A stretch of DNA of 64,000 bases, taken from positions 210,061 to 274,060 of the forward strand of contig JAJUGU010000002.1 in NCBI GenBank assembly GCA_029265815.1, read 5' to 3'. The notes beneath the pieces are model-generated. The model saw only the letters and a list, made by a program, of their open reading frames with translations, ran no database searches and was not told where the DNA came from. Shown here piece by piece: positions 1 to 64,000 of this stretch. The position numbers and the translations under genes were made by a program. Position 1 is the stretch's first letter, and each line of letters opens with the position of its first letter. The DNA comes from Anaerolineaceae bacterium (GTDB lineage Bacteria; Chloroflexota; Anaerolineae; Anaerolineales; Anaerolineaceae).

Positions 1-121
1 GAGATCCTGGAAAAGTTTTCAATGCAATCACCAAGCCCACGTGTGTACCGGATCGATTCCGGCAAGGTTCCCATTGATCGCATAAGCCGTCTAATTAAGA
101 TGGAAATTATCAATTTTAATA

Positions 122-1810
122 ATGCACATGAACGAACCAGTTGATTCTCAATTAACTTCTTCGCCCATAGATGTATCTTTGGGGACTGCTGGAAAGGAAA
201 TCGACCAGCCTCGCCGTAGTATTTTAAACCGCATACGAATGCTTTTTTCGGATTCTTCATTGACGAAAAAAGCATCTCTAAATGCCCTGGCAAGCGGACT
301 GGAATATGCCGCCAGGCTGCTGGTAGGTTTCTTCGTGACTCCGGTTCTTGTGGCGGGATTGGGAGATTATTATTACGGTGTGAACCAGGTTTTATCTCGT
401 CTGATGGGCTACCTTCAGCCGGCTAGCGGCAGACCCACCCAGGCTCTAAAAATGAAACTCGCAAACCAACAGCTGGTTGCCGTAGATGATGAAAAGAGAA
501 AATTCGTTGGCAGCACGCTGGTGATACTGGGATATTTCCTGCCACTGACCGTGATTGCCGGCAGTTTCATCACCTGGTTTGCACCAATCTGGCTCAAAGC
601 GACACCAGAATCTTACACCACGATACGGATGGCATCAGGTGTGTTAGTTTTGAACATGATTCTCTTCAATCTTGGTAATGTGCCCCGCTCCGCATTAGAA
701 GGAGAGAATCTGGGTTACAAGCGCATGGGAATTTCTGCCTTGCTGGTGCTGGTTGGTGGGGGGTTGATCTGGCTGTCAGTAACTCTGAAAACCGGTTTGG
801 TGGGTGTGACTGTGGCAGCAGTTATATCAACATTGATATCAGGGGTCTTTTATCTATTGGTTGTGCGAAACTATGCACCATGGTTTGGCATCAGATGGGC
901 TTCACGCCAGGATAATCGCGAATTTCTAATTTTAAGCATCTGGTTCATGCTTTGGAATTTGATTAACACTCTCATGACGGCCAGTGATGTGGTCGTTCTG
1001 GGTTTGTTCAACTCCGTGCAATCAGTAACTAATTACACGTTGACCAAATATGCGCCTGAGACCACGATCAGTATCATCGCTATAGCAGTTTTCTCGATTT
1101 TGCCGGGGTTGGGTGGAATTATTGGGTCTGGTGACATGCTGAAAGCCGCGAAAGTCAGAAGCGAAATTATGTCATTCACCTGGTGGATTCTGACTGTATT
1201 TGGAGCGACCATTCTGCTCTGGAATCAAAGCTTTTTAGGCTTGTGGGTGGGGGATGAGCATTTCCCGGGTGGATTCACCAACCTGCTCATTGTGCTAATG
1301 GTCTCTCAATTCGTCATCATACGCAATGATGCCAATGTGATCGACCTGACATTAAAACTGAAACAAAAAGTCATTCTGGGGTTGGTCTCAGTGACTCTTT
1401 CCATTGGATTGGCGATTTTATTTGTTTCAGGTTTGCAGATGGGCATCCCGGGTGTGATCGCCGGGATCATGAGCGGTAGGGCAATTTTGAGTGTGGCATA
1501 TCCGTTGATTGTTGGGAAATTGATCAAAATATCGGTCTTGCAACAGGTAAAGTCTGTCTTACGACCGATTGCGGTGACGCTAGTCCTCTTTTTTGGATTT
1601 TTATTAATTGGAGATAAGCTCGCAAACTCGAATTCTTACTTAACCTCATCGTGGGTAGGACTGATCATCTCTGTCGGTTTCACTTTTCTCTGCTTGATGG
1701 TGTTGACTTTTTATGCGGGTTTCACACAAAAACAGCGTTCATCGATTCGCCATAGATTGTCAGCAATTATTGCTTCAAAAACCACAAAGGTAGCGTCTAG
1801 CGTGAAATGA
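122..1810 (+). CDS. Polysaccharide flippase-like multi-pass membrane protein (MOP/Wzx type)
   Basis: The 562-aa ORF is almost entirely hydrophobic helices (about 12-14) with no soluble domain. It is the first gene of a glycan locus. Its stop overlaps the next start (ATGA at 1807-1810). The call rests on architecture and context, not alignment. Confidence 0.65.
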   Translation: MHMNEPVDSQLTSSPIDVSLGTAGKEIDQPRRSILNRIRMLFSDSSLTKKASLNALASGLEYAARLLVGFFVTPVLVAGLGDYYYGVNQVLSRLMGYLQPASGRPTQALKMKLANQQLVAVDDEKRKFVGSTLVILGYFLPLTVIAGSFITWFAPIWLKATPESYTTIRMASGVLVLNMILFNLGNVPRSALEGENLGYKRMGISALLVLVGGGLIWLSVTLKTGLVGVTVAAVISTLISGVFYLLVVRNYAPWFGIRWASRQDNREFLILSIWFMLWNLINTLMTASDVVVLGLFNSVQSVTNYTLTKYAPETTISIIAIAVFSILPGLGGIIGSGDMLKAAKVRSEIMSFTWWILTVFGATILLWNQSFLGLWVGDEHFPGGFTNLLIVLMVSQFVIIRNDANVIDLTLKLKQKVILGLVSVTLSIGLAILFVSGLQMGIPGVIAGIMSGRAILSVAYPLIVGKLIKISVLQQVKSVLRPIAVTLVLFFGFLLIGDKLANSNSYLTSSWVGLIISVGFTFLCLMVLTFYAGFTQKQRSSIRHRLSAIIASKTTKVASSVK

Positions 1811-2922
1811 GATCTATGTATAAAAAAAAGTTGAGCATTTTTCTACCAGGTTTATACGGAGGTGGTGCGGAAAGAATCTTATTGAACCTTGCAGAAGGTT
1901 TTACCGCGCGCGGAGTGCTTGTGGATATCGTGCTTGCTCAGAAAGAAGGAGAATTCACCCGGCAGATACCTCACAAAGTCCGGCTGGTCTCCTTGCGTGA
2001 AACGCAGCGCAGTTCTTTGCGCACAATTACAGCGCTACCAGCGCTGGTGAGATATCTGAAACATGAAAAACCAGACATACTGCTTTCTGCCTTGCACGGG
2101 AACTTGATCGCTGTTTGGGCGAAATTGCTGGCGAATACGAATACAAGGGTAGTTCTCACCGAACACAATACCTTCAGCCTGGAAAACAAAGCCATGTACC
2201 CAAGAATGCAGCGCTTGAATGCTCTCCTGGTTCGGTGGTTTTATCCTTTGAGCAGTGAACTCATTGCGGTTTCAAAAGGAGTTGCAGAAGACCTGTCTGA
2301 TTCGGTTGGAATTGATCGCAACAGGATCAAAGTGATCTATAACCCAATCATCAACGACACACTGTTCGTGAAAGCCAGACGGGTTCCCGATCATCCGTGG
2401 TTTCAAAATTCTCAATACCCTATCGTGATATCCGTTGGTAGGTTAACAGAACAAAAAGATTATCCAATGCTACTTGATGCTTTTCACATCGTATCTAAAC
2501 AGGCTGCCGCCAGGTTGATCATCCTGGGGGAAGGCGAGGATCGGAATAGTCTTGAAAGAAAGGTCAAAACTCTTGGCCTCCAAGATGTTGTGTTGCTGCC
2601 CGGATTTGTGGATAATCCGTACGCATATCTGGCACACAGTTCTGTTTTTGTCCTTTCTTCAAAATGGGAGGGATTGCCGACAGTCCTCGTGGAGGCAATG
2701 GCGTGCGGTCTGCCTGTTATTTCCATGGATTGTCCTAGCGGGCCGAGGGAAATTTTGCAAAATGGAAGATACGGACGCCTGATTCCTGTTGGTGACCTCG
2801 CTGCACTATCTTCGGCTATTCTTGATGGGGTTAATGGAAAGATTTCCAGTCCTCCTCAAGAGAGCTGGGCTAATTTTACGGTGAAACATACAGTCGAACA
2901 GTATCTTTCTTTATTATTTTGA
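1807..2922 (+). CDS. Glycosyltransferase, GT4 family (GT-B fold)
   Basis: 371 aa. It carries the C-terminal signature SSKWEGLPTVLVEAMACGLPVISMDCPSGPREIL (E-x7-E) and the N-terminal GGGAERILLNLAEGF. Confidence 0.85.
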   Translation: MRSMYKKKLSIFLPGLYGGGAERILLNLAEGFTARGVLVDIVLAQKEGEFTRQIPHKVRLVSLRETQRSSLRTITALPALVRYLKHEKPDILLSALHGNLIAVWAKLLANTNTRVVLTEHNTFSLENKAMYPRMQRLNALLVRWFYPLSSELIAVSKGVAEDLSDSVGIDRNRIKVIYNPIINDTLFVKARRVPDHPWFQNSQYPIVISVGRLTEQKDYPMLLDAFHIVSKQAAARLIILGEGEDRNSLERKVKTLGLQDVVLLPGFVDNPYAYLAHSSVFVLSSKWEGLPTVLVEAMACGLPVISMDCPSGPREILQNGRYGRLIPVGDLAALSSAILDGVNGKISSPPQESWANFTVKHTVEQYLSLLF

Positions 2923-2925
2923 TCA

Positions 2926-4173
2926 ATGAAAAAAATTTCGTTTGTCTTGATGCTCTTGTTTCTTCTGACCATCCCCATTGAGGATAGCCTCGCAATTTCC
3001 TCTGAATTATCGATTAACCGTTTGATCGGAATGGTTGCGATTGGTGCATGGGGAATTTTGGTTCTAGCCAGACAGAAAATTCGCCGCGTTCATCCTTTCT
3101 TACTTTGTACATTGTTATTCATCGTATGGAATCTGTTTAGTATTTTTTGGACGATTGACCATGATTTGACCATTACCAGAATTAAAACTTATATTCAATT
3201 AGGGATCATGTGTTTCATGATATGGGACCTGGTTGACAGTAAAAAAAGATTGCGCATAGCGATTCAGACTTACATACTGGGTGCATATATATCGGTATTT
3301 GGTACGATCATCAATTTTATTAAAGGTGAAGAAGCCTATCGTTATTCAGGAGGGCGGTTTGTGGCTACAGGGTTCAATGCCAATGACCTCGCAGTTATCC
3401 TGGCGCTGGGGCTCCCACTCGCCTGGTATCTCGTCATTTCGACCATTGAGAACTCTGGAAAAAGATGGGTTGCTGTAATCAATTTGCTTTATATTCCTGT
3501 AGCATTTTTTGCAATTTTCCTCACCGGTTCTCGCGGTGGTTTTATTACGGCAATGCTCAGCCTGTGCTACATTCTGCCAACGGTGGGCCGTATGGGAAGG
3601 AAGGTGAAAATTCCGTTTAGCCTATTGATCATTGTTCTGATGATTTCAGCTTTGATGATAATTCCTGACAGCACCATGCAACGGATTATGAGCACATTTT
3701 ACTCAGGTGAGACGGATTACCTCGGCGGTAGACTTCAGATCTTCGCCGATGCAGCAGGAATTATTGATCAACATCCATTACTGGGTATTGGGAGCGGCGC
3801 ATTCAAGTCGGCAACCAGGTTCGGCACAATTGCGCATAACACATTTCTTTCGATACTCTCTGAAACTGGGATTGTTGGATTTCTCCTCTTTTGCTTTGTC
3901 CTGATCACCGCCGGTTTAGAGGCAATCAGGCATCCCAGGTACGAAGCACTTTTCTGGATAACCTTAATGGGGATGTGGGCAATCGGGGGATCATCTGTTT
4001 CATGGGATTATCAAAAGCCAACATGGTTGTTGTTAACACTGATTGTTATTAGTGGTGAATTGATATTTATTACTTCCCCTAAACAGCAGGTGACCTTCGT
4101 GAATAAAATTATCCGCATCGAACTTGTCAATCAAGGAAGCTTAGGTTCTCCTGATGTACCAATAAGAACTTAA
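2926..4173 (+). CDS. Wzy_C-domain membrane protein (O-antigen polymerase / ligase / O-oligosaccharyltransferase family)
   Basis: 415 aa with about 10 TM helices. The motifs LTGSRGGFITAML and AHNTFLSILSETGIVGFLLF are typical of the Wzy_C domain. Confidence 0.8.
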   Translation: MKKISFVLMLLFLLTIPIEDSLAISSELSINRLIGMVAIGAWGILVLARQKIRRVHPFLLCTLLFIVWNLFSIFWTIDHDLTITRIKTYIQLGIMCFMIWDLVDSKKRLRIAIQTYILGAYISVFGTIINFIKGEEAYRYSGGRFVATGFNANDLAVILALGLPLAWYLVISTIENSGKRWVAVINLLYIPVAFFAIFLTGSRGGFITAMLSLCYILPTVGRMGRKVKIPFSLLIIVLMISALMIIPDSTMQRIMSTFYSGETDYLGGRLQIFADAAGIIDQHPLLGIGSGAFKSATRFGTIAHNTFLSILSETGIVGFLLFCFVLITAGLEAIRHPRYEALFWITLMGMWAIGGSSVSWDYQKPTWLLLTLIVISGELIFITSPKQQVTFVNKIIRIELVNQGSLGSPDVPIRT

Positions 4174-4207
4174 TTGTGGTGTTGATCCAAAACGAGAGAT
4201 TTCTAAT

Positions 4208-5329
4208 ATGGATTTAAATCAGCAACGATCCATGAAAGTGATGATGGTGGGACCAGGCAGCGGGATTATTGGAGGGATTACCACTCTGGTGGATACGATT
4301 CTTCCGCACGTGAATTCTCGTGTTCAATTATATTATTTTCCCACTGTCTCGAACCGCCCTTCGAAAAAGTCTGGTAAATTTTCCTTCAAGAATCTGATGA
4401 TTGCCATTGAGCAAATTTCAAGATTCTTGCGATCAATTAAGAAATTTCGTCCTCACCTTCTACATATTCACACGTCGCAAGGGATTGCCTGGCTAAAAGA
4501 TACGGCATATATCTGGGTCGGAAAAATGATGAAGAGTAAGGTGGTCGTTCATATCCATGCTGCAGACTTTACTGAGCTTTACACCAATCATTCAAAACCA
4601 GTACAGGCATACACTCGTTATATGTTGAATAAGGCGGATGCAGTGATCGCTGTTTCAGATAAATGGAGGGAAAAATTATCATCTATTGTCACTAAAGCAA
4701 AGATACACACCTTCATGAATTGCATCCAGATCCCTGATGAGACCACTGTTCATCCATCTGACCGAACGCTTTCATACGGGCTTTTTCTGGGGAGCATTGG
4801 TCCGCGTAAGGGTGCATTTGACCTGATCGATGCTGCCGGCCGCATAGGCCAAAATGGGAATGGATTCCATATCTGGCTGGCTGGATATGAGGAGCGCCAG
4901 GGTGACCTGGAAATTGCCCATCAGAAACTGGAGGAGCACTCATTAAAAGATCGCTGTGAGCTGGTGGGGGTTGTGACCGGGTCTAAAAAACATGATTACC
5001 TGCAACAAATGGATTTCTTTGTTCTACCTTCATATAATGAAGGGCTGCCAATGGCAATTCTGGAAGGAATGGCTCAAGGGCGTGCGATCATCTCTACACC
5101 AGTGGGGGGAATTCCCGAGGTGGTGATCGACGGATATAACGGGTATCTTGTGGAGCCGGGCGATGTTCAGACTCTGGCTGAAAAGATCAACACTCTTGTT
5201 AACCACCCTGATCTATGCAATCAGATGGGCTTAAATAGCCTTGAAATTGCTAAACAAAAGTTGTCTGTTCAAACTTACGTTAACTGCCTGATGAACGTCT
5301 ATGAGGGCTTGATCATCGAATGCACGTGA
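4208..5329 (+). CDS. Glycosyltransferase, GT4 family
   Basis: 373 aa with the signature PSYNEGLPMAILEGMAQGRAIISTPVGGIPEVV. An alternative start is at MKVMMVG (4232). Confidence 0.85.
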   Translation: MDLNQQRSMKVMMVGPGSGIIGGITTLVDTILPHVNSRVQLYYFPTVSNRPSKKSGKFSFKNLMIAIEQISRFLRSIKKFRPHLLHIHTSQGIAWLKDTAYIWVGKMMKSKVVVHIHAADFTELYTNHSKPVQAYTRYMLNKADAVIAVSDKWREKLSSIVTKAKIHTFMNCIQIPDETTVHPSDRTLSYGLFLGSIGPRKGAFDLIDAAGRIGQNGNGFHIWLAGYEERQGDLEIAHQKLEEHSLKDRCELVGVVTGSKKHDYLQQMDFFVLPSYNEGLPMAILEGMAQGRAIISTPVGGIPEVVIDGYNGYLVEPGDVQTLAEKINTLVNHPDLCNQMGLNSLEIAKQKLSVQTYVNCLMNVYEGLIIECT

Positions 5330-5420
5330 GTTCAATCTGCTTCATCCTGGAATCTGACATGTATGGTTTGCACGTAATCAAGTAGGCTGGCCTACGTTCC
5401 GCTCAGAAAGGTAAGTAATA

Positions 5421-6434
5421 ATGAACCGGCAAAATCCCACGCTTGGAAACATGAAAGTCCTGGTCACTGGCGGGGCAGGTTTTATTGGAAGCTCGCTGGT
5501 GAAGAAACTGGTGAATGACGGCACAGATGTGGAGGTTATTGACAATCTCTGGCGAGGGAGTTTGAAAAACCTTCAATCGACTGATGGTAAATTAGTATTG
5601 AAATCTGAGTCAAAATTTCACCTGGCGGATTTAACTGATGCAGCCAAATGTCTGGAAATTATTCGCGGTTTTGACCTTGTTTATCACCTGGCAGATATCG
5701 TGTGCGGCGTTCAATTCGCGTTTGACAACGAATTATTTATCTTTCGGCAAAACATTTTAATTAATACCAATGTTCTTGCAGCCTGCATTCTTAACAAAAT
5801 CCCGAATTATGTTTATGTAGGTACTGCTTGCAGTTTTCCAAAGTATTTACAAATGGCCGATGGGATTGCAGCACTGAGAGAGGATCAAACTTACCCGGCT
5901 GAACCGGAATCTTCCTATGGCTGGAGCAAGCTGATGGGAGAATACGAGGCGCTGCTCGCAGCGAAATCAAACTCAATCAATGTGGGTGTATTGCGGTTTC
6001 ATAATGTTTATGGCCCAGGCGTGTCAATCGAACAAACACGCGCGCAGGTGATTCCATCATTGATCATGAAGGCGATTCGATTCCCTGCAGAGCCGTTTAT
6101 TGTTTGGGGAAGTGGAAATCAGTATCGCGATTTTGTGTACATTGACGATATTGTGGAAGCTCTGATCCTCGTTGTCAACCATGGCATGAATCAGGGTGTG
6201 ATACAGGTTGGATCTGAAAAGCCCACATCCGTTCGTGATCTCGCGGAAAAAATCATTGAGATCAGCGGAAAACCGATTACTGCCGTTTACGATGCCACCA
6301 AACCGGAAGGTGATCGCGGCCGCGTGGCCATTTGTGACAGAGCACGCCAAATACTGGGTTGGAAAGCAACTACAGATCTTGAAACCGGTCTGAAGGCGAC
6401 CTATGATTGGATTTTTAAACAATCGAGTCATTAA
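5421..6434 (+). CDS. NAD-dependent NDP-sugar epimerase/dehydratase (extended SDR)
   Basis: 337 aa with the Rossmann motif GGAGFIGSSLV and the catalytic YGWSK (YxxxK). Confidence 0.85.
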   Translation: MNRQNPTLGNMKVLVTGGAGFIGSSLVKKLVNDGTDVEVIDNLWRGSLKNLQSTDGKLVLKSESKFHLADLTDAAKCLEIIRGFDLVYHLADIVCGVQFAFDNELFIFRQNILINTNVLAACILNKIPNYVYVGTACSFPKYLQMADGIAALREDQTYPAEPESSYGWSKLMGEYEALLAAKSNSINVGVLRFHNVYGPGVSIEQTRAQVIPSLIMKAIRFPAEPFIVWGSGNQYRDFVYIDDIVEALILVVNHGMNQGVIQVGSEKPTSVRDLAEKIIEISGKPITAVYDATKPEGDRGRVAICDRARQILGWKATTDLETGLKATYDWIFKQSSH

Positions 6435-6467
6435 TTTACCGATATCTCAGATCTTTCTGGAGAATTC

Positions 6468-7757
6468 ATGAAACTGCATGTGTTGATTCTGACGCATCAT
6501 TTCTACCCTGAATTTGGCGGAGGGGCAACCATGCAATATGAGCTGGCGAAGCATCTGGCGGCTTCTGGTCATCAGGTGACGGTGATCACTCCGATCCCAT
6601 ATCATCACATGATATCAGTGGATATACCTGAGCCCAGTCGAGATGAAAATCTCGATGGGTTTCATGTGATCCGCGTCAAATCGCATGGAACAATAAAAGG
6701 ATCTCTGATCGCACGAGCTATTTGCGAAGTTCTGACGGATATCGATATTTTGTTCAGAGGAATAAAGGTAAAACCCGTTGATATTCTTTACATCATGCCC
6801 CCACCCATTACTTTGCCATTTCTTGCAGCACTCATAAAATGGGTTCGAAAATCGAAAATGATTTTATTCCTTCAAGACACATTTCCAGAATTCCTGATTT
6901 CTATGAATTTGTTGTCTCGTAAGAATATCTGTTTCAAAATTGCGCGTATGATCGAAAAAATGGCTTATTGGAATGTAGATTACCTGGGAGTGCATTCTCC
7001 AAAAAACAAGGCATACATCATCAGCCGCGGTGTCAGCGAGGGCAAGGTGCACGTAATTCCTCTTTGGGCAGACACCGATTTCTTAAACGTGAAACAGCGA
7101 CCTGCTCAATTTTTAAACACATACCAACTGGATCATAAATTTGTCGTGATGTATGCCGGCACCATTGGATTTGCCATTGGCGCAAAAACGCTCCCCCAGG
7201 CTGCAAAAATACTGGAAGGGGAAAAGGATATCCAATTCATCGTGATTGGAGGGGGGAACAAGAAGAACGAGATGCAGGAGGAAATGGACCGGTTAGGCAC
7301 CACGAATATCATGTTGTTTTCGCCTATACCGAGGGAGGAATTGCCCGGGGCATTGGCGTCAAGTGATATTCTGCTGGTGATGTTGAGAAAAGAACAAAGC
7401 AATAATCCCAATGGATATTTTAAGGCGGTCATTCCACACAAAATGCTCTCGGATATGGCAAGTGGCAGATCTATTTTGCTTTCAGCTGAAATGGACTCAA
7501 ATGCTGCGGACCTGGTGCGGATTGCCAATTGTGGGTTAACAGTCCCACCTGAAGATCCAGCGGCTCTGGCTGAAGCGATTCTAAAAATGAAACAGGATGA
7601 AAAACAACGAGCGTTGTGGGCGAAGAATGGATATGAGTTTGCACGGAGACATTTCAGCTCATCGCGGCAGGTGCTGAAAATGGAGGAGATGTTCATCAGT
7701 GTTGTGGCTGGTTTACCATACCAGTTCAATGATCCCTGGCACCCTGAATCTAATTAA
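6468..7757 (+). CDS. Glycosyltransferase, GT4 family (WbuB/WcaI-like)
   Basis: 429 aa. The N-terminus HHFYPEFGGGATMQYELAKHLAASGHQVTVIT resembles WbuB/WcaI-type GT-B enzymes. Confidence 0.75.
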   Translation: MKLHVLILTHHFYPEFGGGATMQYELAKHLAASGHQVTVITPIPYHHMISVDIPEPSRDENLDGFHVIRVKSHGTIKGSLIARAICEVLTDIDILFRGIKVKPVDILYIMPPPITLPFLAALIKWVRKSKMILFLQDTFPEFLISMNLLSRKNICFKIARMIEKMAYWNVDYLGVHSPKNKAYIISRGVSEGKVHVIPLWADTDFLNVKQRPAQFLNTYQLDHKFVVMYAGTIGFAIGAKTLPQAAKILEGEKDIQFIVIGGGNKKNEMQEEMDRLGTTNIMLFSPIPREELPGALASSDILLVMLRKEQSNNPNGYFKAVIPHKMLSDMASGRSILLSAEMDSNAADLVRIANCGLTVPPEDPAALAEAILKMKQDEKQRALWAKNGYEFARRHFSSSRQVLKMEEMFISVVAGLPYQFNDPWHPESN

Positions 7758-7836
7758 TCACCGTTAGGGTTTTTTTACAAGAAAATTGAATGCTTTACTC
7801 ATATTTATCGGTAGCGATTTGTAAGAGGTATAAACC

Positions 7837-9012
7837 ATGATTCCCCGTTATGAACCGACCTATTCTTTTTCTGACCTCCATAGAAGTCTGTCTCGAAGTT
7901 TACGAGAAGATCGAACCAACAAGCTTGAGGCACTTGCTCGAGAATATTTTAAAGTGCAGCATGCATTCTTGATGAGAAGCGGGAAAACCTGTTTATATGC
8001 CATTTTGAAAGCGTGGAATCGCCCGGGGAAAGTGTTGATGCCAGCGTACAATTGTGCGGACGTTCCTGAAGCAGCAGTTTTCGCAGGTTATTCCCCGCAA
8101 TTTCTCGACGCAGATCCATCCACTCTAAATGTATCCATTGAGAGTTTCGAAAAAGCCATTACAGAAGGGGTTACCGCCATTATTGTTATTAGTCTGTTTG
8201 GAGTACCTTACGACTTACGTGAGTTACGAGAAGTAACTGCGAAAAAAGGGATCCTGCTGATTGAAGACGCAGCCTCAGCCATGGGTTCACGAGTCGATGG
8301 ACAACTGACAGGAACTTTGGGTGATGTTGGAGTTGTCAGTTTTCAAGATACCAAGCCGCTTTCTGCAAAAACTGGCGGGTTAATTCTTACCAATGATGAT
8401 CAAATTGGAATAAACATCGACCTCGTATTAAAGGATGTAAAAACTCAGCATAGGATCTGGCAAATTTATTTCGCATCACTTTTTCGAAAATTAGCTACCC
8501 GACACTGGATATACCCCTTCTCACTGGCTGCTTACAAACTGTTGATTGGAGAAAGATTTTATGAAATCGTGGAGGCTCCAGAAAAACCTGAAACGGAATA
8601 CTTTCGTAAATGTTCACCTTTCAGCGTGGAGTTGATCCTGAGTCAATGGGACACATTTGATAAAAATATTCATCGACGACAAAAAATTGCCAGCAGATAC
8701 TCGGAAATGCTCGAAGGCCATTCAGCCTTTGAAATTCCATTTGTTCCATCAGGGATTGAACCGGCATGGATTCAATTTCCGCTGCTGGTCAGAAACAAGC
8801 AACATTTCTATCGGTATATGCAGCGGCATGGCATAGATGTCACCTGGACATATCGTTACAATTGTGCTGAAGAATTTGGCCAACGAAATTGCCCAATTTC
8901 CGAGAGGATCGCCAGATCGATCGTAAGTTTACCCTGCTATCCAGATTTGAAAGATTATGAGGTTCAAAAGGTATGCCAGATTGCTTCAGAATATACTGAT
9001 CCTCTTGGATAA
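7837..9012 (+). CDS. DegT/DnrJ/EryC1-like PLP-dependent enzyme, divergent (paralogue 1)
   Basis: 391 aa. It is collinear by eye with fold-type I sugar aminotransferases: RSGKTCLYAIL, LIEDAASAMGS, and GDVGVVSFQDTKPLSAKTGG with Lys at the PLP position. The usual GEGG box reads KTGG. Confidence 0.7.
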   Translation: MIPRYEPTYSFSDLHRSLSRSLREDRTNKLEALAREYFKVQHAFLMRSGKTCLYAILKAWNRPGKVLMPAYNCADVPEAAVFAGYSPQFLDADPSTLNVSIESFEKAITEGVTAIIVISLFGVPYDLRELREVTAKKGILLIEDAASAMGSRVDGQLTGTLGDVGVVSFQDTKPLSAKTGGLILTNDDQIGINIDLVLKDVKTQHRIWQIYFASLFRKLATRHWIYPFSLAAYKLLIGERFYEIVEAPEKPETEYFRKCSPFSVELILSQWDTFDKNIHRRQKIASRYSEMLEGHSAFEIPFVPSGIEPAWIQFPLLVRNKQHFYRYMQRHGIDVTWTYRYNCAEEFGQRNCPISERIARSIVSLPCYPDLKDYEVQKVCQIASEYTDPLG

Positions 9013-9113
9013 GGATATTCCTTTATGAAAATTTGAATTATCTTGAATAACAGATATTTCTAGCTCTCAAAATGACCATGTTAAAAAGTAGTTCTTCATG
9101 ACAGGGTGTTTTC

Positions 9114-10292
9114 ATGATGATTCCTCGATACGAACCTACTTATTCATTTGCAGAAATCCACCGCAGTTTCTTTCAGGCATTACGGAATAACCGGACAGGT
9201 GTGCTTGAAGCTTACTTGAAAGACTATTTCCGGGTTAAGCATGTTTTTCTCATGAAAAGTGGAAGATCTTCGCTATTCGTAATATTGAAAGCACTCAACC
9301 GGCCTGGAAAAGTATTAATGCCAGCATACAACTGCAGAAATGTTCCAGAATCTGCCTGGTTTGCAGGGTATTCACCCTTGCTGCTGGATCCAGATCTGGA
9401 CACTTTGAATGTGCAACCGGAGAAATATCTTGACCGAATGTCAGAAAATGTCAGTGCCATCTTTGCTATCAGCCTGTTTGGTATTCCTTACGATGTGCGA
9501 CCTCTTGTGGATGCTGCACGTAATAAAGGAATTCTTCTGGTGGAGGATGCTGCTACTGCATTAGGAAGCCGAGTGGGCGGACGCATCACAGGCACGATTG
9601 GTGATGTTGGGGTGATCAGTTTTCAAGATACAAAACTGCTTTCTGCTAATACTGGAGGTGTAATCATTACCAATAACGACCAGATCGCACAGAAAATATC
9701 AACATTTCTTGAGAATGTGCCTATGGAGGATGAGATCTGGCGAAATTACCTTTCCACTATGTTTCATAAATCAGCCACCAGACATTGGATCTATCCCATT
9801 ACACAACTTACTCACCGGATAATGAATGGTGAGGCGATGTACGAAATAGTTCCCCCTCCAACAGCAACAGCACCTGGTTACCTGGCCAGGTGCTCGGCAT
9901 TCAGCGTGGAACTTATCATGAATCAATGGCAAAACCTTGACTGGAATATTCGTAGAAGGCGCTGGATTGCTGGTCGATATACACAGGCGCTTTCCGGTCG
10001 AGATACTTTTCGAATTCCAGTAATCTCTGAAGAAATTGAACCAGTATGGATTCAGTATCCCTTACTAACAAAAAGAAAGTTCGAGTTTTTCAAGTATATG
10101 CAGAGCCGAGGCGTAGATCTCACCTGGTCGCACCGATACTCCTGTGCTGAAGAATTCCATCAAGCTGATTGTCCGAACGCTGAAATCATTGCCAGGTCAA
10201 TTTTGAGTTTACCCTGCCACCCTGGGTTAACAGATGCAGAGGTAGACAAGGTTTGCCAGATCATTGCTGACTATGCTGATAGGCGTGGATAG
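9114..10292 (+). CDS. DegT/DnrJ/EryC1-like PLP-dependent enzyme, divergent (paralogue 2)
   Basis: 392 aa and a tandem paralogue of 7837-9012. The two are the same length and collinear, with more than half of residues identical by eye (MIPRYEPTYSF, VLMPAYNC, GDVGVISFQDTKLLSANTGG, SLPCHPGL, KVCQI). Confidence 0.7.
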   Translation: MMIPRYEPTYSFAEIHRSFFQALRNNRTGVLEAYLKDYFRVKHVFLMKSGRSSLFVILKALNRPGKVLMPAYNCRNVPESAWFAGYSPLLLDPDLDTLNVQPEKYLDRMSENVSAIFAISLFGIPYDVRPLVDAARNKGILLVEDAATALGSRVGGRITGTIGDVGVISFQDTKLLSANTGGVIITNNDQIAQKISTFLENVPMEDEIWRNYLSTMFHKSATRHWIYPITQLTHRIMNGEAMYEIVPPPTATAPGYLARCSAFSVELIMNQWQNLDWNIRRRRWIAGRYTQALSGRDTFRIPVISEEIEPVWIQYPLLTKRKFEFFKYMQSRGVDLTWSHRYSCAEEFHQADCPNAEIIARSILSLPCHPGLTDAEVDKVCQIIADYADRRG

Positions 10293-10301
10293 GAGTCATC
10301 C

Positions 10302-11234
10302 ATGAATCCTGAGACTTTTGCTGAATGGATAAGGCGGCAGGGTTACAAGGTTTATCACACAAAATCCAGCTACTGGTATAACGCAGGTCCGGGGGTGTAT
10401 CAAGCCTTTCCTTATCACTGGCAGATTGATCCTGACGACGATGAGTTACGGGAACTGATGCACCAGAGTGGAGCAATTGCAGTTCGCTATTCCAAACCAT
10501 ATTCGTGCAAGACAGGAAAGATCAGTTATCATGTCATCGCAAAACCACCTTATGAATTTGAATCTTTTAGATCTCAAGGGAAAAATGGCATCCGCAAGGG
10601 TTTATCTCAATGTAGAATTGAGCAGGTTTCATTTTCAAGGTTAGCAGAGGAAGGTTGGAAATTACAGCAAGACACCCTGACCCGCCAGCAACGATCGAAG
10701 TGCATGACGCGCGAGCAATGGGAGAGAATCTGCCTTTCTGCTGAAGGATTACCAGGGTTTGAGGTTTGGGCCGCAATTGTTGGCGAATCGCTGGCAGCAA
10801 CGGTCATCACAGCCAGGATTGATGATACCTGGACAATCCCATACGCACAAAGCCTGCGAGAATATCTGTGTTTACACGTCAATAACGCACTTTTTTACAC
10901 CGTTTGTTCCGACTTTCTCAACCGTCCAGGGATCAATCAAGTTTTTACGAATCTTCATTCGCTAGATGCACCTGAAAGTGTAGATGAGTTTAAATTCCGT
11001 ATGGGATTGATTCCCAAACCAGTAAGGCAGCAAATTTATTTCAATTCATGGTTTCGGCCATTTATCGGAAAGTTCACATACAGGTTGGTAAAACTGATCC
11101 AAAATTCAAATCCCTTCAATCCATTCTGGACAAAAACGGAAGGAATTTTTCGATTCTATATTGAAGGAAAACTACCACCTGAGAAGCAATGTTTACCTGA
11201 AAGTCTGATCAATGATCTTCTTCTTGAATCCTAG
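10302..11234 (+). CDS. Hypothetical soluble protein, possibly a FemAB/CelD-like GNAT-fold acyl/aminoacyl transferase
   Basis: 310 aa with no signal peptide, starting 10 nt after the upstream stop. The general resemblance to CelD/FemAB-like proteins of EPS loci is a weak by-eye call. Confidence 0.35.
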   Translation: MNPETFAEWIRRQGYKVYHTKSSYWYNAGPGVYQAFPYHWQIDPDDDELRELMHQSGAIAVRYSKPYSCKTGKISYHVIAKPPYEFESFRSQGKNGIRKGLSQCRIEQVSFSRLAEEGWKLQQDTLTRQQRSKCMTREQWERICLSAEGLPGFEVWAAIVGESLAATVITARIDDTWTIPYAQSLREYLCLHVNNALFYTVCSDFLNRPGINQVFTNLHSLDAPESVDEFKFRMGLIPKPVRQQIYFNSWFRPFIGKFTYRLVKLIQNSNPFNPFWTKTEGIFRFYIEGKLPPEKQCLPESLINDLLLES

Positions 11235-11239
11235 AATTT

Positions 11240-11788
11240 GTGAATTCAAAGGATTTGAACATGGTAACCAACAGAGATTGTCAACTGGGGCAATTGAATC
11301 AAAACAGCAGGCGGATATGGTTTGAGACTAATCACCCGCAAGGTTTTATTCTATTCATCCTATCAAAGGTATGGAATCGAGGAGTAAAACCATTTCGAGC
11401 GTGGTTGTTCCGTCTTTTTCAACCAAAAAAGGTCAACCGCAAACAGCCATCTACTTCTCAATGGGTTGACTCCAATCCAGTCGAATTTCATCCTGGTGAT
11501 ATCGTTCGAGTCAGAACAAGGGAAGAGATCGAACCCATGCTGGATGCAGACAGGAAGTTCCGCGGTTGTACTTTCCTGGATTGTATGTGGGCATATTGTG
11601 GGACGACACAAAAGGTGTTTAAGCCCTTGCATCGCTTTCTTGATGAACGCGATTTTAAGTATAAAAGAGTTAATGGTGTCGTCATCCTCGAAGGAGTCTT
11701 CTGTGACGGCGTTTTAGTTTTTGGGCAATGTGACCGCAGTTGTTTTTTGTTCTGGCGCGAAGAATGGCTGGAAAAGCTTTCGTCGTAG
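11240..11788 (+). CDS. Hypothetical Cys-rich protein
   Basis: 182 aa with a GTG start (alternative ATG at 11270). The C-terminal half is Cys-rich (GCTFLDCMWAYCG ... FCDG ... GQCDRSC). It is tightly packed between its neighbours. I recognised no family. Confidence 0.5.
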   Translation: MNSKDLNMVTNRDCQLGQLNQNSRRIWFETNHPQGFILFILSKVWNRGVKPFRAWLFRLFQPKKVNRKQPSTSQWVDSNPVEFHPGDIVRVRTREEIEPMLDADRKFRGCTFLDCMWAYCGTTQKVFKPLHRFLDERDFKYKRVNGVVILEGVFCDGVLVFGQCDRSCFLFWREEWLEKLSS

Positions 11789-11800
11789 GAGCGTAAAAAT

Positions 11801-12697
11801 ATGCCACAGGATTCAATCCTTCAACTGATTGGCAATATCCCGATGCTTCAACTCTCAAAGATGTCATCGGGCAATGTATTTGCCAAAGCAGAATTTCTCA
11901 ACCCGGGTGGAAGTATTAAGGATAGGGTCGCCCTGTACATCATTGAAAAAAATATACAGAACGGAATCCTAAAGAAGGGTATGACGATAATCGAGGCTAC
12001 TTCAGGGAATACAGGGATTGGCCTAAGTCTGGTGGGTGTTCAAAAAGGTTTCAAAGTGGTGTGTATCATGCCTGAAAATGTATCTGAAGAACGCAAACGT
12101 ATTATTCAGGCTTTTGGCGGTCGATGCCTTTTTTCGCCGGCGGAAGAAAACCTCACCGGATGTTTAAACATGTTACATGATATTGTTAGCCAAGATCCAG
12201 AAGCATACTTCGTGGTCAACCAGTTTGAAAATCCAGACAATCCAGAAACTCATTACCTGCAGACCGCACCTGAAATCTGGAAAGACATGCGGGGAGAAGT
12301 AGATTTTTTTGTGGCTGGAATTGGAAGTGGCGGGACGCTGCAGGGAATTGGTAAGTTTCTCAAGGAAAAGAATAAGAATATTAAGATCGTCGCTGTTGAA
12401 CCGCGCAACAGTGCTTCTCTGCTGGGGCGTGAACCCGGGCTTCATATGATTCAGGGGATTGGTGATGGATTCACCCCAAAGGTCGTCGACAAAAATCTGA
12501 TCGACATGGTTGTCACAGTCTCTGACGACGAAGCAATTGAGACAACCCGCAGATTGGCTCGAGAAGAAGGTTTGTTGGTGGGAACTTCTTCAGGTGCGAA
12601 TACCCACGCTGCATTGCACCTGGATAATCATAGAAACAAAGTGGTAACCGTACTGCCGGATCGTGCGGAAAGATATTTCAGCACATCGTTACTATAA
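11801..12697 (+). CDS. cysK: Cysteine synthase / O-acetylserine sulfhydrylase family PLP enzyme
   Basis: 298 aa with the PLP-lysine motif NPGGSIKDR, TSGNTGIGL and the GIGSGGTLQG loop. Confidence 0.85.
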   Translation: MPQDSILQLIGNIPMLQLSKMSSGNVFAKAEFLNPGGSIKDRVALYIIEKNIQNGILKKGMTIIEATSGNTGIGLSLVGVQKGFKVVCIMPENVSEERKRIIQAFGGRCLFSPAEENLTGCLNMLHDIVSQDPEAYFVVNQFENPDNPETHYLQTAPEIWKDMRGEVDFFVAGIGSGGTLQGIGKFLKEKNKNIKIVAVEPRNSASLLGREPGLHMIQGIGDGFTPKVVDKNLIDMVVTVSDDEAIETTRRLAREEGLLVGTSSGANTHAALHLDNHRNKVVTVLPDRAERYFSTSLL

Positions 12698-12748
12698 AAA
12701 TGAATTCGTTTTCCTGAACAAATCCTGTTTGAGAATGGCCAGGAAAAT

Positions 12749-15700
12749 ATGAAAAAGCGATTGATCGGCTTTTGCTTGATCATCATGGCCGGAATTAACA
12801 TTTTCGTTGCTGTATACCCGGTTAAAGCACAATTGTCAGAATTGCCTGTGGAACTGTCACGTACAGTTGATCTAGGCCGTCTCGGCATTGTTTCACCAAT
12901 CGGCTTGACTTTTGACGAAATCTCAAATTCATTTATCGTTTTTGAAGGTACGGATCCTGCGGAAGAAAAAGTTGTCCTTTCCAAAGTGAAGCTTTTTGAA
13001 AAAGAGAGAGCTTTCACCCAAATTATTAATGTTGATTGCGAATCATTTTCACACTTTACATTAGATCCATTGACACAGACAGCATATTTTTACGATAAAT
13101 CCAATAAAAAAATTGTCAGGATGGAATCCATCGGGAATGATTGGCTGGTTGTGGACTCGATAAATACAGAAAAGGTAGGCGTTTTTTCAATACTTGGAAT
13201 GACCATCGATCCATTAAATCATGGTCTAAGAATCCTGGATGCGTCAGCTTCCAGAGCAATCACACTGGATAGAGAACGATGGACTGATTTTTCTCAGGAG
13301 GTGATCTCTTCTGAAAACTTGATCACCGGGATAAATTTGCAAAAGATAATAGCATTCACTGTTCATCCGGTAACTGGTATTACTTACCTCTTACTCTCTA
13401 AACCAGAGCAGGTCATTGAATTATCACCTTCTGGTGAGATTGGGAAGGTTTGGGATGTGAGTTCATTAGGGTTCATTAATCCAATTGGTATTGTTTTTGC
13501 TCCCACTGGAGACCCGACTGACAATAAAAACAACCTTGCTCTCAATATTTTGGATTCAGGTGTGAGAGGAGCATCAGATAAATCCTCAAACGCGAAGATT
13601 CTTGAAATCTCTTTTAATCTGACATCTGTGGAACCAATGGCTGAGGTGTTCCCGATCGGGATTACCAATAGTGTTCAGCTTTCTCTATGGAATCCTCCAA
13701 GCCCTGATACAGCAGGGATTGCTTATTGGCCCGCATCGGATGGTTTGTTGATCAGTGATTCAGAGGTGGACGAGATTCCAGCGCTGTTCACCGGGAAGAA
13801 TGTATTTACGTCCACGCTGGGTGGAGTGTTGACTGGAACCTGCACGACAACTGTGTTCACCAATGAACCCACAGGTGTCGCAGTTAATGATCAAAATGGC
13901 CACATTTTCTTTTCAAGCGATGATGCCGGGAAAGTATTCGAATTAAATATGGGTGAAGACGATCAGTATTGTACGGCAGATGACACCTTAACCAGTTTTA
14001 GTACCCGATCATTCAGTAGTTATGACCCGGAGGGGGTTGCATATGGTGCAGGTAATCTTTATATTGCGGATGGTGAGGGAAGTGAAATTTATATCGTCTC
14101 AGCCGGTGAAAACGGCGTGTTCGATGGTATTTCACCAACCGGAGATGATCTCGTTACCCATTTTGATACTTATATTTTTAATTTGAAAGATCCAGAGGGC
14201 ATTGAGTATAACGCTGACCGCAACACAATCAATGTTGTTGGGAATTATGGCGTAAAAGCAATTATCGAAACAGATCAAACTGGTAATTTGATCGCCAGTT
14301 ATGATCTAACCTCATTACCCACGACCGTGCGGTCAGGGTTGGCTTATGGCCCTGCCAGTGACAATTCTGGTGAAAGACATTTTTATCTCGTTTCACGTGG
14401 AGTTGACAATAGCACTGACCCTGATGAAAACGATGGGATGTTGTTCGAGATCAATACGTTTCAGATGATCGCCACCTCCACACCGCAGATGACAGCTACA
14501 GCAACCAATACCCTTACCCCATCACTGTCACCTACTATAACAGCCACACAAACCGCGACATCTACTCTTATTCCTACAATGACTTTCACAGAAACGGCTA
14601 CGATTACTCCAAATATGGCACCTTTTGTTGATGCGGGACCAAATCAGGCAGTAATTTTGCCGGAGGTGGCCATCCTGGATGGGACAGCCAGTGATGACGG
14701 AAATCCTAACCCACCTAACACTCTTTCGGCGATATGGTCATTCGTGAGTGGCCCTGGTCTGGTAAATTTTGATAACTCGAATGCGATCGATACCACAGCC
14801 AGTTTCAGTCAGCTTGGCACTTACGTACTGCAATTGAGCGTGAATGATGGAGTATTGACTTCGACAGACACTGTTACTGTGGTGGTCATGTCTTTTGGAG
14901 AGTCAAACGTTTTCGAAAAGCGTATTGCTGCTGGTAACGACGATGCTGAAGAATCAGCTACAGGAATGATGTATCGGACCAGTTCTGATTTAGAGTTGGT
15001 ATACGACACCAGTCTACAGACTGTCGGGCTGTATTTTTCAAGTTTGAATATTCCCCAAGGTGTGAGAATTACCAACGCATATATCCAGTTTAAAGCATAT
15101 AAAAAAACTTCTGAAACGACATCCCTGTTCATCAATGCCCAGGCTGCAACTAACCCCAGTACTTTCTCGGCAGCCAATTATGACATATCCTCCCGACCTC
15201 GAACGACCGCGTGTGCAACATGGAATCCACCACCGTGGACGGTGATTGGTGAAACAGGTATCAACCAACGCACCAGTGATTTGAGCAGCGTGGTTCAGGA
15301 AATCGTAAACCGATCAGATTGGGTGATTGGTAATTCTGGGGTGTTTATTATCACTGGAAGTGGTAAGCGAGTAGCACGAGCGTACAACAGCGATCCAGCA
15401 GGCGCACCTCTATTGCATATCGAGTTTCAACCCTCAGGGGTTTCTCCCACTCCTTCAACGACGAATACTTTTACCCCCACCTCCACATATCCTGCTACTG
15501 CCACTCCAACAGCTACCAGTACCTTTACGCTGACTCCAACGCTGACATTTACCTTTACTCCATCATTTACGATTCCATCAACATATACACCGACCCAAAC
15601 CCCAACTATTATAGAAACCCTTACACCAACAGTTACCAGCACTATTACAGACACACCAATTGTTACCTTGACTGATACTCCAACTCTGATGGTAACTGAT

Positions 15701-16936
15701 ACACCCACAATGGCAGCAACAGATACTCTCACACCTTTGGTGACTGATACTCCAACATTAACTGCCACAGAAGCATACACACCAACCGCAACAGATACTC
15801 TAGAACCGACAGCAACAGAAACACCGACAGCAACAGTCACTCTCACGCCCACAGTGACGGATGATCCAACACCGACAGCAACAGTCACTCTCACGCCCAC
15901 AGTGACGGATGATCCAACACCAACAGCAACAGTCACTCTCACGCCCACAGTGACGGATGATCCAACACCAACAGCAACAGTCACTCTCACGCCCACAGTG
16001 ACGGATGATCCAACACCAACAGCAACATATACGCATACCCCATCTCTTACCAGCACTCCATCACTTACACCAACATTGACACCAACACCTTCCTTGACAG
16101 CCACTACTCAGTTGAACGAATCACCATTTGTGTATGCTGGGGTTGACCAGATGGTCATTCTTCCGGCAATGGCAGAGTTAGATGGGTTTGCCAGTGATGA
16201 TGGATTGCCGGTTCCACCAGGAGCATTAACATGCCTCTGGAGTGTGGTCAGCGGGCCGGGAAGTGTTATTTTTGACAACGCTGATCAGGTTGACACAACG
16301 GCACAGTTCTCAACACCGGGCAGTTATGTACTGCAACTCAGTGTTTCTGATGGTCAATATCATTCATCAGATGAAATTTCGATCCTGGTCGGGCAATCCC
16401 ATTCGTTTGTCAGGAAGATTATTGATAAATACGATGAAGCGGAAGAAAACGCATCTGGGTACGTATATCGAACCAGCACTGATCTAGAACTGGTTTACGA
16501 TAAGACCCTGCAAACAGTTGGAATGCGCTTCACCGGAATAACGATTCCGAAGGGCTCGATCATAACAGTTGCGTATATCCAGTTTACAGTGGATTCGGCC
16601 TCTTCAGAAACGACATCACTGATCATTAAAGCCCAGGCAGCTGACAATCCGGGGGCGTTTACTTCGATTGCGTATGATGTTTCGACAAGGCCTGTGGGAG
16701 TTGCATTTGTGGCCTGGGACCCCGTTCCCTGGCTGACCTCCGGTGCAGCGGGGGTCGATCAAAGGACAACAGATCTAAGCGGTTTGATCACAGAAGTGAT
16801 CAATCGTTCTGGATGGGCATCTGGTAATTCTATTGTGTTCATCGTCACGGGTACCGGACGCAGAGTTGCGGTCTCGTATTATGGTATTCCAACTGCTGCT
16901 CCTGAATTGTATATCGAATATATCAGCTTCCAATAA
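12749..16936 (+). CDS. Large secreted multi-domain protein: N-terminal beta-propeller-like region, Thr/Pro-rich linkers, and two copies of a PKD/Ig-like plus ~190-aa module
   Basis: 1395 aa with the signal peptide MKKRLIGFCLIIMAGINIFVAVYPVKA. DPEG(V/I)(A/E)Y motifs recur in the first ~570 aa. TP-rich linkers lie at about nt 14461-14620 and 15430-16120. The module starting APFVDAGPNQAVILP...DGTASDDG (nt ~14620-15430) recurs as SPFVYAGVDQMVILP...DGFASDDG (nt ~16120-16936). Confidence 0.9.
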   Translation: MKKRLIGFCLIIMAGINIFVAVYPVKAQLSELPVELSRTVDLGRLGIVSPIGLTFDEISNSFIVFEGTDPAEEKVVLSKVKLFEKERAFTQIINVDCESFSHFTLDPLTQTAYFYDKSNKKIVRMESIGNDWLVVDSINTEKVGVFSILGMTIDPLNHGLRILDASASRAITLDRERWTDFSQEVISSENLITGINLQKIIAFTVHPVTGITYLLLSKPEQVIELSPSGEIGKVWDVSSLGFINPIGIVFAPTGDPTDNKNNLALNILDSGVRGASDKSSNAKILEISFNLTSVEPMAEVFPIGITNSVQLSLWNPPSPDTAGIAYWPASDGLLISDSEVDEIPALFTGKNVFTSTLGGVLTGTCTTTVFTNEPTGVAVNDQNGHIFFSSDDAGKVFELNMGEDDQYCTADDTLTSFSTRSFSSYDPEGVAYGAGNLYIADGEGSEIYIVSAGENGVFDGISPTGDDLVTHFDTYIFNLKDPEGIEYNADRNTINVVGNYGVKAIIETDQTGNLIASYDLTSLPTTVRSGLAYGPASDNSGERHFYLVSRGVDNSTDPDENDGMLFEINTFQMIATSTPQMTATATNTLTPSLSPTITATQTATSTLIPTMTFTETATITPNMAPFVDAGPNQAVILPEVAILDGTASDDGNPNPPNTLSAIWSFVSGPGLVNFDNSNAIDTTASFSQLGTYVLQLSVNDGVLTSTDTVTVVVMSFGESNVFEKRIAAGNDDAEESATGMMYRTSSDLELVYDTSLQTVGLYFSSLNIPQGVRITNAYIQFKAYKKTSETTSLFINAQAATNPSTFSAANYDISSRPRTTACATWNPPPWTVIGETGINQRTSDLSSVVQEIVNRSDWVIGNSGVFIITGSGKRVARAYNSDPAGAPLLHIEFQPSGVSPTPSTTNTFTPTSTYPATATPTATSTFTLTPTLTFTFTPSFTIPSTYTPTQTPTIIETLTPTVTSTITDTPIVTLTDTPTLMVTDTPTMAATDTLTPLVTDTPTLTATEAYTPTATDTLEPTATETPTATVTLTPTVTDDPTPTATVTLTPTVTDDPTPTATVTLTPTVTDDPTPTATVTLTPTVTDDPTPTATYTHTPSLTSTPSLTPTLTPTPSLTATTQLNESPFVYAGVDQMVILPAMAELDGFASDDGLPVPPGALTCLWSVVSGPGSVIFDNADQVDTTAQFSTPGSYVLQLSVSDGQYHSSDEISILVGQSHSFVRKIIDKYDEAEENASGYVYRTSTDLELVYDKTLQTVGMRFTGITIPKGSIITVAYIQFTVDSASSETTSLIIKAQAADNPGAFTSIAYDVSTRPVGVAFVAWDPVPWLTSGAAGVDQRTTDLSGLITEVINRSGWASGNSIVFIVTGTGRRVAVSYYGIPTAAPELYIEYISFQ
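15824..16015 (+). repeat. Four head-to-tail copies of a 48-bp in-frame repeat, encoding PTATVTLTPTVTDDPT x4
   Basis: The unit is ccgacagcaacagtcactctcacgcccacagtgacggatgatccaaca. Copies lie at 15824, 15872, 15920 and 15968. Copies 1-2 differ from copies 3-4 only by ccg vs cca in the first codon. A fifth, partial copy starts at 16016. Confidence 0.95.
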
Positions 16937-16971
16937 ACAACTAAAAATCGAATTTATAGAATTGAGGTTGA

Positions 16972-18531
16972 ATGATACGGACTCCAGCTTACTGGTTTGC
17001 TCGTTTTAACCTTAATCGTGATCGAATATCACAGAAGATCGGTCTCATGTTCAAGCGTGTCTTTGATGTGGTATTCTGCACGCTTGGATTGATCGTGCTA
17101 TCTCCGTTCTTCCTGTTCATCGCTGTGTTGATCAAAATTGGATCTCCTGGGCCCATTTTTTATCGTGGAAAACGAATGGGTAAAGACAACGTTCCCTTTA
17201 ACATTATTAAATTTCGAACAATGTATGAAACACCTGCCAGTTACATGGGTCCTAAAGTAACCTGCAGTGATGATCCGCGGGTTACCCGTGTGGGAAGATG
17301 GTTGAGAGATACCAAGATCAATGAATTTCCTCAATTGTGGAATGTGATCCGCGGTGACATGAGTCTTGTGGGACCCCGGCCGGAAGATCCAGAGATTGTG
17401 GCTGGCTGGAGTGAAGAGGAGCGCAGAGAGATTCTTTCCGTTCGCCCCGGAATTACCAGTCCGGCGAGTGTGATCTACCATGATGAAGAAAAGCTGATGG
17501 ATCTCAGAAATGTAATGGGTATCTACCTGGATGAGATCTTACCCAAGAAGCTTCGTCTGGATATGCTATATACACGGCATCGCTCATTTTTCGCAGATCT
17601 GGATATTCTCTTCCTGACTGCCCTGATCGTTTTTCCACGGTTGTTGAAGCGTTCTATACCAGATACTGCATTTTTCTCCGGGTGGATTCAACGCCTGGCG
17701 AACCGTTTTATTTCATGGCTGGTAGTGGATACATTGACAGCATTTGTGGCGATTTCCGTCATTGGCGTTTTCTACAGGAATCAGGCTCCGCTGAACTGGG
17801 GGTTCACTCCCTTATTGATATTCACGATCCTCTTTTCTTTTCTCTTTGGTATCGCGAACGCTTCCTGGAGGTTAGACCGGGTAATGTGGTCGCGCGCGAC
17901 CCTGCCTGATGCAATGAAACTGGTGATTACCGGTGGAGTGATGACAATTGCGATGATGGTTTTGAATCATAGTCAAGGAATTTATTACTGGCTTCCTTAC
18001 CCTGCGCTGCCACAATCCATGCTCTTCACGATTGGACTGTTAACGACGATTGGCTTTCTCTTCACACGGTTTCGAGTTCGGTTTTTTGATGCCCTTACTG
18101 GCGGCTGGGCTATTCTGAACAATCCTTCAGCGGCGTTTGGTGAAAGGGTGCTTATTGTTGGCTGTGGAGAAGAATCTAAGCTGGCGCTGTGGCTCTTGCA
18201 CCGCAGTTATTTTAGATATGCGTTCAAGATCGTTGGCATGGTAGATGAAAATCCGTGTTTGAAAGGGATGAAGATAGAGGGTTGCACGGTTTTAGGAAAC
18301 CTCAAGGATTTGCCAGAATTGATCAAGAAACATCATGTAGGGCTGCTCATCAGTACAGTTCAAGTGAGCAAGCTCGAACAGGTTAAGAAGATGAATCATT
18401 CATTTCTTCGCGTTGTCGCTTTAGATGAAATCTTGGGCGCTTTGTATCATGTGTTGCTTCAACCAGTCACCACGCTGGAATACTCGCAATGGACAAGTTC
18501 TTTAATCGGGAGAAGGATACGCAATGGATGA
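16972..18531 (+). CDS. Priming phosphoglycosyl transferase (bacterial sugar transferase family) with unusual domain order
   Basis: 519 aa. The N-terminal ~200 aa form a PglC/WbaP-type catalytic core (KRVFDVVFCTLGLIVLSPFFLFIAVLIKIGSPGPIFY, FNIIKFRTM, DDPRVTRVGRWLRDTKINEFPQLWNVIRGDMSLVGPRPE). About four TM helices follow. A C-terminal Rossmann-like segment then reads ERVLIVGCGEESKLALWLL...KIVGMVDENP. Confidence 0.85.
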   Translation: MIRTPAYWFARFNLNRDRISQKIGLMFKRVFDVVFCTLGLIVLSPFFLFIAVLIKIGSPGPIFYRGKRMGKDNVPFNIIKFRTMYETPASYMGPKVTCSDDPRVTRVGRWLRDTKINEFPQLWNVIRGDMSLVGPRPEDPEIVAGWSEEERREILSVRPGITSPASVIYHDEEKLMDLRNVMGIYLDEILPKKLRLDMLYTRHRSFFADLDILFLTALIVFPRLLKRSIPDTAFFSGWIQRLANRFISWLVVDTLTAFVAISVIGVFYRNQAPLNWGFTPLLIFTILFSFLFGIANASWRLDRVMWSRATLPDAMKLVITGGVMTIAMMVLNHSQGIYYWLPYPALPQSMLFTIGLLTTIGFLFTRFRVRFFDALTGGWAILNNPSAAFGERVLIVGCGEESKLALWLLHRSYFRYAFKIVGMVDENPCLKGMKIEGCTVLGNLKDLPELIKKHHVGLLISTVQVSKLEQVKKMNHSFLRVVALDEILGALYHVLLQPVTTLEYSQWTSSLIGRRIRNG

Positions 18532-19519
18532 TGCATGGTTGAATAAGAAAGTCTTGGTCACTGGAGCTGGCGGGTTTATCGGCAGCCACCTGGTGGAAGC
18601 GCTGGTACTGCGTAACGCCAATGTGCGAGCGATGGTGCATTACAACTCTCGAGGCGACCTGGGTCTGCTCCGCTATGTACCATCTGACATTCTGGAAAAA
18701 GTTGACATCATCGGGGCCGATCTGCGAGATGCTTATGCTGTGCGTTCAGCAGTCAACGATTGCGAGGTTGTGTTTCATTTAGGCGCATTGATCTCAATTC
18801 CATACTCCTATGTTCATCCCGGAGAAGTGGCTGAAACCAATATTCTGGGGACTATGAACGTGCTGCTGGCTTGCCGCGATCTTGGAGTAAAACGCCTGGT
18901 GCACACATCCACTTCTGAAGTGTATGGAACTGCGCAATATGCACCGATCGATGAAAAGCATCCGCTTCAGGCGCAATCTCCTTATTCGGGGACGAAAATT
19001 GCAGCCGACAAGCTTGTAGAAAGTTTTTACCGTACATACGGCATGGATGTGATCACGGTGCGGCCGTTTAATACTTATGGCCCCCGCCAGTCTGCCCGCG
19101 CTGTGATCCCAACGATCATCACCCAGGCGCTTGCTCGAAAGACCATTTACCTTGGCAATCTTGAAACCATCCGCGATTTTACGTTTGTCGGGGATACCGT
19201 AGAGGGGTTCATCATGGCCAGCGAAAGTGAACGCGTCACAGGCAAGACGCTCAATCTTGGAACGGGAACAGAGATCAAGATCGGAGCAATCGCCCAGAAG
19301 ATTATCGAACTCACAGGCAGCACGGCAACGGTTGAAATCGATCCAGAACGGTTCAGACCAAAGGATTCAGAGGTTTTTCGTTTAATTTCAGACCATACAT
19401 TGATGACTGAGCTGACTGGCTGGCGGCCGCTGGTATCACTCGATGATGGATTATCTCGCACCATTGAGTGGATCAGCCGCCATCTGAATAATTACAAGAT
19501 TGGCAAATACGCAATTTAA
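18524..19519 (+). CDS. NDP-sugar 4,6-dehydratase/epimerase-like extended SDR
   Basis: 331 aa with GAGGFIGSHLVE, TSTSEVYG and YSGTKIAADK (YxxxK). It overlaps the upstream gene by 8 nt. Confidence 0.85.
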   Translation: MDDAWLNKKVLVTGAGGFIGSHLVEALVLRNANVRAMVHYNSRGDLGLLRYVPSDILEKVDIIGADLRDAYAVRSAVNDCEVVFHLGALISIPYSYVHPGEVAETNILGTMNVLLACRDLGVKRLVHTSTSEVYGTAQYAPIDEKHPLQAQSPYSGTKIAADKLVESFYRTYGMDVITVRPFNTYGPRQSARAVIPTIITQALARKTIYLGNLETIRDFTFVGDTVEGFIMASESERVTGKTLNLGTGTEIKIGAIAQKIIELTGSTATVEIDPERFRPKDSEVFRLISDHTLMTELTGWRPLVSLDDGLSRTIEWISRHLNNYKIGKYAI

Positions 19520-19542
19520 AGTGAAATTGAAAAGGAGGGAAT

Positions 19543-20253
19543 ATGAAAGGGGTAGTGCTCGCTGGTGGGAAAGGCACCCGGCTCGCACCTTATACAAAGA
19601 TCTTGCCAAAGCCATTGATGCCGATTGGGGATATGCCGATCCTGGAAGTGATCCTTCATCAGATGAAGGTGGCAGGCATTCATGATGTGGTGCTTACTGT
19701 TGGGCATCTTTCTGAATTACTCCATGCTTTCTTCAATGACGGGAGTCGTTTTGGTTTACATATAACCTACAGTTTTGAAGATAAACCACTGGGAACTGCT
19801 GGACCCATTGCATTAATTAAAGATTTGAATGAGACATTCCTGGTGACAAACGGCGATGTCTTAACCACGCTCGATTTTCGCGATTTGATCCAATTTCATA
19901 AATCTCAGCATGCGATCACGACTATTGCTGCTCACCGACGTCAAGAGAAAATCGATCTCGGTGTGATCCAATTCAATGGTACCTCGCAGGTGATAGGGTA
20001 TTCTGAGAAACCGACTTTTGACTTTATGGTGAGCATGGGTATCTATGTTTTTGAACCGGAAGTGTTGAATTATATTCCTGCGGGGGAATACCTTGATTTT
20101 CCCGATCTTGTGAAGAAAATGGTCGCCGCAGGAGAACGAGTGGTGGGATTGCCGTTTAATGGGTATTGGCAAGATCTGGGAAGACCCGCAGATTATGAAC
20201 GCGCTGCGATCGATTTTGAAAATATGCGGCATGAATTTCTCAAGGAGGAATAG
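19543..20253 (+). CDS. Sugar-1-phosphate nucleotidyltransferase
   Basis: 236 aa starting MKGVVLAGGKGTRLAPYTKILPKPLMPIG. A strong SD (aaggaggg) lies upstream. Confidence 0.85.
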   Translation: MKGVVLAGGKGTRLAPYTKILPKPLMPIGDMPILEVILHQMKVAGIHDVVLTVGHLSELLHAFFNDGSRFGLHITYSFEDKPLGTAGPIALIKDLNETFLVTNGDVLTTLDFRDLIQFHKSQHAITTIAAHRRQEKIDLGVIQFNGTSQVIGYSEKPTFDFMVSMGIYVFEPEVLNYIPAGEYLDFPDLVKKMVAAGERVVGLPFNGYWQDLGRPADYERAAIDFENMRHEFLKEE

Positions 20254-20255
20254 GG

Positions 20256-21398
20256 ATGACGTGGCGTATTCCGCTGGCTGATGTTAATCTCGGTGAAGAA
20301 GAAGTTTCAGCGGTCACCAGTGTGTTAAGAAGCCGCTGGTTAACAATGGGAGCAGTCACTCAAGAATTTGAGGAGGCTTTCAAGGACTATTCAGGTGCGA
20401 AGTATGCGCTTGCTGTGACCAATGCCACAACCGCGCTGCATATGGCTTGCCTTGCTGCAGGTTTGAAGTCGGGTGATGAGGTTATCCTCCCGTCTTTGAC
20501 TTTTGTGGCAACGGCAAATGCAATTTGCTACACAGGTGCTACTCCGATTTTTGCTGAAATCTGTGGGGAAAATAATCTGAATATAAGTGTCAAATCGATC
20601 GAGTCTAAGATTACCTCAAAAACTCGCGCAATCATGGTTGTGCATTATGGTGGATATGCCTGTGACATGCCGGAAATCATGCGCATAGCTGATGCTCATG
20701 GATTGACCGTGATAGAAGATGCTGCACACGCCAGCGGGTCATTTCTTGACTCGAGGATGCTTGGAACCTGGGGCAAGGTCGGCTGCTACAGCTTCTTTTC
20801 GAATAAGAACATGACTACAGGCGAAGGGGGAATGGCAGTTACGAATGATAAAAATATTTTTAAAAAATTATCGCTTATCCGCTCTCACGGAATGACCAGC
20901 CTGACCTGGGACCGGCACAGAGGGCATGCATGGAGTTATGATGTTGTTGACCTCGGATACAACTATCGAATCGATGAAATGCGGGCGGCTGTTGGTTTGG
21001 TGCAATTACGTAAGCTGGATTCGTTCAATGAAAAACGACGGCAAATCACCAATTTGTATATCGATCTATTGCACGAATTTTGCCCGGAAATCACAATTCC
21101 ATTTGAAAACCACCCCGGTAACTCAGCCTGTCATCTGTTCGTGATTCTGTTACCTGAAGGAATTGATCGATCAGGTTTCATGGAACAGATGAAATCTGCA
21201 GGAATACAAACCAGTATTCATTATCCATTAATCCATAAGTTTACTTATTATAAAAACGATCCATTGGTTGCGTGTCAAAATTTGCCATTAACTGAAAAGA
21301 TAGCTGAGCGTGAAGTTACTCTTCCGCTTTACCCAGGATTAACGGAAGAAGATGTGATCTACATCGTTCAAACGATCTCGCGAGCACTTCATCGTTAA
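20256..21398 (+). CDS. DegT/DnrJ/EryC1 family NDP-sugar aminotransferase (canonical)
   Basis: 380 aa with VIEDAAHASGS and GCYSFFSNKNMTTGEGGMAVTND (PLP Lys plus GEGG box). Confidence 0.9.
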   Translation: MTWRIPLADVNLGEEEVSAVTSVLRSRWLTMGAVTQEFEEAFKDYSGAKYALAVTNATTALHMACLAAGLKSGDEVILPSLTFVATANAICYTGATPIFAEICGENNLNISVKSIESKITSKTRAIMVVHYGGYACDMPEIMRIADAHGLTVIEDAAHASGSFLDSRMLGTWGKVGCYSFFSNKNMTTGEGGMAVTNDKNIFKKLSLIRSHGMTSLTWDRHRGHAWSYDVVDLGYNYRIDEMRAAVGLVQLRKLDSFNEKRRQITNLYIDLLHEFCPEITIPFENHPGNSACHLFVILLPEGIDRSGFMEQMKSAGIQTSIHYPLIHKFTYYKNDPLVACQNLPLTEKIAEREVTLPLYPGLTEEDVIYIVQTISRALHR

Positions 21399-21413
21399 TC
21401 TTTCTACTACCTG

Positions 21414-24400
21414 TTGCTGGAGGACAAAATGGAATTCAAGGATGTTGTTAAGTTTATCATCCGGCATTATCGAATCCTCATATTGGGTTTGATCCTTGGT
21501 GGAGCCATGGGGTTGATCTATACCCTTTCATCTCCTGCGCCATACGAAGCCACTTCCAAAATTCTGATTAGTCGTAACAAGTCAGATAAAGAGTCTGATT
21601 TTGGGTATTTGACTGACCAGCAATTAATCCAGACGTACGCTTACATTCTAAAAACGCGGCCTATTCTGGATCTGGTAAATGCACAAATTAATGGGAAGGT
21701 TGATCCAGATAATGTTCGTGTAAGCCAGGTTGCAGATACTTTGATCCTCCAGATCGCAGTGCGTGATCAAAATCCCCAAAAAGCCGCCTATATCGCGAAC
21801 GCATTTGCCAAAGCTATGGTTACCCGCAGCAATCAGTTGCAGGAAGAGCAATACAAACTCGAAGAAGCGGGGTTAACCAGCCAGATCAATTCCATCCGCA
21901 CCCAGATCGATGAACTGCAGGCACAATACGACAATCGTGAAATTACCGTCAATCAATCGATTATAGATGATGTCGATAAACAGATCCTGGCGTATCGTAA
22001 CGAAATACTGACACTACAGAAAGAAATCTCGCTGATTAAAACTCCCACTAATCTGGAACAGGAATCTTATATCATTGAGCGAAAAACCAGGTTAGAAGAA
22101 ATACAGCCATTGCTGGTAATGTATCAGGAAATCCGTACCAACCTTGAATATCTCGGAAGACCATATCAAAGTGGAAGCGCGCCTGAAGATACGACATTGT
22201 CACGACTAAAAACCACAATCGATCAATACCAGGAGGTAAACCTGACACTCTTGAATTCGTTAGAGAAGATTCGATTGGAAAAAGTGCAAAGTGAACCTAC
22301 AGTACAGACTATCGAGGAAGCGGCTGTTCCGACTGACAGAACTTCTCTAGTGTTTGTGATGAATCCGGTAATCGCAAGTGGAGTTGGATTAATCATTGCC
22401 ATACTCTTAGGGCTGTTCCAGGATCGTAAGGGATTGAAGGTTGCCAACCAGCAACAACTATTAAAGAACCTGGGGCTAGAAGTCGTTGGTTCTATTCCAC
22501 CAATTCCTGCCTTAAAAGGTAATGCAGGACTTAATTCAAATATTTCTGTGGAAGATGAGGAAATGAAGCCGTTTCATATCTTGCGAGCTTTCCTCGAATT
22601 TCACAGAATCAGAAATCCATACAAGAGCCTGCTTGTTACAAGCTTTGCCATTGGTGATGGTAAATCAACTGTAGCGTCTGCTCTGGCAGTTAATTATGTT
22701 CTGGGCGGCGACCCTATCGTTCTGGTGGATGCCAATTTTTCGAATGCCAGTCAACATATCTGGTTTAGAACGGGAAAAGATACAGGGTTGAGTGACATTC
22801 TTTATCGAAATCAAGCGTTTGATAAGCAATTCCTCAAGAATACCTCTTTTGAAAATCTTAAAATTCTCACGGCTGGTGAGTATTCGCCGATATCCATGCA
22901 GTTGATCGATCCACAGAAAATGGTAGAACTCCTTAAGAACGCTGAAAATGCTTTAAAACTTGTCATTGTTGACGGTCCCCCATTATCAGATCTCAACGCA
23001 ATGCTGTTAGCATCTGCAGTGGATAAAATCCTTTTAGTGATTCGTACGGGAGTCTATGCGTTGGATGGATTGGCAGAGACTCTCAACGATCTAGGAGTTG
23101 ATCGGAATAAGATTCTGGGTGTTGTTCTTAATGAACCAGTACCTGGGGCGGCTGAAATTTCTTTTGGAGAGGATGAAATTTCTACTCGTAAATTTGAAGA
23201 AACACGTCTTGAACTGAATGTCATCAGTGAAGCCAAGTCGTCTTCTCAACCTTTGAATGAAGAATTGGTTCGATTGGATATTTCTTCTGAAAATGACCAA
23301 TCATTAATGACTGGAGAACCAGAAATCATGCCGTCACAACCGAAGGGTGGTGATGAACCGGGTGTCGTCGATCAATCTGAATTCGTATCTGATTCTTCAC
23401 AAGAACATGTCGTGTCACGTTTGTTCCATTTCCCGGGGATTTTTGGGAGAAAGCAAGAGAAGAATGTGGGCATTTCTTCTGCTGACGTACCTCGAGAAAA
23501 AACAGATGGACAAATAGATGAAAGGGTTGAACCTTTTCTTTCTGAAGATGTTTCCATTCAATCCACAGGTGAGAATCCTATTGATGATATGCCAGCAATC
23601 TCGCAGGGATTAGATGAAACCAGATCTATCCTATCCTGGTTAAAATTCTGGCGAAAACCTAAGGAGCCAGAAACAACCAGAACCAATGATTTGACTGGAG
23701 AACTACCTGAAAAGATCGAAGGTAATGAAATAAAAACAGACGATAGCAAGTTATCTGACCTGGTTGAAAATGGATCTTCCTCATCGATCTTTCAAATTTC
23801 GAGTAGTAAAAAAGACTCTGAAAGGAATTTTGACCCCAATACAAACCTAACTGATTCCCTGACGGAGATTATAAATCCAGTAAAACAGGCTCGAGATCCA
23901 ATTTTTGAGAAGGTTAAACATTCGTTGGATCCATTATGGAACCAACTGCAAAAGGTAATGCAGGCGAAGAAAGGAATGACCGCAGAAACTGAAGTGGTTG
24001 ATAAAGTGAATAGGATAATGGCTTCAGAACTTGAAACACAGATGCCTGAAGAAGTCGCTCTGGATAGTCAAAAAAAGATGGGCGTTGTTGACGAACCTCA
24101 AACCCAAATCAAGCCAAAGCGAACCAAAAAAGAGGTGGTGTTAACCGATACACAACTGGAGATTCCGGTAATTGTTGAGGCGACTGGGAGCAATAAAAAA
24201 TCTTCTAAAGTAAGCGGAGAATCAAAATTATTCGATGAGGCAGTCAGTTCTAAAAAGAGAGCAAGCAGAGGCAGACCACGAAAAAATCAAGAACAGGAAC
24301 TCGAACCTGATGTTCTAATAACGAGTTCCACACAATTTAAATCCAGTGTCCGTGGCAAGCATGGAAAGGATCAGATTTCCAACACTATTGCGGAAAAAAC

Positions 24401-24626
24401 CAAGAATGCTGATACGGCTAACCTTAAAAAGAAAAACAGCGCCAAGAAAATCAGCGGGGTAACCGCTGGTTCTAACGCAGTGGAAAATCTTTCTAAACCA
24501 CACAAAACGGGTTCCAGTGCAGTCAAGAAAAAATCACCACCATCATCATCTTCGAAAAAGACAGCCAAAGAAAAGAAGAAAGTTGTTATTGGTGCAGATC
24601 TAAACTCACGAGATCATGAAATCTGA
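21414..24626 (+). CDS. Polysaccharide co-polymerase (Wzz-like) fused to a BY-kinase/MinD-type P-loop ATPase domain, with a long disordered C-terminal extension
   Basis: 1070 aa from a TTG at 21414; the more likely start is ATG 21429. TM1 is ILILGLILGGAMGLIY, followed by a coiled-coil region and TM2 VIASGVGLIIAILLGLF. Walker A is SFAIGDGKST (22653-22670), Walker A' is VLVDAN and Walker B is LVIVDGPP. The last ~490 aa are rich in S, K and E. Confidence 0.8.
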   Translation: MLEDKMEFKDVVKFIIRHYRILILGLILGGAMGLIYTLSSPAPYEATSKILISRNKSDKESDFGYLTDQQLIQTYAYILKTRPILDLVNAQINGKVDPDNVRVSQVADTLILQIAVRDQNPQKAAYIANAFAKAMVTRSNQLQEEQYKLEEAGLTSQINSIRTQIDELQAQYDNREITVNQSIIDDVDKQILAYRNEILTLQKEISLIKTPTNLEQESYIIERKTRLEEIQPLLVMYQEIRTNLEYLGRPYQSGSAPEDTTLSRLKTTIDQYQEVNLTLLNSLEKIRLEKVQSEPTVQTIEEAAVPTDRTSLVFVMNPVIASGVGLIIAILLGLFQDRKGLKVANQQQLLKNLGLEVVGSIPPIPALKGNAGLNSNISVEDEEMKPFHILRAFLEFHRIRNPYKSLLVTSFAIGDGKSTVASALAVNYVLGGDPIVLVDANFSNASQHIWFRTGKDTGLSDILYRNQAFDKQFLKNTSFENLKILTAGEYSPISMQLIDPQKMVELLKNAENALKLVIVDGPPLSDLNAMLLASAVDKILLVIRTGVYALDGLAETLNDLGVDRNKILGVVLNEPVPGAAEISFGEDEISTRKFEETRLELNVISEAKSSSQPLNEELVRLDISSENDQSLMTGEPEIMPSQPKGGDEPGVVDQSEFVSDSSQEHVVSRLFHFPGIFGRKQEKNVGISSADVPREKTDGQIDERVEPFLSEDVSIQSTGENPIDDMPAISQGLDETRSILSWLKFWRKPKEPETTRTNDLTGELPEKIEGNEIKTDDSKLSDLVENGSSSSIFQISSSKKDSERNFDPNTNLTDSLTEIINPVKQARDPIFEKVKHSLDPLWNQLQKVMQAKKGMTAETEVVDKVNRIMASELETQMPEEVALDSQKKMGVVDEPQTQIKPKRTKKEVVLTDTQLEIPVIVEATGSNKKSSKVSGESKLFDEAVSSKKRASRGRPRKNQEQELEPDVLITSSTQFKSSVRGKHGKDQISNTIAEKTKNADTANLKKKNSAKKISGVTAGSNAVENLSKPHKTGSSAVKKKSPPSSSSKKTAKEKKKVVIGADLNSRDHEI

Positions 24627-24647
24627 GAAAATACCTCAATTTAGAAA

Positions 24648-24678
24648 ACGGATGACGGTAAACGTTATCCGTTTTTTT
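24648..24678 (+). terminator. Rho-independent terminator
   Basis: The stem acggatgacg/cgttatccgt is 10 bp with one G-U pair. The loop is gtaaa, followed by tttttt. It lies 22 nt after the stop at 24626. Confidence 0.75.
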
Positions 24679-24794
24679 CTGCTTTTTTCTGGTCTCTTAT
24701 TTGATCATCATAATGTGACCAATGCTGAATTTGTGTACTGGGATTGCTATAATGATTTTATCCAAAGTGTATTAAACGACGCACGGAGGATCAG

Positions 24795-24932
24795 ATGAAG
24801 CAAATTATTGTGATCTTGATTTGTTTTTGCTTACTGGCATTGCCAATGTCTGTAAGTGCTGATATCGCTCCTCCGGCTGAACCACCCGGAGCGAACCCTA
24901 AACCTGGTAATGAATCAACCCAGGTACGATGA
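24795..24932 (+). CDS. 45-codon ORF encoding only a signal peptide plus a Pro-rich spacer, possibly the detached N-terminus of the next gene
   Basis: My own translation reads MKQIIVILICFCLLALPMSVSADIAPPAEPPGANPKPGNESTQVR*. The ORF is below the track cutoff. Its TGA (24930-24932) overlaps the ATG (24929-24931) of the next ORF. Confidence 0.5.
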   Translation: MKQIIVILICFCLLALPMSVSADIAPPAEPPGANPKPGNESTQVR

Positions 24933-26233
24933 CTTCCGAGATGATTCTGATTGAAATCCTTGAGGATACTTCAATGGAATCCCGGTATGTTGCTACAGCC
25001 ACTGCCGGTCAAGAACCAGAGACCCTTGGCCTCGCCAAAGTAACAGCGAGTTTTAATATGCGCAATCTTGGAAAGTTACCTGAAACTATGGCGGTCCGGT
25101 TTCCTGTGGGGACAGATGATGGCAGAGGAAATAATGTTGAACTGCGGGATGTGAAGATTGCAGTTGATGGAATGCCGGTCAATATGCGCAGGATCATGGC
25201 TGAAGATCCGTTAGAGAGGGTACCGCAGGTACCGTGGGTAGAATTTGATGTATTATTCCCGGTACAGACAGATGTGGTCATTAAAGTGCAGTACATTCTT
25301 GAGGCAGCCGGTGAGCTGCCCTATATACGATTTGATTACGTGTTTTCTACCGGGGCTGCATGGAAAGGAACGATCGGAAACGCCGAGCTGACGGTTCGTT
25401 TCCCTTACAAGGTAAATATATTGAATTACATTCCCGGCAGTGAATATGGAAATGTACGTTATATCCCGGGGGGGATCCGCTGCGAGAATCAGATCAACTG
25501 GGTGTTCACCAATTTCGAACCAGATGCCGATGACAATTTTTCAATTACCCTTGCGGCTCCATCTGTCTGGCAGCAAATTCTTCTGGAGCAAAGCCGGGTA
25601 AAAGCCAATCCTGATGATAGTGAAGCCTGGGGTAGGCTTGGGAAGTTGTATAAATCTCTGGTGATGTCTTCGCATGGTGGTAGAGGTTTTAGGGATTATG
25701 TACTAGAGGAAGACCCGGGTGTACAGGAATTGTTTGATCTTGGTGTTAACGCTTATGAGAATGCAATTACACTTGCACCCGATGATGCTTTGTGGCATGC
25801 CGGTTACGCAGAACTGCTGGGGTTTTACGCTTATCACGCAAAATATGAAGGGATTGACACAGCGCAAATTACAACAAGGGCTCTTGAGCAGATTAAACTT
25901 GCGTTAGATCTAGATTCCGAAAATGAAACAGTCAGGGATATTGAATACACTCTGGAGTTTTATTTCCCGCAGGGGATTGTGAGCGAAAATGGCGTATACG
26001 ATTTTCCATGGCTGACAAGAACTCCTGTAATTGAGACCATGACCGTAACATCAACTGATCTGACCGCTATACCAACAATGACTTCCGAAATTATCCATCT
26101 TACAGATACCCCGATGCCCTCAACAACCCCGGAGGTGGAGCAGCAGGACAATCTTCCGCTCTGCGGCACATTATTGCTGGTGCCGTTTATCTTGTTAATC
26201 GGATTGAAACTTCAAAAAACGAAACTACATTAG
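24929..26233 (+). CDS. Exported/anchored protein with a beta-rich N-domain, a TPR-like helical region, a Thr/Pro-rich stalk and a C-terminal TM anchor
   Basis: 434 aa with no signal peptide of its own. It carries the TP-rich segment TVTSTDLTAIPTMTSEIIHLTDTPMPSTTPE. The C-terminus is LPLCGTLLLVPFILLIGLKLQKTKLH. Confidence 0.7.
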   Translation: MTSEMILIEILEDTSMESRYVATATAGQEPETLGLAKVTASFNMRNLGKLPETMAVRFPVGTDDGRGNNVELRDVKIAVDGMPVNMRRIMAEDPLERVPQVPWVEFDVLFPVQTDVVIKVQYILEAAGELPYIRFDYVFSTGAAWKGTIGNAELTVRFPYKVNILNYIPGSEYGNVRYIPGGIRCENQINWVFTNFEPDADDNFSITLAAPSVWQQILLEQSRVKANPDDSEAWGRLGKLYKSLVMSSHGGRGFRDYVLEEDPGVQELFDLGVNAYENAITLAPDDALWHAGYAELLGFYAYHAKYEGIDTAQITTRALEQIKLALDLDSENETVRDIEYTLEFYFPQGIVSENGVYDFPWLTRTPVIETMTVTSTDLTAIPTMTSEIIHLTDTPMPSTTPEVEQQDNLPLCGTLLLVPFILLIGLKLQKTKLH

Positions 26234-26243
26234 AATTGTATTT

Positions 26244-27785
26244 ATGAACCTCCAACATAGAAGAAAATTAGCAATCGTTGCTGTCATATTCCTTGCATTG
26301 GTATTGATAAGAATTCCATTTTATCTAACACACCATATCCAGGAAGATGCATACATTACACTACGTTGTGCAAAAAACCTGGCCGAAACGGGAATTTACG
26401 GGTACAACCCGGGTGAACGTGTTAGTGCATCGACATCTCATCTTTATGTGTTTCTCGCTGCAATCGTGCGTTTGGTAGCAGGTAAAAACGCTTTCATAAC
26501 GGTTGTACAGGTGGTCAATACTATTCTGTTTGTTGCGGGTAGTTATTTCTTGGCGAGAGTGCTTCAAAAACCCGGAAAAGGGATGTTAATACTCTGGATC
26601 ATTCTATCTTTGCTTCCGGTATCTCTATTGATCAGCTATTCAGGGATGGAGACCTCTCTTCTGATTTTCATGGTCGGATTGGTTTTGTATCTGTTGCACG
26701 AACAACAGTACCATTGGCTGGCATTATTGAGTTTTGCAATGATTCCCTGGGTGCGACCGGATGCAATTGCCTGTTCTTTGATTATCCTGTTCTGGGTATC
26801 GATTCGTAGCGGTAAACCTCGCTTTGACCTGGCAGGAGCTGTACTTGCAGGGATAGGAACTTTTTTTGCCTTTAATTGGCTTTATTTTGGTGCTTTTCTC
26901 AACAATTCTATTCTTGCTAAAGAACAGAGCCGGCCTGCATTTTCAGTAGAACGGGTTTTTTCCACAGTAAAAACGGTTTTCTTTGGTGAGAATGGAGGAT
27001 TATTTACCCCCATCCGAACCAAATATCTGGATCATTTCGGAGTGGTCTTTCTGTTATTGGTGGCTGTTGGGATGATTATTTTCATAATTCAATATCGTAA
27101 TAACAGGCAGGTATTCTATTCGGGTCTGTCGATTATTAGTATGGCCTTGCTAATCCCAGCCGCTTATTCTTTGGGTAGGGTTGTCTTTCCATGGTACTTC
27201 TGGCCAGCAACATTCTTTGGATACGCCATTGTTTGTGCCTTGGTGGTTGATTGGCTATCAAAAAGTCGCAAAGGATACAGGCTGGCGAGTGTCATCATTG
27301 GATTGGCGGTCTTGGGGGGAATGGCTGCTCAATGGTGTTACTCGTATAGCTGGGGAATGAAGGAATATGCCTACCGGGGAGAGATCGGGATGAAACTGGC
27401 TGAATTAGCCCGTGAGAATGACACACTGTTTCTTGAACCCGCAGGGTATATCCCGTATTATTCTGGTTTGTATACATACGATGAAGCCGGATTGGGATCT
27501 CCACTAATATTACATTATCGAGATCTTTATCAGACACCATGGTGGATCCGGTTTGTCGAGGATGCACAACCGGATTGGATCATCCAACGAGAACATTTTA
27601 AGGAATTTACGACTTATCAGGGATATATATTAAACGAGACCGAACAAAGGTGGTTTTTAGACCAATACCATTTAGTAGCTGAAATTTCATATCAACCACA
27701 AGATTTCACTACGCAGCCCTTTCTGGTAAGGCTGCTATCCATGGGATCGGCTGACAGTTACCTGATCTATGAGATCAATAGATAG
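26244..27785 (+). CDS. Large polytopic membrane protein, putative GT-C-fold glycosyltransferase
   Basis: 513 aa with more than 10 TM helices. The first-loop motif QEDAYITLRCAKNLAETGIYGYNPGERVSASTSHLY resembles the acidic first-loop motif of GT-C enzymes. It has a soluble C-terminal domain. Confidence 0.5.
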   Translation: MNLQHRRKLAIVAVIFLALVLIRIPFYLTHHIQEDAYITLRCAKNLAETGIYGYNPGERVSASTSHLYVFLAAIVRLVAGKNAFITVVQVVNTILFVAGSYFLARVLQKPGKGMLILWIILSLLPVSLLISYSGMETSLLIFMVGLVLYLLHEQQYHWLALLSFAMIPWVRPDAIACSLIILFWVSIRSGKPRFDLAGAVLAGIGTFFAFNWLYFGAFLNNSILAKEQSRPAFSVERVFSTVKTVFFGENGGLFTPIRTKYLDHFGVVFLLLVAVGMIIFIIQYRNNRQVFYSGLSIISMALLIPAAYSLGRVVFPWYFWPATFFGYAIVCALVVDWLSKSRKGYRLASVIIGLAVLGGMAAQWCYSYSWGMKEYAYRGEIGMKLAELARENDTLFLEPAGYIPYYSGLYTYDEAGLGSPLILHYRDLYQTPWWIRFVEDAQPDWIIQREHFKEFTTYQGYILNETEQRWFLDQYHLVAEISYQPQDFTTQPFLVRLLSMGSADSYLIYEINR

Positions 27786-27813
27786 AAAAAAATCCGGCTG
27801 AGCCGGATTTTTT
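27786..27813 (+). terminator. Rho-independent terminator ending the 27-kb glycan locus
   Basis: The sequence aaaaaatccggc-tga-gccggatttttt forms a perfect hairpin with an A-tract and a T-tract. It starts immediately after the stop at 27785. Confidence 0.85.
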
Positions 27814-27865
27814 CATTTGATTAACAAATAGCTTCAATGACTTATGATTCGCAAGAATGATGGAA

Positions 27866-28036
27866 TTATAGTCCTTTGATCAAGGAAGCGAGAGCTAGTA
27901 GCGCCAATCCGACAATGGCAAACCATATGGCATAGGTGCTCACAAATGGAATGGTTACCAGTGTGCCAACAAGGGCAAGCGCGCCCAATATGACAGCAAT
28001 CCACCAGGTCAAAACTTTCGGGGGTGTGAGTTTCAT
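27866..28036 (-). CDS. Small (56 aa) two-helix membrane protein
   Basis: It is not in the ORF track because it is under 60 aa. My translation reads MKLTPPKVLTWWIAVILGALALVGTLVTIPFVSTYAIWFAIVGLALLALASLIKGL*. The SD GGAG lies 6 nt upstream of the ATG (GGAGAAAAAATG). Confidence 0.55.
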   Translation of the reverse strand: MKLTPPKVLTWWIAVILGALALVGTLVTIPFVSTYAIWFAIVGLALLALASLIKGL

Positions 28037-28119
28037 TTTTTCTCCTTATGGTTTTCTAGTCTACTTTTGAGTGCAAATACTCATTAACCATTTTAGCAAC
28101 CACAAGGAAAAAATCAAGC

Positions 28120-28542
28120 CTAGCGGAACCAGAGGCCACTCACGAGATTGGGTTCAGTTTTATCGATCACGATTAACATGAGAAGCGTTTTTTCGGGATA
28201 AATAACCTTATAGTTAACGCCGTAATAAGCCTCACGATCTTCGATATTGATCAGATCAAACGAGGTGTAATTCCCTAGTTTTCCATAGGACTTAACAATC
28301 AACGCGAATTGAGTTTCGTCCATAGCCTCTATCATTTTTTCATCGAAATCTGTGATGAAGAGGATATGATCATTGGTAGCAATGCCGTTCAATATGTGCT
28401 CAGCGTATGTTGCTGAAATTGATTTTACCTTGTCAAATTCCTCTCCTTCAGGAAGGTAAGCTACTTCTGCTTGCCTGGAACATGCCCCAAGTAGCAAGGC
28501 AAAGAGGAGTACGGTTATGGAGAATATTATTGATTTTTTCAT
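28120..28542 (-). CDS. Lipoprotein, DUF3887-like
   Basis: The ORF is open from 28569. The likely start is MKKSIIFSITVLLFALLLGAC (lipobox LLGAC) at 28542, with AAGGA upstream. Confidence 0.65.
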   Translation of the reverse strand: MKKSIIFSITVLLFALLLGACSRQAEVAYLPEGEEFDKVKSISATYAEHILNGIATNDHILFITDFDEKMIEAMDETQFALIVKSYGKLGNYTSFDLINIEDREAYYGVNYKVIYPEKTLLMLIVIDKTEPNLVSGLWFR

Positions 28543-28663
28543 TGGCGATCCTTTCGCAAGTATTTTCACATCTAGTATATCTGAGAATCCATAATCGCAA
28601 AGGATTCAAAATAACAGAATATTAAAAAAAACGAAAAGAAAACAAAAATAATTTAATTAACTA

Positions 28664-28692
28664 TTGACATAATTCAATAATATTGCTATTAT
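28664..28692 (+). promoter_or_regulatory. Near-consensus sigma70-type promoter in a very AT-rich tract
   Basis: TTGACA (28664-28669), a 17-nt spacer, then TATTAT (28687-28692). It sits about 58 nt upstream of ATG 28751, and a GAGG SD lies at 28741-28744. Confidence 0.6.
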
Positions 28693-28750
28693 GATTAAAA
28701 ATAATTAATAAAAATTATAAAATATTCAACGAGTCAAGAATAGAGGTTAT

Positions 28751-29875
28751 ATGAAACAAATGACCATACCGTTAAGGGAAAATGCAAAGATCGCGATCAG
28801 AGCTTCGGATGATCTTTCGATTGAAGGCACTCAAGAAAAAATTTTAACAGCAGTTGTCAGGCATGGTGAATCACTTAAGATTTCTGAACATAATGAAGGG
28901 TTGGAAATTAAGGCGACAACCGATTGCAGGCTGATGATTCCAGAGACGGCTACGGTTACAGTTGAGAAAGTTGGAGGTGACCTGGCAGTCAGTGGGTTAG
29001 CCAATCGGGTGATTGTTGGAAAAATTGGTGGAGACCTTACCTTGGAAAAACTTGCCGGCGCATCCGTTGAAATGGTCGGCGGCGATATTCGTTTTAAAAA
29101 TATTTCGGGAACACTTGAGATCGCGAGGGTCGGAGGCGATCTGGATGGTGAAGGAGTGGTTGCGTTATCTTCACGCGCCGTAGGTGGAGATGCCGTGCTA
29201 ATTGGGGTCACCGGTACAGTCGATTTGTCTACAGGAGGTGATGTTGATATTTCAGCAAACACTGAAAATTTGCAGCCTATGACGATCAAGGCCGGGGGAG
29301 ATGTGGCATTTTATGTGGGAACAAAAGTAAACGCACAACTTGACATGTTAAGCGGTGGAGAAGAGATCAGCGTTCACGCCTGCGGTCAGGATGGTGACTG
29401 GGAAGAAGGTGTTGTATCACTTCCATTGGGAGAAGGAGGCTCTCTTGTTCGTTTGGAGGCTGGTAATGCGATCACCGTAACTGATCAAGAGTCGGCACCT
29501 CGTGATTTTATTAACTTAATTGAAGAGACGCGAGATGGATGGCGTGATTTTGGAATTGATCTGGAACGAGCAATCCGCGACAGTATGAATGCTGTTTCTG
29601 GTACCATTGAAGAAGCAGTCCGTAAAGCAGAAAAAGCCAGTGCCCTAGCAGCGATCAAGATTGATCTTTCTAACAAGGCTCGGAAAAATAAGGGCATGAA
29701 CCATGAAGGTAAGCAAAAGGTGGTTGGTTTTTCGTATAACGAACCTGAAAACAAGCCTGATACCTCAAAAAGTAAAGTTTCTGATGAGGAACGTATGATG
29801 GTCTTGCGCATGTTGCAAGAAAAGAAAATCTCAGTAGAAGAAGCTGAGAAACTGCTGAATGCATTAGACCGATAA
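28751..29875 (+). CDS. GGD-repeat beta-helix protein (DUF4097/LiaG-YvlB-like) with a C-terminal SHOCT-like helix motif
   Basis: 374 aa. There are at least 7 repeats of (V/I/A/T)GGD(L/I/V/A) spaced about 17-20 aa apart. A charged linker follows, and the C-terminus is SDEERMMVLRMLQEKKISVEEAEKLLNALDR. Confidence 0.6.
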   Translation: MKQMTIPLRENAKIAIRASDDLSIEGTQEKILTAVVRHGESLKISEHNEGLEIKATTDCRLMIPETATVTVEKVGGDLAVSGLANRVIVGKIGGDLTLEKLAGASVEMVGGDIRFKNISGTLEIARVGGDLDGEGVVALSSRAVGGDAVLIGVTGTVDLSTGGDVDISANTENLQPMTIKAGGDVAFYVGTKVNAQLDMLSGGEEISVHACGQDGDWEEGVVSLPLGEGGSLVRLEAGNAITVTDQESAPRDFINLIEETRDGWRDFGIDLERAIRDSMNAVSGTIEEAVRKAEKASALAAIKIDLSNKARKNKGMNHEGKQKVVGFSYNEPENKPDTSKSKVSDEERMMVLRMLQEKKISVEEAEKLLNALDR

Positions 29876-29885
29876 GGACATTAAT

Positions 29886-30512
29886 ATGACTTCAGATGAA
29901 AGTAAGCTTGAAATATTGAAAAAAGTTGAAGATGGAACCCTCAGTATCGAGGAAGGCGCTGATCTTCTGGGAATATTAGACCAGGCTGAAACTATTGATA
30001 CTCTGGATGAATTTGTAGATGTGACACCCCCAGCAGACACTCCGCCTTTACACGAAAAAGTCGTGATTTCAGGCTGCTGGAAAGCCGCCTGGAGCATGGT
30101 CCTTGTTGGCGGTGCGGTTCTGACAGCCATTTCAGCTTACTGGATCTACCAGGGTTATCAAAAAGCCGGATTTGGCTGGGGATTTTTCCTTTCATGGATC
30201 CCTTTCATCATCGGTGTGTTGTTCACGATTTTTGGTTGGATTTTAATGGAATCACCCTGGATGCAAATCAAGGTGCGAGAACAGAGTGAGAAAAGCCGCA
30301 CGAATATTAATATTGCAATACCGGTGCCAATTAAGCTGGTTTCATGGTTGGTGCGCAATTTTGGCCAGTACATGCCAGCTGGAATCCGAGAAAAAGGGGT
30401 AGATGAAATGGTTGGGGAAATCGAGCAGGCGTTTGCCCGTGGAGAGTCGCTGGTGGTGGATGTTGATGACCGAGGTGAAGGCGATGAACAAGTTAATGTG
30501 TATTTTTCCTGA
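29886..30512 (+). CDS. Membrane protein with an N-terminal SHOCT-like motif
   Basis: 208 aa. The N-terminus ESKLEILKKVEDGTLSIEEGADLLGIL echoes the C-terminus of the upstream protein. It has two or three TM helices and an acidic C-terminal tail. Confidence 0.6.
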   Translation: MTSDESKLEILKKVEDGTLSIEEGADLLGILDQAETIDTLDEFVDVTPPADTPPLHEKVVISGCWKAAWSMVLVGGAVLTAISAYWIYQGYQKAGFGWGFFLSWIPFIIGVLFTIFGWILMESPWMQIKVREQSEKSRTNINIAIPVPIKLVSWLVRNFGQYMPAGIREKGVDEMVGEIEQAFARGESLVVDVDDRGEGDEQVNVYFS

Positions 30513-30528
30513 CAGATAATGATGAAGT

Positions 30529-30557
30529 AAAAACCGGCTGATATCAGCCGGTTTTTT
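30529..30557 (+). terminator. Rho-independent terminator
   Basis: The sequence aaaaaccggctg-atat-cagccggtttttt forms a perfect hairpin with a T-tract. Confidence 0.85.
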
Positions 30558-30571
30558 GTTGCGGGTATAAT

Positions 30572-31162
30572 TTGCCTATGCTTAAACGATCACTCCCAGG
30601 CTTACTATTCCTTTTCGTTTCGATTACAGTTTTGTTGATTACACTAGTGAAATCTAGAAGTGAGTCAATCATCATCCCTTTTTCAACGGCATCCGGCGAA
30701 TCAGGAATCATCAACATAAAAACACCATCAAATGTATGGGCAGGTGATCAATTCACATTTTCGTCGAGAGTTGAATTTGAGACTCTGCCTGATTCACTAT
30801 CTCCAATGCTGATTGGGCGGCTGGAAACCAGCGTGGAAGAATCCATCCCGCGCGGAGAGGTGATGCTTGGCTTAAATTCTAGAAAACCTGTCACACTGGA
30901 ATGGACTTTAAGACCTTACCAAAAGGCTGTTTATCCAGGGACTCTCTGGTTATGGATGAACAGCAGTGGGCAAGAGAACCTGCTGCTGGCCAGGGAATTT
31001 ACCATATCATCTCAATATTTTCTCGGCGTGAGGATCATGTATGTGCGTATTACTGCCAGTCTGGTGACTCTGGCCGCATTGATCATCACCGTGTATTCCT
31101 TTTTGAGAAACAAAGGAAAAGATTTATCATTAACTATGGGACGCAATTTGAGCAAAAAATAA
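30572..31162 (+). CDS. Hypothetical membrane-anchored protein
   Basis: 196 aa with a TTG start (alternative ATG at 30578). It has an N-terminal TM (LLFLFVSITVLLITLV) and a C-terminal TM (ITASLVTLAALIITVYSF). I recognised no family. Confidence 0.5.
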   Translation: MPMLKRSLPGLLFLFVSITVLLITLVKSRSESIIIPFSTASGESGIINIKTPSNVWAGDQFTFSSRVEFETLPDSLSPMLIGRLETSVEESIPRGEVMLGLNSRKPVTLEWTLRPYQKAVYPGTLWLWMNSSGQENLLLAREFTISSQYFLGVRIMYVRITASLVTLAALIITVYSFLRNKGKDLSLTMGRNLSKK

Positions 31163-31191
31163 TGAACAATGAAATTTGCCTGTGATATAAT
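31163..31191 (+). promoter_or_regulatory. Candidate extended -10 promoter for the atp operon
   Basis: tgaaca (31163-31168), a 17-nt spacer, then TGaTATAAT (TG at 31183-31184, TATAAT at 31186-31191). The -10 element ends only 8 nt before ATG 31200, so the transcript would be leaderless or nearly so. Confidence 0.35.
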
Positions 31192-31199
31192 CGTGAAGC

Positions 31200-31505
31200 A
31201 TGTCGACACCAGAAGGGAACAAGAACTTGAATAAGCAAAATACGCTTAACCTGGTCATTGCGGCGGTGCTAGGACAGGTTGGGTGTCTTACGTTACTCAT
31301 CATTATCGCTGCGCTTCTGGGGGGCATGGCTCTGGATGCCCGGATGGGAACAAAACCATGGTTTACCATTGGTCTGGTCGTGGCGAGCATCCCTATATCT
31401 CTGGTCTTGATGTTTTTCATTGCCCGTAAAGCGATCTCCAAGATTAAAACTGAAGGACCAAATCCATCGAAGAATGAGGAGGATAGTTTTGGAAAAGACT
31501 CATAA
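31200..31505 (+). CDS. AtpZ/AtpI-like small membrane protein of the ATP synthase operon
   Basis: 101 aa with two TM helices (LVIAAVLGQVGCLTLLIIIAALLGG and WFTIGLVVASIPISLVLMFFIA). It lies immediately upstream of atpB. Confidence 0.6.
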   Translation: MSTPEGNKNLNKQNTLNLVIAAVLGQVGCLTLLIIIAALLGGMALDARMGTKPWFTIGLVVASIPISLVLMFFIARKAISKIKTEGPNPSKNEEDSFGKDS

Positions 31506-32466
31506 ATGGCGATGGGGCAAGAATCGCTGGATCGTTCTGGCTCTTTTAATCCTCACAATCATCGCTGTAAATATTTATGCTCCCATTCAGCCGCATATTC
31601 AAGCAGCTGCTGAAAATCTATCCAGCGAGCCAATATTTACCCTTCCTGTTATCGGTGATTTCTACCTAACCAACACGTTGGTAGCGACGATCTTAATGGA
31701 TGTCGTTATTATCATTATTGCGCTGATTGTGCGTCGCGCTGCCAAGAAAGATGAACTCGCGCCCAAGGGTTTGGCTGGTGTTTTTGAAATGCTGGTGGAG
31801 ATGCTCTACAATATGACCGAATCCACCGCTGGAAAATGGACAAAGAAAATCTTTCCGTGGTTTGCGACAGTTTTGATCCTTGTTTTGTTTGCCAACCTGC
31901 TCAAACTGATCCCTGGATTTGAAACGATCGGTTTATTACATCACAGCGCGGAAGGATACGAGGCTCAATCACTGGGCGGCAACTGGTACACGATTCTGAA
32001 TAGCAAAGCGGAAGAAGGTGGATTTATGGTCACCCCCTTCCTGCGAGGTGTTTCAACCGATATCAATTTCACTCTTGCACTGGCAATCATCGCTGTTACC
32101 ATGACTCAGGTGATTGGTTTTCAGGCCAATGGATTCAGGTATCTGGAAAAATTCTTTAACTTCCGCACGATATTCAAAAAACCTGTTTTTGGCCTGATTG
32201 ATGTTTTTGTTGGGCTTCTCGAGTTGATCTCGGAATTTTCAAAAATATTGTCATTTACATTCCGTCTTTTTGGCAACATGTTTGCCGGGATGGTCTTGAT
32301 GGCGCTGGTGGCAGCAATGCTGCCTGTTTTCATGCCAGCGGGAATTATGCTGTTTGAGTTGTTCATTGGCGTTATCCAGGCGTATGTGTTCGGTATGTTA
32401 ACCATGGTCTTCATGGCTCAGGCAACACAGGGACACAGCGTTGAAGAAGAACACAGTAATGCTTAA
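31474..32466 (+). CDS. atpB: F-type ATP synthase F0 subunit a
   Basis: The diagnostic motif is FTFRLFGNMFAG, which contains the essential Arg. The protein is polytopic. The ORF is open from 31420, but that start would overlap the upstream gene by 86 nt, so I prefer ATG 31474. The start is uncertain. Confidence 0.85.
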   Translation: MRRIVLEKTHKWRWGKNRWIVLALLILTIIAVNIYAPIQPHIQAAAENLSSEPIFTLPVIGDFYLTNTLVATILMDVVIIIIALIVRRAAKKDELAPKGLAGVFEMLVEMLYNMTESTAGKWTKKIFPWFATVLILVLFANLLKLIPGFETIGLLHHSAEGYEAQSLGGNWYTILNSKAEEGGFMVTPFLRGVSTDINFTLALAIIAVTMTQVIGFQANGFRYLEKFFNFRTIFKKPVFGLIDVFVGLLELISEFSKILSFTFRLFGNMFAGMVLMALVAAMLPVFMPAGIMLFELFIGVIQAYVFGMLTMVFMAQATQGHSVEEEHSNA

Positions 32467-32499
32467 TTGAGAAAATCGCAGAGGAGGCAGAGAAATAAC

Positions 32500-32736
32500 A
32501 TGAGTGGTGATATTATTGAGGCTGCAAAATTCATCGGAGCTGGATTGGCAATGATCGGAGCCCTTGGTGCGGGTATTGGTATCGGTCTCAGCGTGCAGGG
32601 TGCAGTTCAAGGCATGGCACGCAATCCTGATACCTATGGTAACCTGTTCACCAGTATGATCCTTGGAGTTGCATTCTCAGAAGCAATCGCGATTTATTGT
32701 CTCGTTATCGCGTTCTTGATGTTGTTCGTTCTCTAG
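32500..32736 (+). CDS. atpE: F-type ATP synthase F0 subunit c
   Basis: 78 aa from ATG 32500, with the SD gaggagg at 32481-32487. The sequence reads GAGLAMIGALGAGIGIG ... MARNP ... GVAFSEAIAIY, a hairpin with the conserved carboxylate. Confidence 0.9.
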   Translation: MSGDIIEAAKFIGAGLAMIGALGAGIGIGLSVQGAVQGMARNPDTYGNLFTSMILGVAFSEAIAIYCLVIAFLMLFVL

Positions 32737-32758
32737 TCCGCTGGTAAAGGAGTGCACT

Positions 32759-33496
32759 TTGGAAAAACTAGGCCTTAACCTCGGAACTCTTTTAGTTCAA
32801 ATCATTAATTTCGCCATCATCATGGTGGTGCTGAGCGCTTGGTTGTACAAACCGCTGATGAACGCGCTGCATAAACGACGTGCCGCGATTGAAAAAGGTT
32901 TGGAAGATGCGCGCATCGCTTCAGAAGCACGCGAGAATGCTGAGAAAGATGCCGCTGCCATCCTTGCTGAAGCACAGGCGAATGCGGCCAGAGTGATCCG
33001 CGAAGCCAAAGAAAAAGCAGAACTTACCGCACGAGATGTAAAAGCCAATGCAGAATTAGATATTGCGAAGATGCGCAAGGAAGCGCTTGTGGAAATTGAA
33101 GCTGAACGTGAAAGGACCTTGAGCGAGATTCGCACTCACGTTGCCGCCCTGGCAATTGCCGCTGCCCAGAAATTGATTGGTGAGGCATTAGACGAAAAAC
33201 GTCAACATGAGCTGGTAGCTGAATTCTTTTCCGGAATTAAAAATGGCTCGGTCGTTATATTGGATGGAACCGAATTAAAGGGTACTTCAGCCGAAGTCAT
33301 GAGCGCGTTACCTTTGACCGAGTCAGAGCAGCAGGTTATTAAGAGTGATGTGCTTGGCAAACTTGGCAAGGAAAGTGAAGTTGTGTTCAATGTTGATCCC
33401 CGCATCCTTGGCGGATTGATCGTAAAAGTTGGAGATAAAGTCATCGACGGCTCAGTTGCCGGGCAAATTCAGAATCTGCGAAATTCTCTCGCCTAA
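32759..33496 (+). CDS. atpF: ATP synthase subunit b fused to the C-terminal domain of subunit delta (OSCP)
   Basis: 245 aa with a TTG start and the SD aaggag 6 nt upstream. The N-terminal TM plus long charged helix is b-like (LLVQIINFAIIMVVLSAWLYKPLMNALHKRRAAIEKGLEDA...). The C-terminal ~80 aa read AEVMSALPLTESEQQVIKSDVLGKLGKESEVVFNVDPRILGGLIVKVGDKVIDGSVAGQIQNL. That segment matches the conserved delta C-terminal pattern (compare E. coli delta, [21 protein letters not shown]). Confidence 0.8.
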   Translation: MEKLGLNLGTLLVQIINFAIIMVVLSAWLYKPLMNALHKRRAAIEKGLEDARIASEARENAEKDAAAILAEAQANAARVIREAKEKAELTARDVKANAELDIAKMRKEALVEIEAERERTLSEIRTHVAALAIAAAQKLIGEALDEKRQHELVAEFFSGIKNGSVVILDGTELKGTSAEVMSALPLTESEQQVIKSDVLGKLGKESEVVFNVDPRILGGLIVKVGDKVIDGSVAGQIQNLRNSLA

Positions 33497-33509
33497 CATT
33501 TACTTCAGA

Positions 33510-33551
33510 AGAGGGTATGATTAAGTAACTTTGATCACATATCCTCTTTTT
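33510..33551 (+). terminator. Putative terminator after the atp genes
   Basis: The stem agagggtatg/catatcctct is 10 bp with one G-U pair. The loop is 18 nt, followed by ttttat. The long loop lowers confidence. Confidence 0.45.
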
Positions 33552-33572
33552 ATTTAATTGGAAGATTATCAA

Positions 33573-35123
33573 ATGGGTACAACAAATTTTAAGAAATTGA
33601 TTAATGATTTACCCGTATCATGGACCTGTAATATGGATGTTCCTGACCTTAAGATTTCCACAATCCAATTTGATTCGCGTAAGGTCAATCCTGGAGATTT
33701 ATTTGTTGCAGTATCAGGGGGTTCCATTGACGGTCATAACTTTATCCCCGCGGCCATTGAAAAAGGAGCCGCAGCAGTCGTCGGGACAAAGGACCTTCAA
33801 ATCCACGAGGTCCCTTATATTAAAGTGGTTGATTCACGGGAGGCAATGGCCTATCTGGCCGCTTCTTATTTTGATCACCCAGCACGGAAATTAACAGTTA
33901 TTGGTGTTACCGGAACGGATGGAAAGACCACCACATCGAATCTCATTTATCAGATTCTTAAGGTTGCGGGGGTAAAGGCTGGGATGATTTCAACGGTTAA
34001 CGCTGTGATCGGGGATAAGGAAATTGATACCGGGTTCCATGTAACGACGCCGGAAGCTATTGATGTGCAGCGTTATCTGGCTGATATGGTAGAAGCAGGC
34101 CTGACCACGGTTGTCTTGGAGACCACTTCTCATGGGTTGGCTCAACACCGTGTTACCGGTTGTGAATATGATATTGCCGTTGTCACCAATATCACACATG
34201 AACACCTGGATTATCACGGCACATACGAAAGTTACCAGCAGGCTAAAGGTAAGATGTTCGAATCACTCGCGCTTACACAACCAAAGAAGAATGGAAACCC
34301 AAAGCTGGCGGTTTTGAATGAAGATGACCAATCGTTTTCATATCTGGATTCATTAGCTCTAGAAAATCGGGTTACTTATGGGCTGGAAGGAAAGGGGGAT
34401 ATCACAGCGGTTGATATCGTCAGTTCCTCCAAAGGGGTTGATTTTTTGGTTCGGGGAAAGAGTTTTGAACAGAGGATGCACTGCAACTTACCTGGCAGAT
34501 ACAATGTTTCTAATTGCCTCGCAGCTGTGTCTGCAGCTTTAGGGCTGGGAATCGCTCCGCAGGTTATTGCCAGAGGGATTTCATCATTGCAGGGTGTTCC
34601 GGGGCGAATGGAGGTGATCGATCTTGGACAGCCATTCGATGCTATTGTTGATTTTGCGCACACCCCGAATGCACTCAAACGGGCGATCGAAACTGCACGT
34701 GAAATGACAAAAGGGTGCGTGATAACGGTATTTGGATCTGCAGGTTTACGCGACCGTCAGAAAAGGCGCATGATGGCGGAAGTGTCGGTTAAACTGGCTG
34801 ACATTACCATTCTCACTGCCGAAGATCCACGCACAGAGTCGTTAGATGCCATCCTTTCGCAAATGGCAGACGCAGCTGAAGCAGCCGGTGGCATTGAGAA
34901 CAAGACCTTCTACCGCGTCCCAGATCGAGGTAATGCCATACGTCTGGGTGTGAAACTCGCTAAACCAGGAGACCTGGTGATTTCGTGTGGTAAGGGACAT
35001 GAGCAGTCGATGTGTTTTGAAACGGTTGAGTTTGCATGGGACGATCGAATTGCCATGCGTGCCGCGCTGGCAGAATTACTCCATAAGGATGGCCCGGAAA
35101 TGCCGGTTCTACCAACTTCATAA
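33573..35123 (+). CDS. murE: UDP-N-acetylmuramoyl-L-alanyl-D-glutamate--2,6-diaminopimelate ligase
   Basis: It carries the Mur ligase P-loop GVTGTDGKTTT, plus DSRKVNPGDLFVA and the TAEDPRTE motif. The ORF is open from TTG 33558; I prefer ATG 33573. Confidence 0.9.
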   Translation: MGTTNFKKLINDLPVSWTCNMDVPDLKISTIQFDSRKVNPGDLFVAVSGGSIDGHNFIPAAIEKGAAAVVGTKDLQIHEVPYIKVVDSREAMAYLAASYFDHPARKLTVIGVTGTDGKTTTSNLIYQILKVAGVKAGMISTVNAVIGDKEIDTGFHVTTPEAIDVQRYLADMVEAGLTTVVLETTSHGLAQHRVTGCEYDIAVVTNITHEHLDYHGTYESYQQAKGKMFESLALTQPKKNGNPKLAVLNEDDQSFSYLDSLALENRVTYGLEGKGDITAVDIVSSSKGVDFLVRGKSFEQRMHCNLPGRYNVSNCLAAVSAALGLGIAPQVIARGISSLQGVPGRMEVIDLGQPFDAIVDFAHTPNALKRAIETAREMTKGCVITVFGSAGLRDRQKRRMMAEVSVKLADITILTAEDPRTESLDAILSQMADAAEAAGGIENKTFYRVPDRGNAIRLGVKLAKPGDLVISCGKGHEQSMCFETVEFAWDDRIAMRAALAELLHKDGPEMPVLPTS

Positions 35124-35144
35124 TCACATTTGAATGGAATAAGA

Positions 35145-35180
35145 AGAGGGTTTAAGTGCACTGACTTAAAACCCTCTTTT
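35145..35180. terminator. Bidirectional terminator between the convergent murE and GyrI-like genes
   Basis: agagggtttaagt-gcactg-acttaaaaccctct forms a 13-bp stem with a 1-nt bulge. It is flanked by A-rich and T-rich runs. Confidence 0.75.
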
Positions 35181-35193
35181 CGTTTAACTCGGA

Positions 35194-35676
35194 TTATTTC
35201 GTGATCGGCATGTACAGGTCCAGTGATATCCTTCCCTCAGCAAGCAGGTCAATAAAATTCTTTTTTCCTTCTCCCAATTGTTCTTCAAGCCATTGGTGAT
35301 GCCCAAGCCGGTATGGACTGCTTTCGAGCCATGTGGTCAGGGTTTTCCAGGCTTCTGGGATGAATTTGTCTGCATCTGCCAGTAATCCACTGCAGTGCGA
35401 CACAGCGTATAAGCCGCCTGCAAAGAATTTAACATCTGACACAACTTCTTTTACTTCTGTGGGAATTTCAACCCAAATTTCATAACCATAATTATCGCTT
35501 CCGGGGGCAGGATCAGGATTGTTGAAACCGAAATAACGGCTGGTACCAATTTTTGATTGGTTCTGCTTCAACCACTCTTGCACTTTGCCGATGACCTGTA
35601 ATTCGGGTGAGCTGCCGAACCCATAAAAATTCAAATAATGAAAAGCTGGTAATTCAGCAATGCGAATTTCTTCCAT
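35194..35676 (-). CDS. GyrI-like / AraC-effector-binding-domain small-molecule-binding protein
   Basis: The size (160 aa) and pattern fit: IRIAELPAFHYL..., YEIWVEIP, YAVSHCSG. It is divergently paired with a WYL regulator, which is a common pairing. Confidence 0.5.
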   Translation of the reverse strand: MEEIRIAELPAFHYLNFYGFGSSPELQVIGKVQEWLKQNQSKIGTSRYFGFNNPDPAPGSDNYGYEIWVEIPTEVKEVVSDVKFFAGGLYAVSHCSGLLADADKFIPEAWKTLTTWLESSPYRLGHHQWLEEQLGEGKKNFIDLLAEGRISLDLYMPITK

Positions 35677-35791
35677 TTCAATCCTCCTTTTGATTAATCG
35701 ATGAAATCATCATGTGATAATTTCAATTGTAAATATAATAAGTGTCATCAAATGACAGTTAAATTTTAGTTATCACAAAAAGGCTTTTAAA

Positions 35792-36748
35792 ATGAGAGCT
35801 GACCGGCTGATCAATATCGTTTTATTGCTTCAACAAAAGAAAAAGATGCATGTCAGTGATCTGGCGCGAGAACTGGATGTTTCGCCACGTACGATTTATC
35901 GGGATCTGCTGGTGTTGAGTTCAAGTGGTTTTCCGGTTTATGCGCAAAAAGGGCCTGGCGGTGGATGCTGTATTGTTGAGGAGTACCAGAGTTCATTTTC
36001 GAGGTTCACCCCCGCGGAACTCGATGCCTTGCGAATGATCAATCTCCCCGAAACGCTTGCTTCAATCGAAGCAGGCAAAATTCTCCAGCGTGCTTTACTA
36101 AAACTTAATGCTAGCAGATCTCATGAGCTTCCATTGGAGTCGTACCTTCATCTTGATTGGAATCCGTGGCAGCACGATGAAAAAACATCTCTCAATTTTT
36201 TAAATAAACTTTACTTTGCTGCAAAAAAGCACTTCAGAGTAAGGATTAAATACTTTCTGTGGAATCACGTTGAGATTGACCAGGTTATCGACCCCTACGG
36301 AATTGTTGCCAAGGCAGGAGATTGGTATTTCGTCTACATGGTCAATGGGAACTTCCGTTATCATCGAGCGCGGAATCTTAATTGTGTTGAAATACTTGAT
36401 GAGACCTATGTCAGAGAAACCGGTCTTCGTCTTGAAGAAGTATGGAAAGAGTTAACGACTTCCATGAAAAGCGAGGGGGAAGGGTACCACGTGAGAATTA
36501 AAGCCACCCCTTCAGCGGTAACCATCATCAAAGGCAGTTATTGGGATTATCCCTTTAAGGTAATTTTTTGCAGTGATACTACTGAACCTGACGGACGATT
36601 CAGGATGGACCTCCAGTTCGATTATCTGCCGTCTGCCAGAACTTTTCTTTTGGGACTAGGTGGATCAGTTGAGGTACTTGAGCCTGACCCTTTGCGATGG
36701 AGTATGGCTGATTTTGCCCGGCAGGTATTAATCAGGTATTTGGAATGA
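35792..36748 (+). CDS. HTH-WYL domain transcriptional regulator (YafY-like)
   Basis: 318 aa with the N-terminal HTH MRADRLINIVLLLQQKKKMHVSDLARELDVSPRTIYRDL. The central WYL-like segment is GDWYFVYMV. Confidence 0.8.
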   Translation: MRADRLINIVLLLQQKKKMHVSDLARELDVSPRTIYRDLLVLSSSGFPVYAQKGPGGGCCIVEEYQSSFSRFTPAELDALRMINLPETLASIEAGKILQRALLKLNASRSHELPLESYLHLDWNPWQHDEKTSLNFLNKLYFAAKKHFRVRIKYFLWNHVEIDQVIDPYGIVAKAGDWYFVYMVNGNFRYHRARNLNCVEILDETYVRETGLRLEEVWKELTTSMKSEGEGYHVRIKATPSAVTIIKGSYWDYPFKVIFCSDTTEPDGRFRMDLQFDYLPSARTFLLGLGGSVEVLEPDPLRWSMADFARQVLIRYLE

Positions 36749-36757
36749 TATAAAAGA

Positions 36758-36783
36758 GGATTTTCTGTTTTATCAGAAAATCC
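36758..36783. terminator. Hairpin between the convergent WYL-regulator gene and pnp
   Basis: ggattttctg-ttttat-cagaaaatcc forms a 10-bp stem flanked by A/T-rich sequence. Confidence 0.6.
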
Positions 36784-36823
36784 ACTTTTATAATTTAATT
36801 TATACGAATAAATCAGGTACTGA

Positions 36824-39076
36824 TTATTTTCTTAATCCACTATTGCGGTCTCCACCAGAACGGCCGCCGTATGATGATCTGCCGCCGCCGCGGCGATCAC
36901 CACCGCGTCTATCGCTTCCAGAACGCGGACGACCGCCACCGCTCTTGCCGCCCTTATCGTGTTCAAGGGCTTCTTCCGGCGTCCAGCCTTCCAAAACAGC
37001 CTGTCGTGAAAGGCGAATCTTGCCATTCTCATCGATCGCGGTGACCATTACCGTTAATTCATCGCCCATTTTAACCACATCTTCTACCTTTTCAACACGT
37101 TCAGAGTCGAGCTGGGAGATATGAACCATGCCGTCAATTCCGGGTAGGATCTGCACGAAGGCGCCGAAATCAGCAATGCGAACAACTTTGCCGGTGTAGA
37201 TGTGGCCAATTTGAGCACTTTCGGTAAGCGACTCGATGCGTTCGCGGGCAGCAGCCTCACTGACACCATCCGTGGCTGCAATATATACCGTGCCGTCATC
37301 ATCGATATCAATCTTAGTGTTGGTTTCTTCCTGGATGGCGCGAATGGTTTTGCCTCCGGGGCCGATGATGGCACCAATTTTATCGACAGGTACATTTACA
37401 GTGGTGATACGGGGAACGAACGAGCGAAGTTCTGGCCTGGGCACAGGGATGACCTCAAGCATTTTATCAAGGATAAACATGCGTGCGTCATGAGCCTGTT
37501 GGAGTGCCTGGCGCATAATCTCGGCAGTAATTCCCTTAATCTTGATATCCATTTGCAGAGCGGTGATGCCTTTGGTGGTACCGGCAACCTTGAAGTCCAT
37601 ATCTCCAAGATGATCCTCCGCTCCCTGAATGTCAGTCAGGATTACATATCGGTCACCTTCTTTAATCAGTCCCATAGCGACTCCTGCTACAGGGGCTTTA
37701 ATGGGTACACCAGTATCCATTAAAGCAAGGGTAGAGCCGCAAACAGATGCCATCGAAGAAGAACCGTTAGAAGCCAATACCTCAGAGACAAGGCGCAAAG
37801 TGTACGGAAATTCCTTTTCAGATGGGATAACTGGTACGAGGGCGCGTTCCGCGAGTGCTCCGTGGCCGATCTCACGCCTTGATTGTCCGCGCAGCATTTT
37901 AACCTCACCGGTGGAATATGGCGGGAAGTTGTAATGGTGCATGTAGCGTTTGGTGTCATTAGGGGTAAGGGTATCGATTTCTTGCGCTTCTTTTGGGGTA
38001 CCCAGAGTGGCCAGGGTAAGAACCTGGGTTTCACCGCGAGTGAACAAACCAGAACCATGAGCGCGCGGGCTGATGCCAACTTCACACCAGATAGGACGGA
38101 TTTCGGTAAGTTTGCGTCCATCGGGGCGTTTATTTTGATCAAGTATGCGTGAACGAACAATGCGCTTATAGGTCTCTTCGAATGCTTCTTTGTATTTAGC
38201 GATTTCCTCGAGGTCTTCTGGATCGGTGTATTCAAGGATAATTGTCTCACGCAGGGCATCAATGGCATCCTGGAGCTCGTGTTTACCGTGTAAGGTATCG
38301 AGAATCTCGTTCATCTCGCTGGCTGACCGGTTGGTCACCTTTTCAACCAGTGTTTCATCGAGAGTATAGAGAGTTACTTCGCGTTTGGGTTTGCCCATTT
38401 CTTTGGCCATTTCCAGCTGCGTTTCCACGATCGATTGGATCGCTTCGTGACCGTAAAGCAGGGCAGAGACCATTGTTTCTTCATCGATCTCGTTGGAACC
38501 AGATTCAACCATAAGGATTGCATCCGATGTGCCAGCGATGCGTAGGTCGAGATCAGATTCATCAATCTGGGCAAAGGTTGGATTCAGGATGAACTCGCCA
38601 TTGATACGCCCGACACGCACCGCACCCACAGGCCCTGCCCATGGGATATCAGAAATCATCAATGCCGCTGATGCTGCGTTGATCGCCAGGATATCGAGGG
38701 GGTTTTCCCAATCTGCCGAGAGGGAAAACATGATAACCTGAACTTCGTTGCGGATGTCTTTGTTGAAGAGAGGGCGCAACGGCCGGTCAGTCAGACGCGA
38801 AATTAAAATGGCGTCAGTACCGGGGCGGCCTTCACGGCGGAAGAAAGAACCGGGGATGCGTCCTCCGGCATACATCCGTTCTTCATATTCAACCGTCAGG
38901 GGAAAGAAGTCTTGACCCTGACGGGGCTCATTCCCCATCGTAGCCGCAGCAAAGACGACAGAGTCGCCGAAGCGCACGGTAACCGAACCTCCGGCTTGAG
39001 CGGCAAGCTTACCGGATTCAAACGTCAAAGGACGACCACCGACGGTGGTTATAAATTTTTTACTTTCTGGTTTCAT
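36824..39076 (-). CDS. pnp: Polyribonucleotide nucleotidyltransferase (PNPase)
   Basis: 750 aa with two RNase PH-like halves, KH (GPGGKTIRAIQEET) and S1 (GKVVRIADFGAFVQILPGIDGMVHISQL). It lies downstream of rpsO. It has an extra Arg/Gly-rich C-terminal tail. Confidence 0.95.
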   Translation of the reverse strand: MKPESKKFITTVGGRPLTFESGKLAAQAGGSVTVRFGDSVVFAAATMGNEPRQGQDFFPLTVEYEERMYAGGRIPGSFFRREGRPGTDAILISRLTDRPLRPLFNKDIRNEVQVIMFSLSADWENPLDILAINAASAALMISDIPWAGPVGAVRVGRINGEFILNPTFAQIDESDLDLRIAGTSDAILMVESGSNEIDEETMVSALLYGHEAIQSIVETQLEMAKEMGKPKREVTLYTLDETLVEKVTNRSASEMNEILDTLHGKHELQDAIDALRETIILEYTDPEDLEEIAKYKEAFEETYKRIVRSRILDQNKRPDGRKLTEIRPIWCEVGISPRAHGSGLFTRGETQVLTLATLGTPKEAQEIDTLTPNDTKRYMHHYNFPPYSTGEVKMLRGQSRREIGHGALAERALVPVIPSEKEFPYTLRLVSEVLASNGSSSMASVCGSTLALMDTGVPIKAPVAGVAMGLIKEGDRYVILTDIQGAEDHLGDMDFKVAGTTKGITALQMDIKIKGITAEIMRQALQQAHDARMFILDKMLEVIPVPRPELRSFVPRITTVNVPVDKIGAIIGPGGKTIRAIQEETNTKIDIDDDGTVYIAATDGVSEAAARERIESLTESAQIGHIYTGKVVRIADFGAFVQILPGIDGMVHISQLDSERVEKVEDVVKMGDELTVMVTAIDENGKIRLSRQAVLEGWTPEEALEHDKGGKSGGGRPRSGSDRRGGDRRGGGRSSYGGRSGGDRNSGLRK

Positions 39077-39192
39077 TTTGTCTCCTAAATATCCTATCCC
39101 GCCTGGTTAGGAACTGAAAATTGCCGGGGACGATGTCCGTCCTCACCATTTTTCAATACCCAACCGGCGGTGAAATGTTTCCGCATCCTCTA

Positions 39193-39228
39193 GGAAAAAT
39201 CAAAACGAGTAGATGGCATCTACTCGTT
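39193..39228 (-). terminator. Hairpin/attenuator between rpsO and pnp
   Basis: On the minus strand, aacgagtagat-gcc-atctactcgtt (11-bp stem) is followed by TTTGATTTTT. This is the classical position of the rpsO terminator / pnp leader structure. Confidence 0.75.
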
Positions 39229-39239
39229 AAGTTCCTGCC

Positions 39240-39512
39240 TTACTTCGTGCGGATGTTTAGTTTTTCGGTAATGGCTGCGAACCTGGCGAAGTCTGTTCGG
39301 CGCAAGTAAGCCAACAGTCTCCGGCGCTGCCCTACCATTTTTAGCAGTCCGCGGCGTGAGGAATTATCCAATTTGTTCGCGCGCAGGTGCTCGGTCAGTT
39401 GCCTGATGCGGAAAGTGAGGATGGCGATTTGAACATCAGCCGAACCTGTGTCCGTATCATGCAGGTGGTACTCATTGATCAATTTTTGTTTCTCTTCCTT
39501 TGTCAATCCCAT
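39240..39512 (-). CDS. rpsO: 30S ribosomal protein S15
   Basis: 90 aa with [42 protein letters not shown]. Confidence 0.95.
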
Positions 39513-39590
39513 GACAGTTGCTCCTTAAAATTTATTTTGCAAGTCGCCATGCCCACAGAAGCTCCGCAGACAGGTCGAGTCATCGACAAA

Positions 39591-39599
39591 ATTATACCA
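39591..39599 (-). promoter_or_regulatory. Candidate extended -10 promoter of rpsO
   Basis: The minus strand reads TGGTATAAT (the plus strand is attatacca). It lies about 80 nt upstream of ATG 39512. The -35 element is weak. Confidence 0.35.
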
Positions 39600-39645
39600 G
39601 AGGGTTGATGTTGTGCACAGAGTTTTCTGATGTCAGACAAATGAC

Positions 39646-40461
39646 TCATTTATTAAGGTTTTCATTGCTGCGTAGAAAATTTCTCAGCGAGTTCTGAGCG
39701 TCTGGAGAAAAATTGTCAAGCGAACGTCTGATAAAACGTCCAAGCGAAGGATTCTTTGATCTGGCAATGATCTGTTTAAGAAAATAGACTGTCTCTACTT
39801 CAGACCGTCTGGCCAGATGTTCAAGGGTGATTTGCAAATCATATTGTAAATCAACATCCAGACTGGAAATGAGAGGGTTCAAAAAGGTATAGATGGCAGG
39901 AAGATTTAGATAGTGGTGATCATCGATCAAGGGGATTAAGCCTTGTATCGAAAGCTTAACCTGCCAAAGTTGATGAGAATCTCTCCATTTTTCCAGAACT
40001 GTCAGCCAGGTCTGAGGGTCATCTTTGCGTAATGTCACAGATGCGTACTTGTGAAGATAGGGCAAAAGTAGAGCGTCGTTAGGGTTTGCAGACCACTCGA
40101 TAATTCGAAATATCACCGATTCTTTCTCTGAAAGGGGGTATTTACCCAGCAAGACTGCAGCCAATTGCCGAATTTCTAATTCTGGTTGGTGCCAGAGTTG
40201 ATCAAGAATCTGCATGAGTTTTTCGGGTTGACTGATGCAATAACCGGTGAGGGCAGATTCCAACTCTCGGTTTAACAGTGGAGGAGTATTGAATGCCGGT
40301 TGTGAATGGATCTCAATGTGATAACTCGCGAGCGGAAAGGTGCGGTTAGAGTAAAGAGAGTATATTTCTCGCAGACCTGTGATAAAGGCAGCAGGTTGAT
40401 CAAATGACTTGCAGAGCAGTGCAATCCGGGTCCGTAAACGAATGAGATCGATAGCCGGCAT
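39646..40461 (-). CDS. Hypothetical all-helical (HEAT/ARM-like) protein, possibly of the DNA-alkylation-repair-like fold
   Basis: 271 aa with a repetitive helical pattern. It is the last gene of the proS operon. The family call is weak. Confidence 0.3.
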   Translation of the reverse strand: MPAIDLIRLRTRIALLCKSFDQPAAFITGLREIYSLYSNRTFPLASYHIEIHSQPAFNTPPLLNRELESALTGYCISQPEKLMQILDQLWHQPELEIRQLAAVLLGKYPLSEKESVIFRIIEWSANPNDALLLPYLHKYASVTLRKDDPQTWLTVLEKWRDSHQLWQVKLSIQGLIPLIDDHHYLNLPAIYTFLNPLISSLDVDLQYDLQITLEHLARRSEVETVYFLKQIIARSKNPSLGRFIRRSLDNFSPDAQNSLRNFLRSNENLNK

Positions 40462-40475
40462 TCTTCCAACCAGGT

Positions 40476-41915
<1,440 letters not shown>

Positions 41916-41933
41916 TCATTCCTGATGATGAAT

Positions 41934-42482
41934 TTATGATTTCGAAAACGAATTCTGGTTAATGATTTCAAATGCTGTGCCTACATCTGGGGCGATTTGA
42001 ATCAGATTGCGTTCTTTGTACCCCACATAACACCCAAGTGAGTCAAGAAATTGCGAGATGACCTTCTGCCAGTCGCTTCCGACAAGGATCAGTTTACGGG
42101 GTATACCGCCATTGACAATAAGTTCATTCCACATGACGAGCATTTCGGCCATGGTACCAACACCACCCGGCATGACCACAGCGGCATCACATTGATCAAT
42201 TAACGCGTACATCCGTTCGCGCAGGGTGGAATATTTCCTCTCCTCCGTGACCCATTGATTGGCTTTTGCATCGCGGTATTTTTCAATTTCTAAGCAGGTC
42301 GCGCCGATCACATGTCCACCGGCTTCTCTCGCTCCACGCGAAGCGGCTTCCATGATCCCGATATATCCACCGGTCATGACTGTATGTCCATGCGCTGCTA
42401 AAAGACTGCCCAGGCGCAATGCATCTTGATAGGCTTGATCACCAGGCCTGGCAGAAGCTCCGCCAAAAACAGCCACTTTCAT
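41934..42482 (-). CDS. LOG / TIGR00730-like Rossmann-fold nucleotide-binding protein (putative nucleotide phosphoribohydrolase)
   Basis: 182 aa with VFGGAS..., TGGYIGIMEAASRGA and the PGGVGTMAEM motif. Confidence 0.75.
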   Translation of the reverse strand: MKVAVFGGASARPGDQAYQDALRLGSLLAAHGHTVMTGGYIGIMEAASRGAREAGGHVIGATCLEIEKYRDAKANQWVTEERKYSTLRERMYALIDQCDAAVVMPGGVGTMAEMLVMWNELIVNGGIPRKLILVGSDWQKVISQFLDSLGCYVGYKERNLIQIAPDVGTAFEIINQNSFSKS

Positions 42483-42808
42483 TTTGATTCCTCCAATTCA
42501 GGTTTTCCTGAATCCCAGGTGCGGTTGTAGTTTTTTCTCAATTTAGTGAGGATGGCTTGTTCCAAATCGATACCACTGATGCTGGATAATTGGAGCAGGT
42601 ATAATGCCACGTCAGCCAATTCATCCTGCAATTTATCAAGTTCTGCTGCATTCTCTCCCCATTGGAAATGTTCTAATACCTCTGTTGCTTCGAGTACCAG
42701 CGAAATTGCCAGATTGCGCGGGGTTTGACTTCGCGGGCTTTCATCTTTGTACCATCCCTTGGCTGTCACAAAGCGATGCATTTCATCGGTGAGCTGCTTC
42801 AAATTCAT
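42479..42808 (-). CDS. MazG-like all-alpha nucleoside triphosphate pyrophosphohydrolase
   Basis: 109 aa with LVLEATEVLEHFQW and ELADVALYLLQL (EExxE/D-type helices). It has 4-nt ATGA overlaps with both neighbours. Confidence 0.7.
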   Translation of the reverse strand: MNLKQLTDEMHRFVTAKGWYKDESPRSQTPRNLAISLVLEATEVLEHFQWGENAAELDKLQDELADVALYLLQLSSISGIDLEQAILTKLRKNYNRTWDSGKPELEESK

Positions 42809-43083
42809 AAAATTTCACCTTTGATCACATTAAGGGCTGACTGAGCTGATTTGACCTGTTCTGGGTGCCAGCCTTCTTCAGACACCATTCGTTCTAAATG
42901 GTTGAACACGGTTTTTTGACTCTCAGCATCGAGGGAATGGAAAGTGTTAAGAATTCTTTCTCTTTCGCGAGAGAGAATGCCATCCCATGCTTGCTCGAGA
43001 AAACTGGATGATGCAGCCAAGATTATACCTGTTAGTTTAATATGATCACTAATCTTACCATAGGTGATCGTTGATCGTTCCAA
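42805..43083 (-). CDS. Hypothetical protein
   Basis: 92 aa and helical. It is the first gene of the overlapping triplet. I recognised no family. Confidence 0.4.
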   Translation of the reverse strand: MERSTITYGKISDHIKLTGIILAASSSFLEQAWDGILSRERERILNTFHSLDAESQKTVFNHLERMVSEEGWHPEQVKSAQSALNVIKGEIL

Positions 43084-43093
43084 GAAGGGGTGT

Positions 43094-43129
43094 AAAAATA
43101 AAAAACTGGACGGGATCGATCCCGTCCAG
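43094..43129 (-). terminator. Rho-independent terminator of the EF-G paralogue gene
   Basis: On the minus strand, ctggacggga-tcga-tcccgtccag (10-bp stem) is followed by TTTTTTATTTT. Confidence 0.85.
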
Positions 43130-43149
43130 CCTGAAATTTTTGTGAATAC

Positions 43150-45222
43150 TTATTCTTCCTTTTTGCTTTCCAGTTCTTTGGCCCGGGCATCAATGATCGG
43201 TTGGGCAATATGTGCTGGAACCACCTCGGTATGGTCAAATTCCATACTGAAAAATCCGCGGCCGCCTGTGATAGAGCGCAGGGTGGTGGTATAGCGCAGC
43301 ATTTCAGACAAGGGAACGGTAGCGGTCACGACGGAACGACCCTTTTGGGTTTCCATGCCCTGAATACGGGCGCGGCGGGTGTTAAGGTCGCCCATTACGT
43401 CGCCCATGTTGGCTTCGGGCACGGTGATCTTGCAAAGCATGATCGGTTCGCGCAGAACAGGTGCGGCGTCTTTGACTGCCAATTTGAATGCTTCGCGGCC
43501 GGCAACTTCAAACGCCACCGGTTTTGAATCCACCGGGTGTTCTTTGCCGTCATAGACAGATACATGTACGCCAGAAACCGGGTATCCTGCAATAACACCC
43601 TCTTTCATAACTGCCTGGATGCCTTTTTGAATGGAGGAAGAATAGGACTGCGAGATAGCACCGCCAAAAACATCCCAGCTGAAGTCATAATCTTTATCAG
43701 TCAACGGGCTGACTTTGAGGTGAACTTCGCCAAATTGTCCTGAACCACCGGTTTGTTTCTTATGGCGGTACATCGCCGATGCAGATTTGGTGATGGTTTC
43801 TTGATAGGGGACCTTGGGTTCCTGGATGAGGATGCCAACCTGGAATTTTGTTTCAGCTCGGCGAATGGCTACATCGATGTGCTGATCACCCATTCCCTGC
43901 AGGATGGTCTGTAAAGTGTAAGGATCATTATGCCAGGTGAGGGTCATGTCTTCTTCACACAACCGTGCAAGCGTGGCAGACATCTTGGTTGAATCTGCCT
44001 GCGTCTTGGGGAAGAGGGCAACCTGGTAGAGCGCGGTTGGGTACTGCGGCAGGGGCAGTGTCAGGGGGTGACTCTTGTCGCAGAGGGTGTTAGAGGTGGA
44101 GGTTTCAGAAAGCTTTGGCACCACGCAGATGTCACCAGCGTGAATGGTTTTGACGGAAATGGATTCTTTTCCGCGCGGAACGTTTACCGAACCAAGGCGT
44201 TCTTCAATGCTTTTTGTCTGGTTCCAAACCCTGGCATCAGCGCTGATGGTTCCTGAATAAACACGGAAGTAGGTCTGCTTTCCAACAAACGGATCTGCAG
44301 TTGTTTTCCAGACGTAGATTGCCAGGGGACCGTCATCTCTGGCTTCAAGGATTTCTTCGCCATTCTTGCCTTCGGCAACCTGAGCTGGAGCCTGGGCGGG
44401 AGAGGGCATGATATCCACTATTGCATCGAGCAATTTGAGCAGCCCGGTGCCGGTTGACCCGGAGGAAACCAAAACGGGAACAAAACCACACGACCGAACC
44501 ACCGCAGTGAGTCCTTTGATCACTTCTTCTTCACTGAGCGTTCCGCTTTCAAGGTATTTCTCTAAAAGCGAATCGTCACCTTCAGCGGCTGCTTCGACCA
44601 GTTTCATTCTCGCTTCTTCAGCGGCAGACTTATATTCAGCAGGGATTTCTTCTGCGGTTTTACCAACACCCTTGAAGGCTTTCATTGAGAGCAAGTCGAT
44701 AACACCCTGGAACGCCTGCTTCTCACCCCAGGGCAGTTGTATCGGGATAAGTCGAATGTCGGAATATTCCTCAACAGACTTCAAGGCTTTCTGGAAGTTG
44801 GCGTTTTCACGATCCATTTTGTTGATCACCAGAAAGCGCGGGAGGTTAAATTTTGTGCAGTAATCCCAAGCCAGTTCAGTGCCAACTTCAAGACCATTGA
44901 CTGCGTCTATCATTAGGATAGCGCCGTCAGAAACCCGCATGGCTGAAATTTCCTCTCCAACGAAATCCGTATAGCCAGGAGTATCGAGGAAATTAATCTT
45001 GACGTCGCGATATTCCACGGGAATCACAGAGGTATAAAGCGAGATTGTGCGGCGGATTTCTTCTTCATCAAAGTCAGAAGCAGTTGTTCCGTCCTCAATC
45101 TTTCCCATACGGGTGGTAGCACCAGTGTGATGGAGAAATGCTTCGCAAAGAATCGTCTTTCCAGCACCTGAGTGAGATGCCAGTACGATATTACGGATTT
45201 TTTCGGTTGAGTACTCTTTCAT
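43150..45222 (-). CDS. Elongation factor G paralogue (EF-G2-like translational GTPase)
   Basis: 690 aa. G1 is SHSGAGKT, G3 is DTPGYTDF and G4 is NKMD. EF-G domains II-V are present by length and pattern. It is not in an rpsL-rpsG-fusA-tuf context. Confidence 0.85.
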   Translation of the reverse strand: MKEYSTEKIRNIVLASHSGAGKTILCEAFLHHTGATTRMGKIEDGTTASDFDEEEIRRTISLYTSVIPVEYRDVKINFLDTPGYTDFVGEEISAMRVSDGAILMIDAVNGLEVGTELAWDYCTKFNLPRFLVINKMDRENANFQKALKSVEEYSDIRLIPIQLPWGEKQAFQGVIDLLSMKAFKGVGKTAEEIPAEYKSAAEEARMKLVEAAAEGDDSLLEKYLESGTLSEEEVIKGLTAVVRSCGFVPVLVSSGSTGTGLLKLLDAIVDIMPSPAQAPAQVAEGKNGEEILEARDDGPLAIYVWKTTADPFVGKQTYFRVYSGTISADARVWNQTKSIEERLGSVNVPRGKESISVKTIHAGDICVVPKLSETSTSNTLCDKSHPLTLPLPQYPTALYQVALFPKTQADSTKMSATLARLCEEDMTLTWHNDPYTLQTILQGMGDQHIDVAIRRAETKFQVGILIQEPKVPYQETITKSASAMYRHKKQTGGSGQFGEVHLKVSPLTDKDYDFSWDVFGGAISQSYSSSIQKGIQAVMKEGVIAGYPVSGVHVSVYDGKEHPVDSKPVAFEVAGREAFKLAVKDAAPVLREPIMLCKITVPEANMGDVMGDLNTRRARIQGMETQKGRSVVTATVPLSEMLRYTTTLRSITGGRGFFSMEFDHTEVVPAHIAQPIIDARAKELESKKEE

Positions 45223-45266
45223 GAAAGGGGGCCCTTCTTGCTAAATGAGATTGATTCAACCTGCTA

Positions 45267-45295
45267 ATTTTAATTGACGATTCCTTTCTTGTCAA
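45267..45295 (-). promoter_or_regulatory. Sigma70-type promoter for the EF-G paralogue
   Basis: The minus strand carries TTGACA (45290-45295), a 17-nt spacer and TAAAAT (45267-45272). The -35 and spacer lie within the inverted repeat TTGAC-N12-GTCAA. Confidence 0.5.
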
Positions 45296-45376
45296 AGCGT
45301 ATTGGTTCTTCAATATAAATGCATCGCTTATTGATGAAAATAACTATGTTGTACAATGTAGACGGGAACTATAAGG

Positions 45377-46093
45377 ATGAATAATACGTCTATAAATGTG
45401 TGGCGGTTGATGCTGCTTTCTTTAATTGCGTTGTTTAATCTCTCACCGTCGTGGATTAAGGCATGGACTTACGAACAAAATAGCCTCTCCATGCAATCGG
45501 GTTCATTTGTTCATATCCAGCCAATTGAACCTTTGTCGATTACTCAGATCGCTGGAACGAAATATTGCCTGAATTTGTTTGATGGACAGGTGGAAATTTA
45601 CACCTGTGACACTGATCAGATGGAAGTTGTCTGGCAAAACCCTGCAGGTTGGGAAGTCCGGGAGGCATTCTTCTCAGATCTAAACCGCGACGGTGTTCCA
45701 GAAGCAACATTGCTTGTGTGGCGTGAGTTTCAACCCTGGCCAGTGGATCGTTTTTTACCAAGCGGGGGAAGAATTGATTCCTTCCAGGATTCTAAAGGTA
45801 AAAGCTGCCAGGTGATTTTAATTGGAATGAATGATGGTAAATTCGATGAAGTTTGGGCCGGGTCTGCGATGGCGGACCCGCTGCATCAAATTCACGCAGT
45901 TGATCTGGATGATGATGGGGTGGAGGAACTGGCAGGGCTGGAATATCCATATAATGGAAACGATCACCGATCTTCCCTTGTGGTTTGGGAATGGAACGGG
46001 TTCGGTTTTACCCTTGGTGACCGTAAAACTGGTTCTTATTCGAACCTGCTAATTGTTTTTGATCAACAAAATATATTGCTTATGGTTCAGTAA
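45377..46093 (+). CDS. Exported FG-GAP/VCBS-like repeat protein
   Basis: 238 aa with the N-terminal signal/anchor LMLLSLIALFNL. It has Ca-binding-like repeats DLNRDGVPE and DLDDDGVEE. Its stop overlaps the next start (TAATG). Confidence 0.45.
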   Translation: MNNTSINVWRLMLLSLIALFNLSPSWIKAWTYEQNSLSMQSGSFVHIQPIEPLSITQIAGTKYCLNLFDGQVEIYTCDTDQMEVVWQNPAGWEVREAFFSDLNRDGVPEATLLVWREFQPWPVDRFLPSGGRIDSFQDSKGKSCQVILIGMNDGKFDEVWAGSAMADPLHQIHAVDLDDDGVEELAGLEYPYNGNDHRSSLVVWEWNGFGFTLGDRKTGSYSNLLIVFDQQNILLMVQ

Positions 46094-48327
46094 TGGAGGA
46101 TGTAATGAAGCAAAAAAAGACTCTTACCCTGATATCTCTATTCACAATCGCGTTGATATTGCTTAATGCCTGTACGCTTCCATTCAACATTGTGGAACGT
46201 GTCAAGGAGGCTATTCAATCTGCAGTTGAGGAGACTCCATCAGTCGCAGCTGAGGAGCCGGCAGCTACAATCATGCCAGCAGAGGAATTGTATTCCGAAC
46301 CATTCGCAGCGTATTCACCGGTCAGTTACACTATTCCCGATAAATTCACTGGTGGTTATTCGCTCCCGCTAATGATCGATCAGGTGAAAGGATTGGAGGA
46401 ATTTGATCTCAGCAGCGCACAGATCGCAGCGTTACTGCAGAACGGGTTTGTGGTTAAACCGGCTGAAAATGATCCTAACCGCAGATATAACGAGTTTTAT
46501 CAGGCTTATGAATCTGTGCGTTATGATTCCACGCCGATCTTTGTTACAACCGATGCAGTATTCCATGTGTATCATCTCATTTTTGATAAAATGCTGCGCG
46601 ACCTGGAGCGAGTATCCTTTACCAATTTGTTGAAAGAACTGACATCGGCTATGGTGGAAGAAAGTTCTGCCCAATATGACCAGTTAAAGGGTACCGAAAT
46701 GGAAGAAGCCGCGCTGCGCAATGTGGCGTATTTTGCGGTTCCAGCGTTGATCTATGGTCTTCCAGTTACGATACCCGCAGAAGCGCTGACCCTGGCGGAA
46801 GAAGAGGTGGCGTTAATTGATTCTCAGGCAGGTACACTTACTTCTCCAATCTGGGACACAGGAGAGCAAGCATCGGATGATATATACATTGAAGACTATT
46901 CTCAATATATTCCCCGCGGTCATTACACCATGGATGAGGGGCTCAAGACTTATTTCAAAGCCATGATGTGGTATGGGCGGATGACTTTTCGTTTAAAAGA
47001 TCCAATTGAGACCCAGCGAGCATTGCTTGTGGTACAGGCCATGCGCACGGCTCAAACTCAATCGGGTCGAACCGCTCAGGAATTGTGGCAGAATATTTAT
47101 GACCCAACAGTGTTTATCGTTGGTAAATCTGATGATCTCTCAATCTATGAATATGGAGCGTTATCTGACAGGATCTTTGGCAGCTCTCCTGATCTGCGTT
47201 CATTTGCAGATCCTGCGCTGTTAGCTGCTTTTAAAGAAGCAGCCAAAGCATTACCCGCCCCACAGATCAACTCCATGTGGGTATGGATCTGGCAGGACCG
47301 CGATGAAGCTACCAAAGGTTTCAGGTTCATGGGTCAGCGCTTCACCTTGGATGAATACGTTTTTGGCCAATTAATCTGGCGCAAAGTCGGAACGCTTGAA
47401 AACCCCAGAGATTTACCGAAGAGTCTCGACTTTCTGGCAGCGATGGGATCAGAAGAAGCGTATGCGATACTGGACGGGATGGGCGAGACTTTTTATGAGA
47501 ATTACAACCAACAAATGACTAAAGTGAAAAGCGAAGTGGCAGCGTTCGGTCTGGACTCGTGGACACAGAATCTCTACTGGTCCTGGTTGTATGCCTTGCA
47601 GCCCATTTTTGCGGTCAAAGGTGAACAGTACCCGGCTTTTATGCAAACCCGGGCATGGCTGCGTAAGGATATTCAAACCGCGCTCAGTTCTTGGACTGAG
47701 TTAAAACATGACACAATTTTGTATTCGAAGCAAGTGATGGCAGAAATGGGTGGAGGTCCCAGTGATCAGGTTCCACATGGGTATGTTGAACCCAACCCAG
47801 AAGCCTATGCAAGGCTGCTGGCTCTGGCGAACATGACTCGAGACGGATTAGAAAAACGTGGATTGCTTGATGAGGTCACCAGAGGTAATCTCGACAACCT
47901 CATCGACGAACTTAATTTTCTGCTGGATGTTTCTCAGAAAGAGTTAGCCGGAGTAACCCTCACCGATGATGAATACTGGCGGATCCAGTACTTTGGCGGG
48001 TGGCTGGAAGCGTTGACTGTTGCGGCAGCTGATGTGGCTGACCCTATGCAAGGCGGCGGTGACCTACACGATCAAAAATCAGCACTTGTTGCTGATGTGG
48101 CGACCGGAATCGGACGAGTGCTTGAGGAAGGTGTAGGCTACCCGACAAGTATTTATGTCGTGACACCAACCGAGCCATACACGGTGGCTGTAGGAGCTGT
48201 GTACACCTATTATGAATTCCCTGTAGCTCAGGATAATCGCCTGACAGATGAAGCCTGGCAGCAAATGTTGGAATCTGGTTCAGCCCCGGCAGCTCCTGAG
48301 TGGACATCTTTATTTATTGTTCCATAA
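46093..48327 (+). CDS. Lipoprotein, DUF3160-like
   Basis: 744 aa with the lipobox LILLNAC. The size and the YIPRGHYT motif recall the DUF3160 family. This is a by-eye call. Confidence 0.5.
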   Translation: MEDVMKQKKTLTLISLFTIALILLNACTLPFNIVERVKEAIQSAVEETPSVAAEEPAATIMPAEELYSEPFAAYSPVSYTIPDKFTGGYSLPLMIDQVKGLEEFDLSSAQIAALLQNGFVVKPAENDPNRRYNEFYQAYESVRYDSTPIFVTTDAVFHVYHLIFDKMLRDLERVSFTNLLKELTSAMVEESSAQYDQLKGTEMEEAALRNVAYFAVPALIYGLPVTIPAEALTLAEEEVALIDSQAGTLTSPIWDTGEQASDDIYIEDYSQYIPRGHYTMDEGLKTYFKAMMWYGRMTFRLKDPIETQRALLVVQAMRTAQTQSGRTAQELWQNIYDPTVFIVGKSDDLSIYEYGALSDRIFGSSPDLRSFADPALLAAFKEAAKALPAPQINSMWVWIWQDRDEATKGFRFMGQRFTLDEYVFGQLIWRKVGTLENPRDLPKSLDFLAAMGSEEAYAILDGMGETFYENYNQQMTKVKSEVAAFGLDSWTQNLYWSWLYALQPIFAVKGEQYPAFMQTRAWLRKDIQTALSSWTELKHDTILYSKQVMAEMGGGPSDQVPHGYVEPNPEAYARLLALANMTRDGLEKRGLLDEVTRGNLDNLIDELNFLLDVSQKELAGVTLTDDEYWRIQYFGGWLEALTVAAADVADPMQGGGDLHDQKSALVADVATGIGRVLEEGVGYPTSIYVVTPTEPYTVAVGAVYTYYEFPVAQDNRLTDEAWQQMLESGSAPAAPEWTSLFIVP

Positions 48328-49322
48328 TGAATCGCAGATTATTGATGCAGGGAGCGCTGGTCCTGACAGCGCTCCTTGCGCTTACCGGATGTACCAGAGA
48401 GAAAATAACCTCTTCGCTGTTGTTGGGTGGAGATGTGTTTCTCGCAAGAGCAGGCGAACCTTTATTTGAGCCAACCGATGAGCCCTGGGGAGATCTGTTG
48501 TCCATTAGAGAAGCGTTTAAACACAGTTTTTTTGCGGTTAATCTGGAATCGCCTTTGGGCATACTAACGGGAAACAGTGATCAAACTGATTTATCATACA
48601 ACTTATGCGCACCTCCAAATTCCGTTAACTTCTTATCACAAGCCAGAGTCAATCTGGTGACCATGGCCAACAATCACGCACAGGATTGTGTGGACTCGGG
48701 AGCGGCCTCTACCACGCAAACCCTCGATGAGGCTGGCATTTTTCACGCCGGTGGGCAGGGAGATGTTGTTCAGGCAACGATTTCTGGGCGACCCATCGCC
48801 ATTCTCACCTTAAACGATGTTACTGGTTCGTATGAATTAGATTTAATATTGCAGCAAGTTCAGCAAACGGCCGCAGAAGTTGACCTGGTGGTGGTATCGA
48901 TCCACTGGGGAGCGGAATATCAGGCTGGACCTACGCCGCACCAGAGAGAGCTGGCAGCCAGTTTGGTGGATGCCGGGGCGGATATTGTCTGGGGACACCA
49001 TCCACATGTGTTACAGCCGTTGGAGTGGATGCAATCGAAAACCGATGGACATGATGCTCTGGTGATGTACAGCCTCGGAAACCTGCTGTCAGACCAATGG
49101 ATGCTGCAGGATACGCAAAAAACGATCCTGGTGAAGATCGATTTTAACGACGAAGGAATCTCGAAAATCACCTTGGTCGCCATGCGAATGGAAATTTCTT
49201 CTGGCCAACTTGTTCTTGAGCACGACGAGAAGGATATCTTGTGGTGGAAAAACAGACTGAATTTTGATGAGGCTGCTTTGGGTATGGTTGAAATGGAAAT
49301 CTGGCGATCCGCTGCCCCATAA
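48327..49322 (+). CDS. CapA/PgsA-family metallophosphatase-like lipoprotein
   Basis: The start is ATG 48327 (TAATG overlap); the track ORF from 48300 is an upstream extension. The lipobox is LLALTGC. Motifs are MANNHAQD, SIHWGAEY and WGHHPHVLQP. Confidence 0.75.
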   Translation: MNRRLLMQGALVLTALLALTGCTREKITSSLLLGGDVFLARAGEPLFEPTDEPWGDLLSIREAFKHSFFAVNLESPLGILTGNSDQTDLSYNLCAPPNSVNFLSQARVNLVTMANNHAQDCVDSGAASTTQTLDEAGIFHAGGQGDVVQATISGRPIAILTLNDVTGSYELDLILQQVQQTAAEVDLVVVSIHWGAEYQAGPTPHQRELAASLVDAGADIVWGHHPHVLQPLEWMQSKTDGHDALVMYSLGNLLSDQWMLQDTQKTILVKIDFNDEGISKITLVAMRMEISSGQLVLEHDEKDILWWKNRLNFDEAALGMVEMEIWRSAAP

Positions 49323-49325
49323 GTT

Positions 49326-49868
49326 TTATAGATGAAGCAGCTTTTCCATGCGCCATGAAGGCTCGTGTACTGTGCGCCAGGAACCAAGGTGATCAACATA
49401 AGACCAGATACCCGGTTCTTCTGCTACGATTTCGAACCCACGACGTCGATAAAGCCGGATGGCATCTGTATTATCTCGGGCGACATTCAATGTCATTCGA
49501 GTGAATCTTTTTGAAAGCAGATATTGTTCAACGATGTCCAGCATTCTCGATCCGATTCCGAGGCTGCGGTAAGGTGGTTTGATACGAAAGGAATACATAT
49601 ACGCCCGGTTCCAGCCATCAGCCAGTTCCGGACGGTCGCAGTTTAGCTGGAGAAAGATCTGTCCAATCATCCCCATTCCTATTAATTCTGCAATCCAAGC
49701 CATAGCTGTGCCGTTCAATATACGCTTGTACAGGTTGAGGAACAGATTGCGGAAATGCGTGTATTCACCGTCCCATTCCAGGTCTGGAAGATCTGATTTT
49801 TTCAGCCTGCGAATGGTCACATTTTCTAAAATTGAGATAGCTGATACTTCAATCTTGCGGTCTGTCAT
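49326..49868 (-). CDS. GNAT family N-acetyltransferase
   Basis: 180 aa with the acetyl-CoA motif YRSLGIGSRMLDIVEQYL and ...AIRLYRRRGFE. Confidence 0.8.
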   Translation of the reverse strand: MTDRKIEVSAISILENVTIRRLKKSDLPDLEWDGEYTHFRNLFLNLYKRILNGTAMAWIAELIGMGMIGQIFLQLNCDRPELADGWNRAYMYSFRIKPPYRSLGIGSRMLDIVEQYLLSKRFTRMTLNVARDNTDAIRLYRRRGFEIVAEEPGIWSYVDHLGSWRTVHEPSWRMEKLLHL

Positions 49869-52512
49869 TGTCTTTTGCCAGCATATCGTTCAAAAAAGAC
49901 ATCTCTTCAGCTTCTGTGGTAATAATTCCATCCAGCCAGGCTTCGCGCAGCCTTGAAAGAATCTCTGCATAATGTGGTCCGGGCAGAACGCCTTTTTCGC
50001 GTAGTTTGTTGCCATCTGTATACGGTACGAACTTGCGCCATTTGACAGCGTATTCATAGATTTTCTGTTTCAATTCTTCATTACTCGTAAGACAATATAA
50101 AGTATATACACCAAAAACCGGAATCTTTTCAAGCATCATGGAAATCTTACTGGGAGTCATCCATTTAAATTCCGCGAGCCTTCCAGCAACACTACCAATT
50201 TTTGCAAGGGTTTCCATAATCTGATTCGAAAGACGCAAGCGATTGCCGATTTCGACACTCGCTTCAACTGGCAGCGGCACGAGCCACACGAGATAAGCCA
50301 GGATCAAGCGGGTTGGAGTGTTGCCCACATAATCAGTCAGATTCCAGCCAAAACAACTTTGATAATTCAATGCTTCGAGAAGGGCTCTTTCATTCTGTCT
50401 ATTCCAGCTCAACACAGGATGGATATATTCCAGAAGTGAGAGTTCATCCAACCGTCGCATGATTGAAACGGGATCGTTTTCAGAAAAAATCAGATCGAAC
50501 TCATGTCGTAAGCGTTCGCCACTTAGTTGTTTTAGCAGTTCACGGGCTTCGGTCATTAACTGCAGCGTGCGTTTTTCGATCTGGAATTGGAAACGTTGTT
50601 CAAAACGAACCGCACGCAGCATGCGTGTAGGATCGTCAACAAACGATAGAGAGTGAAGTACACGAACCTGTTTCTTCTCGATATCCGACAGCCCGCCCCA
50701 AAAATCATAGATCTCTCCGTAATGATTCCCGTCGAGACGCAGCGCCAGGGTGTTAATTGTAAAATCGCGGCGGTGTAGATCCAATTTTATACTTGATCGT
50801 TCAACGGTTGGAAGGGCACTGGGGTGATCGTAAAATTCAGTTCGAGCGCTGATGAAATCGAGTGAATCTGGAAGATCAACAACGGCTCGTTTCGAGAAAC
50901 CAAGATGAGCCTGAAGGGATGACCATATTGATTCGATCTGCCATTTGGCAGTACCAAATCGGCGATGGCTGACGACGCGTCCGCCAAATTTTCGTTCCAA
51001 TGCATGCGCGAATGAGATCGCGTCTCCTTCGACTACGATATCGAAATCCACAGAGGGTCGTTCTAGAATTAAATCCCTTACAAACCCGCCAACAATGTAG
51101 ATGGCCTGGTGTTCCTCGCTTGAAAATCCAGCGATCATTTTAAGCAGGGCGAGGCGTGAAGGAGGAAGCGCTTTATCGAGCATAACGGCGTAGTTCTTCT
51201 GACCAGCGATCGCGCCGTTGTAACCGGGTAGAGTTTTTAGCAGGTCAGTGCGGGTGACAATGCCCACGATTTTTCCTGATTCAGGGTCAACAACGGGAAT
51301 CTGCCCCCATCCAGTAGCAGCCATTAGCTGGTGCAGTTGATCAATGGTATCGGTGGTCTTCAAGGTGTGTTCACCAGCGTCCATTAGACTGCCGGCATTA
51401 AGGTTCAATTTGTGGCTTATTGCGCGGTCTACTGCACGCCGGGTAAGCAACCCGACAACCCTATCATTCTCCACGACCGGGTACCCTTCATATCCGTAAC
51501 GCTGCATCAACCGGGCAGCTTCATGGAGGGGCGTTGTTGGAGACATGAGGTGAGGTCGGCGGGACATGATCTTTGCGATGGTGAGCGGAGGTCTGATCGA
51601 CCGGGTCAATTCCTCTAAAAGTTGGTTTTTTAGATTAACCAAAATTTCTTCGCTGTCATCCACAGCGCTTACCTGGATCAGTGCAGCCGCAGCTCGTTCA
51701 TGTCCACCTCCGCCAAAATGATGCGCGATCCGTGCGACATTAACCTGGTCAGTAGTAGAACGTGCCACCAAACGAATGCCTTCAGGGGTTCTCACCAGCA
51801 GGAACAAGGCATCAGGATCGAGGAGGTCGCGAAGTTTATGGGCGATACTCGAGATTTCTTCGTTCATATCTAACGCCACTGCTGTTGATATGATGATGGA
51901 TTTTCCGTGGATAGTGATCGAATCAGCTTTTTCGAGCAGACGATCGGCAAGTTTTCGCTGCCCTTCTGAAAGAGATGGATTTAAAAAATCAGCCGCTATC
52001 CTCAGATTGGCTCCCTTTTCAAGAAGATAGGCTGCTGCTTTTACATCTCTCACGGTTGTTGAGGCATATGTCAGCGATCCTGTGTCTTCATAGATTCCTA
52101 ATAAAAGAAGGGTGGCTTGAATCATGCTTATTGGCCGGTTGTGCTCACGCAGCATGTCTACGAGGATTGTGGTTGTGGCTCCCACTTTTTCCAGGCGGTG
52201 AGCCCAACTTGAAGGCATGTCATTCTTTTGATCGTGATGATCGATTACCTTGACGGACGTTCGCGTACTGATTCCCTTAAGGGTAACCAGTGATTGGGTA
52301 TCAACAAGAGTTACGACGTCGATATGCCCGTACGCCAGATCGCGTGGTTCCACAAATTTAAAATCTGCACCGTAGAGATTTAGAAATTCTCTTACATTGC
52401 GATTCACACGATTGGGAAGTACCGGGATTACTTTTTCATCTAGCAAGTGAATGCAAAGGAGTGATGCCAGGGCATCAAAATCTGCTTGTTCGTGAGTCAG
52501 CGCCACTTCCAT
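49849..52512 (-). CDS. DHH/DHHA1 phosphoesterase - CBS pair - poly(A) polymerase/CCA-adding nucleotidyltransferase fusion protein
   Basis: 887 aa. The DHH motifs are EQADFDALAS and VIDHHD. The tandem CBS region includes ...YPVVENDRVVGLLTRRAV and IPVVDPESGKIVGIVTRTDL. The nucleotidyltransferase head has IYIVGGFVRDLIL, DFDIVVEG and RRDFTINTLA. Confidence 0.8.
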   Translation of the reverse strand: MEVALTHEQADFDALASLLCIHLLDEKVIPVLPNRVNRNVREFLNLYGADFKFVEPRDLAYGHIDVVTLVDTQSLVTLKGISTRTSVKVIDHHDQKNDMPSSWAHRLEKVGATTTILVDMLREHNRPISMIQATLLLLGIYEDTGSLTYASTTVRDVKAAAYLLEKGANLRIAADFLNPSLSEGQRKLADRLLEKADSITIHGKSIIISTAVALDMNEEISSIAHKLRDLLDPDALFLLVRTPEGIRLVARSTTDQVNVARIAHHFGGGGHERAAAALIQVSAVDDSEEILVNLKNQLLEELTRSIRPPLTIAKIMSRRPHLMSPTTPLHEAARLMQRYGYEGYPVVENDRVVGLLTRRAVDRAISHKLNLNAGSLMDAGEHTLKTTDTIDQLHQLMAATGWGQIPVVDPESGKIVGIVTRTDLLKTLPGYNGAIAGQKNYAVMLDKALPPSRLALLKMIAGFSSEEHQAIYIVGGFVRDLILERPSVDFDIVVEGDAISFAHALERKFGGRVVSHRRFGTAKWQIESIWSSLQAHLGFSKRAVVDLPDSLDFISARTEFYDHPSALPTVERSSIKLDLHRRDFTINTLALRLDGNHYGEIYDFWGGLSDIEKKQVRVLHSLSFVDDPTRMLRAVRFEQRFQFQIEKRTLQLMTEARELLKQLSGERLRHEFDLIFSENDPVSIMRRLDELSLLEYIHPVLSWNRQNERALLEALNYQSCFGWNLTDYVGNTPTRLILAYLVWLVPLPVEASVEIGNRLRLSNQIMETLAKIGSVAGRLAEFKWMTPSKISMMLEKIPVFGVYTLYCLTSNEELKQKIYEYAVKWRKFVPYTDGNKLREKGVLPGPHYAEILSRLREAWLDGIITTEAEEMSFLNDMLAKDNDRPQD

Positions 52513-52590
52513 AAAATAATTGTAACATTAAGGCATATTGATATGCGCACTGCGAGATGAAAAAGCGTGAAAGGAATTACAATAATCATT

Positions 52591-53361
52591 ATGAGATTGA
52601 CAGAGGATGAACTGAAGCGTTATCAGAAACAATTGCTTTTACCCGAAATCGGTAAAGATGGTCAATCGCGGTTAAAAAAGGCATCCGTGCTGGTCGTTGG
52701 CGCCGGAGGCCTAGGGTCACCAGTGCTGCTCTACCTGGCCGCGGCTGGAATCGGACACATTGGAATTGTGGATGGTGATCAGATAGAACTCTCGAATTTA
52801 CAGCGTCAGGTGATCCATGATACCGCTGAAGTGGGGAACAAGAAGGCTGAATCAGCGTTGATCAGGTTAAGGAATCTGAACCCTGAAATTGAAATCGATA
52901 TTCATAATGAGAGGTTTACCGAAGCAAATGCTCACCAATTGGCAGCAGGACGCGATGGTATTGTGGATTGCACCGATAATATGGAAACCCGATTCCTGAT
53001 CAATTCCACTTGCGTTATTCTCGGGATTCCATTTATTTTTGGTGCAGTTTTTCGATATGAGGGTGAAGTCTCCGTATTCGATGCCAGGTTCGGGCCATGC
53101 TTTCGCTGTATGTATCCGGTTATACCGGAGAAAAACGCGGTACCAGATCCTGCGGCTAATGGGCTGCTGGGGACGGTTCCTGGTCTGATTGGTATGCTGC
53201 AGACTACCGAAATGCTTAAATTAATTCTTGGCATCGGCGAACCACTTTATGGCAGATTGTTGTTGTACGACGCGTTATCTGTCTCTTTTAGATCAGTTAA
53301 AATTGCGAAGAATCCGAATTGCCCTGTGTGCGGTTCAGGAATCGAGGAGAATCATAATTAA
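52591..53361 (+). CDS. ThiF/MoeB-type E1-like adenylyltransferase
   Basis: It begins MRLTEDELKRYQKQLLLPEIG. The nucleotide loop is VLVVGAGGLGSPVLLYLAAAGIG, followed by LSNLQRQ, and the zinc Cys pairs are CFRC and CPVC. The ORF is open from GTG 52567. Confidence 0.85.
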   Translation: MRLTEDELKRYQKQLLLPEIGKDGQSRLKKASVLVVGAGGLGSPVLLYLAAAGIGHIGIVDGDQIELSNLQRQVIHDTAEVGNKKAESALIRLRNLNPEIEIDIHNERFTEANAHQLAAGRDGIVDCTDNMETRFLINSTCVILGIPFIFGAVFRYEGEVSVFDARFGPCFRCMYPVIPEKNAVPDPAANGLLGTVPGLIGMLQTTEMLKLILGIGEPLYGRLLLYDALSVSFRSVKIAKNPNCPVCGSGIEENHN

Positions 53362-53368
53362 TAGATCC

Positions 53369-54235
53369 ATGGATGATGCATTAATGGAAAAAAATCCAAA
53401 GAAAATACTTTTAGCTGTATTAGCACATCCAGATGATGAAACTTTTGGCACCGGTGGAACGCTGGCTTTCTATGCCCGTCAGGGTGTTGAAGTTCACCTG
53501 GTTTGTGCAACCCGTGGCGAGGTGGGAGATGTACCAAATGAATTAATGGAGGGCTTTAATTCCGTCGGAGATTTACGTGAAAGCGAATTGCGCTGTGCTG
53601 CCAGACATCTCGGGCTTGCAGGGGTGCATCTACTTGGCTATCGTGATTCGGGGATGGCCGGTTCGCCAGATAACAATCATCCACAGGCACTGGCTGCACA
53701 GGATATTGACAGGGTGACAGCTGATGTGGTGCATTATATCCGACTGCTCAAACCGCAAGTTGTAATTACTTTTGATCCGATTGGTGGTTATATGCACCCG
53801 GATCATATTGCCATCCAGAGGGCGGCAGAAAAAGCATTTTACGCTGCAGGGGATCCGAACCAATATCCAGATGATTTACCACCTTATCAGCCGAAAAAAT
53901 TATATTTCAACACATTTCCACGAGGATTTTTACGCATAGCTGTGCGATGGATGCGGCTGACGGGAAAAGATCCTCACAAATTCGGCCGTAACCATGATAT
54001 TGATCTGGTTCCGGTTGCTGAAGCTCGATTCCCGGTCAACGCAGTGGTAGATTACCGCCGCGTTCTAGAGATAAAAAATGAAGCTTCAGCCTGCCATGCC
54101 AGTCAGGGAGGTTCAAGGATTACAACCGGCGTGATGGGATGGATCAGGAAATGGTTTGGGATCAGCGACCAGTATATGCGTGCTTACCCACCGCCTGGAA
54201 AAAGGCGAGAAAAAGACCTCTTTGATGGAATCTAG
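53369..54235 (+). CDS. PIG-L/LmbE family N-acetylglucosaminyl deacetylase
   Basis: The start is ATG 53369; the track ORF from 53228 overlaps the upstream gene. Motifs are LAVLAHPDDETFGTGGTLA and HPDH. Confidence 0.8.
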   Translation: MDDALMEKNPKKILLAVLAHPDDETFGTGGTLAFYARQGVEVHLVCATRGEVGDVPNELMEGFNSVGDLRESELRCAARHLGLAGVHLLGYRDSGMAGSPDNNHPQALAAQDIDRVTADVVHYIRLLKPQVVITFDPIGGYMHPDHIAIQRAAEKAFYAAGDPNQYPDDLPPYQPKKLYFNTFPRGFLRIAVRWMRLTGKDPHKFGRNHDIDLVPVAEARFPVNAVVDYRRVLEIKNEASACHASQGGSRITTGVMGWIRKWFGISDQYMRAYPPPGKRREKDLFDGI

Positions 54236-54236
54236 G

Positions 54237-54269
54237 AAAAAAGCCGTCTGTTAACGGACGGCTTTTTTT
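54237..54269 (+). terminator. Terminator hairpin overlapping the 3' end of the convergent thioredoxin-fusion gene
   Basis: The sequence is aaaaagccgtc-tgttaacg-gacggcttttttt. The stop codon of the minus-strand gene (54251-54253) lies in the loop. Confidence 0.7.
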
Positions 54270-54778
54270 GTAACTTTGTTTTTTATCCAACCACTAACCG
54301 CGCGATAGATCGGACAGCGGTCATAAAAAGCGGAAAAAGTAATCGCAACACCTAATAAGATCAAAAGAATCGAATTATTATATGCAATCCCGCCAATAAT
54401 GAGGACAAGACCCGCTGCAGCACGAAAAATCCGTGATGCGAGAGCGGGTTCTTGTTTTGAGGTGGTTTTGCCTTCGGTTAAATCAGCAAAAAACTTATCA
54501 ATACTTGACTGAGGCTGAAATCCTGTTTTACGAAAAACGGATTTTCCGCCTGAATACCCGATCATTGTGGGCACTGCCATAATTCTCAATGATTGGGCGA
54601 TTTCAGGGCTTTCGTCAACATTTACCTTTAGAAGGTCAACTTTCCCCTGATATTTGGATGCTGCTGCCGAAAGGAATGGGGCCATTGCTTTACATGGATG
54701 GCACCATGGCGCCCAGAATTCCACCACAAGTGGACGAGTTTGCTGCAAAATTTTCAATTCAAATGACTTAAGATTCAT
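54251..54778 (-). CDS. Thioredoxin domain fused to a DUF2892 (YgaP-like) membrane domain
   Basis: 175 aa with the active site WAPWCHPCK. The C-terminal part has two TM helices and ends ...FYDRCPIYRAV, a DUF2892-type Cys motif. Confidence 0.75.
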   Translation of the reverse strand: MNLKSFELKILQQTRPLVVEFWAPWCHPCKAMAPFLSAAASKYQGKVDLLKVNVDESPEIAQSLRIMAVPTMIGYSGGKSVFRKTGFQPQSSIDKFFADLTEGKTTSKQEPALASRIFRAAAGLVLIIGGIAYNNSILLILLGVAITFSAFYDRCPIYRAVSGWIKNKVTKKAVR

Positions 54779-54831
54779 ATCTATCCATGCAAAGAGCAGG
54801 GAAGAACTCCCTGCTCTTGATGATTGTGATG

Positions 54832-55032
54832 TTAAGATTTTTTGGTGCTGAACTTAAACAAACTGTATAACGGACAGTAACCGACGATACCAGTAAGAAG
54901 AGGAACAAAACCAAGGATCTTGAAGATTAAACCGAGGGTACCTGTAACAAAACCACCCCAACCCATTATTAAGAGAACAACACCAAGCACCACCCGAATA
55001 ATGCGGTCCGCTTTTGATTCATTTATTTTCAT
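54832..55032 (-). CDS. DUF2892 family small membrane protein
   Basis: 66 aa with ADRIIRVVLGVVLLIMGW ... GYCPLYSLF. Confidence 0.7.
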   Translation of the reverse strand: MKINESKADRIIRVVLGVVLLIMGWGGFVTGTLGLIFKILGFVPLLTGIVGYCPLYSLFKFSTKKS

Positions 55033-55103
55033 AATGACCTCCTGTTATCCTTTCTAATTCATTAGATGTTACTGAATTCAGAAAGTGACATCAGGAAGGC
55101 AGT

Positions 55104-56207
55104 TTATAGTTTGATCTTATTTCCGCAAAATTCGCAGATGATGTAATCCATCCCGCGCAGAACCGGTTTGGTGATGGCGCCGCCACAGTTAGGGTATTTC
55201 TCAGGGGCTGATTTGGCTTTTTCGATTGCCTCCTGGTCGATTGCGAGTGCACGGTCAGAATCCAGCTCCTTGTTCTTCACCTGGGTGATTAATTGCTGCC
55301 ATGTATTACAATCCTGTCCTTCAATGTGTAATTTAGCACTGCGGGCAAAACATCCAGATTCGAAATCCAACTGTATCCAATCTTCGTTTTTGAACATACC
55401 CTGTTTGGTTGCATTAACACGGGCAATGCTGAATACAGGCACTTCAAATTGGATTTGCTGAACTTTTTGTCGTTCAGTAGTGATGAACAACACTTTTTTT
55501 GTGGCGATTTCTTCACGCTGTTCAAAGATCAAGCGCTGATCTGTGAGGAAGAGGATTCCATCAGGATCCTCCTTATCCTCTTTATCATCCCGAGTCCACA
55601 CTGCCTTGACCGCATTGACCAGGCTTTCACCTGGAAGGAACCCAAAGCTCGCTGATTCTGCCCAATCAAGGGCTTTTTCGATCTGAGCTAGTTGCCCCTT
55701 GATCTTATCCACTTCAGAGCCAATGCTGGAATACATTTCTCTGCAACTTCGTTCGGAGGCGGAAATCTTCGTTTCAAAAGAATCAATTTCATTCTTAATG
55801 ATGTTTATGGTTGCCTGTGTGGTAGATCCTAGGCTGAGTGCAGCCACACGGCTTTCGATCGGACGTAACTGGCTGCCAAGAGAATTCGACTCAAAAATAA
55901 TATGGCTTTGTATGCCGCCACGTTTCAATGTCCATTGTTTTTGAAGCTCTAGAGCCTGCGATTCCATGATCTTATTGAAGGCGTATTTTCGATCACGCAG
56001 CTTTTGAATACGGGTGGACAATTGGGCAATATCCGAATCCAATGTGGCGTATTCATCACGAATAGAAGTCAACTTTGATTTGTCAATGAGTGAATTGAAA
56101 TCGCTGCGAGCAGACGCGATATCTCGTTTGAGTTGCTCAGCAGGTGAGATAGTGGCAGAAGTTGGTTTGTTTTCTTGCCTGCCCTTGCTGGTTGGTCTGT
56201 TCATCAT
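55104..56207 (-). CDS. Hypothetical protein: coiled-coil N-half, PH/GRAM-like middle, C-terminal zinc ribbon
   Basis: 367 aa. Heptad-like helical segments cover the first ~190 aa. DGILFLTDQRLIFEQ followed by beta-rich sequence is PH/GRAM-like. The zinc ribbon is CPNCGG-x17-CEFCG. Confidence 0.5.
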   Translation of the reverse strand: MMNRPTSKGRQENKPTSATISPAEQLKRDIASARSDFNSLIDKSKLTSIRDEYATLDSDIAQLSTRIQKLRDRKYAFNKIMESQALELQKQWTLKRGGIQSHIIFESNSLGSQLRPIESRVAALSLGSTTQATINIIKNEIDSFETKISASERSCREMYSSIGSEVDKIKGQLAQIEKALDWAESASFGFLPGESLVNAVKAVWTRDDKEDKEDPDGILFLTDQRLIFEQREEIATKKVLFITTERQKVQQIQFEVPVFSIARVNATKQGMFKNEDWIQLDFESGCFARSAKLHIEGQDCNTWQQLITQVKNKELDSDRALAIDQEAIEKAKSAPEKYPNCGGAITKPVLRGMDYIICEFCGNKIKL

Positions 56208-56229
56208 ATCACTCCTTAAGATGCTCTAG

Positions 56230-57477
56230 TTATGTGCTTTTTATCAGACTTAACAAAAGGTTTTCCATTTCAACGGCATTCTTTGCGCGATTGAAGTGCT
56301 CACATACATATTCACGACCGTTTGTGCCCATTTGGTTTGCTTCTGCTGCATGATTGGATAAGTATATAACAGCATTTGCTAGCGCTTGCGGATCACCAGG
56401 TTGAACAAATACCCCGGCCTTTGCGGTTTCGATCACTTCACGAATCACGCCGTCAATGGCGCACAACACAGGTCTACCGGCTGCCATGTAATCAAATACT
56501 TTGTTGGGATATGTGGTTTTATACATCTCCACGGGTTTGAGAATGGCAATGCAGGCGTCTGCGGCTGCCATCACACCGCTCATCTCATCCTTTGGCACTG
56601 GAGGGATGAAGTAAATATTATTCAGGTGCATTTCGCGGGCGGTGTTCATTAAATTTACCTTTTCTTTACCATCGCCCACAAACACATAAACAATTCGTGG
56701 ATCAGACGCGGTAAGAGCAGCTGCTTTCAGGATCACTTCGAGATCGTTGGATACACCGTGAGCACCTGCATAGAGCATGATGCAGGCATCCTGTAAACCT
56801 TGTTCCTGACGGAATTTGTCTCCCTTGTCTTCAGGGTCGAACATGTTGGGATCGACTCCATTGGTTACCAGGCTGATGTTTTTGCCGCCGCGTTCTTTGA
56901 TATGGTTGATAAATCCTGGCGAATTCACCACCAGCAGATCAGCATGACGGTAGAGGAATTTTTCCAGCCATTGTGACAGACTTATTAATAATGGATTTTT
57001 CAACACTTTCATAGCGATGGCGAATGCCGGCCAGAGATCGCGGATTTCAAAGAGAAATTTCACGCGTTTGATTTTTGCCAGGAGCCACGCTGTCCATCCC
57101 TGAAAGATCGGAGGGGAAGTGCCCCAGATGACATCAACGTTCTTTACACCCAACCCAATAAAAAAAGAAGAGAACATAAAGCTAAAGAAACTGAGCAATC
57201 GGTGAAAGAAACTACGGTGAAGTGCCGGGTAGGTATAGGCGCGCAGAATGCACAGACCGGGTTCAGGCTCCTCTCTGATTAACCAGTGAACCTTCCCCTG
57301 ATTTGCCTTGCCTGTGAGATAACTTATGGGGCTGGTGATCACAGTTACCTGGTGGCCATGCTGGATGAATGAATGCGCCATTTCGTAATGACGGGTACCT
57401 CCAGGTTCATTAAGAAGTGCAAATGCCTGGTGAATAAGCAAAATATGTTTACCGGTGAGTTGGTTAGATTGATTCAT
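56230..57477 (-). CDS. Glycosyltransferase, GT4 family (WbuB-like)
   Basis: 415 aa. The N-terminus is HILLIHQAFALLNEPGGTRHYEMAHSFIQHGHQVTVIT and a GT-B C-terminal half is present. Confidence 0.8.
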   Translation of the reverse strand: MNQSNQLTGKHILLIHQAFALLNEPGGTRHYEMAHSFIQHGHQVTVITSPISYLTGKANQGKVHWLIREEPEPGLCILRAYTYPALHRSFFHRLLSFFSFMFSSFFIGLGVKNVDVIWGTSPPIFQGWTAWLLAKIKRVKFLFEIRDLWPAFAIAMKVLKNPLLISLSQWLEKFLYRHADLLVVNSPGFINHIKERGGKNISLVTNGVDPNMFDPEDKGDKFRQEQGLQDACIMLYAGAHGVSNDLEVILKAAALTASDPRIVYVFVGDGKEKVNLMNTAREMHLNNIYFIPPVPKDEMSGVMAAADACIAILKPVEMYKTTYPNKVFDYMAAGRPVLCAIDGVIREVIETAKAGVFVQPGDPQALANAVIYLSNHAAEANQMGTNGREYVCEHFNRAKNAVEMENLLLSLIKST

Positions 57478-59416
57478 CCATTAATTTCCAATTCGTAGTG
57501 ATCGTGATTGACCCTGATGCTCGATAGGTACATAAATACGAAAGGACAGCATGTTTTTCAGTATACGTATTGGATTCCCATCCCAGAATTGGATCAATTC
57601 TTGATCCAAATAAGGTCTTACCGCCACGAATCAGGGACCTATCGTGGAGTGTTACATTAGAATTTTTTTCGTCATGGCTGGCCGTGATTTGGATCACGAT
57701 CGATTTTTGATTTTTTACAAGCCGCAGACAATCGTTTCCCTGAATCCAAGACCAATCGGGAAGGAGCCAATGAATTGTGAAGAAGTGGTCTTTTTGATCG
57801 GGGTGGAACTGGATCAGATGATCAATGATCGCAAAACCAATCCCCTTGATCAGAGAGATTGATCGTTGGTGTCTGTATCCAAGTTTTCGATAACCATCAT
57901 GAGAAGCAGATATCTTGGTCAAGTCAGAATTAGGCATCCACTGCGCATTGGCTCGATCCAGCCATAGGAATCGGCTGACACGTTCCATTTGGTCCAGATC
58001 ATCGATAGTAATCGTATTGTGTACCCTTGTAGAATCGAGTGCGTTTTGCCAGGGCGGTGGATCATTGTAGGAATAGGTGCCGGCGTCTCTGGCAATATTA
58101 ATCCCGTCCCACCAAAGATCTGCATGGAGCTGGTCAGCGTGAGCCGGGCGGCCTTGGAATTTAACACCGCGCAGTGTTCCCCACATATTTGAATCCTCGA
58201 CTTTATGAATAGCTGGAGAAGTAAATGCAGGGATTGAGGTTAATCCTTGAAGGCGAGGGAGCTCGAACCAATCGGAGAGTTCATCCCACTGACCGGGCGG
58301 CAGGCAAGGACAACCAAGGAAGGCAAGAGCAGCAGCCTGCACTGTGGGGCGGTAATCACGAAATTCTGTACATCCCAATGGGAGGATCAATGATCCATCG
58401 TTGTGACCAAGGTTAGGTGCCTGACCGCTTACCGGGTCTACCTGAGAGATCAGCCAACGAGCCGCCTGGGCAAGACGTTCCTGCAATTGACCTGAAAGTG
58501 ATCTTCCGTGTTTTTTCAGATGCGCTGAATAGAGCAGAGCAAGCTGAAGCATCATACGATGATAGTTTGTGCTGTGCTGCGAATAAGTTCCATCAGGTGA
58601 GATCTGTTTTAGTAATGATCGCTCAAATTCGATTTCTCCGATTTTTATCCAGTGGTCTGCAATTTCTGGATTTGTGGTGAAGCAATCTCCGGCGAATACC
58701 AATCCCAGGGCTTCGCTCAGGATGTGGTTGTTGTTCTGGGATCTGGCGTAGGATAAGGTAGGTAAAATGCGCATGGCATGCTGATATATGGCTTCTGATA
58801 GCATGCGAATCCGTTGTGAAGTTGTGGCAGGCGCATCAATCATCGAACTTAAGGTAATGAGCCAGATGATCAAACGCAGCGCTACTTCTTGAGCGGAGGA
58901 CCAGTTGGGTCCAAGGTTAACTGGGTTGAAACGAATGAATTCTTCAACTTTCAACCAGAATAACGCGGCATAATCATTATCTCTGGTGGCGGAATAAGCG
59001 CGGGCCAACACCAGAGACCAGTTAAAGCGTGATGGCTCCCAAACTTTCTTGATATCTACTCCATCAATATCGTTTGAGTATTCAGACCAATGTTTTAATT
59101 CACCAAGTGCAGGGTCAAGACTAAGCGGGGTAACTTCTGAGATAAACGGTCGGAATTTTCCCTCGAACAAGTTCTGCAGTTCCTGTGAGGGGGTAAGCAA
59201 TCCTTTCGTTTTACTAAGGGCTTTCCAGTTTGATTCAAATATTGATAGATCTATGTTTGACAGGTCTGGAGGTAATTTCTCAGGTTTAACACCCATAATC
59301 GGTGTTTGGCGACGGATCTCACCACTGCGCAGCTGCATCTGAAAAACTGCATAGGAAAAGATATCGGAAAGACCGATTTCTTTTATTAAAAGGGTGAGTT
59401 TCTTGATTTTTTTCAC
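57464..59416 (-). CDS. Heparinase II/III-like (alginate-lyase-fold) protein
   Basis: 650 aa with NWSSAQEVALRLIIWL (N-terminal toroid motif) and GRPAHADQLHADLWWDGINIARDAGTYSY. It overlaps the downstream GT by 14 nt. Confidence 0.75.
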   Translation of the reverse strand: MKKIKKLTLLIKEIGLSDIFSYAVFQMQLRSGEIRRQTPIMGVKPEKLPPDLSNIDLSIFESNWKALSKTKGLLTPSQELQNLFEGKFRPFISEVTPLSLDPALGELKHWSEYSNDIDGVDIKKVWEPSRFNWSLVLARAYSATRDNDYAALFWLKVEEFIRFNPVNLGPNWSSAQEVALRLIIWLITLSSMIDAPATTSQRIRMLSEAIYQHAMRILPTLSYARSQNNNHILSEALGLVFAGDCFTTNPEIADHWIKIGEIEFERSLLKQISPDGTYSQHSTNYHRMMLQLALLYSAHLKKHGRSLSGQLQERLAQAARWLISQVDPVSGQAPNLGHNDGSLILPLGCTEFRDYRPTVQAAALAFLGCPCLPPGQWDELSDWFELPRLQGLTSIPAFTSPAIHKVEDSNMWGTLRGVKFQGRPAHADQLHADLWWDGINIARDAGTYSYNDPPPWQNALDSTRVHNTITIDDLDQMERVSRFLWLDRANAQWMPNSDLTKISASHDGYRKLGYRHQRSISLIKGIGFAIIDHLIQFHPDQKDHFFTIHWLLPDWSWIQGNDCLRLVKNQKSIVIQITASHDEKNSNVTLHDRSLIRGGKTLFGSRIDPILGWESNTYTEKHAVLSYLCTYRASGSITITTNWKLMDESI

Positions 59417-59439
59417 TCAAGGTATCCAGGTTTGGTTGA

Positions 59440-61593
59440 TCAGATTACGATCTCTTTTCCCGAATGAATGGCTTCGACCGCTGCGAAGCTAGCCTTTGTG
59501 GTGTTGATCAGTTGCTCGTATGGGATCGGTGGGTTGCCACCATGCGTTATAGCGTTGACAAACTCCACCCATGCAGCAGCGTGACCTTTATCCTGACGAA
59601 GCCTTGAGTGGAAGGTTTGTTTCTTCGTTTCTGTTATCAAATCAAGGGTTCGGAAATCGATGAGCATGCCAATCTTTCCGCCGCAATAGACTTCTACCTG
59701 CTCCTTGGGATAGTTCTTGTTACCATTGGCAAGGTAAGTGACCGTGCCAACGGAGCCATCGCTGTATTTGAATGTCAAAATGACATTATCATGCCTGTAC
59801 TTTCCAACATCTTCGAGAGCCGTTCCAGTGACTGATAAGGGGGTAGAACCGGTGAGATAGGTAAGGAAGTCGATGAAATGACATCCTTCACCAATGATTC
59901 TGCCGCCGCCCTGCTGTGGATCATGCAGCCAGTGGGTTGGGGGAAGATATCCAGCATTCACATGGTAGTGGATCGACATTGGCTCTGTACGGTTGTTGAA
60001 AAATTCTTTTAGTTTTATCGCCATGAGCGCGAAACGGCGGTTGAAGCCAACGGTTAATAATGGACAGTCCGCTCGCTCGATCTCGTTTTCAATGCCCTGT
60101 AATTCTTCACGGGTTAACGCCAGCGGTTTTTCGCAGTAAACTGCTTTATTGTTTTTGAGTGCAGTAACAACCTGACGGGCGTGTACCTGGTGGCGGGTAA
60201 GGATAACCACCGCGTTGATATCTGGATCTGAAAGGACCTCATCCTCCGATGAAGAGGCGTATCTGAAACCAAACTTCTCGGCAGCGTGCTTGGCGCTTAA
60301 ACCTGAAGCAGTGGCAATACCCCTCAGATTTGCGTTCGCGTTTTTTTTCATGATGGGCAGAAAAACTGCCTGGGCATAGTTGCCCGCGCCAAGAACCCCT
60401 ACCTGGATTTTCTGCGGTATTGGATTTTCAACCGCTGCCACAGCAATTTTTCTTTCTGGCTTTTGATCGATTGGTTTTTTCAGATAGGTAAGCAGAACAC
60501 CGAGGAAAGGCTGTCCGGTTTTTCCGGTGATCAATTCGTAAGCACTCGGAGCTTCTGTGATCGGATAGCGGTGGGTGATCAACGGCGTGACATCCACTTT
60601 TCCAGTGCTGAGGAGATCAATGAAAGACTCAATGTTTCGTCCTTCGGTCCATCTGACATAGCCTAGCGGGTAATCGATACCCTTTTCTTCGTATTGTGGG
60701 TCATACCTGCCTGGGCCATAGGAACGTGATACCTTAAAAATGAGTTCTTTCTCGTAATATTTTTTTCGTGGAATTTGAAAACCAACTGCACCCACGGCAA
60801 CAACAGTACCACGATCGCGCGCAATTTCTCCAGCCAGTTCCACCGGATCGTTGGATGGAGTATCTGCACAGATTAATACATGGTCAAAACCACGGCCTCT
60901 GGTAAATCCTGAAACAAGATCGACGCAATCGTCGCGTTTCGCGGCGGTGAATCCCATTTTCTGTGCAAGATTGACTCGGTCTTGCGAGATGTCAACGCCA
61001 AAAACGATGCAGCCGGCTGCTCTGGCAATTTGCGCGGTCAGCAATCCGAGCAATCCGAGGCCGATGATACAGACAAATTCTCCAATTTGTGGTTGCGCAA
61101 GACGGAATCCTTGCATCGCTATTGCGCCTAATGTGGCAAACGCAGCTGATTCAAAGTCGACCGTGTCTGGCAGGTGTACCAAGAGATTACGCGGCACGAC
61201 CGCGTATTCAGCATGGACAGCGTAACCACCGCCAGCACAGGCCACTCGGTCACCAGGGCTGAATCCCTGTAGATCTTCACTTACTTCGACAATGGTCCCA
61301 GCGGAAGAATATCCCAGTACCATAGGTTGATCGAGTTTATTGAAAGCCGCCTCAATGGAGGTGAGAACACCCTCACGCCTGGCTTTTTGTATCACTTGCT
61401 TGACAAGGTCCGGCCTTGAAGCAGCTTTTGCGAGAAGACTCTTTTCAGCGAATTCAACCACCATGCGTTCTGTTCCGGCTGAAACAAGTGAAGCAGCCGT
61501 TTGAACCAGGGCGCAATTGCGCTTCAAGCCAGGAATTGGAACCTCCTCAACGGTTGTTTTTCCATTTTTTAAATGCTGCAAGACTTGTTTCAT
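59440..61593 (-). CDS. Bi-domain oxidoreductase: zinc-type alcohol dehydrogenase-like (MDR) N-half plus Gfo/Idh/MocA C-half
   Basis: 717 aa. The MDR half has the GroES-like region and the Rossmann motif IIGLGLLGLLTAQIA. The second Rossmann motif is VGVLGAGNYAQAVFLP, with an EKP-type motif (CEKPLA). Confidence 0.8.
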   Translation of the reverse strand: MKQVLQHLKNGKTTVEEVPIPGLKRNCALVQTAASLVSAGTERMVVEFAEKSLLAKAASRPDLVKQVIQKARREGVLTSIEAAFNKLDQPMVLGYSSAGTIVEVSEDLQGFSPGDRVACAGGGYAVHAEYAVVPRNLLVHLPDTVDFESAAFATLGAIAMQGFRLAQPQIGEFVCIIGLGLLGLLTAQIARAAGCIVFGVDISQDRVNLAQKMGFTAAKRDDCVDLVSGFTRGRGFDHVLICADTPSNDPVELAGEIARDRGTVVAVGAVGFQIPRKKYYEKELIFKVSRSYGPGRYDPQYEEKGIDYPLGYVRWTEGRNIESFIDLLSTGKVDVTPLITHRYPITEAPSAYELITGKTGQPFLGVLLTYLKKPIDQKPERKIAVAAVENPIPQKIQVGVLGAGNYAQAVFLPIMKKNANANLRGIATASGLSAKHAAEKFGFRYASSSEDEVLSDPDINAVVILTRHQVHARQVVTALKNNKAVYCEKPLALTREELQGIENEIERADCPLLTVGFNRRFALMAIKLKEFFNNRTEPMSIHYHVNAGYLPPTHWLHDPQQGGGRIIGEGCHFIDFLTYLTGSTPLSVTGTALEDVGKYRHDNVILTFKYSDGSVGTVTYLANGNKNYPKEQVEVYCGGKIGMLIDFRTLDLITETKKQTFHSRLRQDKGHAAAWVEFVNAITHGGNPPIPYEQLINTTKASFAAVEAIHSGKEIVI

Positions 61594-61746
61594 GAAATCA
61601 CCTCTGCCAGATTATATTCTATTATAACTTTTCACTTGGAATCAGCACCATACATAATGAACGAGCATTGATGTACTAATTTGAATAATCTGGCATAAAA
61701 CATGCACCTACTCACCTGAATCATTATGTTGAGGTCTGGAGGAAGC

Positions 61747-62514
61747 ATGATAAGGAAAATACTATGGATGATGATCCTGCTGGTGATGACAGGTTGTACA
61801 ATTCTCTTCTCTGAGGGAGGAGAAATTATTGTGAATCCCACTCCCACTACTTCGGCGTGTGTGGATTGCACACCTGTTCCAACAGAAATGATTATCTCTA
61901 CAGAAACACCAGAACCAGCAGTTACGGATTTGCCAACATCTGAACCTGTGACGGCTACCCCCGAACCGACCCAGACTCTGGAGGCTACTGCGACTCTAGA
62001 GCCAATCTTTACATCTACTGTGGTTCCACCTACGGCTACAATGACATTCATTCCAGCAACGGCTACGAATACTGCTATTCCGCCCACAGCTACAAAAACG
62101 GCTATTCCATCAGCCACCAGTACTTCCACAACAGAGATCTATGTTGTTCAACCGGCAACCCCGGTTTTCATGCAAAATTTCATTCACACAACTGAAGGGT
62201 GCGCATGGCAGGGAGTGGCTGGACAAGTTTTCGATGCTTCTGGGAAACCTGTGACCAATTTGATTGTAAAGGTTTCAGGATTTTGGGAAGGCAAAGGTAT
62301 TTCTCTGGTAGGTATCACTGGGATGGTAAGCGGCTTACCTTACGGCCCTGGCAGCTATGAAATCGTACTGGGTAACGCTGCCTATGATACCGTGGATCAA
62401 CTTCAAATTCAGATCTTCAGTTCCAATCAAACACCCTTGACCGTTCCCTTATCTTTTAGCACTTCTGCTGACTGCTCAAAGAACCTGGTTATGATCAACT
62501 TCAAAGCTAAATAA
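61747..62514 (+). CDS. Thr/Pro-rich lipoprotein with a C-terminal beta-sandwich-like domain
   Basis: The start is ATG 61747, with the SD ggagg 5 nt upstream; the track ORF starts at 61726. The lipobox is LLVMTGC. A ~110-aa T/P/A/E-rich linker follows. The folded C-terminal ~110 aa include GCAWQGVAGQVFDASGKPVTNLIVKVSG. Confidence 0.75.
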   Translation: MIRKILWMMILLVMTGCTILFSEGGEIIVNPTPTTSACVDCTPVPTEMIISTETPEPAVTDLPTSEPVTATPEPTQTLEATATLEPIFTSTVVPPTATMTFIPATATNTAIPPTATKTAIPSATSTSTTEIYVVQPATPVFMQNFIHTTEGCAWQGVAGQVFDASGKPVTNLIVKVSGFWEGKGISLVGITGMVSGLPYGPGSYEIVLGNAAYDTVDQLQIQIFSSNQTPLTVPLSFSTSADCSKNLVMINFKAK

Positions 62515-62527
62515 CATAGAAATTCAT

Positions 62528-62565
62528 ACACCCCGGAGAGTAACAAACCTCCGGGGTGTTTTATT
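62528..62565 (+). terminator. Rho-independent terminator
   Basis: acaccccggag-agtaacaaac-ctccggggtgt forms an 11-bp stem followed by tttatt. Confidence 0.8.
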
Positions 62566-62583
62566 GCGTGTATAATTTATCAA

Positions 62584-63393
62584 ATGGTAATGGAAACTAA
62601 AGAACAACTCCATGATTTCTATCCCCACAACTTGATGCGGCACATGATGCGTTGGTGGTGGGTTGTTATGATTTTTGCTATAACAGGCGGGCTGACTGGT
62701 TTTCTGATTTCTCACGTTCAAAAACCCGTTTATGAGTCTAACTCAGTGATCACGACAACAATAGATTATGCTTATGCTGGAAGACTCAACGATTACATGG
62801 TTGATCACCTTATCACCGCAATCGGGGATGTCATCGATTCTTCTCAGGTGATTGATAAAGTATTGGAAGAGGCTGACAGTGCTGGAATCGACCTGGATGA
62901 AGAGGTGATTAAGGATGGATTAACGAAATCGAGGCAAGGATATCGATGGGTTTTAAGCAGCCGGTACCAAGACCCAAAACTTGCTGTTCAGATCAACCAG
63001 CTTTGGATGTCAACAGCCGTTGATGCACTCGAAGAATTGAGACTCTCAAGCTTTCAAGCTTTAGATAATCTTACCTATCAGCATGCGGTGGAATCTTGTT
63101 TCAGCCAGGCAGTCATTCTGGAGCCCTCATCTGCCTATTGCACCGTTGAAAATTTCCAACAGCTGCAATTGGATGTAAAAGAATACTATCACAATGGATC
63201 GAGCCAATCGTTGGTGAATCAAATTCAGATTTCGAAAATCAGCTTTCAAGTGACGCAGACTCCAAGTATTCCAGATGAACCAGTATTGCACAATACCAAT
63301 TTAGCCACGGTTGCAGGTTGCGCGGCAGGCTTAATTTTGGCGTTATTCTTTTTTCTCTCTGGTAATCCCAGAATCAGTATGCAAGGAAAATGA
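62584..63393 (+). CDS. Wzz-like polysaccharide co-polymerase (chain-length determinant), short form
   Basis: 269 aa. The N-terminal TM is WWWVVMIFAITGGLTGFLI, followed by a helical extracytoplasmic region and the C-terminal TM LATVAGCAAGLILALFFFL. Confidence 0.6.
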   Translation: MVMETKEQLHDFYPHNLMRHMMRWWWVVMIFAITGGLTGFLISHVQKPVYESNSVITTTIDYAYAGRLNDYMVDHLITAIGDVIDSSQVIDKVLEEADSAGIDLDEEVIKDGLTKSRQGYRWVLSSRYQDPKLAVQINQLWMSTAVDALEELRLSSFQALDNLTYQHAVESCFSQAVILEPSSAYCTVENFQQLQLDVKEYYHNGSSQSLVNQIQISKISFQVTQTPSIPDEPVLHNTNLATVAGCAAGLILALFFFLSGNPRISMQGK

Positions 63394-63394
63394 C

Positions 63395-64000
63395 GTGGCA
63401 TCCAGGTTCGTTGATCGTCTGATATGGATTCTTTGGGTGCTGGTTGTTGCTGCACTGCCTTTCACCAGTGTTCCCCTGGTATCAAAACTGATCAGATCTA
63501 CTGCTGTGGCTCCAGGTTCTCTTCTTTTTGTCATTCCCCTAGCGGTGATTGCTTTTCCGTTGATGATTAAACGTAAACAAGCCCTACCATTTCAATCAAA
63601 ATCAGCCCTTTTTTTCTTCCTTTATGTATTTTTAACTGTATTTGTGGCGTTCTTTCGTAACGTTCCTGATTACAAGGATCAAACCATTCTCTCTGCTGCA
63701 GTCGAGGGAATTGCCACATCGGGATTGGGATTACTCTTCCTTTTCGTTTTTATGAGCATACCGAATAATTGGCAGAAAATTGACCTGACAATGCGAATCT
63801 TAAACTGGACAGGACTTGTGTCGATTGTGTGGTCAATCATCACCGGTGTTGTACCTGTAGAAATGCGGACACTGCGTCACATCATTGGTGTGGTGCAGGA
63901 CTACACCACCACTACCAAATTATTTGAAGGCAGAATGACAGGTTTCGCAGCTGAACCTTCCTGGCTTGCGCACATGCTCAATTTAGTATTCCTGGCATAC
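63395..64000 (+). CDS. Polytopic membrane protein, probably Wzy_C/O-antigen-ligase-like (partial; runs off the window)
   Basis: It is absent from the track because there is no stop in the window. My translation from GTG 63395 stays open for 202 codons to the window edge: VASRFVDRLIWILWVLVVAALPF...RMTGFAAEPSWLAHMLNLVFLAY. It begins 2 nt after the upstream stop. Confidence 0.55.
   Translation, partial: MASRFVDRLIWILWVLVVAALPFTSVPLVSKLIRSTAVAPGSLLFVIPLAVIAFPLMIKRKQALPFQSKSALFFFLYVFLTVFVAFFRNVPDYKDQTILSAAVEGIATSGLGLLFLFVFMSIPNNWQKIDLTMRILNWTGLVSIVWSIITGVVPVEMRTLRHIIGVVQDYTTTTKLFEGRMTGFAAEPSWLAHMLNLVFLAY

Follow-up and report, generated by a model that had tools for sequence, protein, structure and literature searches.

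In the 64,000-nucleotide stretch of Anaerolineaceae DNA analysed here (the window), genes for glycan assembly lie close to genes for exported proteins with Thr/Pro-rich tracts. This raises the question of whether those proteins are the acceptors of the glycan, as an initial annotation had proposed by likening the locus to an S-layer glycan (slg) cluster, or whether the locus makes an exported polysaccharide with which a secreted protein is associated in some other manner.

Composition and limits of the glycan cluster

Profile searches, together with an inspection of gene order and terminator-like hairpins, gave the following features, in addition to the gene at 12749-16936, which is described below.

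122-1810, + strand: Wzx-like polytopic membrane protein, putative flippase (Polysacc_synt 23.6 bits; cut-off 28.2)
1807-2922, + strand: GT4 glycosyltransferase (Glycos_transf_1 121.8 bits, Glyco_transf_4 93.6 bits)
2926-4173, + strand: membrane protein with a Wzy_C domain, the probable polymerase of the repeat unit (Wzy_C 71.9 bits)
4208-5329, + strand: GT4 glycosyltransferase (Glycos_transf_1 110.6 bits)
5421-6434, + strand: NAD-dependent sugar epimerase/dehydratase (Epimerase 164.7 bits)
6468-7757, + strand: GT4 glycosyltransferase (Glycos_transf_1 52.4 bits, Glyco_transf_4 45.2 bits)
7837-9012 and 9114-10292, + strand: two paralogous DegT/DnrJ/EryC1-like PLP enzymes (DegT_DnrJ_EryC1 179.8 and 166.2 bits)
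10302-11788, + strand: two family-less proteins (310 aa and 182 aa) with homologues near propeller genes
11801-12697, + strand: CysK/CysM-type PLP enzyme, within the cluster (PALP 241.5 bits, TIGR01136 365 bits)
16972-18531, + strand: priming polyprenyl-phosphate glycosyl-phosphotransferase (Bac_transf 195.5 bits, TIGR03025 254.7 bits)
18524-21398, + strand: NDP-amino-sugar module of a 4,6-dehydratase-type SDR, a nucleotidyltransferase and a DegT aminotransferase (GDP_Man_Dehyd 235.8, NTP_transferase 155.7 and DegT 402.1 bits)
21414-24626, + strand: Wzz polysaccharide co-polymerase fused to a BY-kinase-like P-loop domain (Wzz 30.8 bits, AAA_31 33 bits)
24643-24677, + strand: intrinsic-terminator-like hairpin ending the EPS unit (15-pair stem plus T-run)
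24796-26233, + strand: frameshifted gene; product of 478 aa, exported, anchored at its C terminus and bearing a short Thr/Pro-rich stalk
26244-27785, + strand: polytopic membrane protein of GT-C-like type, encoded in the backbone where it borders the island
27787-27813, no strand assigned: bidirectional terminator-like hairpin

The gene families support the initial reading of a Wzx/Wzy-type glycan-assembly locus, with profile matches for the priming transferase, the NDP-amino-sugar module, the Wzy_C protein and the Wzz/BY-kinase-like protein. The Wzx assignment is weak, its match lying under the Pfam cut-off; ORFs homologous to this gene stand ahead of GT4 and Wzy_C genes at the loci L041 and L070. 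Where four GT-B transferases had been counted, Pfam gives three GT4/GT-B enzymes, the fourth GT4 (56230-57477) belonging to the second glycan locus of the window. The priming transferase has a reversed domain order (Bac_transf at residues 28-221, CoA_binding_3 at residues 392-478). The Wzz/BY-kinase-like protein reaches 102.7 bits against TIGR01007 (cut-off 108) and bears a long K/S/E-rich tail; its BY-kinase-like domain has no obvious C-terminal Tyr cluster. The two paralogous PLP enzymes cross-match at ~66% nucleotide identity, and the 310-aa and 182-aa proteins, which matched nothing in Pfam and NCBIfam searches, have homologues adjoining propeller genes at L001 and L003.

From position 122 onward, the genes are co-directional, with intergenic gaps of -8 to 101 bp, and 17 of them form the Wzx/Wzy-type cluster (122-24626), which is closed by the strong terminator at 24643-24677. 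Beyond this hairpin, a 302-bp gap sets the last two genes apart, and these (24796-27785) are a separate backbone unit. The tight packing and common direction reported earlier thus hold, but the 23 genes reduce to 19 ORFs, with no others to be added because the gaps leave no space for them; likewise, the terminator placed at 27786 is real as the hairpin at 27787-27813, but it is not the only one. The impression that the island is more AT-rich proved marginal (44.5% GC versus 46.5% for the backbone; per-gene Mann-Whitney P = 0.11), a difference of ~2 points that is not significant.

The 434-aa ORF as called (24929-26233) has no signal peptide; this is encoded in another frame by a 44-codon ORF (24796-24931), and comparison with the fused 478-aa orthologue of the relative L081 reveals a 1-nucleotide frameshift. 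Among relatives, some have the 434-aa/GT-C-like pair but no island and others the island but no 434-aa homologue: the 478-aa-type protein is present in L081, which has no island, and absent from L084, which has one. Hence, its linkage to the island is not conserved, and of the two stalked exported proteins once placed inside the locus, only that at 12749-16936 lies within the transcription unit. The GT-C-like protein, also moved to the backbone unit, shows a weak family resemblance, consisting of an N-terminal NCBIfam match to an AftB-type arabinofuranosyltransferase (E = 1.6e-5) and UniRef labels of RgtA/B/C/D-like on its distant homologues; in L081 and L084 its gene occupies the same position adjoining DUF3887/SHOCT genes.

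The secreted propeller protein and its Thr/Pro-rich tracts

The 1395-aa product of 12749-16936, whose gene lies mid-operon with gaps of 51 bp and 35 bp to its neighbours, is laid out as a signal peptide and two tandem beta-propellers followed by two successive pairs of a PKD and a carbohydrate-binding-module (CBM)-like domain (domain X).

12749-14461, + strand: signal peptide and two tandem beta-propellers (AF2 mean pLDDT 83.7)
14462-14614, + strand: Thr/Pro-rich linker 1 (by composition)
14612-15463, + strand: PKD (K319L-like) and CBM-like domain X, copy 1 (K319L-like_PKD 58.6 bits)
15437-16114, + strand: Thr/Pro-rich linker 2 (maximum TP fraction 0.65)
16115-16936, + strand: PKD and CBM-like domain X, copy 2 (two PKD stretches)

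The propeller region has NHL repeat matches. Its double-propeller model is confident and in Foldseek best matched the tandem YWTD propellers of LRP6/LRP2, this fold search returning generic propellers only. Many of its 643 homologues match PF06977, and homologues bear CBM96, CBM_4_9, MAM or TIG domains behind the same propellers. Domain X, the two copies of which are 50% identical, was modelled with a pLDDT of 77, part of the model being of low confidence; its best PDB neighbour is a chondroitin-sulfate-binding CBM (8wab), a modest match (E = 4e-4, TM ~0.5, 18% identity). Together, these features suggest a protein that binds glycans or acts on them as an enzyme.

Thr/Pro-rich tracts occur in 3 of the 51 scored ORFs (12749-16936, 24929-26233 and 61726-62514), and all three lie within glycan loci; this is not improbable, because such loci span ~57% of the window (chance, ~0.2). 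The third protein does sit in the second glycan locus beside a Wzz-like gene, as had been noted, in a trio listed here.

61726-64000, + strand: core-conserved trio of a lipoprotein whose tether is rich in Thr and Pro, a Wzz-like protein (Wzz 21.8 bits) and the N terminus of a Wzy_C orthologue

The truncated ORF at 63395-64000 has no family match of its own in profile searches, and its earlier designation as Wzy_C-like is sustained by position: the trio is kept in L085-L087, there with a Wzy_C protein of 466-489 aa. The lipoprotein tether is Thr/Pro-rich in only some orthologues.

In the 1395-aa protein, the tracts are placed exactly between folded domains, and they differ by indels between close orthologues. 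Relative to this protein, the orthologue in L003, a relative with 85% identical DNA, carries a 24-residue insertion in linker 1 and lacks the copies of a 48-nucleotide tandem repeat (4.3 copies at 15820-16027, 99% matches by TRF) of linker 2. These positions and this variation fit linkers.

Linkage of propeller genes to glycan clusters in other genomes

In many genomes, from at least six phyla, homologues of the 1395-aa protein are encoded within polysaccharide clusters and in the same direction as the cluster genes, which bears out the expectation of synteny for this protein. L003 is colinear across 2747-24574, and the more distant L084 has the order propeller, priming transferase, dehydratase, nucleotidyltransferase, DegT and co-polymerase unchanged; three of three look-ups placed propeller homologues within glycan clusters. 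In uncontrolled counts across 80 propeller loci, with EPS-type genes detected by the proteins of this window alone, 41 had at least one such gene and 28 at least two. Sixty-seven of the 70 EPS-type neighbours share the strand of the propeller gene, and their density peaks within 2.5 kb of it (15.7% of ORFs versus 6-7% farther away). Cluster genes such as those for sulfotransferases, PAPS synthase and UDP-glucose dehydrogenase at L018 and L002 went uncounted.

It could be argued that the co-location means nothing and that an unrelated secreted enzyme or adhesin (e.g., for nutrient scavenging) happens to lie in a variable glycan island. Given the share of the window that glycan loci occupy, co-location here is by itself unremarkable, and in 39 of the 80 homologue loci this limited detection picked up no EPS-type gene; however, most of these are on short contigs, and the mid-operon position, the recurrence across phyla and the concentration of co-directional neighbours speak against this explanation, which we regard as quite unlikely.

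Propeller homologues from KSB1, Gemmatimonadota, Desulfuromonadaceae, Binatia and unclassified bacteria have no Thr/Pro tracts (maximum TP fraction at most 0.40), and these non-Chloroflexota proteins still sit within glycan clusters. Tract presence thus tracks lineage, not cluster membership, and what is conserved alongside the glycan loci is the double propeller with its CBM-like modules rather than the tracts.

Acceptor or partner of the polysaccharide

Thr-rich tracts are plausible O-glycan acceptors, and to our knowledge sequence cannot sort Wzy_C proteins into polymerases, ligases or O-oligosaccharyltransferases (O-OTases). The protein at 2926-4173 might accordingly act as an O-OTase that attaches the lipid-linked glycan en bloc at Thr residues in the tracts, as in an slg system. 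The linkage of the 1395-aa gene to glycan clusters across genomes accords with this, as do the title of the best NCBIfam match, "putative O-glycosylation ligase" (PEP_O_lig_1), and a weak match to TfpM; yet the scores for this model (68.6 bits; cut-off 188) and for TfpM (29.5 bits; cut-off 600) fall far under their cut-offs. The protein has no PDB sequence match, Pfam detects no PglL_A or Wzy_C_2 in it, and profile searches found neither these nor TPR domains anywhere in the island. As the sole Wzy_C protein there, lying in a conserved Wzx-GT4-Wzy_C block and accompanied by a co-polymerase/BY-kinase-like gene, it is needed as a polymerase, and its use as an O-OTase would leave none. We therefore take it, from context, to be most likely the repeat-unit polymerase. 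The tract-less homologues in glycan clusters and the 434-aa protein, which is outside the unit and not syntenic with the island, further weigh against the O-OTase role. The Wzy_C domain is indeed common to PglL, PilO, WsaB and WsfB, but characterised slg clusters have Wzm/Wzt ABC transporters and separately transcribed S-layer genes (PMC2943079), whereas profile searches of the island detected neither Wzm/Wzt genes nor any S-layer-type domain. Neither the likeness to an slg locus nor O-glycosylation of the Thr/Pro-rich proteins by the island is supported, and we consider it very doubtful that the Wzy_C protein serves as their O-OTase.

A general enzyme independent of the island might instead glycosylate the linkers, with the island making EPS only. 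Candidates are the GT-C-like protein (26244-27785), in a role on Pro/Thr linkers comparable to that of actinobacterial Pmt, and the core Wzy_C protein encoded from 63395 onward. The former is a conserved backbone gene product, with RgtA/B/C/D-like GT-C names on distant homologues, and in L081 its gene is directly behind that of the 478-aa stalked protein; the latter is encoded beside the tethered lipoprotein, in surroundings that contain neither a Wzx nor a priming-transferase gene. In cellulases, the linkers that join catalytic domains to CBMs are reported to carry glycans (PMC3490864). Nevertheless, the GT-C-like protein has no PMT or PMT_2 Pfam match, in L083 and L084 its gene adjoins glycan clusters and not a stalked protein, which fits a polysaccharide-modifying GT-C, and the material examined holds no sign of glycoproteins in this lineage. 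On balance, such an enzyme seems unlikely.

We consider it reasonably probable that 122-24626 is a Wzx/Wzy EPS/CPS locus with a cognate secreted protein that binds or trims the polymer and is not an acceptor. On the basis of family membership, the priming transferase (16972) would begin the repeat unit on polyprenyl phosphate and the three GT4 enzymes would lengthen it with sugars, including one of the NDP-4-amino-6-deoxyhexose type supplied by 18524-21398 and probably tailored further by 5421-12697. Membrane translocation of the unit would fall to the Wzx-like protein and polymerisation to the single Wzy_C protein, with the Wzz/BY-kinase-like protein in control of polymerisation and export. 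The 1395-aa protein may then bind, cross-link or trim the exported polysaccharide, its Thr/Pro tracts presumably being flexible interdomain linkers typical of the Chloroflexota members of the propeller family. A functional precedent is provided by RbmC/Bap1 of V. cholerae, whose beta-propeller binds VPS and whose rbmC gene lies between the vps clusters (PMC10102183). On this reading, the cluster is a fairly ordinary bacterial one that makes a sugar polymer for export, and it includes the gene for a large secreted protein of sugar-binding type that recurs in such clusters across many phyla.

Gene content and limits of the glycan cluster

An ORF listing combined with profile searches revealed a co-directional glycan cluster that begins at position 122 and extends to 24626. 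Its 17 genes are separated by intergenic gaps of -8 to 101 bp and are, in order:

Gene 1: Wzx-like polytopic protein, 562 aa (Polysacc_synt 23.6 bits, under the cut-off of 28.2)
Gene 2: GT4 transferase
Gene 3, 2926-4173: Wzy_C protein, 415 aa (Wzy_C 71.9 bits)
Genes 4, 5 and 6: GT4 transferase, epimerase, GT4 transferase
Genes 7-8: two DegT-like paralogues
Genes 9-10: two proteins without a family (310 aa and 182 aa)
Gene 11: CysK-type PLP enzyme
Gene 12, 12749-16936: secreted protein, 1395 aa (the propeller protein)
Gene 13, 16972-18531: priming transferase (PGT; Bac_transf 195.5 bits, TIGR03025 254.7 bits)
Genes 14-15: 4,6-dehydratase-type SDR, nucleotidyltransferase
Gene 16: DegT aminotransferase (402 bits)
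Gene 17, 21414-24626: Wzz + BY-kinase-like protein, the polysaccharide co-polymerase (PCP), 1070 aa

The initial annotation had extended the island to a single terminator at 27786 and counted 23 genes, among them four GT-B transferases. Pfam gives three GT4 transferases, and the gene count falls to 17, or 19 if the next two are included. Directly 3' of the PCP gene lie a hairpin with a 15-bp stem and a T-run (24643-24677) and a 302-bp gap; therefore, the stretch comprises two transcription units rather than one. The island had also been described as AT-rich by eye, and its GC content is indeed lower than that of the backbone (44.5% versus 46.5%), but the difference of 2 GC points is marginal (per-gene Mann-Whitney p = 0.11), and we rejected a compositional-island reading as weak.

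The cluster is very probably an EPS/CPS operon. Like the monoderm Wzx/Wzy EPS/CPS operons (lactic-acid-bacterial eps and Streptococcus pneumoniae cps; CpsC/CpsD-type), it is a tight one-direction operon with a Bac_transf PGT, GT4s, NDP-sugar genes, a flippase-like protein, Wzy_C, and Wzz plus a P-loop kinase-like module, and its GC content lies a little below that of the flanks. It differs from them in the N-terminal position of the PGT catalytic domain, in the fusion of Wzz to the kinase-like module, and in the presence of the CysK-like enzyme, two extra DegT-like paralogues, the two family-less proteins, and the gene for the 1395-aa secreted protein. The PCP scores above the cut-off for Wzz (30.8 bits) and just below that for TIGR01007 (102.7 bits; cut-off 108), and it contains a Walker A motif. 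Its C-terminal tail of ~490 residues, another departure from eps/cps, is Lys/Ser/Glu-rich and of low complexity, and we found no C-terminal tyrosine cluster in its sequence; the homologue in L084, a propeller locus of another genome, is 881 aa long. For the Wzx-like protein, an NCBIfam search returned no match, while its homologues stand before a GT4-Wzy_C pair in two other loci (L041 and L070), so that the Wzx-GT4-Wzy_C block recurs there.

Several further peculiarities of the cluster were observed. In the priming transferase, the Bac_transf catalytic domain lies at the N terminus (residues 28-221), ahead of transmembrane segments and of a CoA_binding_3-like domain (392-478); WbaP has the opposite order. 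A priming transferase of ~520 aa often adjoins the propeller gene, with matching ORFs, identified by match alone and not by domain order, in L005, L017, L027, L030, and L077; in L084, a 519-aa PGT stands just after the propeller gene. Region 7837-12697 forms an unusual tailoring block of the two DegT-like paralogues, the 310-aa and 182-aa proteins, and the CysK/CysM-type PLP enzyme. The 310-aa and 182-aa proteins, which have no Pfam match even at E <= 5, recur in L001 and L003 as neighbors of propeller genes, and the propeller homologue P0003 is preceded by a DegT gene and then a 316-aa gene without a family.

The last two genes of the stretch originally assigned to the island (24796-27785) lie outside it:

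24796-24931: ORF of 44 codons, a signal peptide followed by DIAPPAEPPGANP
24929-26233: ORF of 434 aa, Thr/Pro-rich
26244-27785: GT-C-like protein

The 44-codon ORF stops at a TGA that overlaps, in a different frame, the ATG at 24929. Because the orthologue in L081 (a locus with the GT-C-like gene in another genome) is one 478-aa protein in which the same signal peptide is joined to a Thr/Pro-rich stalk and a C-terminal anchor, the window copy is frameshifted by 1 nt, either as a true pseudogene or through an assembly error. After the stalk, proteins of this 478-aa family end in PLC[GA], a hydrophobic helix, and a basic tail (window 26130-26233; L081 9900-10001), which resembles a sorting or anchoring signal. 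The claim that this exported protein belongs with the glycan locus failed a synteny test. In L081, the 478-aa and GT-C-like genes are followed, as in the window, by DUF3887, SHOCT-like, and 208-aa genes, and upstream of the 478-aa gene are SpoIIE, peptidase, and LysM genes with the glycan cluster absent. The glycan cluster of L084 (propeller protein, PGT, dehydratase, NTP-transferase, DegT, and PCP) directly borders the GT-C-like gene, with no 478-aa gene between. The GT-C-like gene is thus a backbone gene at the edge of a variable island. Its GT-C identity is weakly suggested by one match, of the N-terminal 130 residues to an AftB-type arabinofuranosyltransferase (E 1.6e-5; 23.1 bits, cut-off 1050), and by distant homologues named RgtA/B/C/D-like in UniRef; there was no Pfam match and no PDB sequence match. 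In L083, a homologue with 39% identity belongs to a different glycan cluster, one that also includes UbiA and epimerase genes.

The double-propeller protein and its genomic context

The N-terminal 590 residues of the 1395-aa protein recovered 643 homologues. An AF2 model built from an alignment of 28 of these (pLDDT 83.7) consists of two tandem beta-propellers, for which Foldseek ranks the tandem YWTD propellers of LRP6 and LRP2 as the top PDB matches. The Foldseek search retrieved >1,000 generic propellers, none of them enzyme-specific, and does not separate lyase, hydrolase, and binder roles; invariant Asp, Glu, and Asn residues are numerous, most of all in the second propeller. The window protein matches NHL only (24.7-28 bits) and not PF06977 (SdiA-regulated/YjiK-like), which is found in most homologues, often as faint or sub-threshold stretches. 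The propellers are followed by a Thr/Pro tract, a K319L-like PKD domain, a family-less domain of 185 residues (X), a Thr/Pro tract of ~220 residues, and a second PKD + X pair. Domain X has no Pfam match even at E <= 5, and PDB sequence searches with it gave nothing usable. Its AF2 model (pLDDT 77) is a beta-sandwich whose nearest PDB structure is 8wab, a chondroitinase CBM that binds chondroitin sulfate (E 4e-4, TM 0.49-0.52). At the same C-terminal place, propeller homologues bear CBM96 (up to 203.8 bits), CBM_4_9, InhA-like MAM, or TIG domains; CBM96 has been described as a module that binds alginate (PMC9971899). The 1395-aa protein matched no SLH or S-layer family. Judged from sequence and models, this architecture is that of a predicted secreted glycan-binding or glycan-active protein with inter-module linkers. 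The propeller genes are often duplicated in tandem, with two to four in a row that differ in their C-terminal modules (L041 9983-21764; L005 5101-13754; L030; L037; L050), which suggests that the non-propeller ends are diversifying.

We then considered the gene neighborhoods of the propeller homologues in a synteny scan that took one genome per GTDB species and yielded 78 loci. The association between the propeller protein and glycan clusters crosses phyla: members lie in such clusters in KSB1, Gemmatimonadota, Desulfuromonadaceae, and Binatia, and in a Pyrinomonadaceae (Acidobacteriota) bin the propeller gene is beside a Wzz/kinase-like gene. Exact look-ups placed the propeller gene within a polysaccharide cluster in three of three cases. 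At least one EPS-type gene was found within 10 kb at 41/80 loci and at least two at 28/80, counts from phmmer searches with the window proteins as sole queries, which miss many cluster genes; the loci with zero matches are mostly contigs of <7 kb. EPS-type neighbors are on the propeller strand in 67 of 70 instances, and they account for 15.7% of the ORFs within 2.5 kb of the propeller gene versus 6-7% farther out, an enrichment judged against general expectation rather than against matched random loci. One locus, L003 (Anaerolineaceae bacterium R77_208), is colinear with window positions 2747-24574 at 85% DNA identity; it indicates that the window organism belongs to Anaerolineaceae and is too near a relative to test conservation, for which the more distant genomes serve.

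Many Chloroflexota propeller loci are apparently sulfated-polysaccharide clusters. Neighbors in L018 (860-19073), and likewise in L002 (1130-9833), include several sulfotransferases, a PAPS synthase (bifunctional ATP-sulfurylase/APS kinase), UDP-glucose dehydrogenase, further GT4s, a type I phosphodiesterase, and an APH-like kinase.

Thr/Pro tracts and protein glycosylation

The initial annotation had singled out three Thr/Pro-rich proteins, namely, the propeller protein, the 434-aa ORF, and a lipoprotein (61726-62514), and these proved to be the sole 3 of 51 scored ORFs with a 40-residue window of at least 45% Thr+Pro. Glycan loci make up ~57% of the window, and the chance of all three falling there is ~0.2. 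The Thr/Pro tract is not the conserved feature of the linkage. In most Chloroflexota homologues, the 40-residue Thr+Pro fraction is 0.55-0.80, with about a dozen loci at 0.47 or lower. Homologues from KSB1, Gemmatimonadota, Desulfuromonadaceae, Jettenia, Binatia, and unclassified bacteria are at <=0.45, and of these L005, L017, L020, L024, L065, and L068 are nevertheless glycan-cluster loci, the exceptions outside Chloroflexota being one Pyrinomonadaceae-labelled and one Gammaproteobacteria-labelled locus; domain X, too, is joined to propellers in other phyla without Thr/Pro linkers. Among the other ORFs of Chloroflexota loci, 4 of 397 are Thr/Pro-rich. Comparison of the window protein with the L003 orthologue shows conserved folded domains, and two tracts set apart by an insertion of 24 residues and by a deletion of >40. 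The deletion takes in a tandem repeat of 48 nt x 4.3 (15820-16027; 99% identical), which encodes TPTATVTLTPTVTDDP and is missing from this 85%-identical orthologue; therefore, the linker was recently expanded. The tracts act as lineage-specific, fast-evolving inter-domain linkers.

The lipoprotein belongs to a second glycan locus (55104-64000), with the following genes:

One direction: GT4; heparinase II/III-like protein; fused ADH-Gfo/Idh/MocA oxidoreductase
Divergent: tethered lipoprotein (61726-62514); Wzz without kinase; Wzy_C (63395-64000, a fragment at the window end)

The lipoprotein-Wzz-Wzy_C trio and the divergent GT4, heparinase-like, and ADH-Gfo genes are kept in Anaerolineaceae between ThiF/PIG-L and PAP2/PfkB/RecX. 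This compact locus has a fixed backbone position in the family (orthologues in L085-L087), in contrast to the variable island. What the lipoprotein orthologues share is a C-terminal domain of 120 residues; the tether varies in composition, being Thr/Pro-rich in some of them and acidic or rich in Ser/Glu in others. The ORF at 63395, guessed earlier to be Wzy_C, is confirmed as the N terminus of a Wzy_C protein on the strength of the L085-L087 orthologues only; the fragment itself had no Pfam match at E <= 5, and BLASTP showed no similarity to the island Wzy_C.

Sequence does not tell polymerases from ligases or oligosaccharyltransferases (OTases) in the Wzy_C family, whose functions separate poorly. 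The island has one Wzy_C copy, alongside Wzx-like and co-polymerase/kinase-like genes, and the most parsimonious reading is that it would be the repeat-unit polymerase. PglL_A, Wzy_C_2, and TPR were absent from it at E <= 0.01 in Pfam, its top NCBIfam scores are far under the cut-offs (PEP_O_lig_1, 68.6 versus 188; TfpM, 29.5 versus 600), and a PDB sequence search found no relative. No ABC-transporter (Wzm/Wzt) families were detected by profile search among the 19 proteins of the island and the next two genes. The characterised slg clusters of Geobacillus stearothermophilus and Paenibacillus alvei (PMC2943079) resemble the island in having a WbaP-family PGT and a Wzy_C membrane protein in a one-direction cluster, a candidate target gene nearby, and GC below that of the flanks. 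However, they use Wzm/Wzt export, they have a dedicated enzyme for O-OTase activity (WsaB or WsfB), which either contains a TPR motif, as WsfB does, or has a TPR partner, WsaA, and their S-layer genes are transcribed separately, whereas the island has Wzx, a PCP/BY-kinase-like protein, one small (415-aa) Wzy_C, no TPR, no S-layer-type protein, and its "target" in mid-operon.

The proposal that the island O-glycosylates the Thr/Pro-rich proteins is not supported by any of the tests run, and several features argue against it: the single Wzy_C, the absence of TPR, PglL_A, and Wzy_C_2, and tracts that are not conserved with the loci. The expectation that Thr/Pro-rich genes are syntenic with glycan loci holds across phyla for the 1395-aa gene and fails for the 434-aa gene and for the tracts themselves. 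A general protein-glycosylating enzyme may instead be encoded elsewhere, by the core Wzy_C at 63395 or the GT-C-like gene, but neither has a tie to the island. We found no published account of Thr/Pro-linker glycosylation in Chloroflexota.

Proposed role of the propeller proteins

Under the EPS/CPS reading, a repeat unit that includes an amino-deoxy sugar, possibly tailored further by the DegT-like, CysK-like, and uncharacterised gene products, would be built on a lipid carrier, flipped, polymerised, and exported by the cluster. The secreted double-propeller/CBM-like protein would then bind, cross-link, or trim the polymer extracellularly; on balance we favor the 1395-aa protein being a partner of the polymer rather than an acceptor.

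The nearest functional precedent is RbmC/Bap1 of Vibrio cholerae, whose beta-propeller binds VPS and whose rbmC gene lies between the vps clusters (PMC10102183). In both systems, the EPS clusters have, within or between them, a gene for a modular secreted protein that combines beta-propellers with lectin- or CBM-type domains. The likeness drawn here is one of function, not of demonstrated sequence relationship, and polymer binding by the 1395-aa protein is a prediction. RbmC/Bap1 have one eight-bladed propeller as against two tandem propellers of the six-blade type here (best matches LRP6-like), and their accessory domains differ from PKD + X. Glycanases encoded in other EPS clusters provide a second precedent. 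Secreted glycoside hydrolases with Pro/Thr linkers to CBMs (PMC3490864) likewise have low-complexity tracts exactly between folded extracellular domains, with lengths that vary among orthologues, but here the N-terminal module is a double propeller and not a known glycoside hydrolase.

A more ambitious proposal, to which we give little credence, is that the double-propeller + PKD/CBM-like proteins constitute a class, undescribed so far and spanning several phyla, of extracellular partners dedicated to Wzx/Wzy (often sulfated) EPS clusters; in its boldest form, they would make up the core of a bacterial proteoglycan, with the polymer covalently transferred onto the secreted protein and the Thr-rich linkers serving as attachment sites in Chloroflexota. 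Among titles and abstracts, we found no published description linking SdiA-regulated/YjiK-type propeller proteins to exopolysaccharide clusters.

As an EPS locus, the island is routine, and Thr/Pro-rich tracts beside glycan genes in Chloroflexota should not be taken as a sign of protein glycosylation. Its interest lies in the large family of secreted double-propeller proteins, as yet uncharacterised, that carry carbohydrate-binding-type modules and are encoded co-directionally within polysaccharide clusters. Should they prove to bind, cross-link, or trim the polymer, such proteins would amount to a matrix-organising component of wide distribution and would offer a handle with which to predict EPS loci and matrix proteins in uncultured filamentous bacteria from sludge, sediment, and soil.

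Follow-up and report, generated by a model that had tools for sequence, protein, structure and literature searches.

A secreted tandem-propeller protein with duplicated modules of CBM-like predicted fold is conserved in cell-surface polysaccharide loci of Chloroflexota

Several exopolysaccharide (EPS) operons encode polymer-processing enzymes, as in the cases of PslG, AlgL, and BcsZ, and the Vibrio cholerae matrix proteins RbmC and Bap1, which combine propellers and lectin modules, are encoded beside the vps genes. Anaerolineae are abundant filamentous organisms of activated sludge and anaerobic digesters, and any protein that shapes the polymer around their cells is relevant to flocculation and bulking. 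Members of the YjiK/CarP "SdiA-regulated" family (PF06977), including the calcium-regulated CarP of P. aeruginosa (PA0327), have no enzymatic activity as far as is known. The carbohydrate-binding module CBM96, or DNRLRE domain, is represented by PF24517, NF033679, and PDB entry 7VBO (PMC9971899), and CBM100 is described as the chondroitin-sulfate-binding module of a chondroitinase (PMC11943901). From its PDB title and release date, we infer that entry 8WAB is the CBM100 structure of Liu et al. 2024, Int J Biol Macromol 255:127959 (PMC11943901). Characterised CBM96 and CBM100 members bind anionic polysaccharides, namely alginate and chondroitin sulfate.

We analysed a window of 64,000 nucleotides from an Anaerolineaceae genome, in which a NusG paralogue lies upstream of a same-strand run of polysaccharide genes. 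A single reading frame (12749-16936, + strand), with an AGGA Shine-Dalgarno motif 7 nt 5' of its ATG, encodes a protein of 1395 amino acids. The translation begins with a typical Sec signal peptide (MKKRLIGFCLIIMAGINIFVAVYPVKA|Q) and contains no lipobox, C-terminal anchor, SLH domain, sortase signal, or transmembrane segment, in agreement with an earlier note on this DNA that had described the protein as secreted. The anatomy proposed there, with a propeller-like N-terminus, a Thr/Pro stalk, and two copies of a PKD plus unassigned module, was confirmed by domain searches and alignment. The protein runs from the signal peptide through two propeller domains (N1 and N2), a Thr/Pro linker, and a PKD domain followed by a domain that we call X, to a Thr/Pro stalk and a second PKD and X pair:

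12749..12829, + strand: Sec-type signal peptide, residues 1-27, read from the translation, with predicted cleavage after VKA
12830..13654, + strand: N1, degenerate YjiK/NHL-like propeller domain, residues 28-302, from five blade-like repeats and hhalign to N2
13655..14464, + strand: N2, conserved acidic YjiK/NHL-like propeller domain, residues 303-572, from five repeats and profile matches
14465..14617, + strand: Thr/Pro-rich linker 1, residues 573-623, from composition
14618..14890, + strand: K319L-like PKD copy A, residues 624-714, with PF22352 at residues 629-713
14891..15439, + strand: domain X copy A, residues 715-897, from family HMM, AF2 model, and Foldseek
15440..16120, + strand: Thr/Pro stalk, residues 898-1124, from Thr+Pro composition
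15820..16027, + strand: in-frame tandem repeat inside the stalk, 48 bp x 4.3, from Tandem Repeats Finder
16121..16390, + strand: K319L-like PKD copy B, residues 1125-1214, from the second PF22352 stretch and alignment to copy A
16391..16936, + strand: domain X copy B, residues 1215-1395, plus stop codon, from family HMM and alignment to copy A

As had been read before, the gene lies between cysK and the priming transferase gene: the upstream neighbour encodes a true CysK (TIGR01139, 362.6 bits; cut-off 350.95), and the downstream neighbour encodes a polyprenyl glycosylphosphotransferase. The same-strand gaps are 51 nt upstream and 35 nt downstream, and no flanking terminator was found. The window's own cluster contains amino-sugar genes and, upstream, encodes a GHL15-like candidate hydrolase; it contains no uronate or sulfate genes, so that an anionic ligand for the protein is not implied here. 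Both X and the propeller are limited to this one gene in the window's genome, which is 99.4% complete.

Full-length homologues show 32-71% identity, and Wzy/GT4/sulfotransferase clusters contain or adjoin 8 of their 10 loci; by our estimate, only about 7% of the window's own genome sequence falls within 8 kb of GT4 genes. In three orthologous loci (L001, ≈70% identity; L003, 59%; L004, 45%) the gene stands directly upstream of that for a 519-aa priming transferase, and this position is kept also in loci with a different upstream gene block. Among distant full-length homologues (32-38% identity), the propellers are kept while the C-terminal parts differ, and five of seven are in or beside clusters with Wzy, GT4, sulfotransferase, or UDP-glucose-dehydrogenase genes. 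Outside glycan loci are two partial relatives (L090 and L091) and the full-length L087, where the propeller protein adjoins an X-bearing metallophosphoesterase. Given this 8-of-10 association, the placement in a glycan locus is not incidental. The protein belongs, as a conserved component, to the gene clusters for cell-surface polysaccharides in Chloroflexota. The suspected glycan link is real, and an exported giant in a sugar operon, which the earlier note had considered unusual, is instead a recurrent accessory of such loci in this lineage.

Modules A (residues ≈624-897) and B (residues ≈1125-1395) are collinear with 54% identity and 72% positives over 270 residues (E 4e-105), a similarity far beyond chance that matches the identity of about half the positions estimated previously by eye. 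The PKD part of each is a K319L-like PKD (PF22352, 58.6 bits against a cut-off of 27, in two stretches, the best at 629-713), and the two X copies are 51% identical. The PKD and X duplication is older than the orthologues, and both X copies have been kept since before the orthologues diverged. The stalk between the modules, put at ≈230 aa before, comprises 227 aa; Thr and Pro make up 52-60% of each 50-residue block across its core (residues ≈901-1100) and 57% of the inter-module stretch (residues 895-1123), and its repeat array has a Tandem Repeats Finder score of 402 with 99% matches. Inter-module length is 107-229 aa in close orthologues compared to 465-523 aa in two other orthologues (P0004 and P0005) that carry a longer insert with a metallophosphoesterase domain in the stalk position (Metallophos match in P0005).

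Thr/Pro-rich sequence amounts to ≈280 residues in all, the stalk varies extremely in length and contains a tandem repeat array, and the gene is embedded among glycan-synthesis genes, all of which would be consistent with a glycan carrier whose stalks are O-glycosylated with the locus product, as a surface glycoprotein or a proteoglycan-like sheath component. However, no oligosaccharyltransferase or protein-specific O-glycosyltransferase was identified near the gene, the folded domains are conserved and the stalk is not, an enzyme-bearing insert occupies the stalk position in P0004 and P0005, and distant homologues combine the propellers with other C-terminal parts. Moreover, secreted multidomain proteins of all kinds commonly contain Thr/Pro linkers. 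We therefore regard a carrier function as very improbable, and it has the least support among the roles of carrier, anchor or adhesin, and modifying enzyme.

The blade motifs reported for the N-terminal region were found (EPTGVAV, DPEGVAY, and DPEGIEY), but this ≈545-aa region is not one domain; it consists of two homologous domains, N1 and N2 (hhalign probability 100%, E 1e-53). Each contains five evenly spaced blade-like motifs, which in N2 (≈265 aa) are PDTAG, EPTG, DPEG, DPEG, and RSG; blade number and putative metal sites are read here from sequence only. In N2, 42 columns are at least 90% conserved among 74 sequences, and 22 of these are Asp or Glu, compared to only 16 such columns, four of them acidic, in N1. 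The N2 profile matches PDB 3QQZ (YjiK; E 4.8e-8, over only 74 residues) and the SOQ1 NHL domain (E 3e-8). Among 18 N2 members, Pfam NHL is matched by 17, SdiA-regulated (PF06977) by 12 at E≤0.1 (best 2e-9), and Phytase-like, weakly, by eight, and there are likewise weak matches to the calcium-dependent SGL and arylesterase hydrolase families. A Pfam scan of the window protein itself gave no PF06977 match at E≤1, an NHL score of 24.7 bits without any single passing stretch, and no recognised glycoside hydrolase, lyase (GH/PL), or esterase catalytic domain. An N2-type domain stands alone in Nocardioides proteins, and the propeller pair is joined in other proteins to true CBM96, CBM_4_9, F5/8-type-C, and SLH domains. 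From this pattern of acidic conservation, N2 is the likely calcium-binding functional site.

Domain X (≈175 aa) has no match in Pfam, NCBIfam, or PDB sequences; the earlier note, too, had named no family for the second half of each module. PF24517 was not matched at E≤1 by the whole protein or by X alone, nor was there an NCBIfam match; only 2 of 57 X family members matched PF24517, faintly (E 0.005), and the 31-47 bits obtained with Pfam CBM96 in X copies of some flavobacterial proteins are sums of weak stretches. Conversely, the X profile misses true CBM96 domains, neither phmmer nor the 57-sequence X profile found CBM chains among PDB sequences, and hhalign of X to four CBM96 domains, a very shallow template alignment, gave E 0.09 at low probability. 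The X family HMM recovers copy A (residues 722-894, 7e-81) and copy B (residues 1222-1391, 5e-73), and the family contains 14,087 clusters at 50% identity in many phyla, with up to six copies per protein. The AF2 model of copy A (pLDDT 96.1) was matched by Foldseek to 8WAB (E 2.7e-7, probability 1.0, TM 0.63-0.66, 195-197 aligned columns, 18-19% identity) and to 7VBO (E 1.6e-4, probability 1.0, TM 0.51). TGF-beta prodomains are structural neighbours common to X and 7VBO, and BFVD phage tail proteins labelled CBM96 also match the model (TM 0.61-0.63). Since X lacks a curated sequence match yet has the CBM96/CBM100 fold in its model, it is, as modelled, not a new fold but a divergent member of a carbohydrate-binding fold already known, one that curation has so far missed. 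The novelty previously ascribed to this ≈190-aa module thus holds for its sequence, which no curated model covers, but not for its fold.

X is attached mostly to enzymes, most commonly to metallophosphoesterase and purple-acid-phosphatase-like domains, and otherwise to beta-helix, polysaccharide deacetylase, and subtilase domains. It is ≈50% identical across many phyla, which would suggest a universal ligand. These properties, together with the metallophosphoesterase domain of P0004 and P0005, the weak Phytase-like matches of N2 domains, and the arrangement in L087, would fit a general extracellular calcium-dependent scavenging or surface enzyme of phosphoesterase or phytase-like type, with X binding a non-glycan ligand (extracellular DNA or phosphorylated polymers) and the link to the cluster being regulatory or historical. 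By contrast, most full-length homologues are encoded within or next to polysaccharide clusters, the protein analysed here lacks a phosphoesterase domain, and the modules closest to X in structure bind polysaccharides. We consider such an enzyme quite unlikely.

Judged from its sequence and setting, the protein probably binds or processes the locus polymer outside the cell; its most likely role is extracellular and calcium-dependent, either in acting on the exopolysaccharide or in organising it. The reading that we favour, tentatively and somewhat short of an even chance, is that of a Sec-exported, unanchored accessory of a Wzx/Wzy exopolysaccharide locus that is anchored by X on the polymer and acts on it outside the cell through a catalytic N2. 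Two CBM96/CBM100-like X domains, each with a PKD domain as spacer and a flexible stalk of Thr/Pro, would hold the protein on the polysaccharide; the invariant, very acidic constellation of N2, presumably calcium-loaded, would be the working site that trims, cleaves, or de-esterifies nascent or released polymer; and N1 would be a degenerate structural copy of N2. In favour of this reading we counted the short gene gaps with no terminator, the NusG paralogue, the kept gene position, the CBM-like X, the X-enzyme fusions, and the acidic N2. Against it we counted the lack of a catalytic domain, YjiK and CarP having no known activity, the GHL15-like hydrolase already in the cluster, the placement of L087, L090, and L091 outside glycan loci, and the absence of uronate and sulfate genes from the window's cluster. 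A farther-reaching version, in which the tandem propellers would together form the catalytic core of an unrecognised calcium-dependent class of polysaccharide-acting lyases, hydrolases, or phosphodiesterases dedicated to Chloroflexota Wzx/Wzy loci, and X a new, very large CBM family (>14,000 clusters at 50% identity) with a conserved ligand, is unlikely.

Several of the same observations would also suit a non-catalytic matrix or sheath scaffold, in which a multivalent lectin, built of paired propellers and paired CBM-like modules, cross-links the secreted polysaccharide or fastens it to the surface of the filament; such a protein would resemble RbmC and Bap1. The protein offers four potential binding modules spaced by flexible stalks of variable length, it contains no recognisable catalytic domain, its closest named relatives are non-enzymatic as far as known, both X copies were retained, a separate candidate hydrolase is present in the cluster, and the conserved placement in polysaccharide loci fits a scaffold equally well. 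However, a cell anchor (SLH, sortase signal, or transmembrane segment) is missing, a metallophosphoesterase domain is part of the same polypeptide in P0004 and P0005, and X elsewhere sits mostly on enzymes. In addition, the 22 conserved acidic N2 positions are more typical of an active or metal-dependent site, although calcium-dependent lectins could have them too. A scaffold is therefore possible but doubtful.

X is among the larger domain families still missed by the curated libraries at hand, and a CBM96/CBM100-like fold with a likely role would provide a way into thousands of secreted proteins that still lack a name, including the many X-bearing metallophosphoesterases. The tandem propeller family links the uncharacterised YjiK/CarP fold to a reproducible context of exopolysaccharide clusters, often sulfated, which turns "function unknown" into a testable hypothesis. 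If the protein were an ordinary binding protein, the gain would be mainly one of annotation.

Compared to known systems, the protein resembles PslG, AlgL, and BcsZ in being exported and encoded within a putative biosynthetic operon, but it lacks a GH or PL domain. With RbmC and Bap1 it shares, by general description only, secretion, a gene in or near exopolysaccharide genes, and, as predicted here, the combination of beta-propeller and lectin-type modules, whereas its propeller type and binding modules are unlike theirs. Its likeness to YjiK and CarP lies in the N2 profile match to 3QQZ, PF06977 in homologues, and export, and a calcium link for N2 is plausible from its acidic conservation and the calcium regulation of CarP; unlike these proteins, its propeller domain is in tandem, fused to PKD and X modules, and placed inside a polysaccharide locus. 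CBM100 (8WAB) is the best structural match of X, over nearly the full length, and both are ≈175-180-aa accessory modules of secreted multidomain proteins, but X is only 18-19% identical, has no sequence-level match, and is far more widespread and more conserved. X lacks the DNRLRE motif of CBM96, its TM to 7VBO is only 0.51, and the window's copies do not match PF24517; nevertheless, X lies in the same beta-sandwich fold neighbourhood as 7VBO, and a true CBM96 stands in the place corresponding to X behind the propeller pair in four proteins (P0009, P0030, P0036, and P0045).

The gene under study is an uninterrupted open reading frame with an AGGA motif 7 nt 5' of its ATG.

12749-16936, plus strand: propeller/PKD/X gene, 1395 codons
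15820-16027, within the Thr/Pro stalk of the same gene: in-frame tandem repeat, 48 bp x 4.3 copies, 99% identity

The encoded protein begins with a typical Sec signal peptide, and a lipobox, an SLH domain, a sortase signal, and a C-terminal membrane segment are all absent. Apart from a faint NHL repeat, its only Pfam matches were two K319L-like PKD domains (PF22352, 58.6 bits), and an NCBIfam scan returned zero matches. Beyond PKD, the protein belongs to no curated family. The earlier note had described a secreted protein with a propeller-like N-terminal region and two collinear modules, each made of a PKD-like and an unassigned part, on either side of a Thr/Pro stalk. The whole of this description was borne out, coordinates included.

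The first 28 kb of the window form a single same-strand polysaccharide locus. Its order is a Wzx-like flippase, a GT4 glycosyltransferase, Wzy, a second GT4, an epimerase, a third GT4, two DegT-like aminotransferases, two unmatched genes, CysK, the propeller gene, a priming phosphoglycosyl transferase, a dehydratase, a nucleotidyltransferase, DegT, and a Wzz/P-loop co-polymerase. The propeller gene is separated from its neighbors by 51 nt and 35 nt, and neither gap contains a terminator.

Several neighboring genes are unusual in their own right. Positions 7837-12697 of the polysaccharide operon hold two divergent genes of DegT type, two ORFs of 310 and 182 aa that lack a family match, and then a genuine CysK (TIGR01139, above cut-off). 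This DegT/CysK block is present in two of the three orthologue loci (L001 and L004) and missing from the third (L003), which suggests an optional sugar-modification cassette. The priming transferase (16972-18531) has an N-terminal catalytic Bac_transf domain (residues 28-221) followed by a CoA_binding_3/Rossmann-like region (392-478), opposite to the order typical of WbaP/WcaJ, and scores below NCBIfam cut-offs; this 519-aa form is kept in all three orthologue loci. The co-polymerase (21414-24626; 1070 aa) has a long tail past its AAA_31 domain, and the 434- and 513-aa ORFs that follow it (24929-27785) match no family and are kept downstream in L001 and L003. The Wzx gene is preceded on the same strand, just 5' of the window, by genes for a NusG paralogue, a DUF218 protein, and a GHL15-like protein of 635 aa that also carries Golvesin_C (L089, 8107-11270); P-loop proteins are encoded on this strand upstream of the window too. 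Of these, the NusG paralogue could act as an antiterminator dedicated to the operon, and the GHL15-like protein adds a second candidate enzyme for processing the polymer.

We looked up the context of homologues individually at 12 loci. Whether or not the DegT/CysK block precedes them, orthologues with 70%, 59%, and 45% identity are encoded directly 5' of the 519-aa priming transferase. Seven full-length homologues are more distant (32-38% identity); polysaccharide clusters with Wzy, GT4, sulfotransferases, UDP-glucose dehydrogenase, and a deacetylase contain or adjoin five of them (L082, L083, L084, L085, and L088). The context of a sixth (L086) is ambiguous, and the seventh (L087) lies outside a glycan cluster and adjoins an X-bearing metallophosphoesterase, where X denotes the ~175-aa domain that follows each PKD. 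Neither of two partial relatives is in a glycan locus. The genome that contains the window has 16 GT4 genes at about 11 places, and an estimated ~7% of its sequence falls within 8 kb of one. The association with polysaccharide loci is far above this rough base rate, for a sample of loci that are few and partly related. We infer that the exported protein probably works on or with the polysaccharide of its locus outside the cell. That it serves instead as carrier of the glycan, a role compatible with the same gene neighborhoods, is the least likely reading and strikes us as quite improbable.

Sulfotransferases recur among the five distant clusters, as do a BNR/sortilin-like protein of ~430 aa and P-loop/NTP_transf_5-like proteins of ~530 aa; P-loop proteins related to the latter are encoded upstream of the cluster in the window. 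These recurring genes may represent a conserved sulfated-exopolysaccharide module in Chloroflexota. One of the clusters (L085, 3967-11471) encodes two tandem propeller-protein paralogues of 1326 and 1156 aa. In the window's own 2.58-Mb, 99.4%-complete genome, X and the propeller are confined to this one gene. A search for the second propeller domain (N2) at E<=1e-20 across 150 genomes of the same class found none except in the window's own genome, implying that the propeller family is patchy.

The N-terminal half of the protein is a tandem duplication of two units that are separable across homologues, N1 (residues 28-302) and N2 (residues 303-572), and N2 also occurs alone in Nocardioides proteins. 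The N1 and N2 profiles matched each other with a probability of 100% (E 1e-53). With phmmer, the N-terminal region drew only noise from PDB sequences; the N2 profile matched YjiK (3QQZ; 4.8e-8), the SOQ1 NHL domain (3e-8), and designed or natural NHL propellers. Pfam matches among 18 N2 domains were to NHL (17/18), SdiA-regulated (12/18), Phytase-like (8/18), and SGL (6/18). Five evenly spaced blade-like motifs are present in N1 and likewise in N2, which fits a five-bladed YjiK-like propeller as far as motif spacing can indicate. A six-bladed arrangement, considered from the NHL and Pizza matches, was dropped on this count of five repeats. In N2 (74 sequences), 42 columns are at least 90% conserved and 22 of these are Asp/Glu, compared to 16 and 4, respectively, in N1. 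This conservation points to N2 as the functional copy, probably one that binds calcium, and to N1 as its degenerate partner. A literature search on the function of YjiK or PF06977 returned nothing apart from CarP.

The C-terminal half contains modules A (residues ~624-897) and B (~1125-1395), which share 54% identity over 270 residues (E 4e-105) when the cut-out modules are aligned pairwise. This comparison replaced a self-BLAST of the whole protein with composition settings, which recovered the identity match alone and not the module pair. Module A is 64-82% identical to the corresponding module of four orthologues and only ~55% identical to module B, and module B is likewise closer to its orthologous counterparts than to module A. 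This pattern implies that the duplication predates the divergence of these lineages and that both copies persisted in them. Thr and Pro make up 57% of the stretch between the modules, which ranges from 107 to 229 aa among orthologues, a spread that fits expansion and contraction of the 48-bp repeat. In two orthologues (P0004 and P0005), this stretch is 465-523 aa long and includes a metallophosphoesterase domain. A protein with two retained modules on a long stalk could be a non-catalytic multivalent scaffold, a possibility that we rank next after a processing enzyme.

The X domain matched no Pfam or NCBIfam model, and neither phmmer nor a profile search found anything meaningful among PDB sequences. 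Five residues of X are invariant: D17, Y64, W111, W116, and W144, in the analysis's own numbering. An AlphaFold model of X reached a pLDDT of 96.1 and a pTM of 0.92 with a 57-sequence alignment drawn from the fetched loci; a single-sequence model of module A gave a pLDDT of 32.6. Against the PDB, Foldseek matched the X model to 8WAB, a chondroitin-sulfate-binding CBM that we infer to be CBM100 (E 3e-7, TM 0.63-0.66), to BMP9 prodomains, and to 7VBO, the founding CBM96 structure (E 1.6e-4), which likewise neighbors TGF-beta prodomains structurally (PMC9971899). A BFVD search returned phage tail proteins, some labelled CBM96. Pfam CBM96 scored 31-47 bits exactly within X copies of flavobacterial phosphoesterases, as a sum of weak stretches. 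The X profile did not retrieve true CBM96 domains, and aligning X to four CBM96 domains with hhalign gave no significant match. The X motifs DDAEE...VGLRF look collinear by eye with the start of CBM96, a pairing that was dropped, as Pfam and hhalign instead match 'AYIQF' of X with 'YLRF' of CBM96. Sequence-level support for a link between X and CBM96 is weak. On its predicted structure, X adopts the CBM96/CBM100 fold, not a new one, and forms a divergent family that lacks a curated model.

The size and conservation of this uncatalogued family are one of two main gains of the analysis. A two-sequence profile retrieved 14,087 representatives of 50% identity clusters at E<=0.001 and 3,919 at E<=1e-30, with up to six copies per protein. 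A scan of species-representative genomes, seeded on conserved peptides and hence biased to conserved members, found 350 relatives with roughly 47-64% identity in Chloroflexota, Cyanobacteria, rhizobia, Actinomycetota, Bacteroidota, Gammaproteobacteria, Bacillota, Campylobacterota, Aminicenantes, and a Candidatus Jettenia (anammox) genome. Partner domains include PKD and cadherin-like Ig domains, very frequently metallophosphoesterase or purple-acid-phosphatase-like domains, and also beta-helix, polysaccharide deacetylase, subtilase, PQQ dehydrogenase, T9SS sorting tails, and RTX repeats. A 1356-aa protein of Sinorhizobium saheli (L013, 2237-6307) combines two X domains with cadherin-like repeats, a metallophosphoesterase, and C-terminal RTX-like glycine-rich repeats, an architecture implying that X is also carried by proteins resembling type I secretion substrates. 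The phosphoesterase partners and the Phytase-like matches of N2 would suit an activity of phosphoesterase or phytase type with no tie to the glycan, which we consider unlikely given the polysaccharide loci around most full-length homologues.

Tentatively, we slightly favor a calcium-dependent processing enzyme, in which N2 would be the active site and X a targeting module, with catalysis, metal dependence, and binding all predicted. The other main gain is a testable genomic context for the YjiK fold. The protein resembles CBM96 and CBM100 in fold, YjiK and CarP in distant sequence, and the matrix proteins and polymer-processing enzymes of exopolysaccharide operons in logic.
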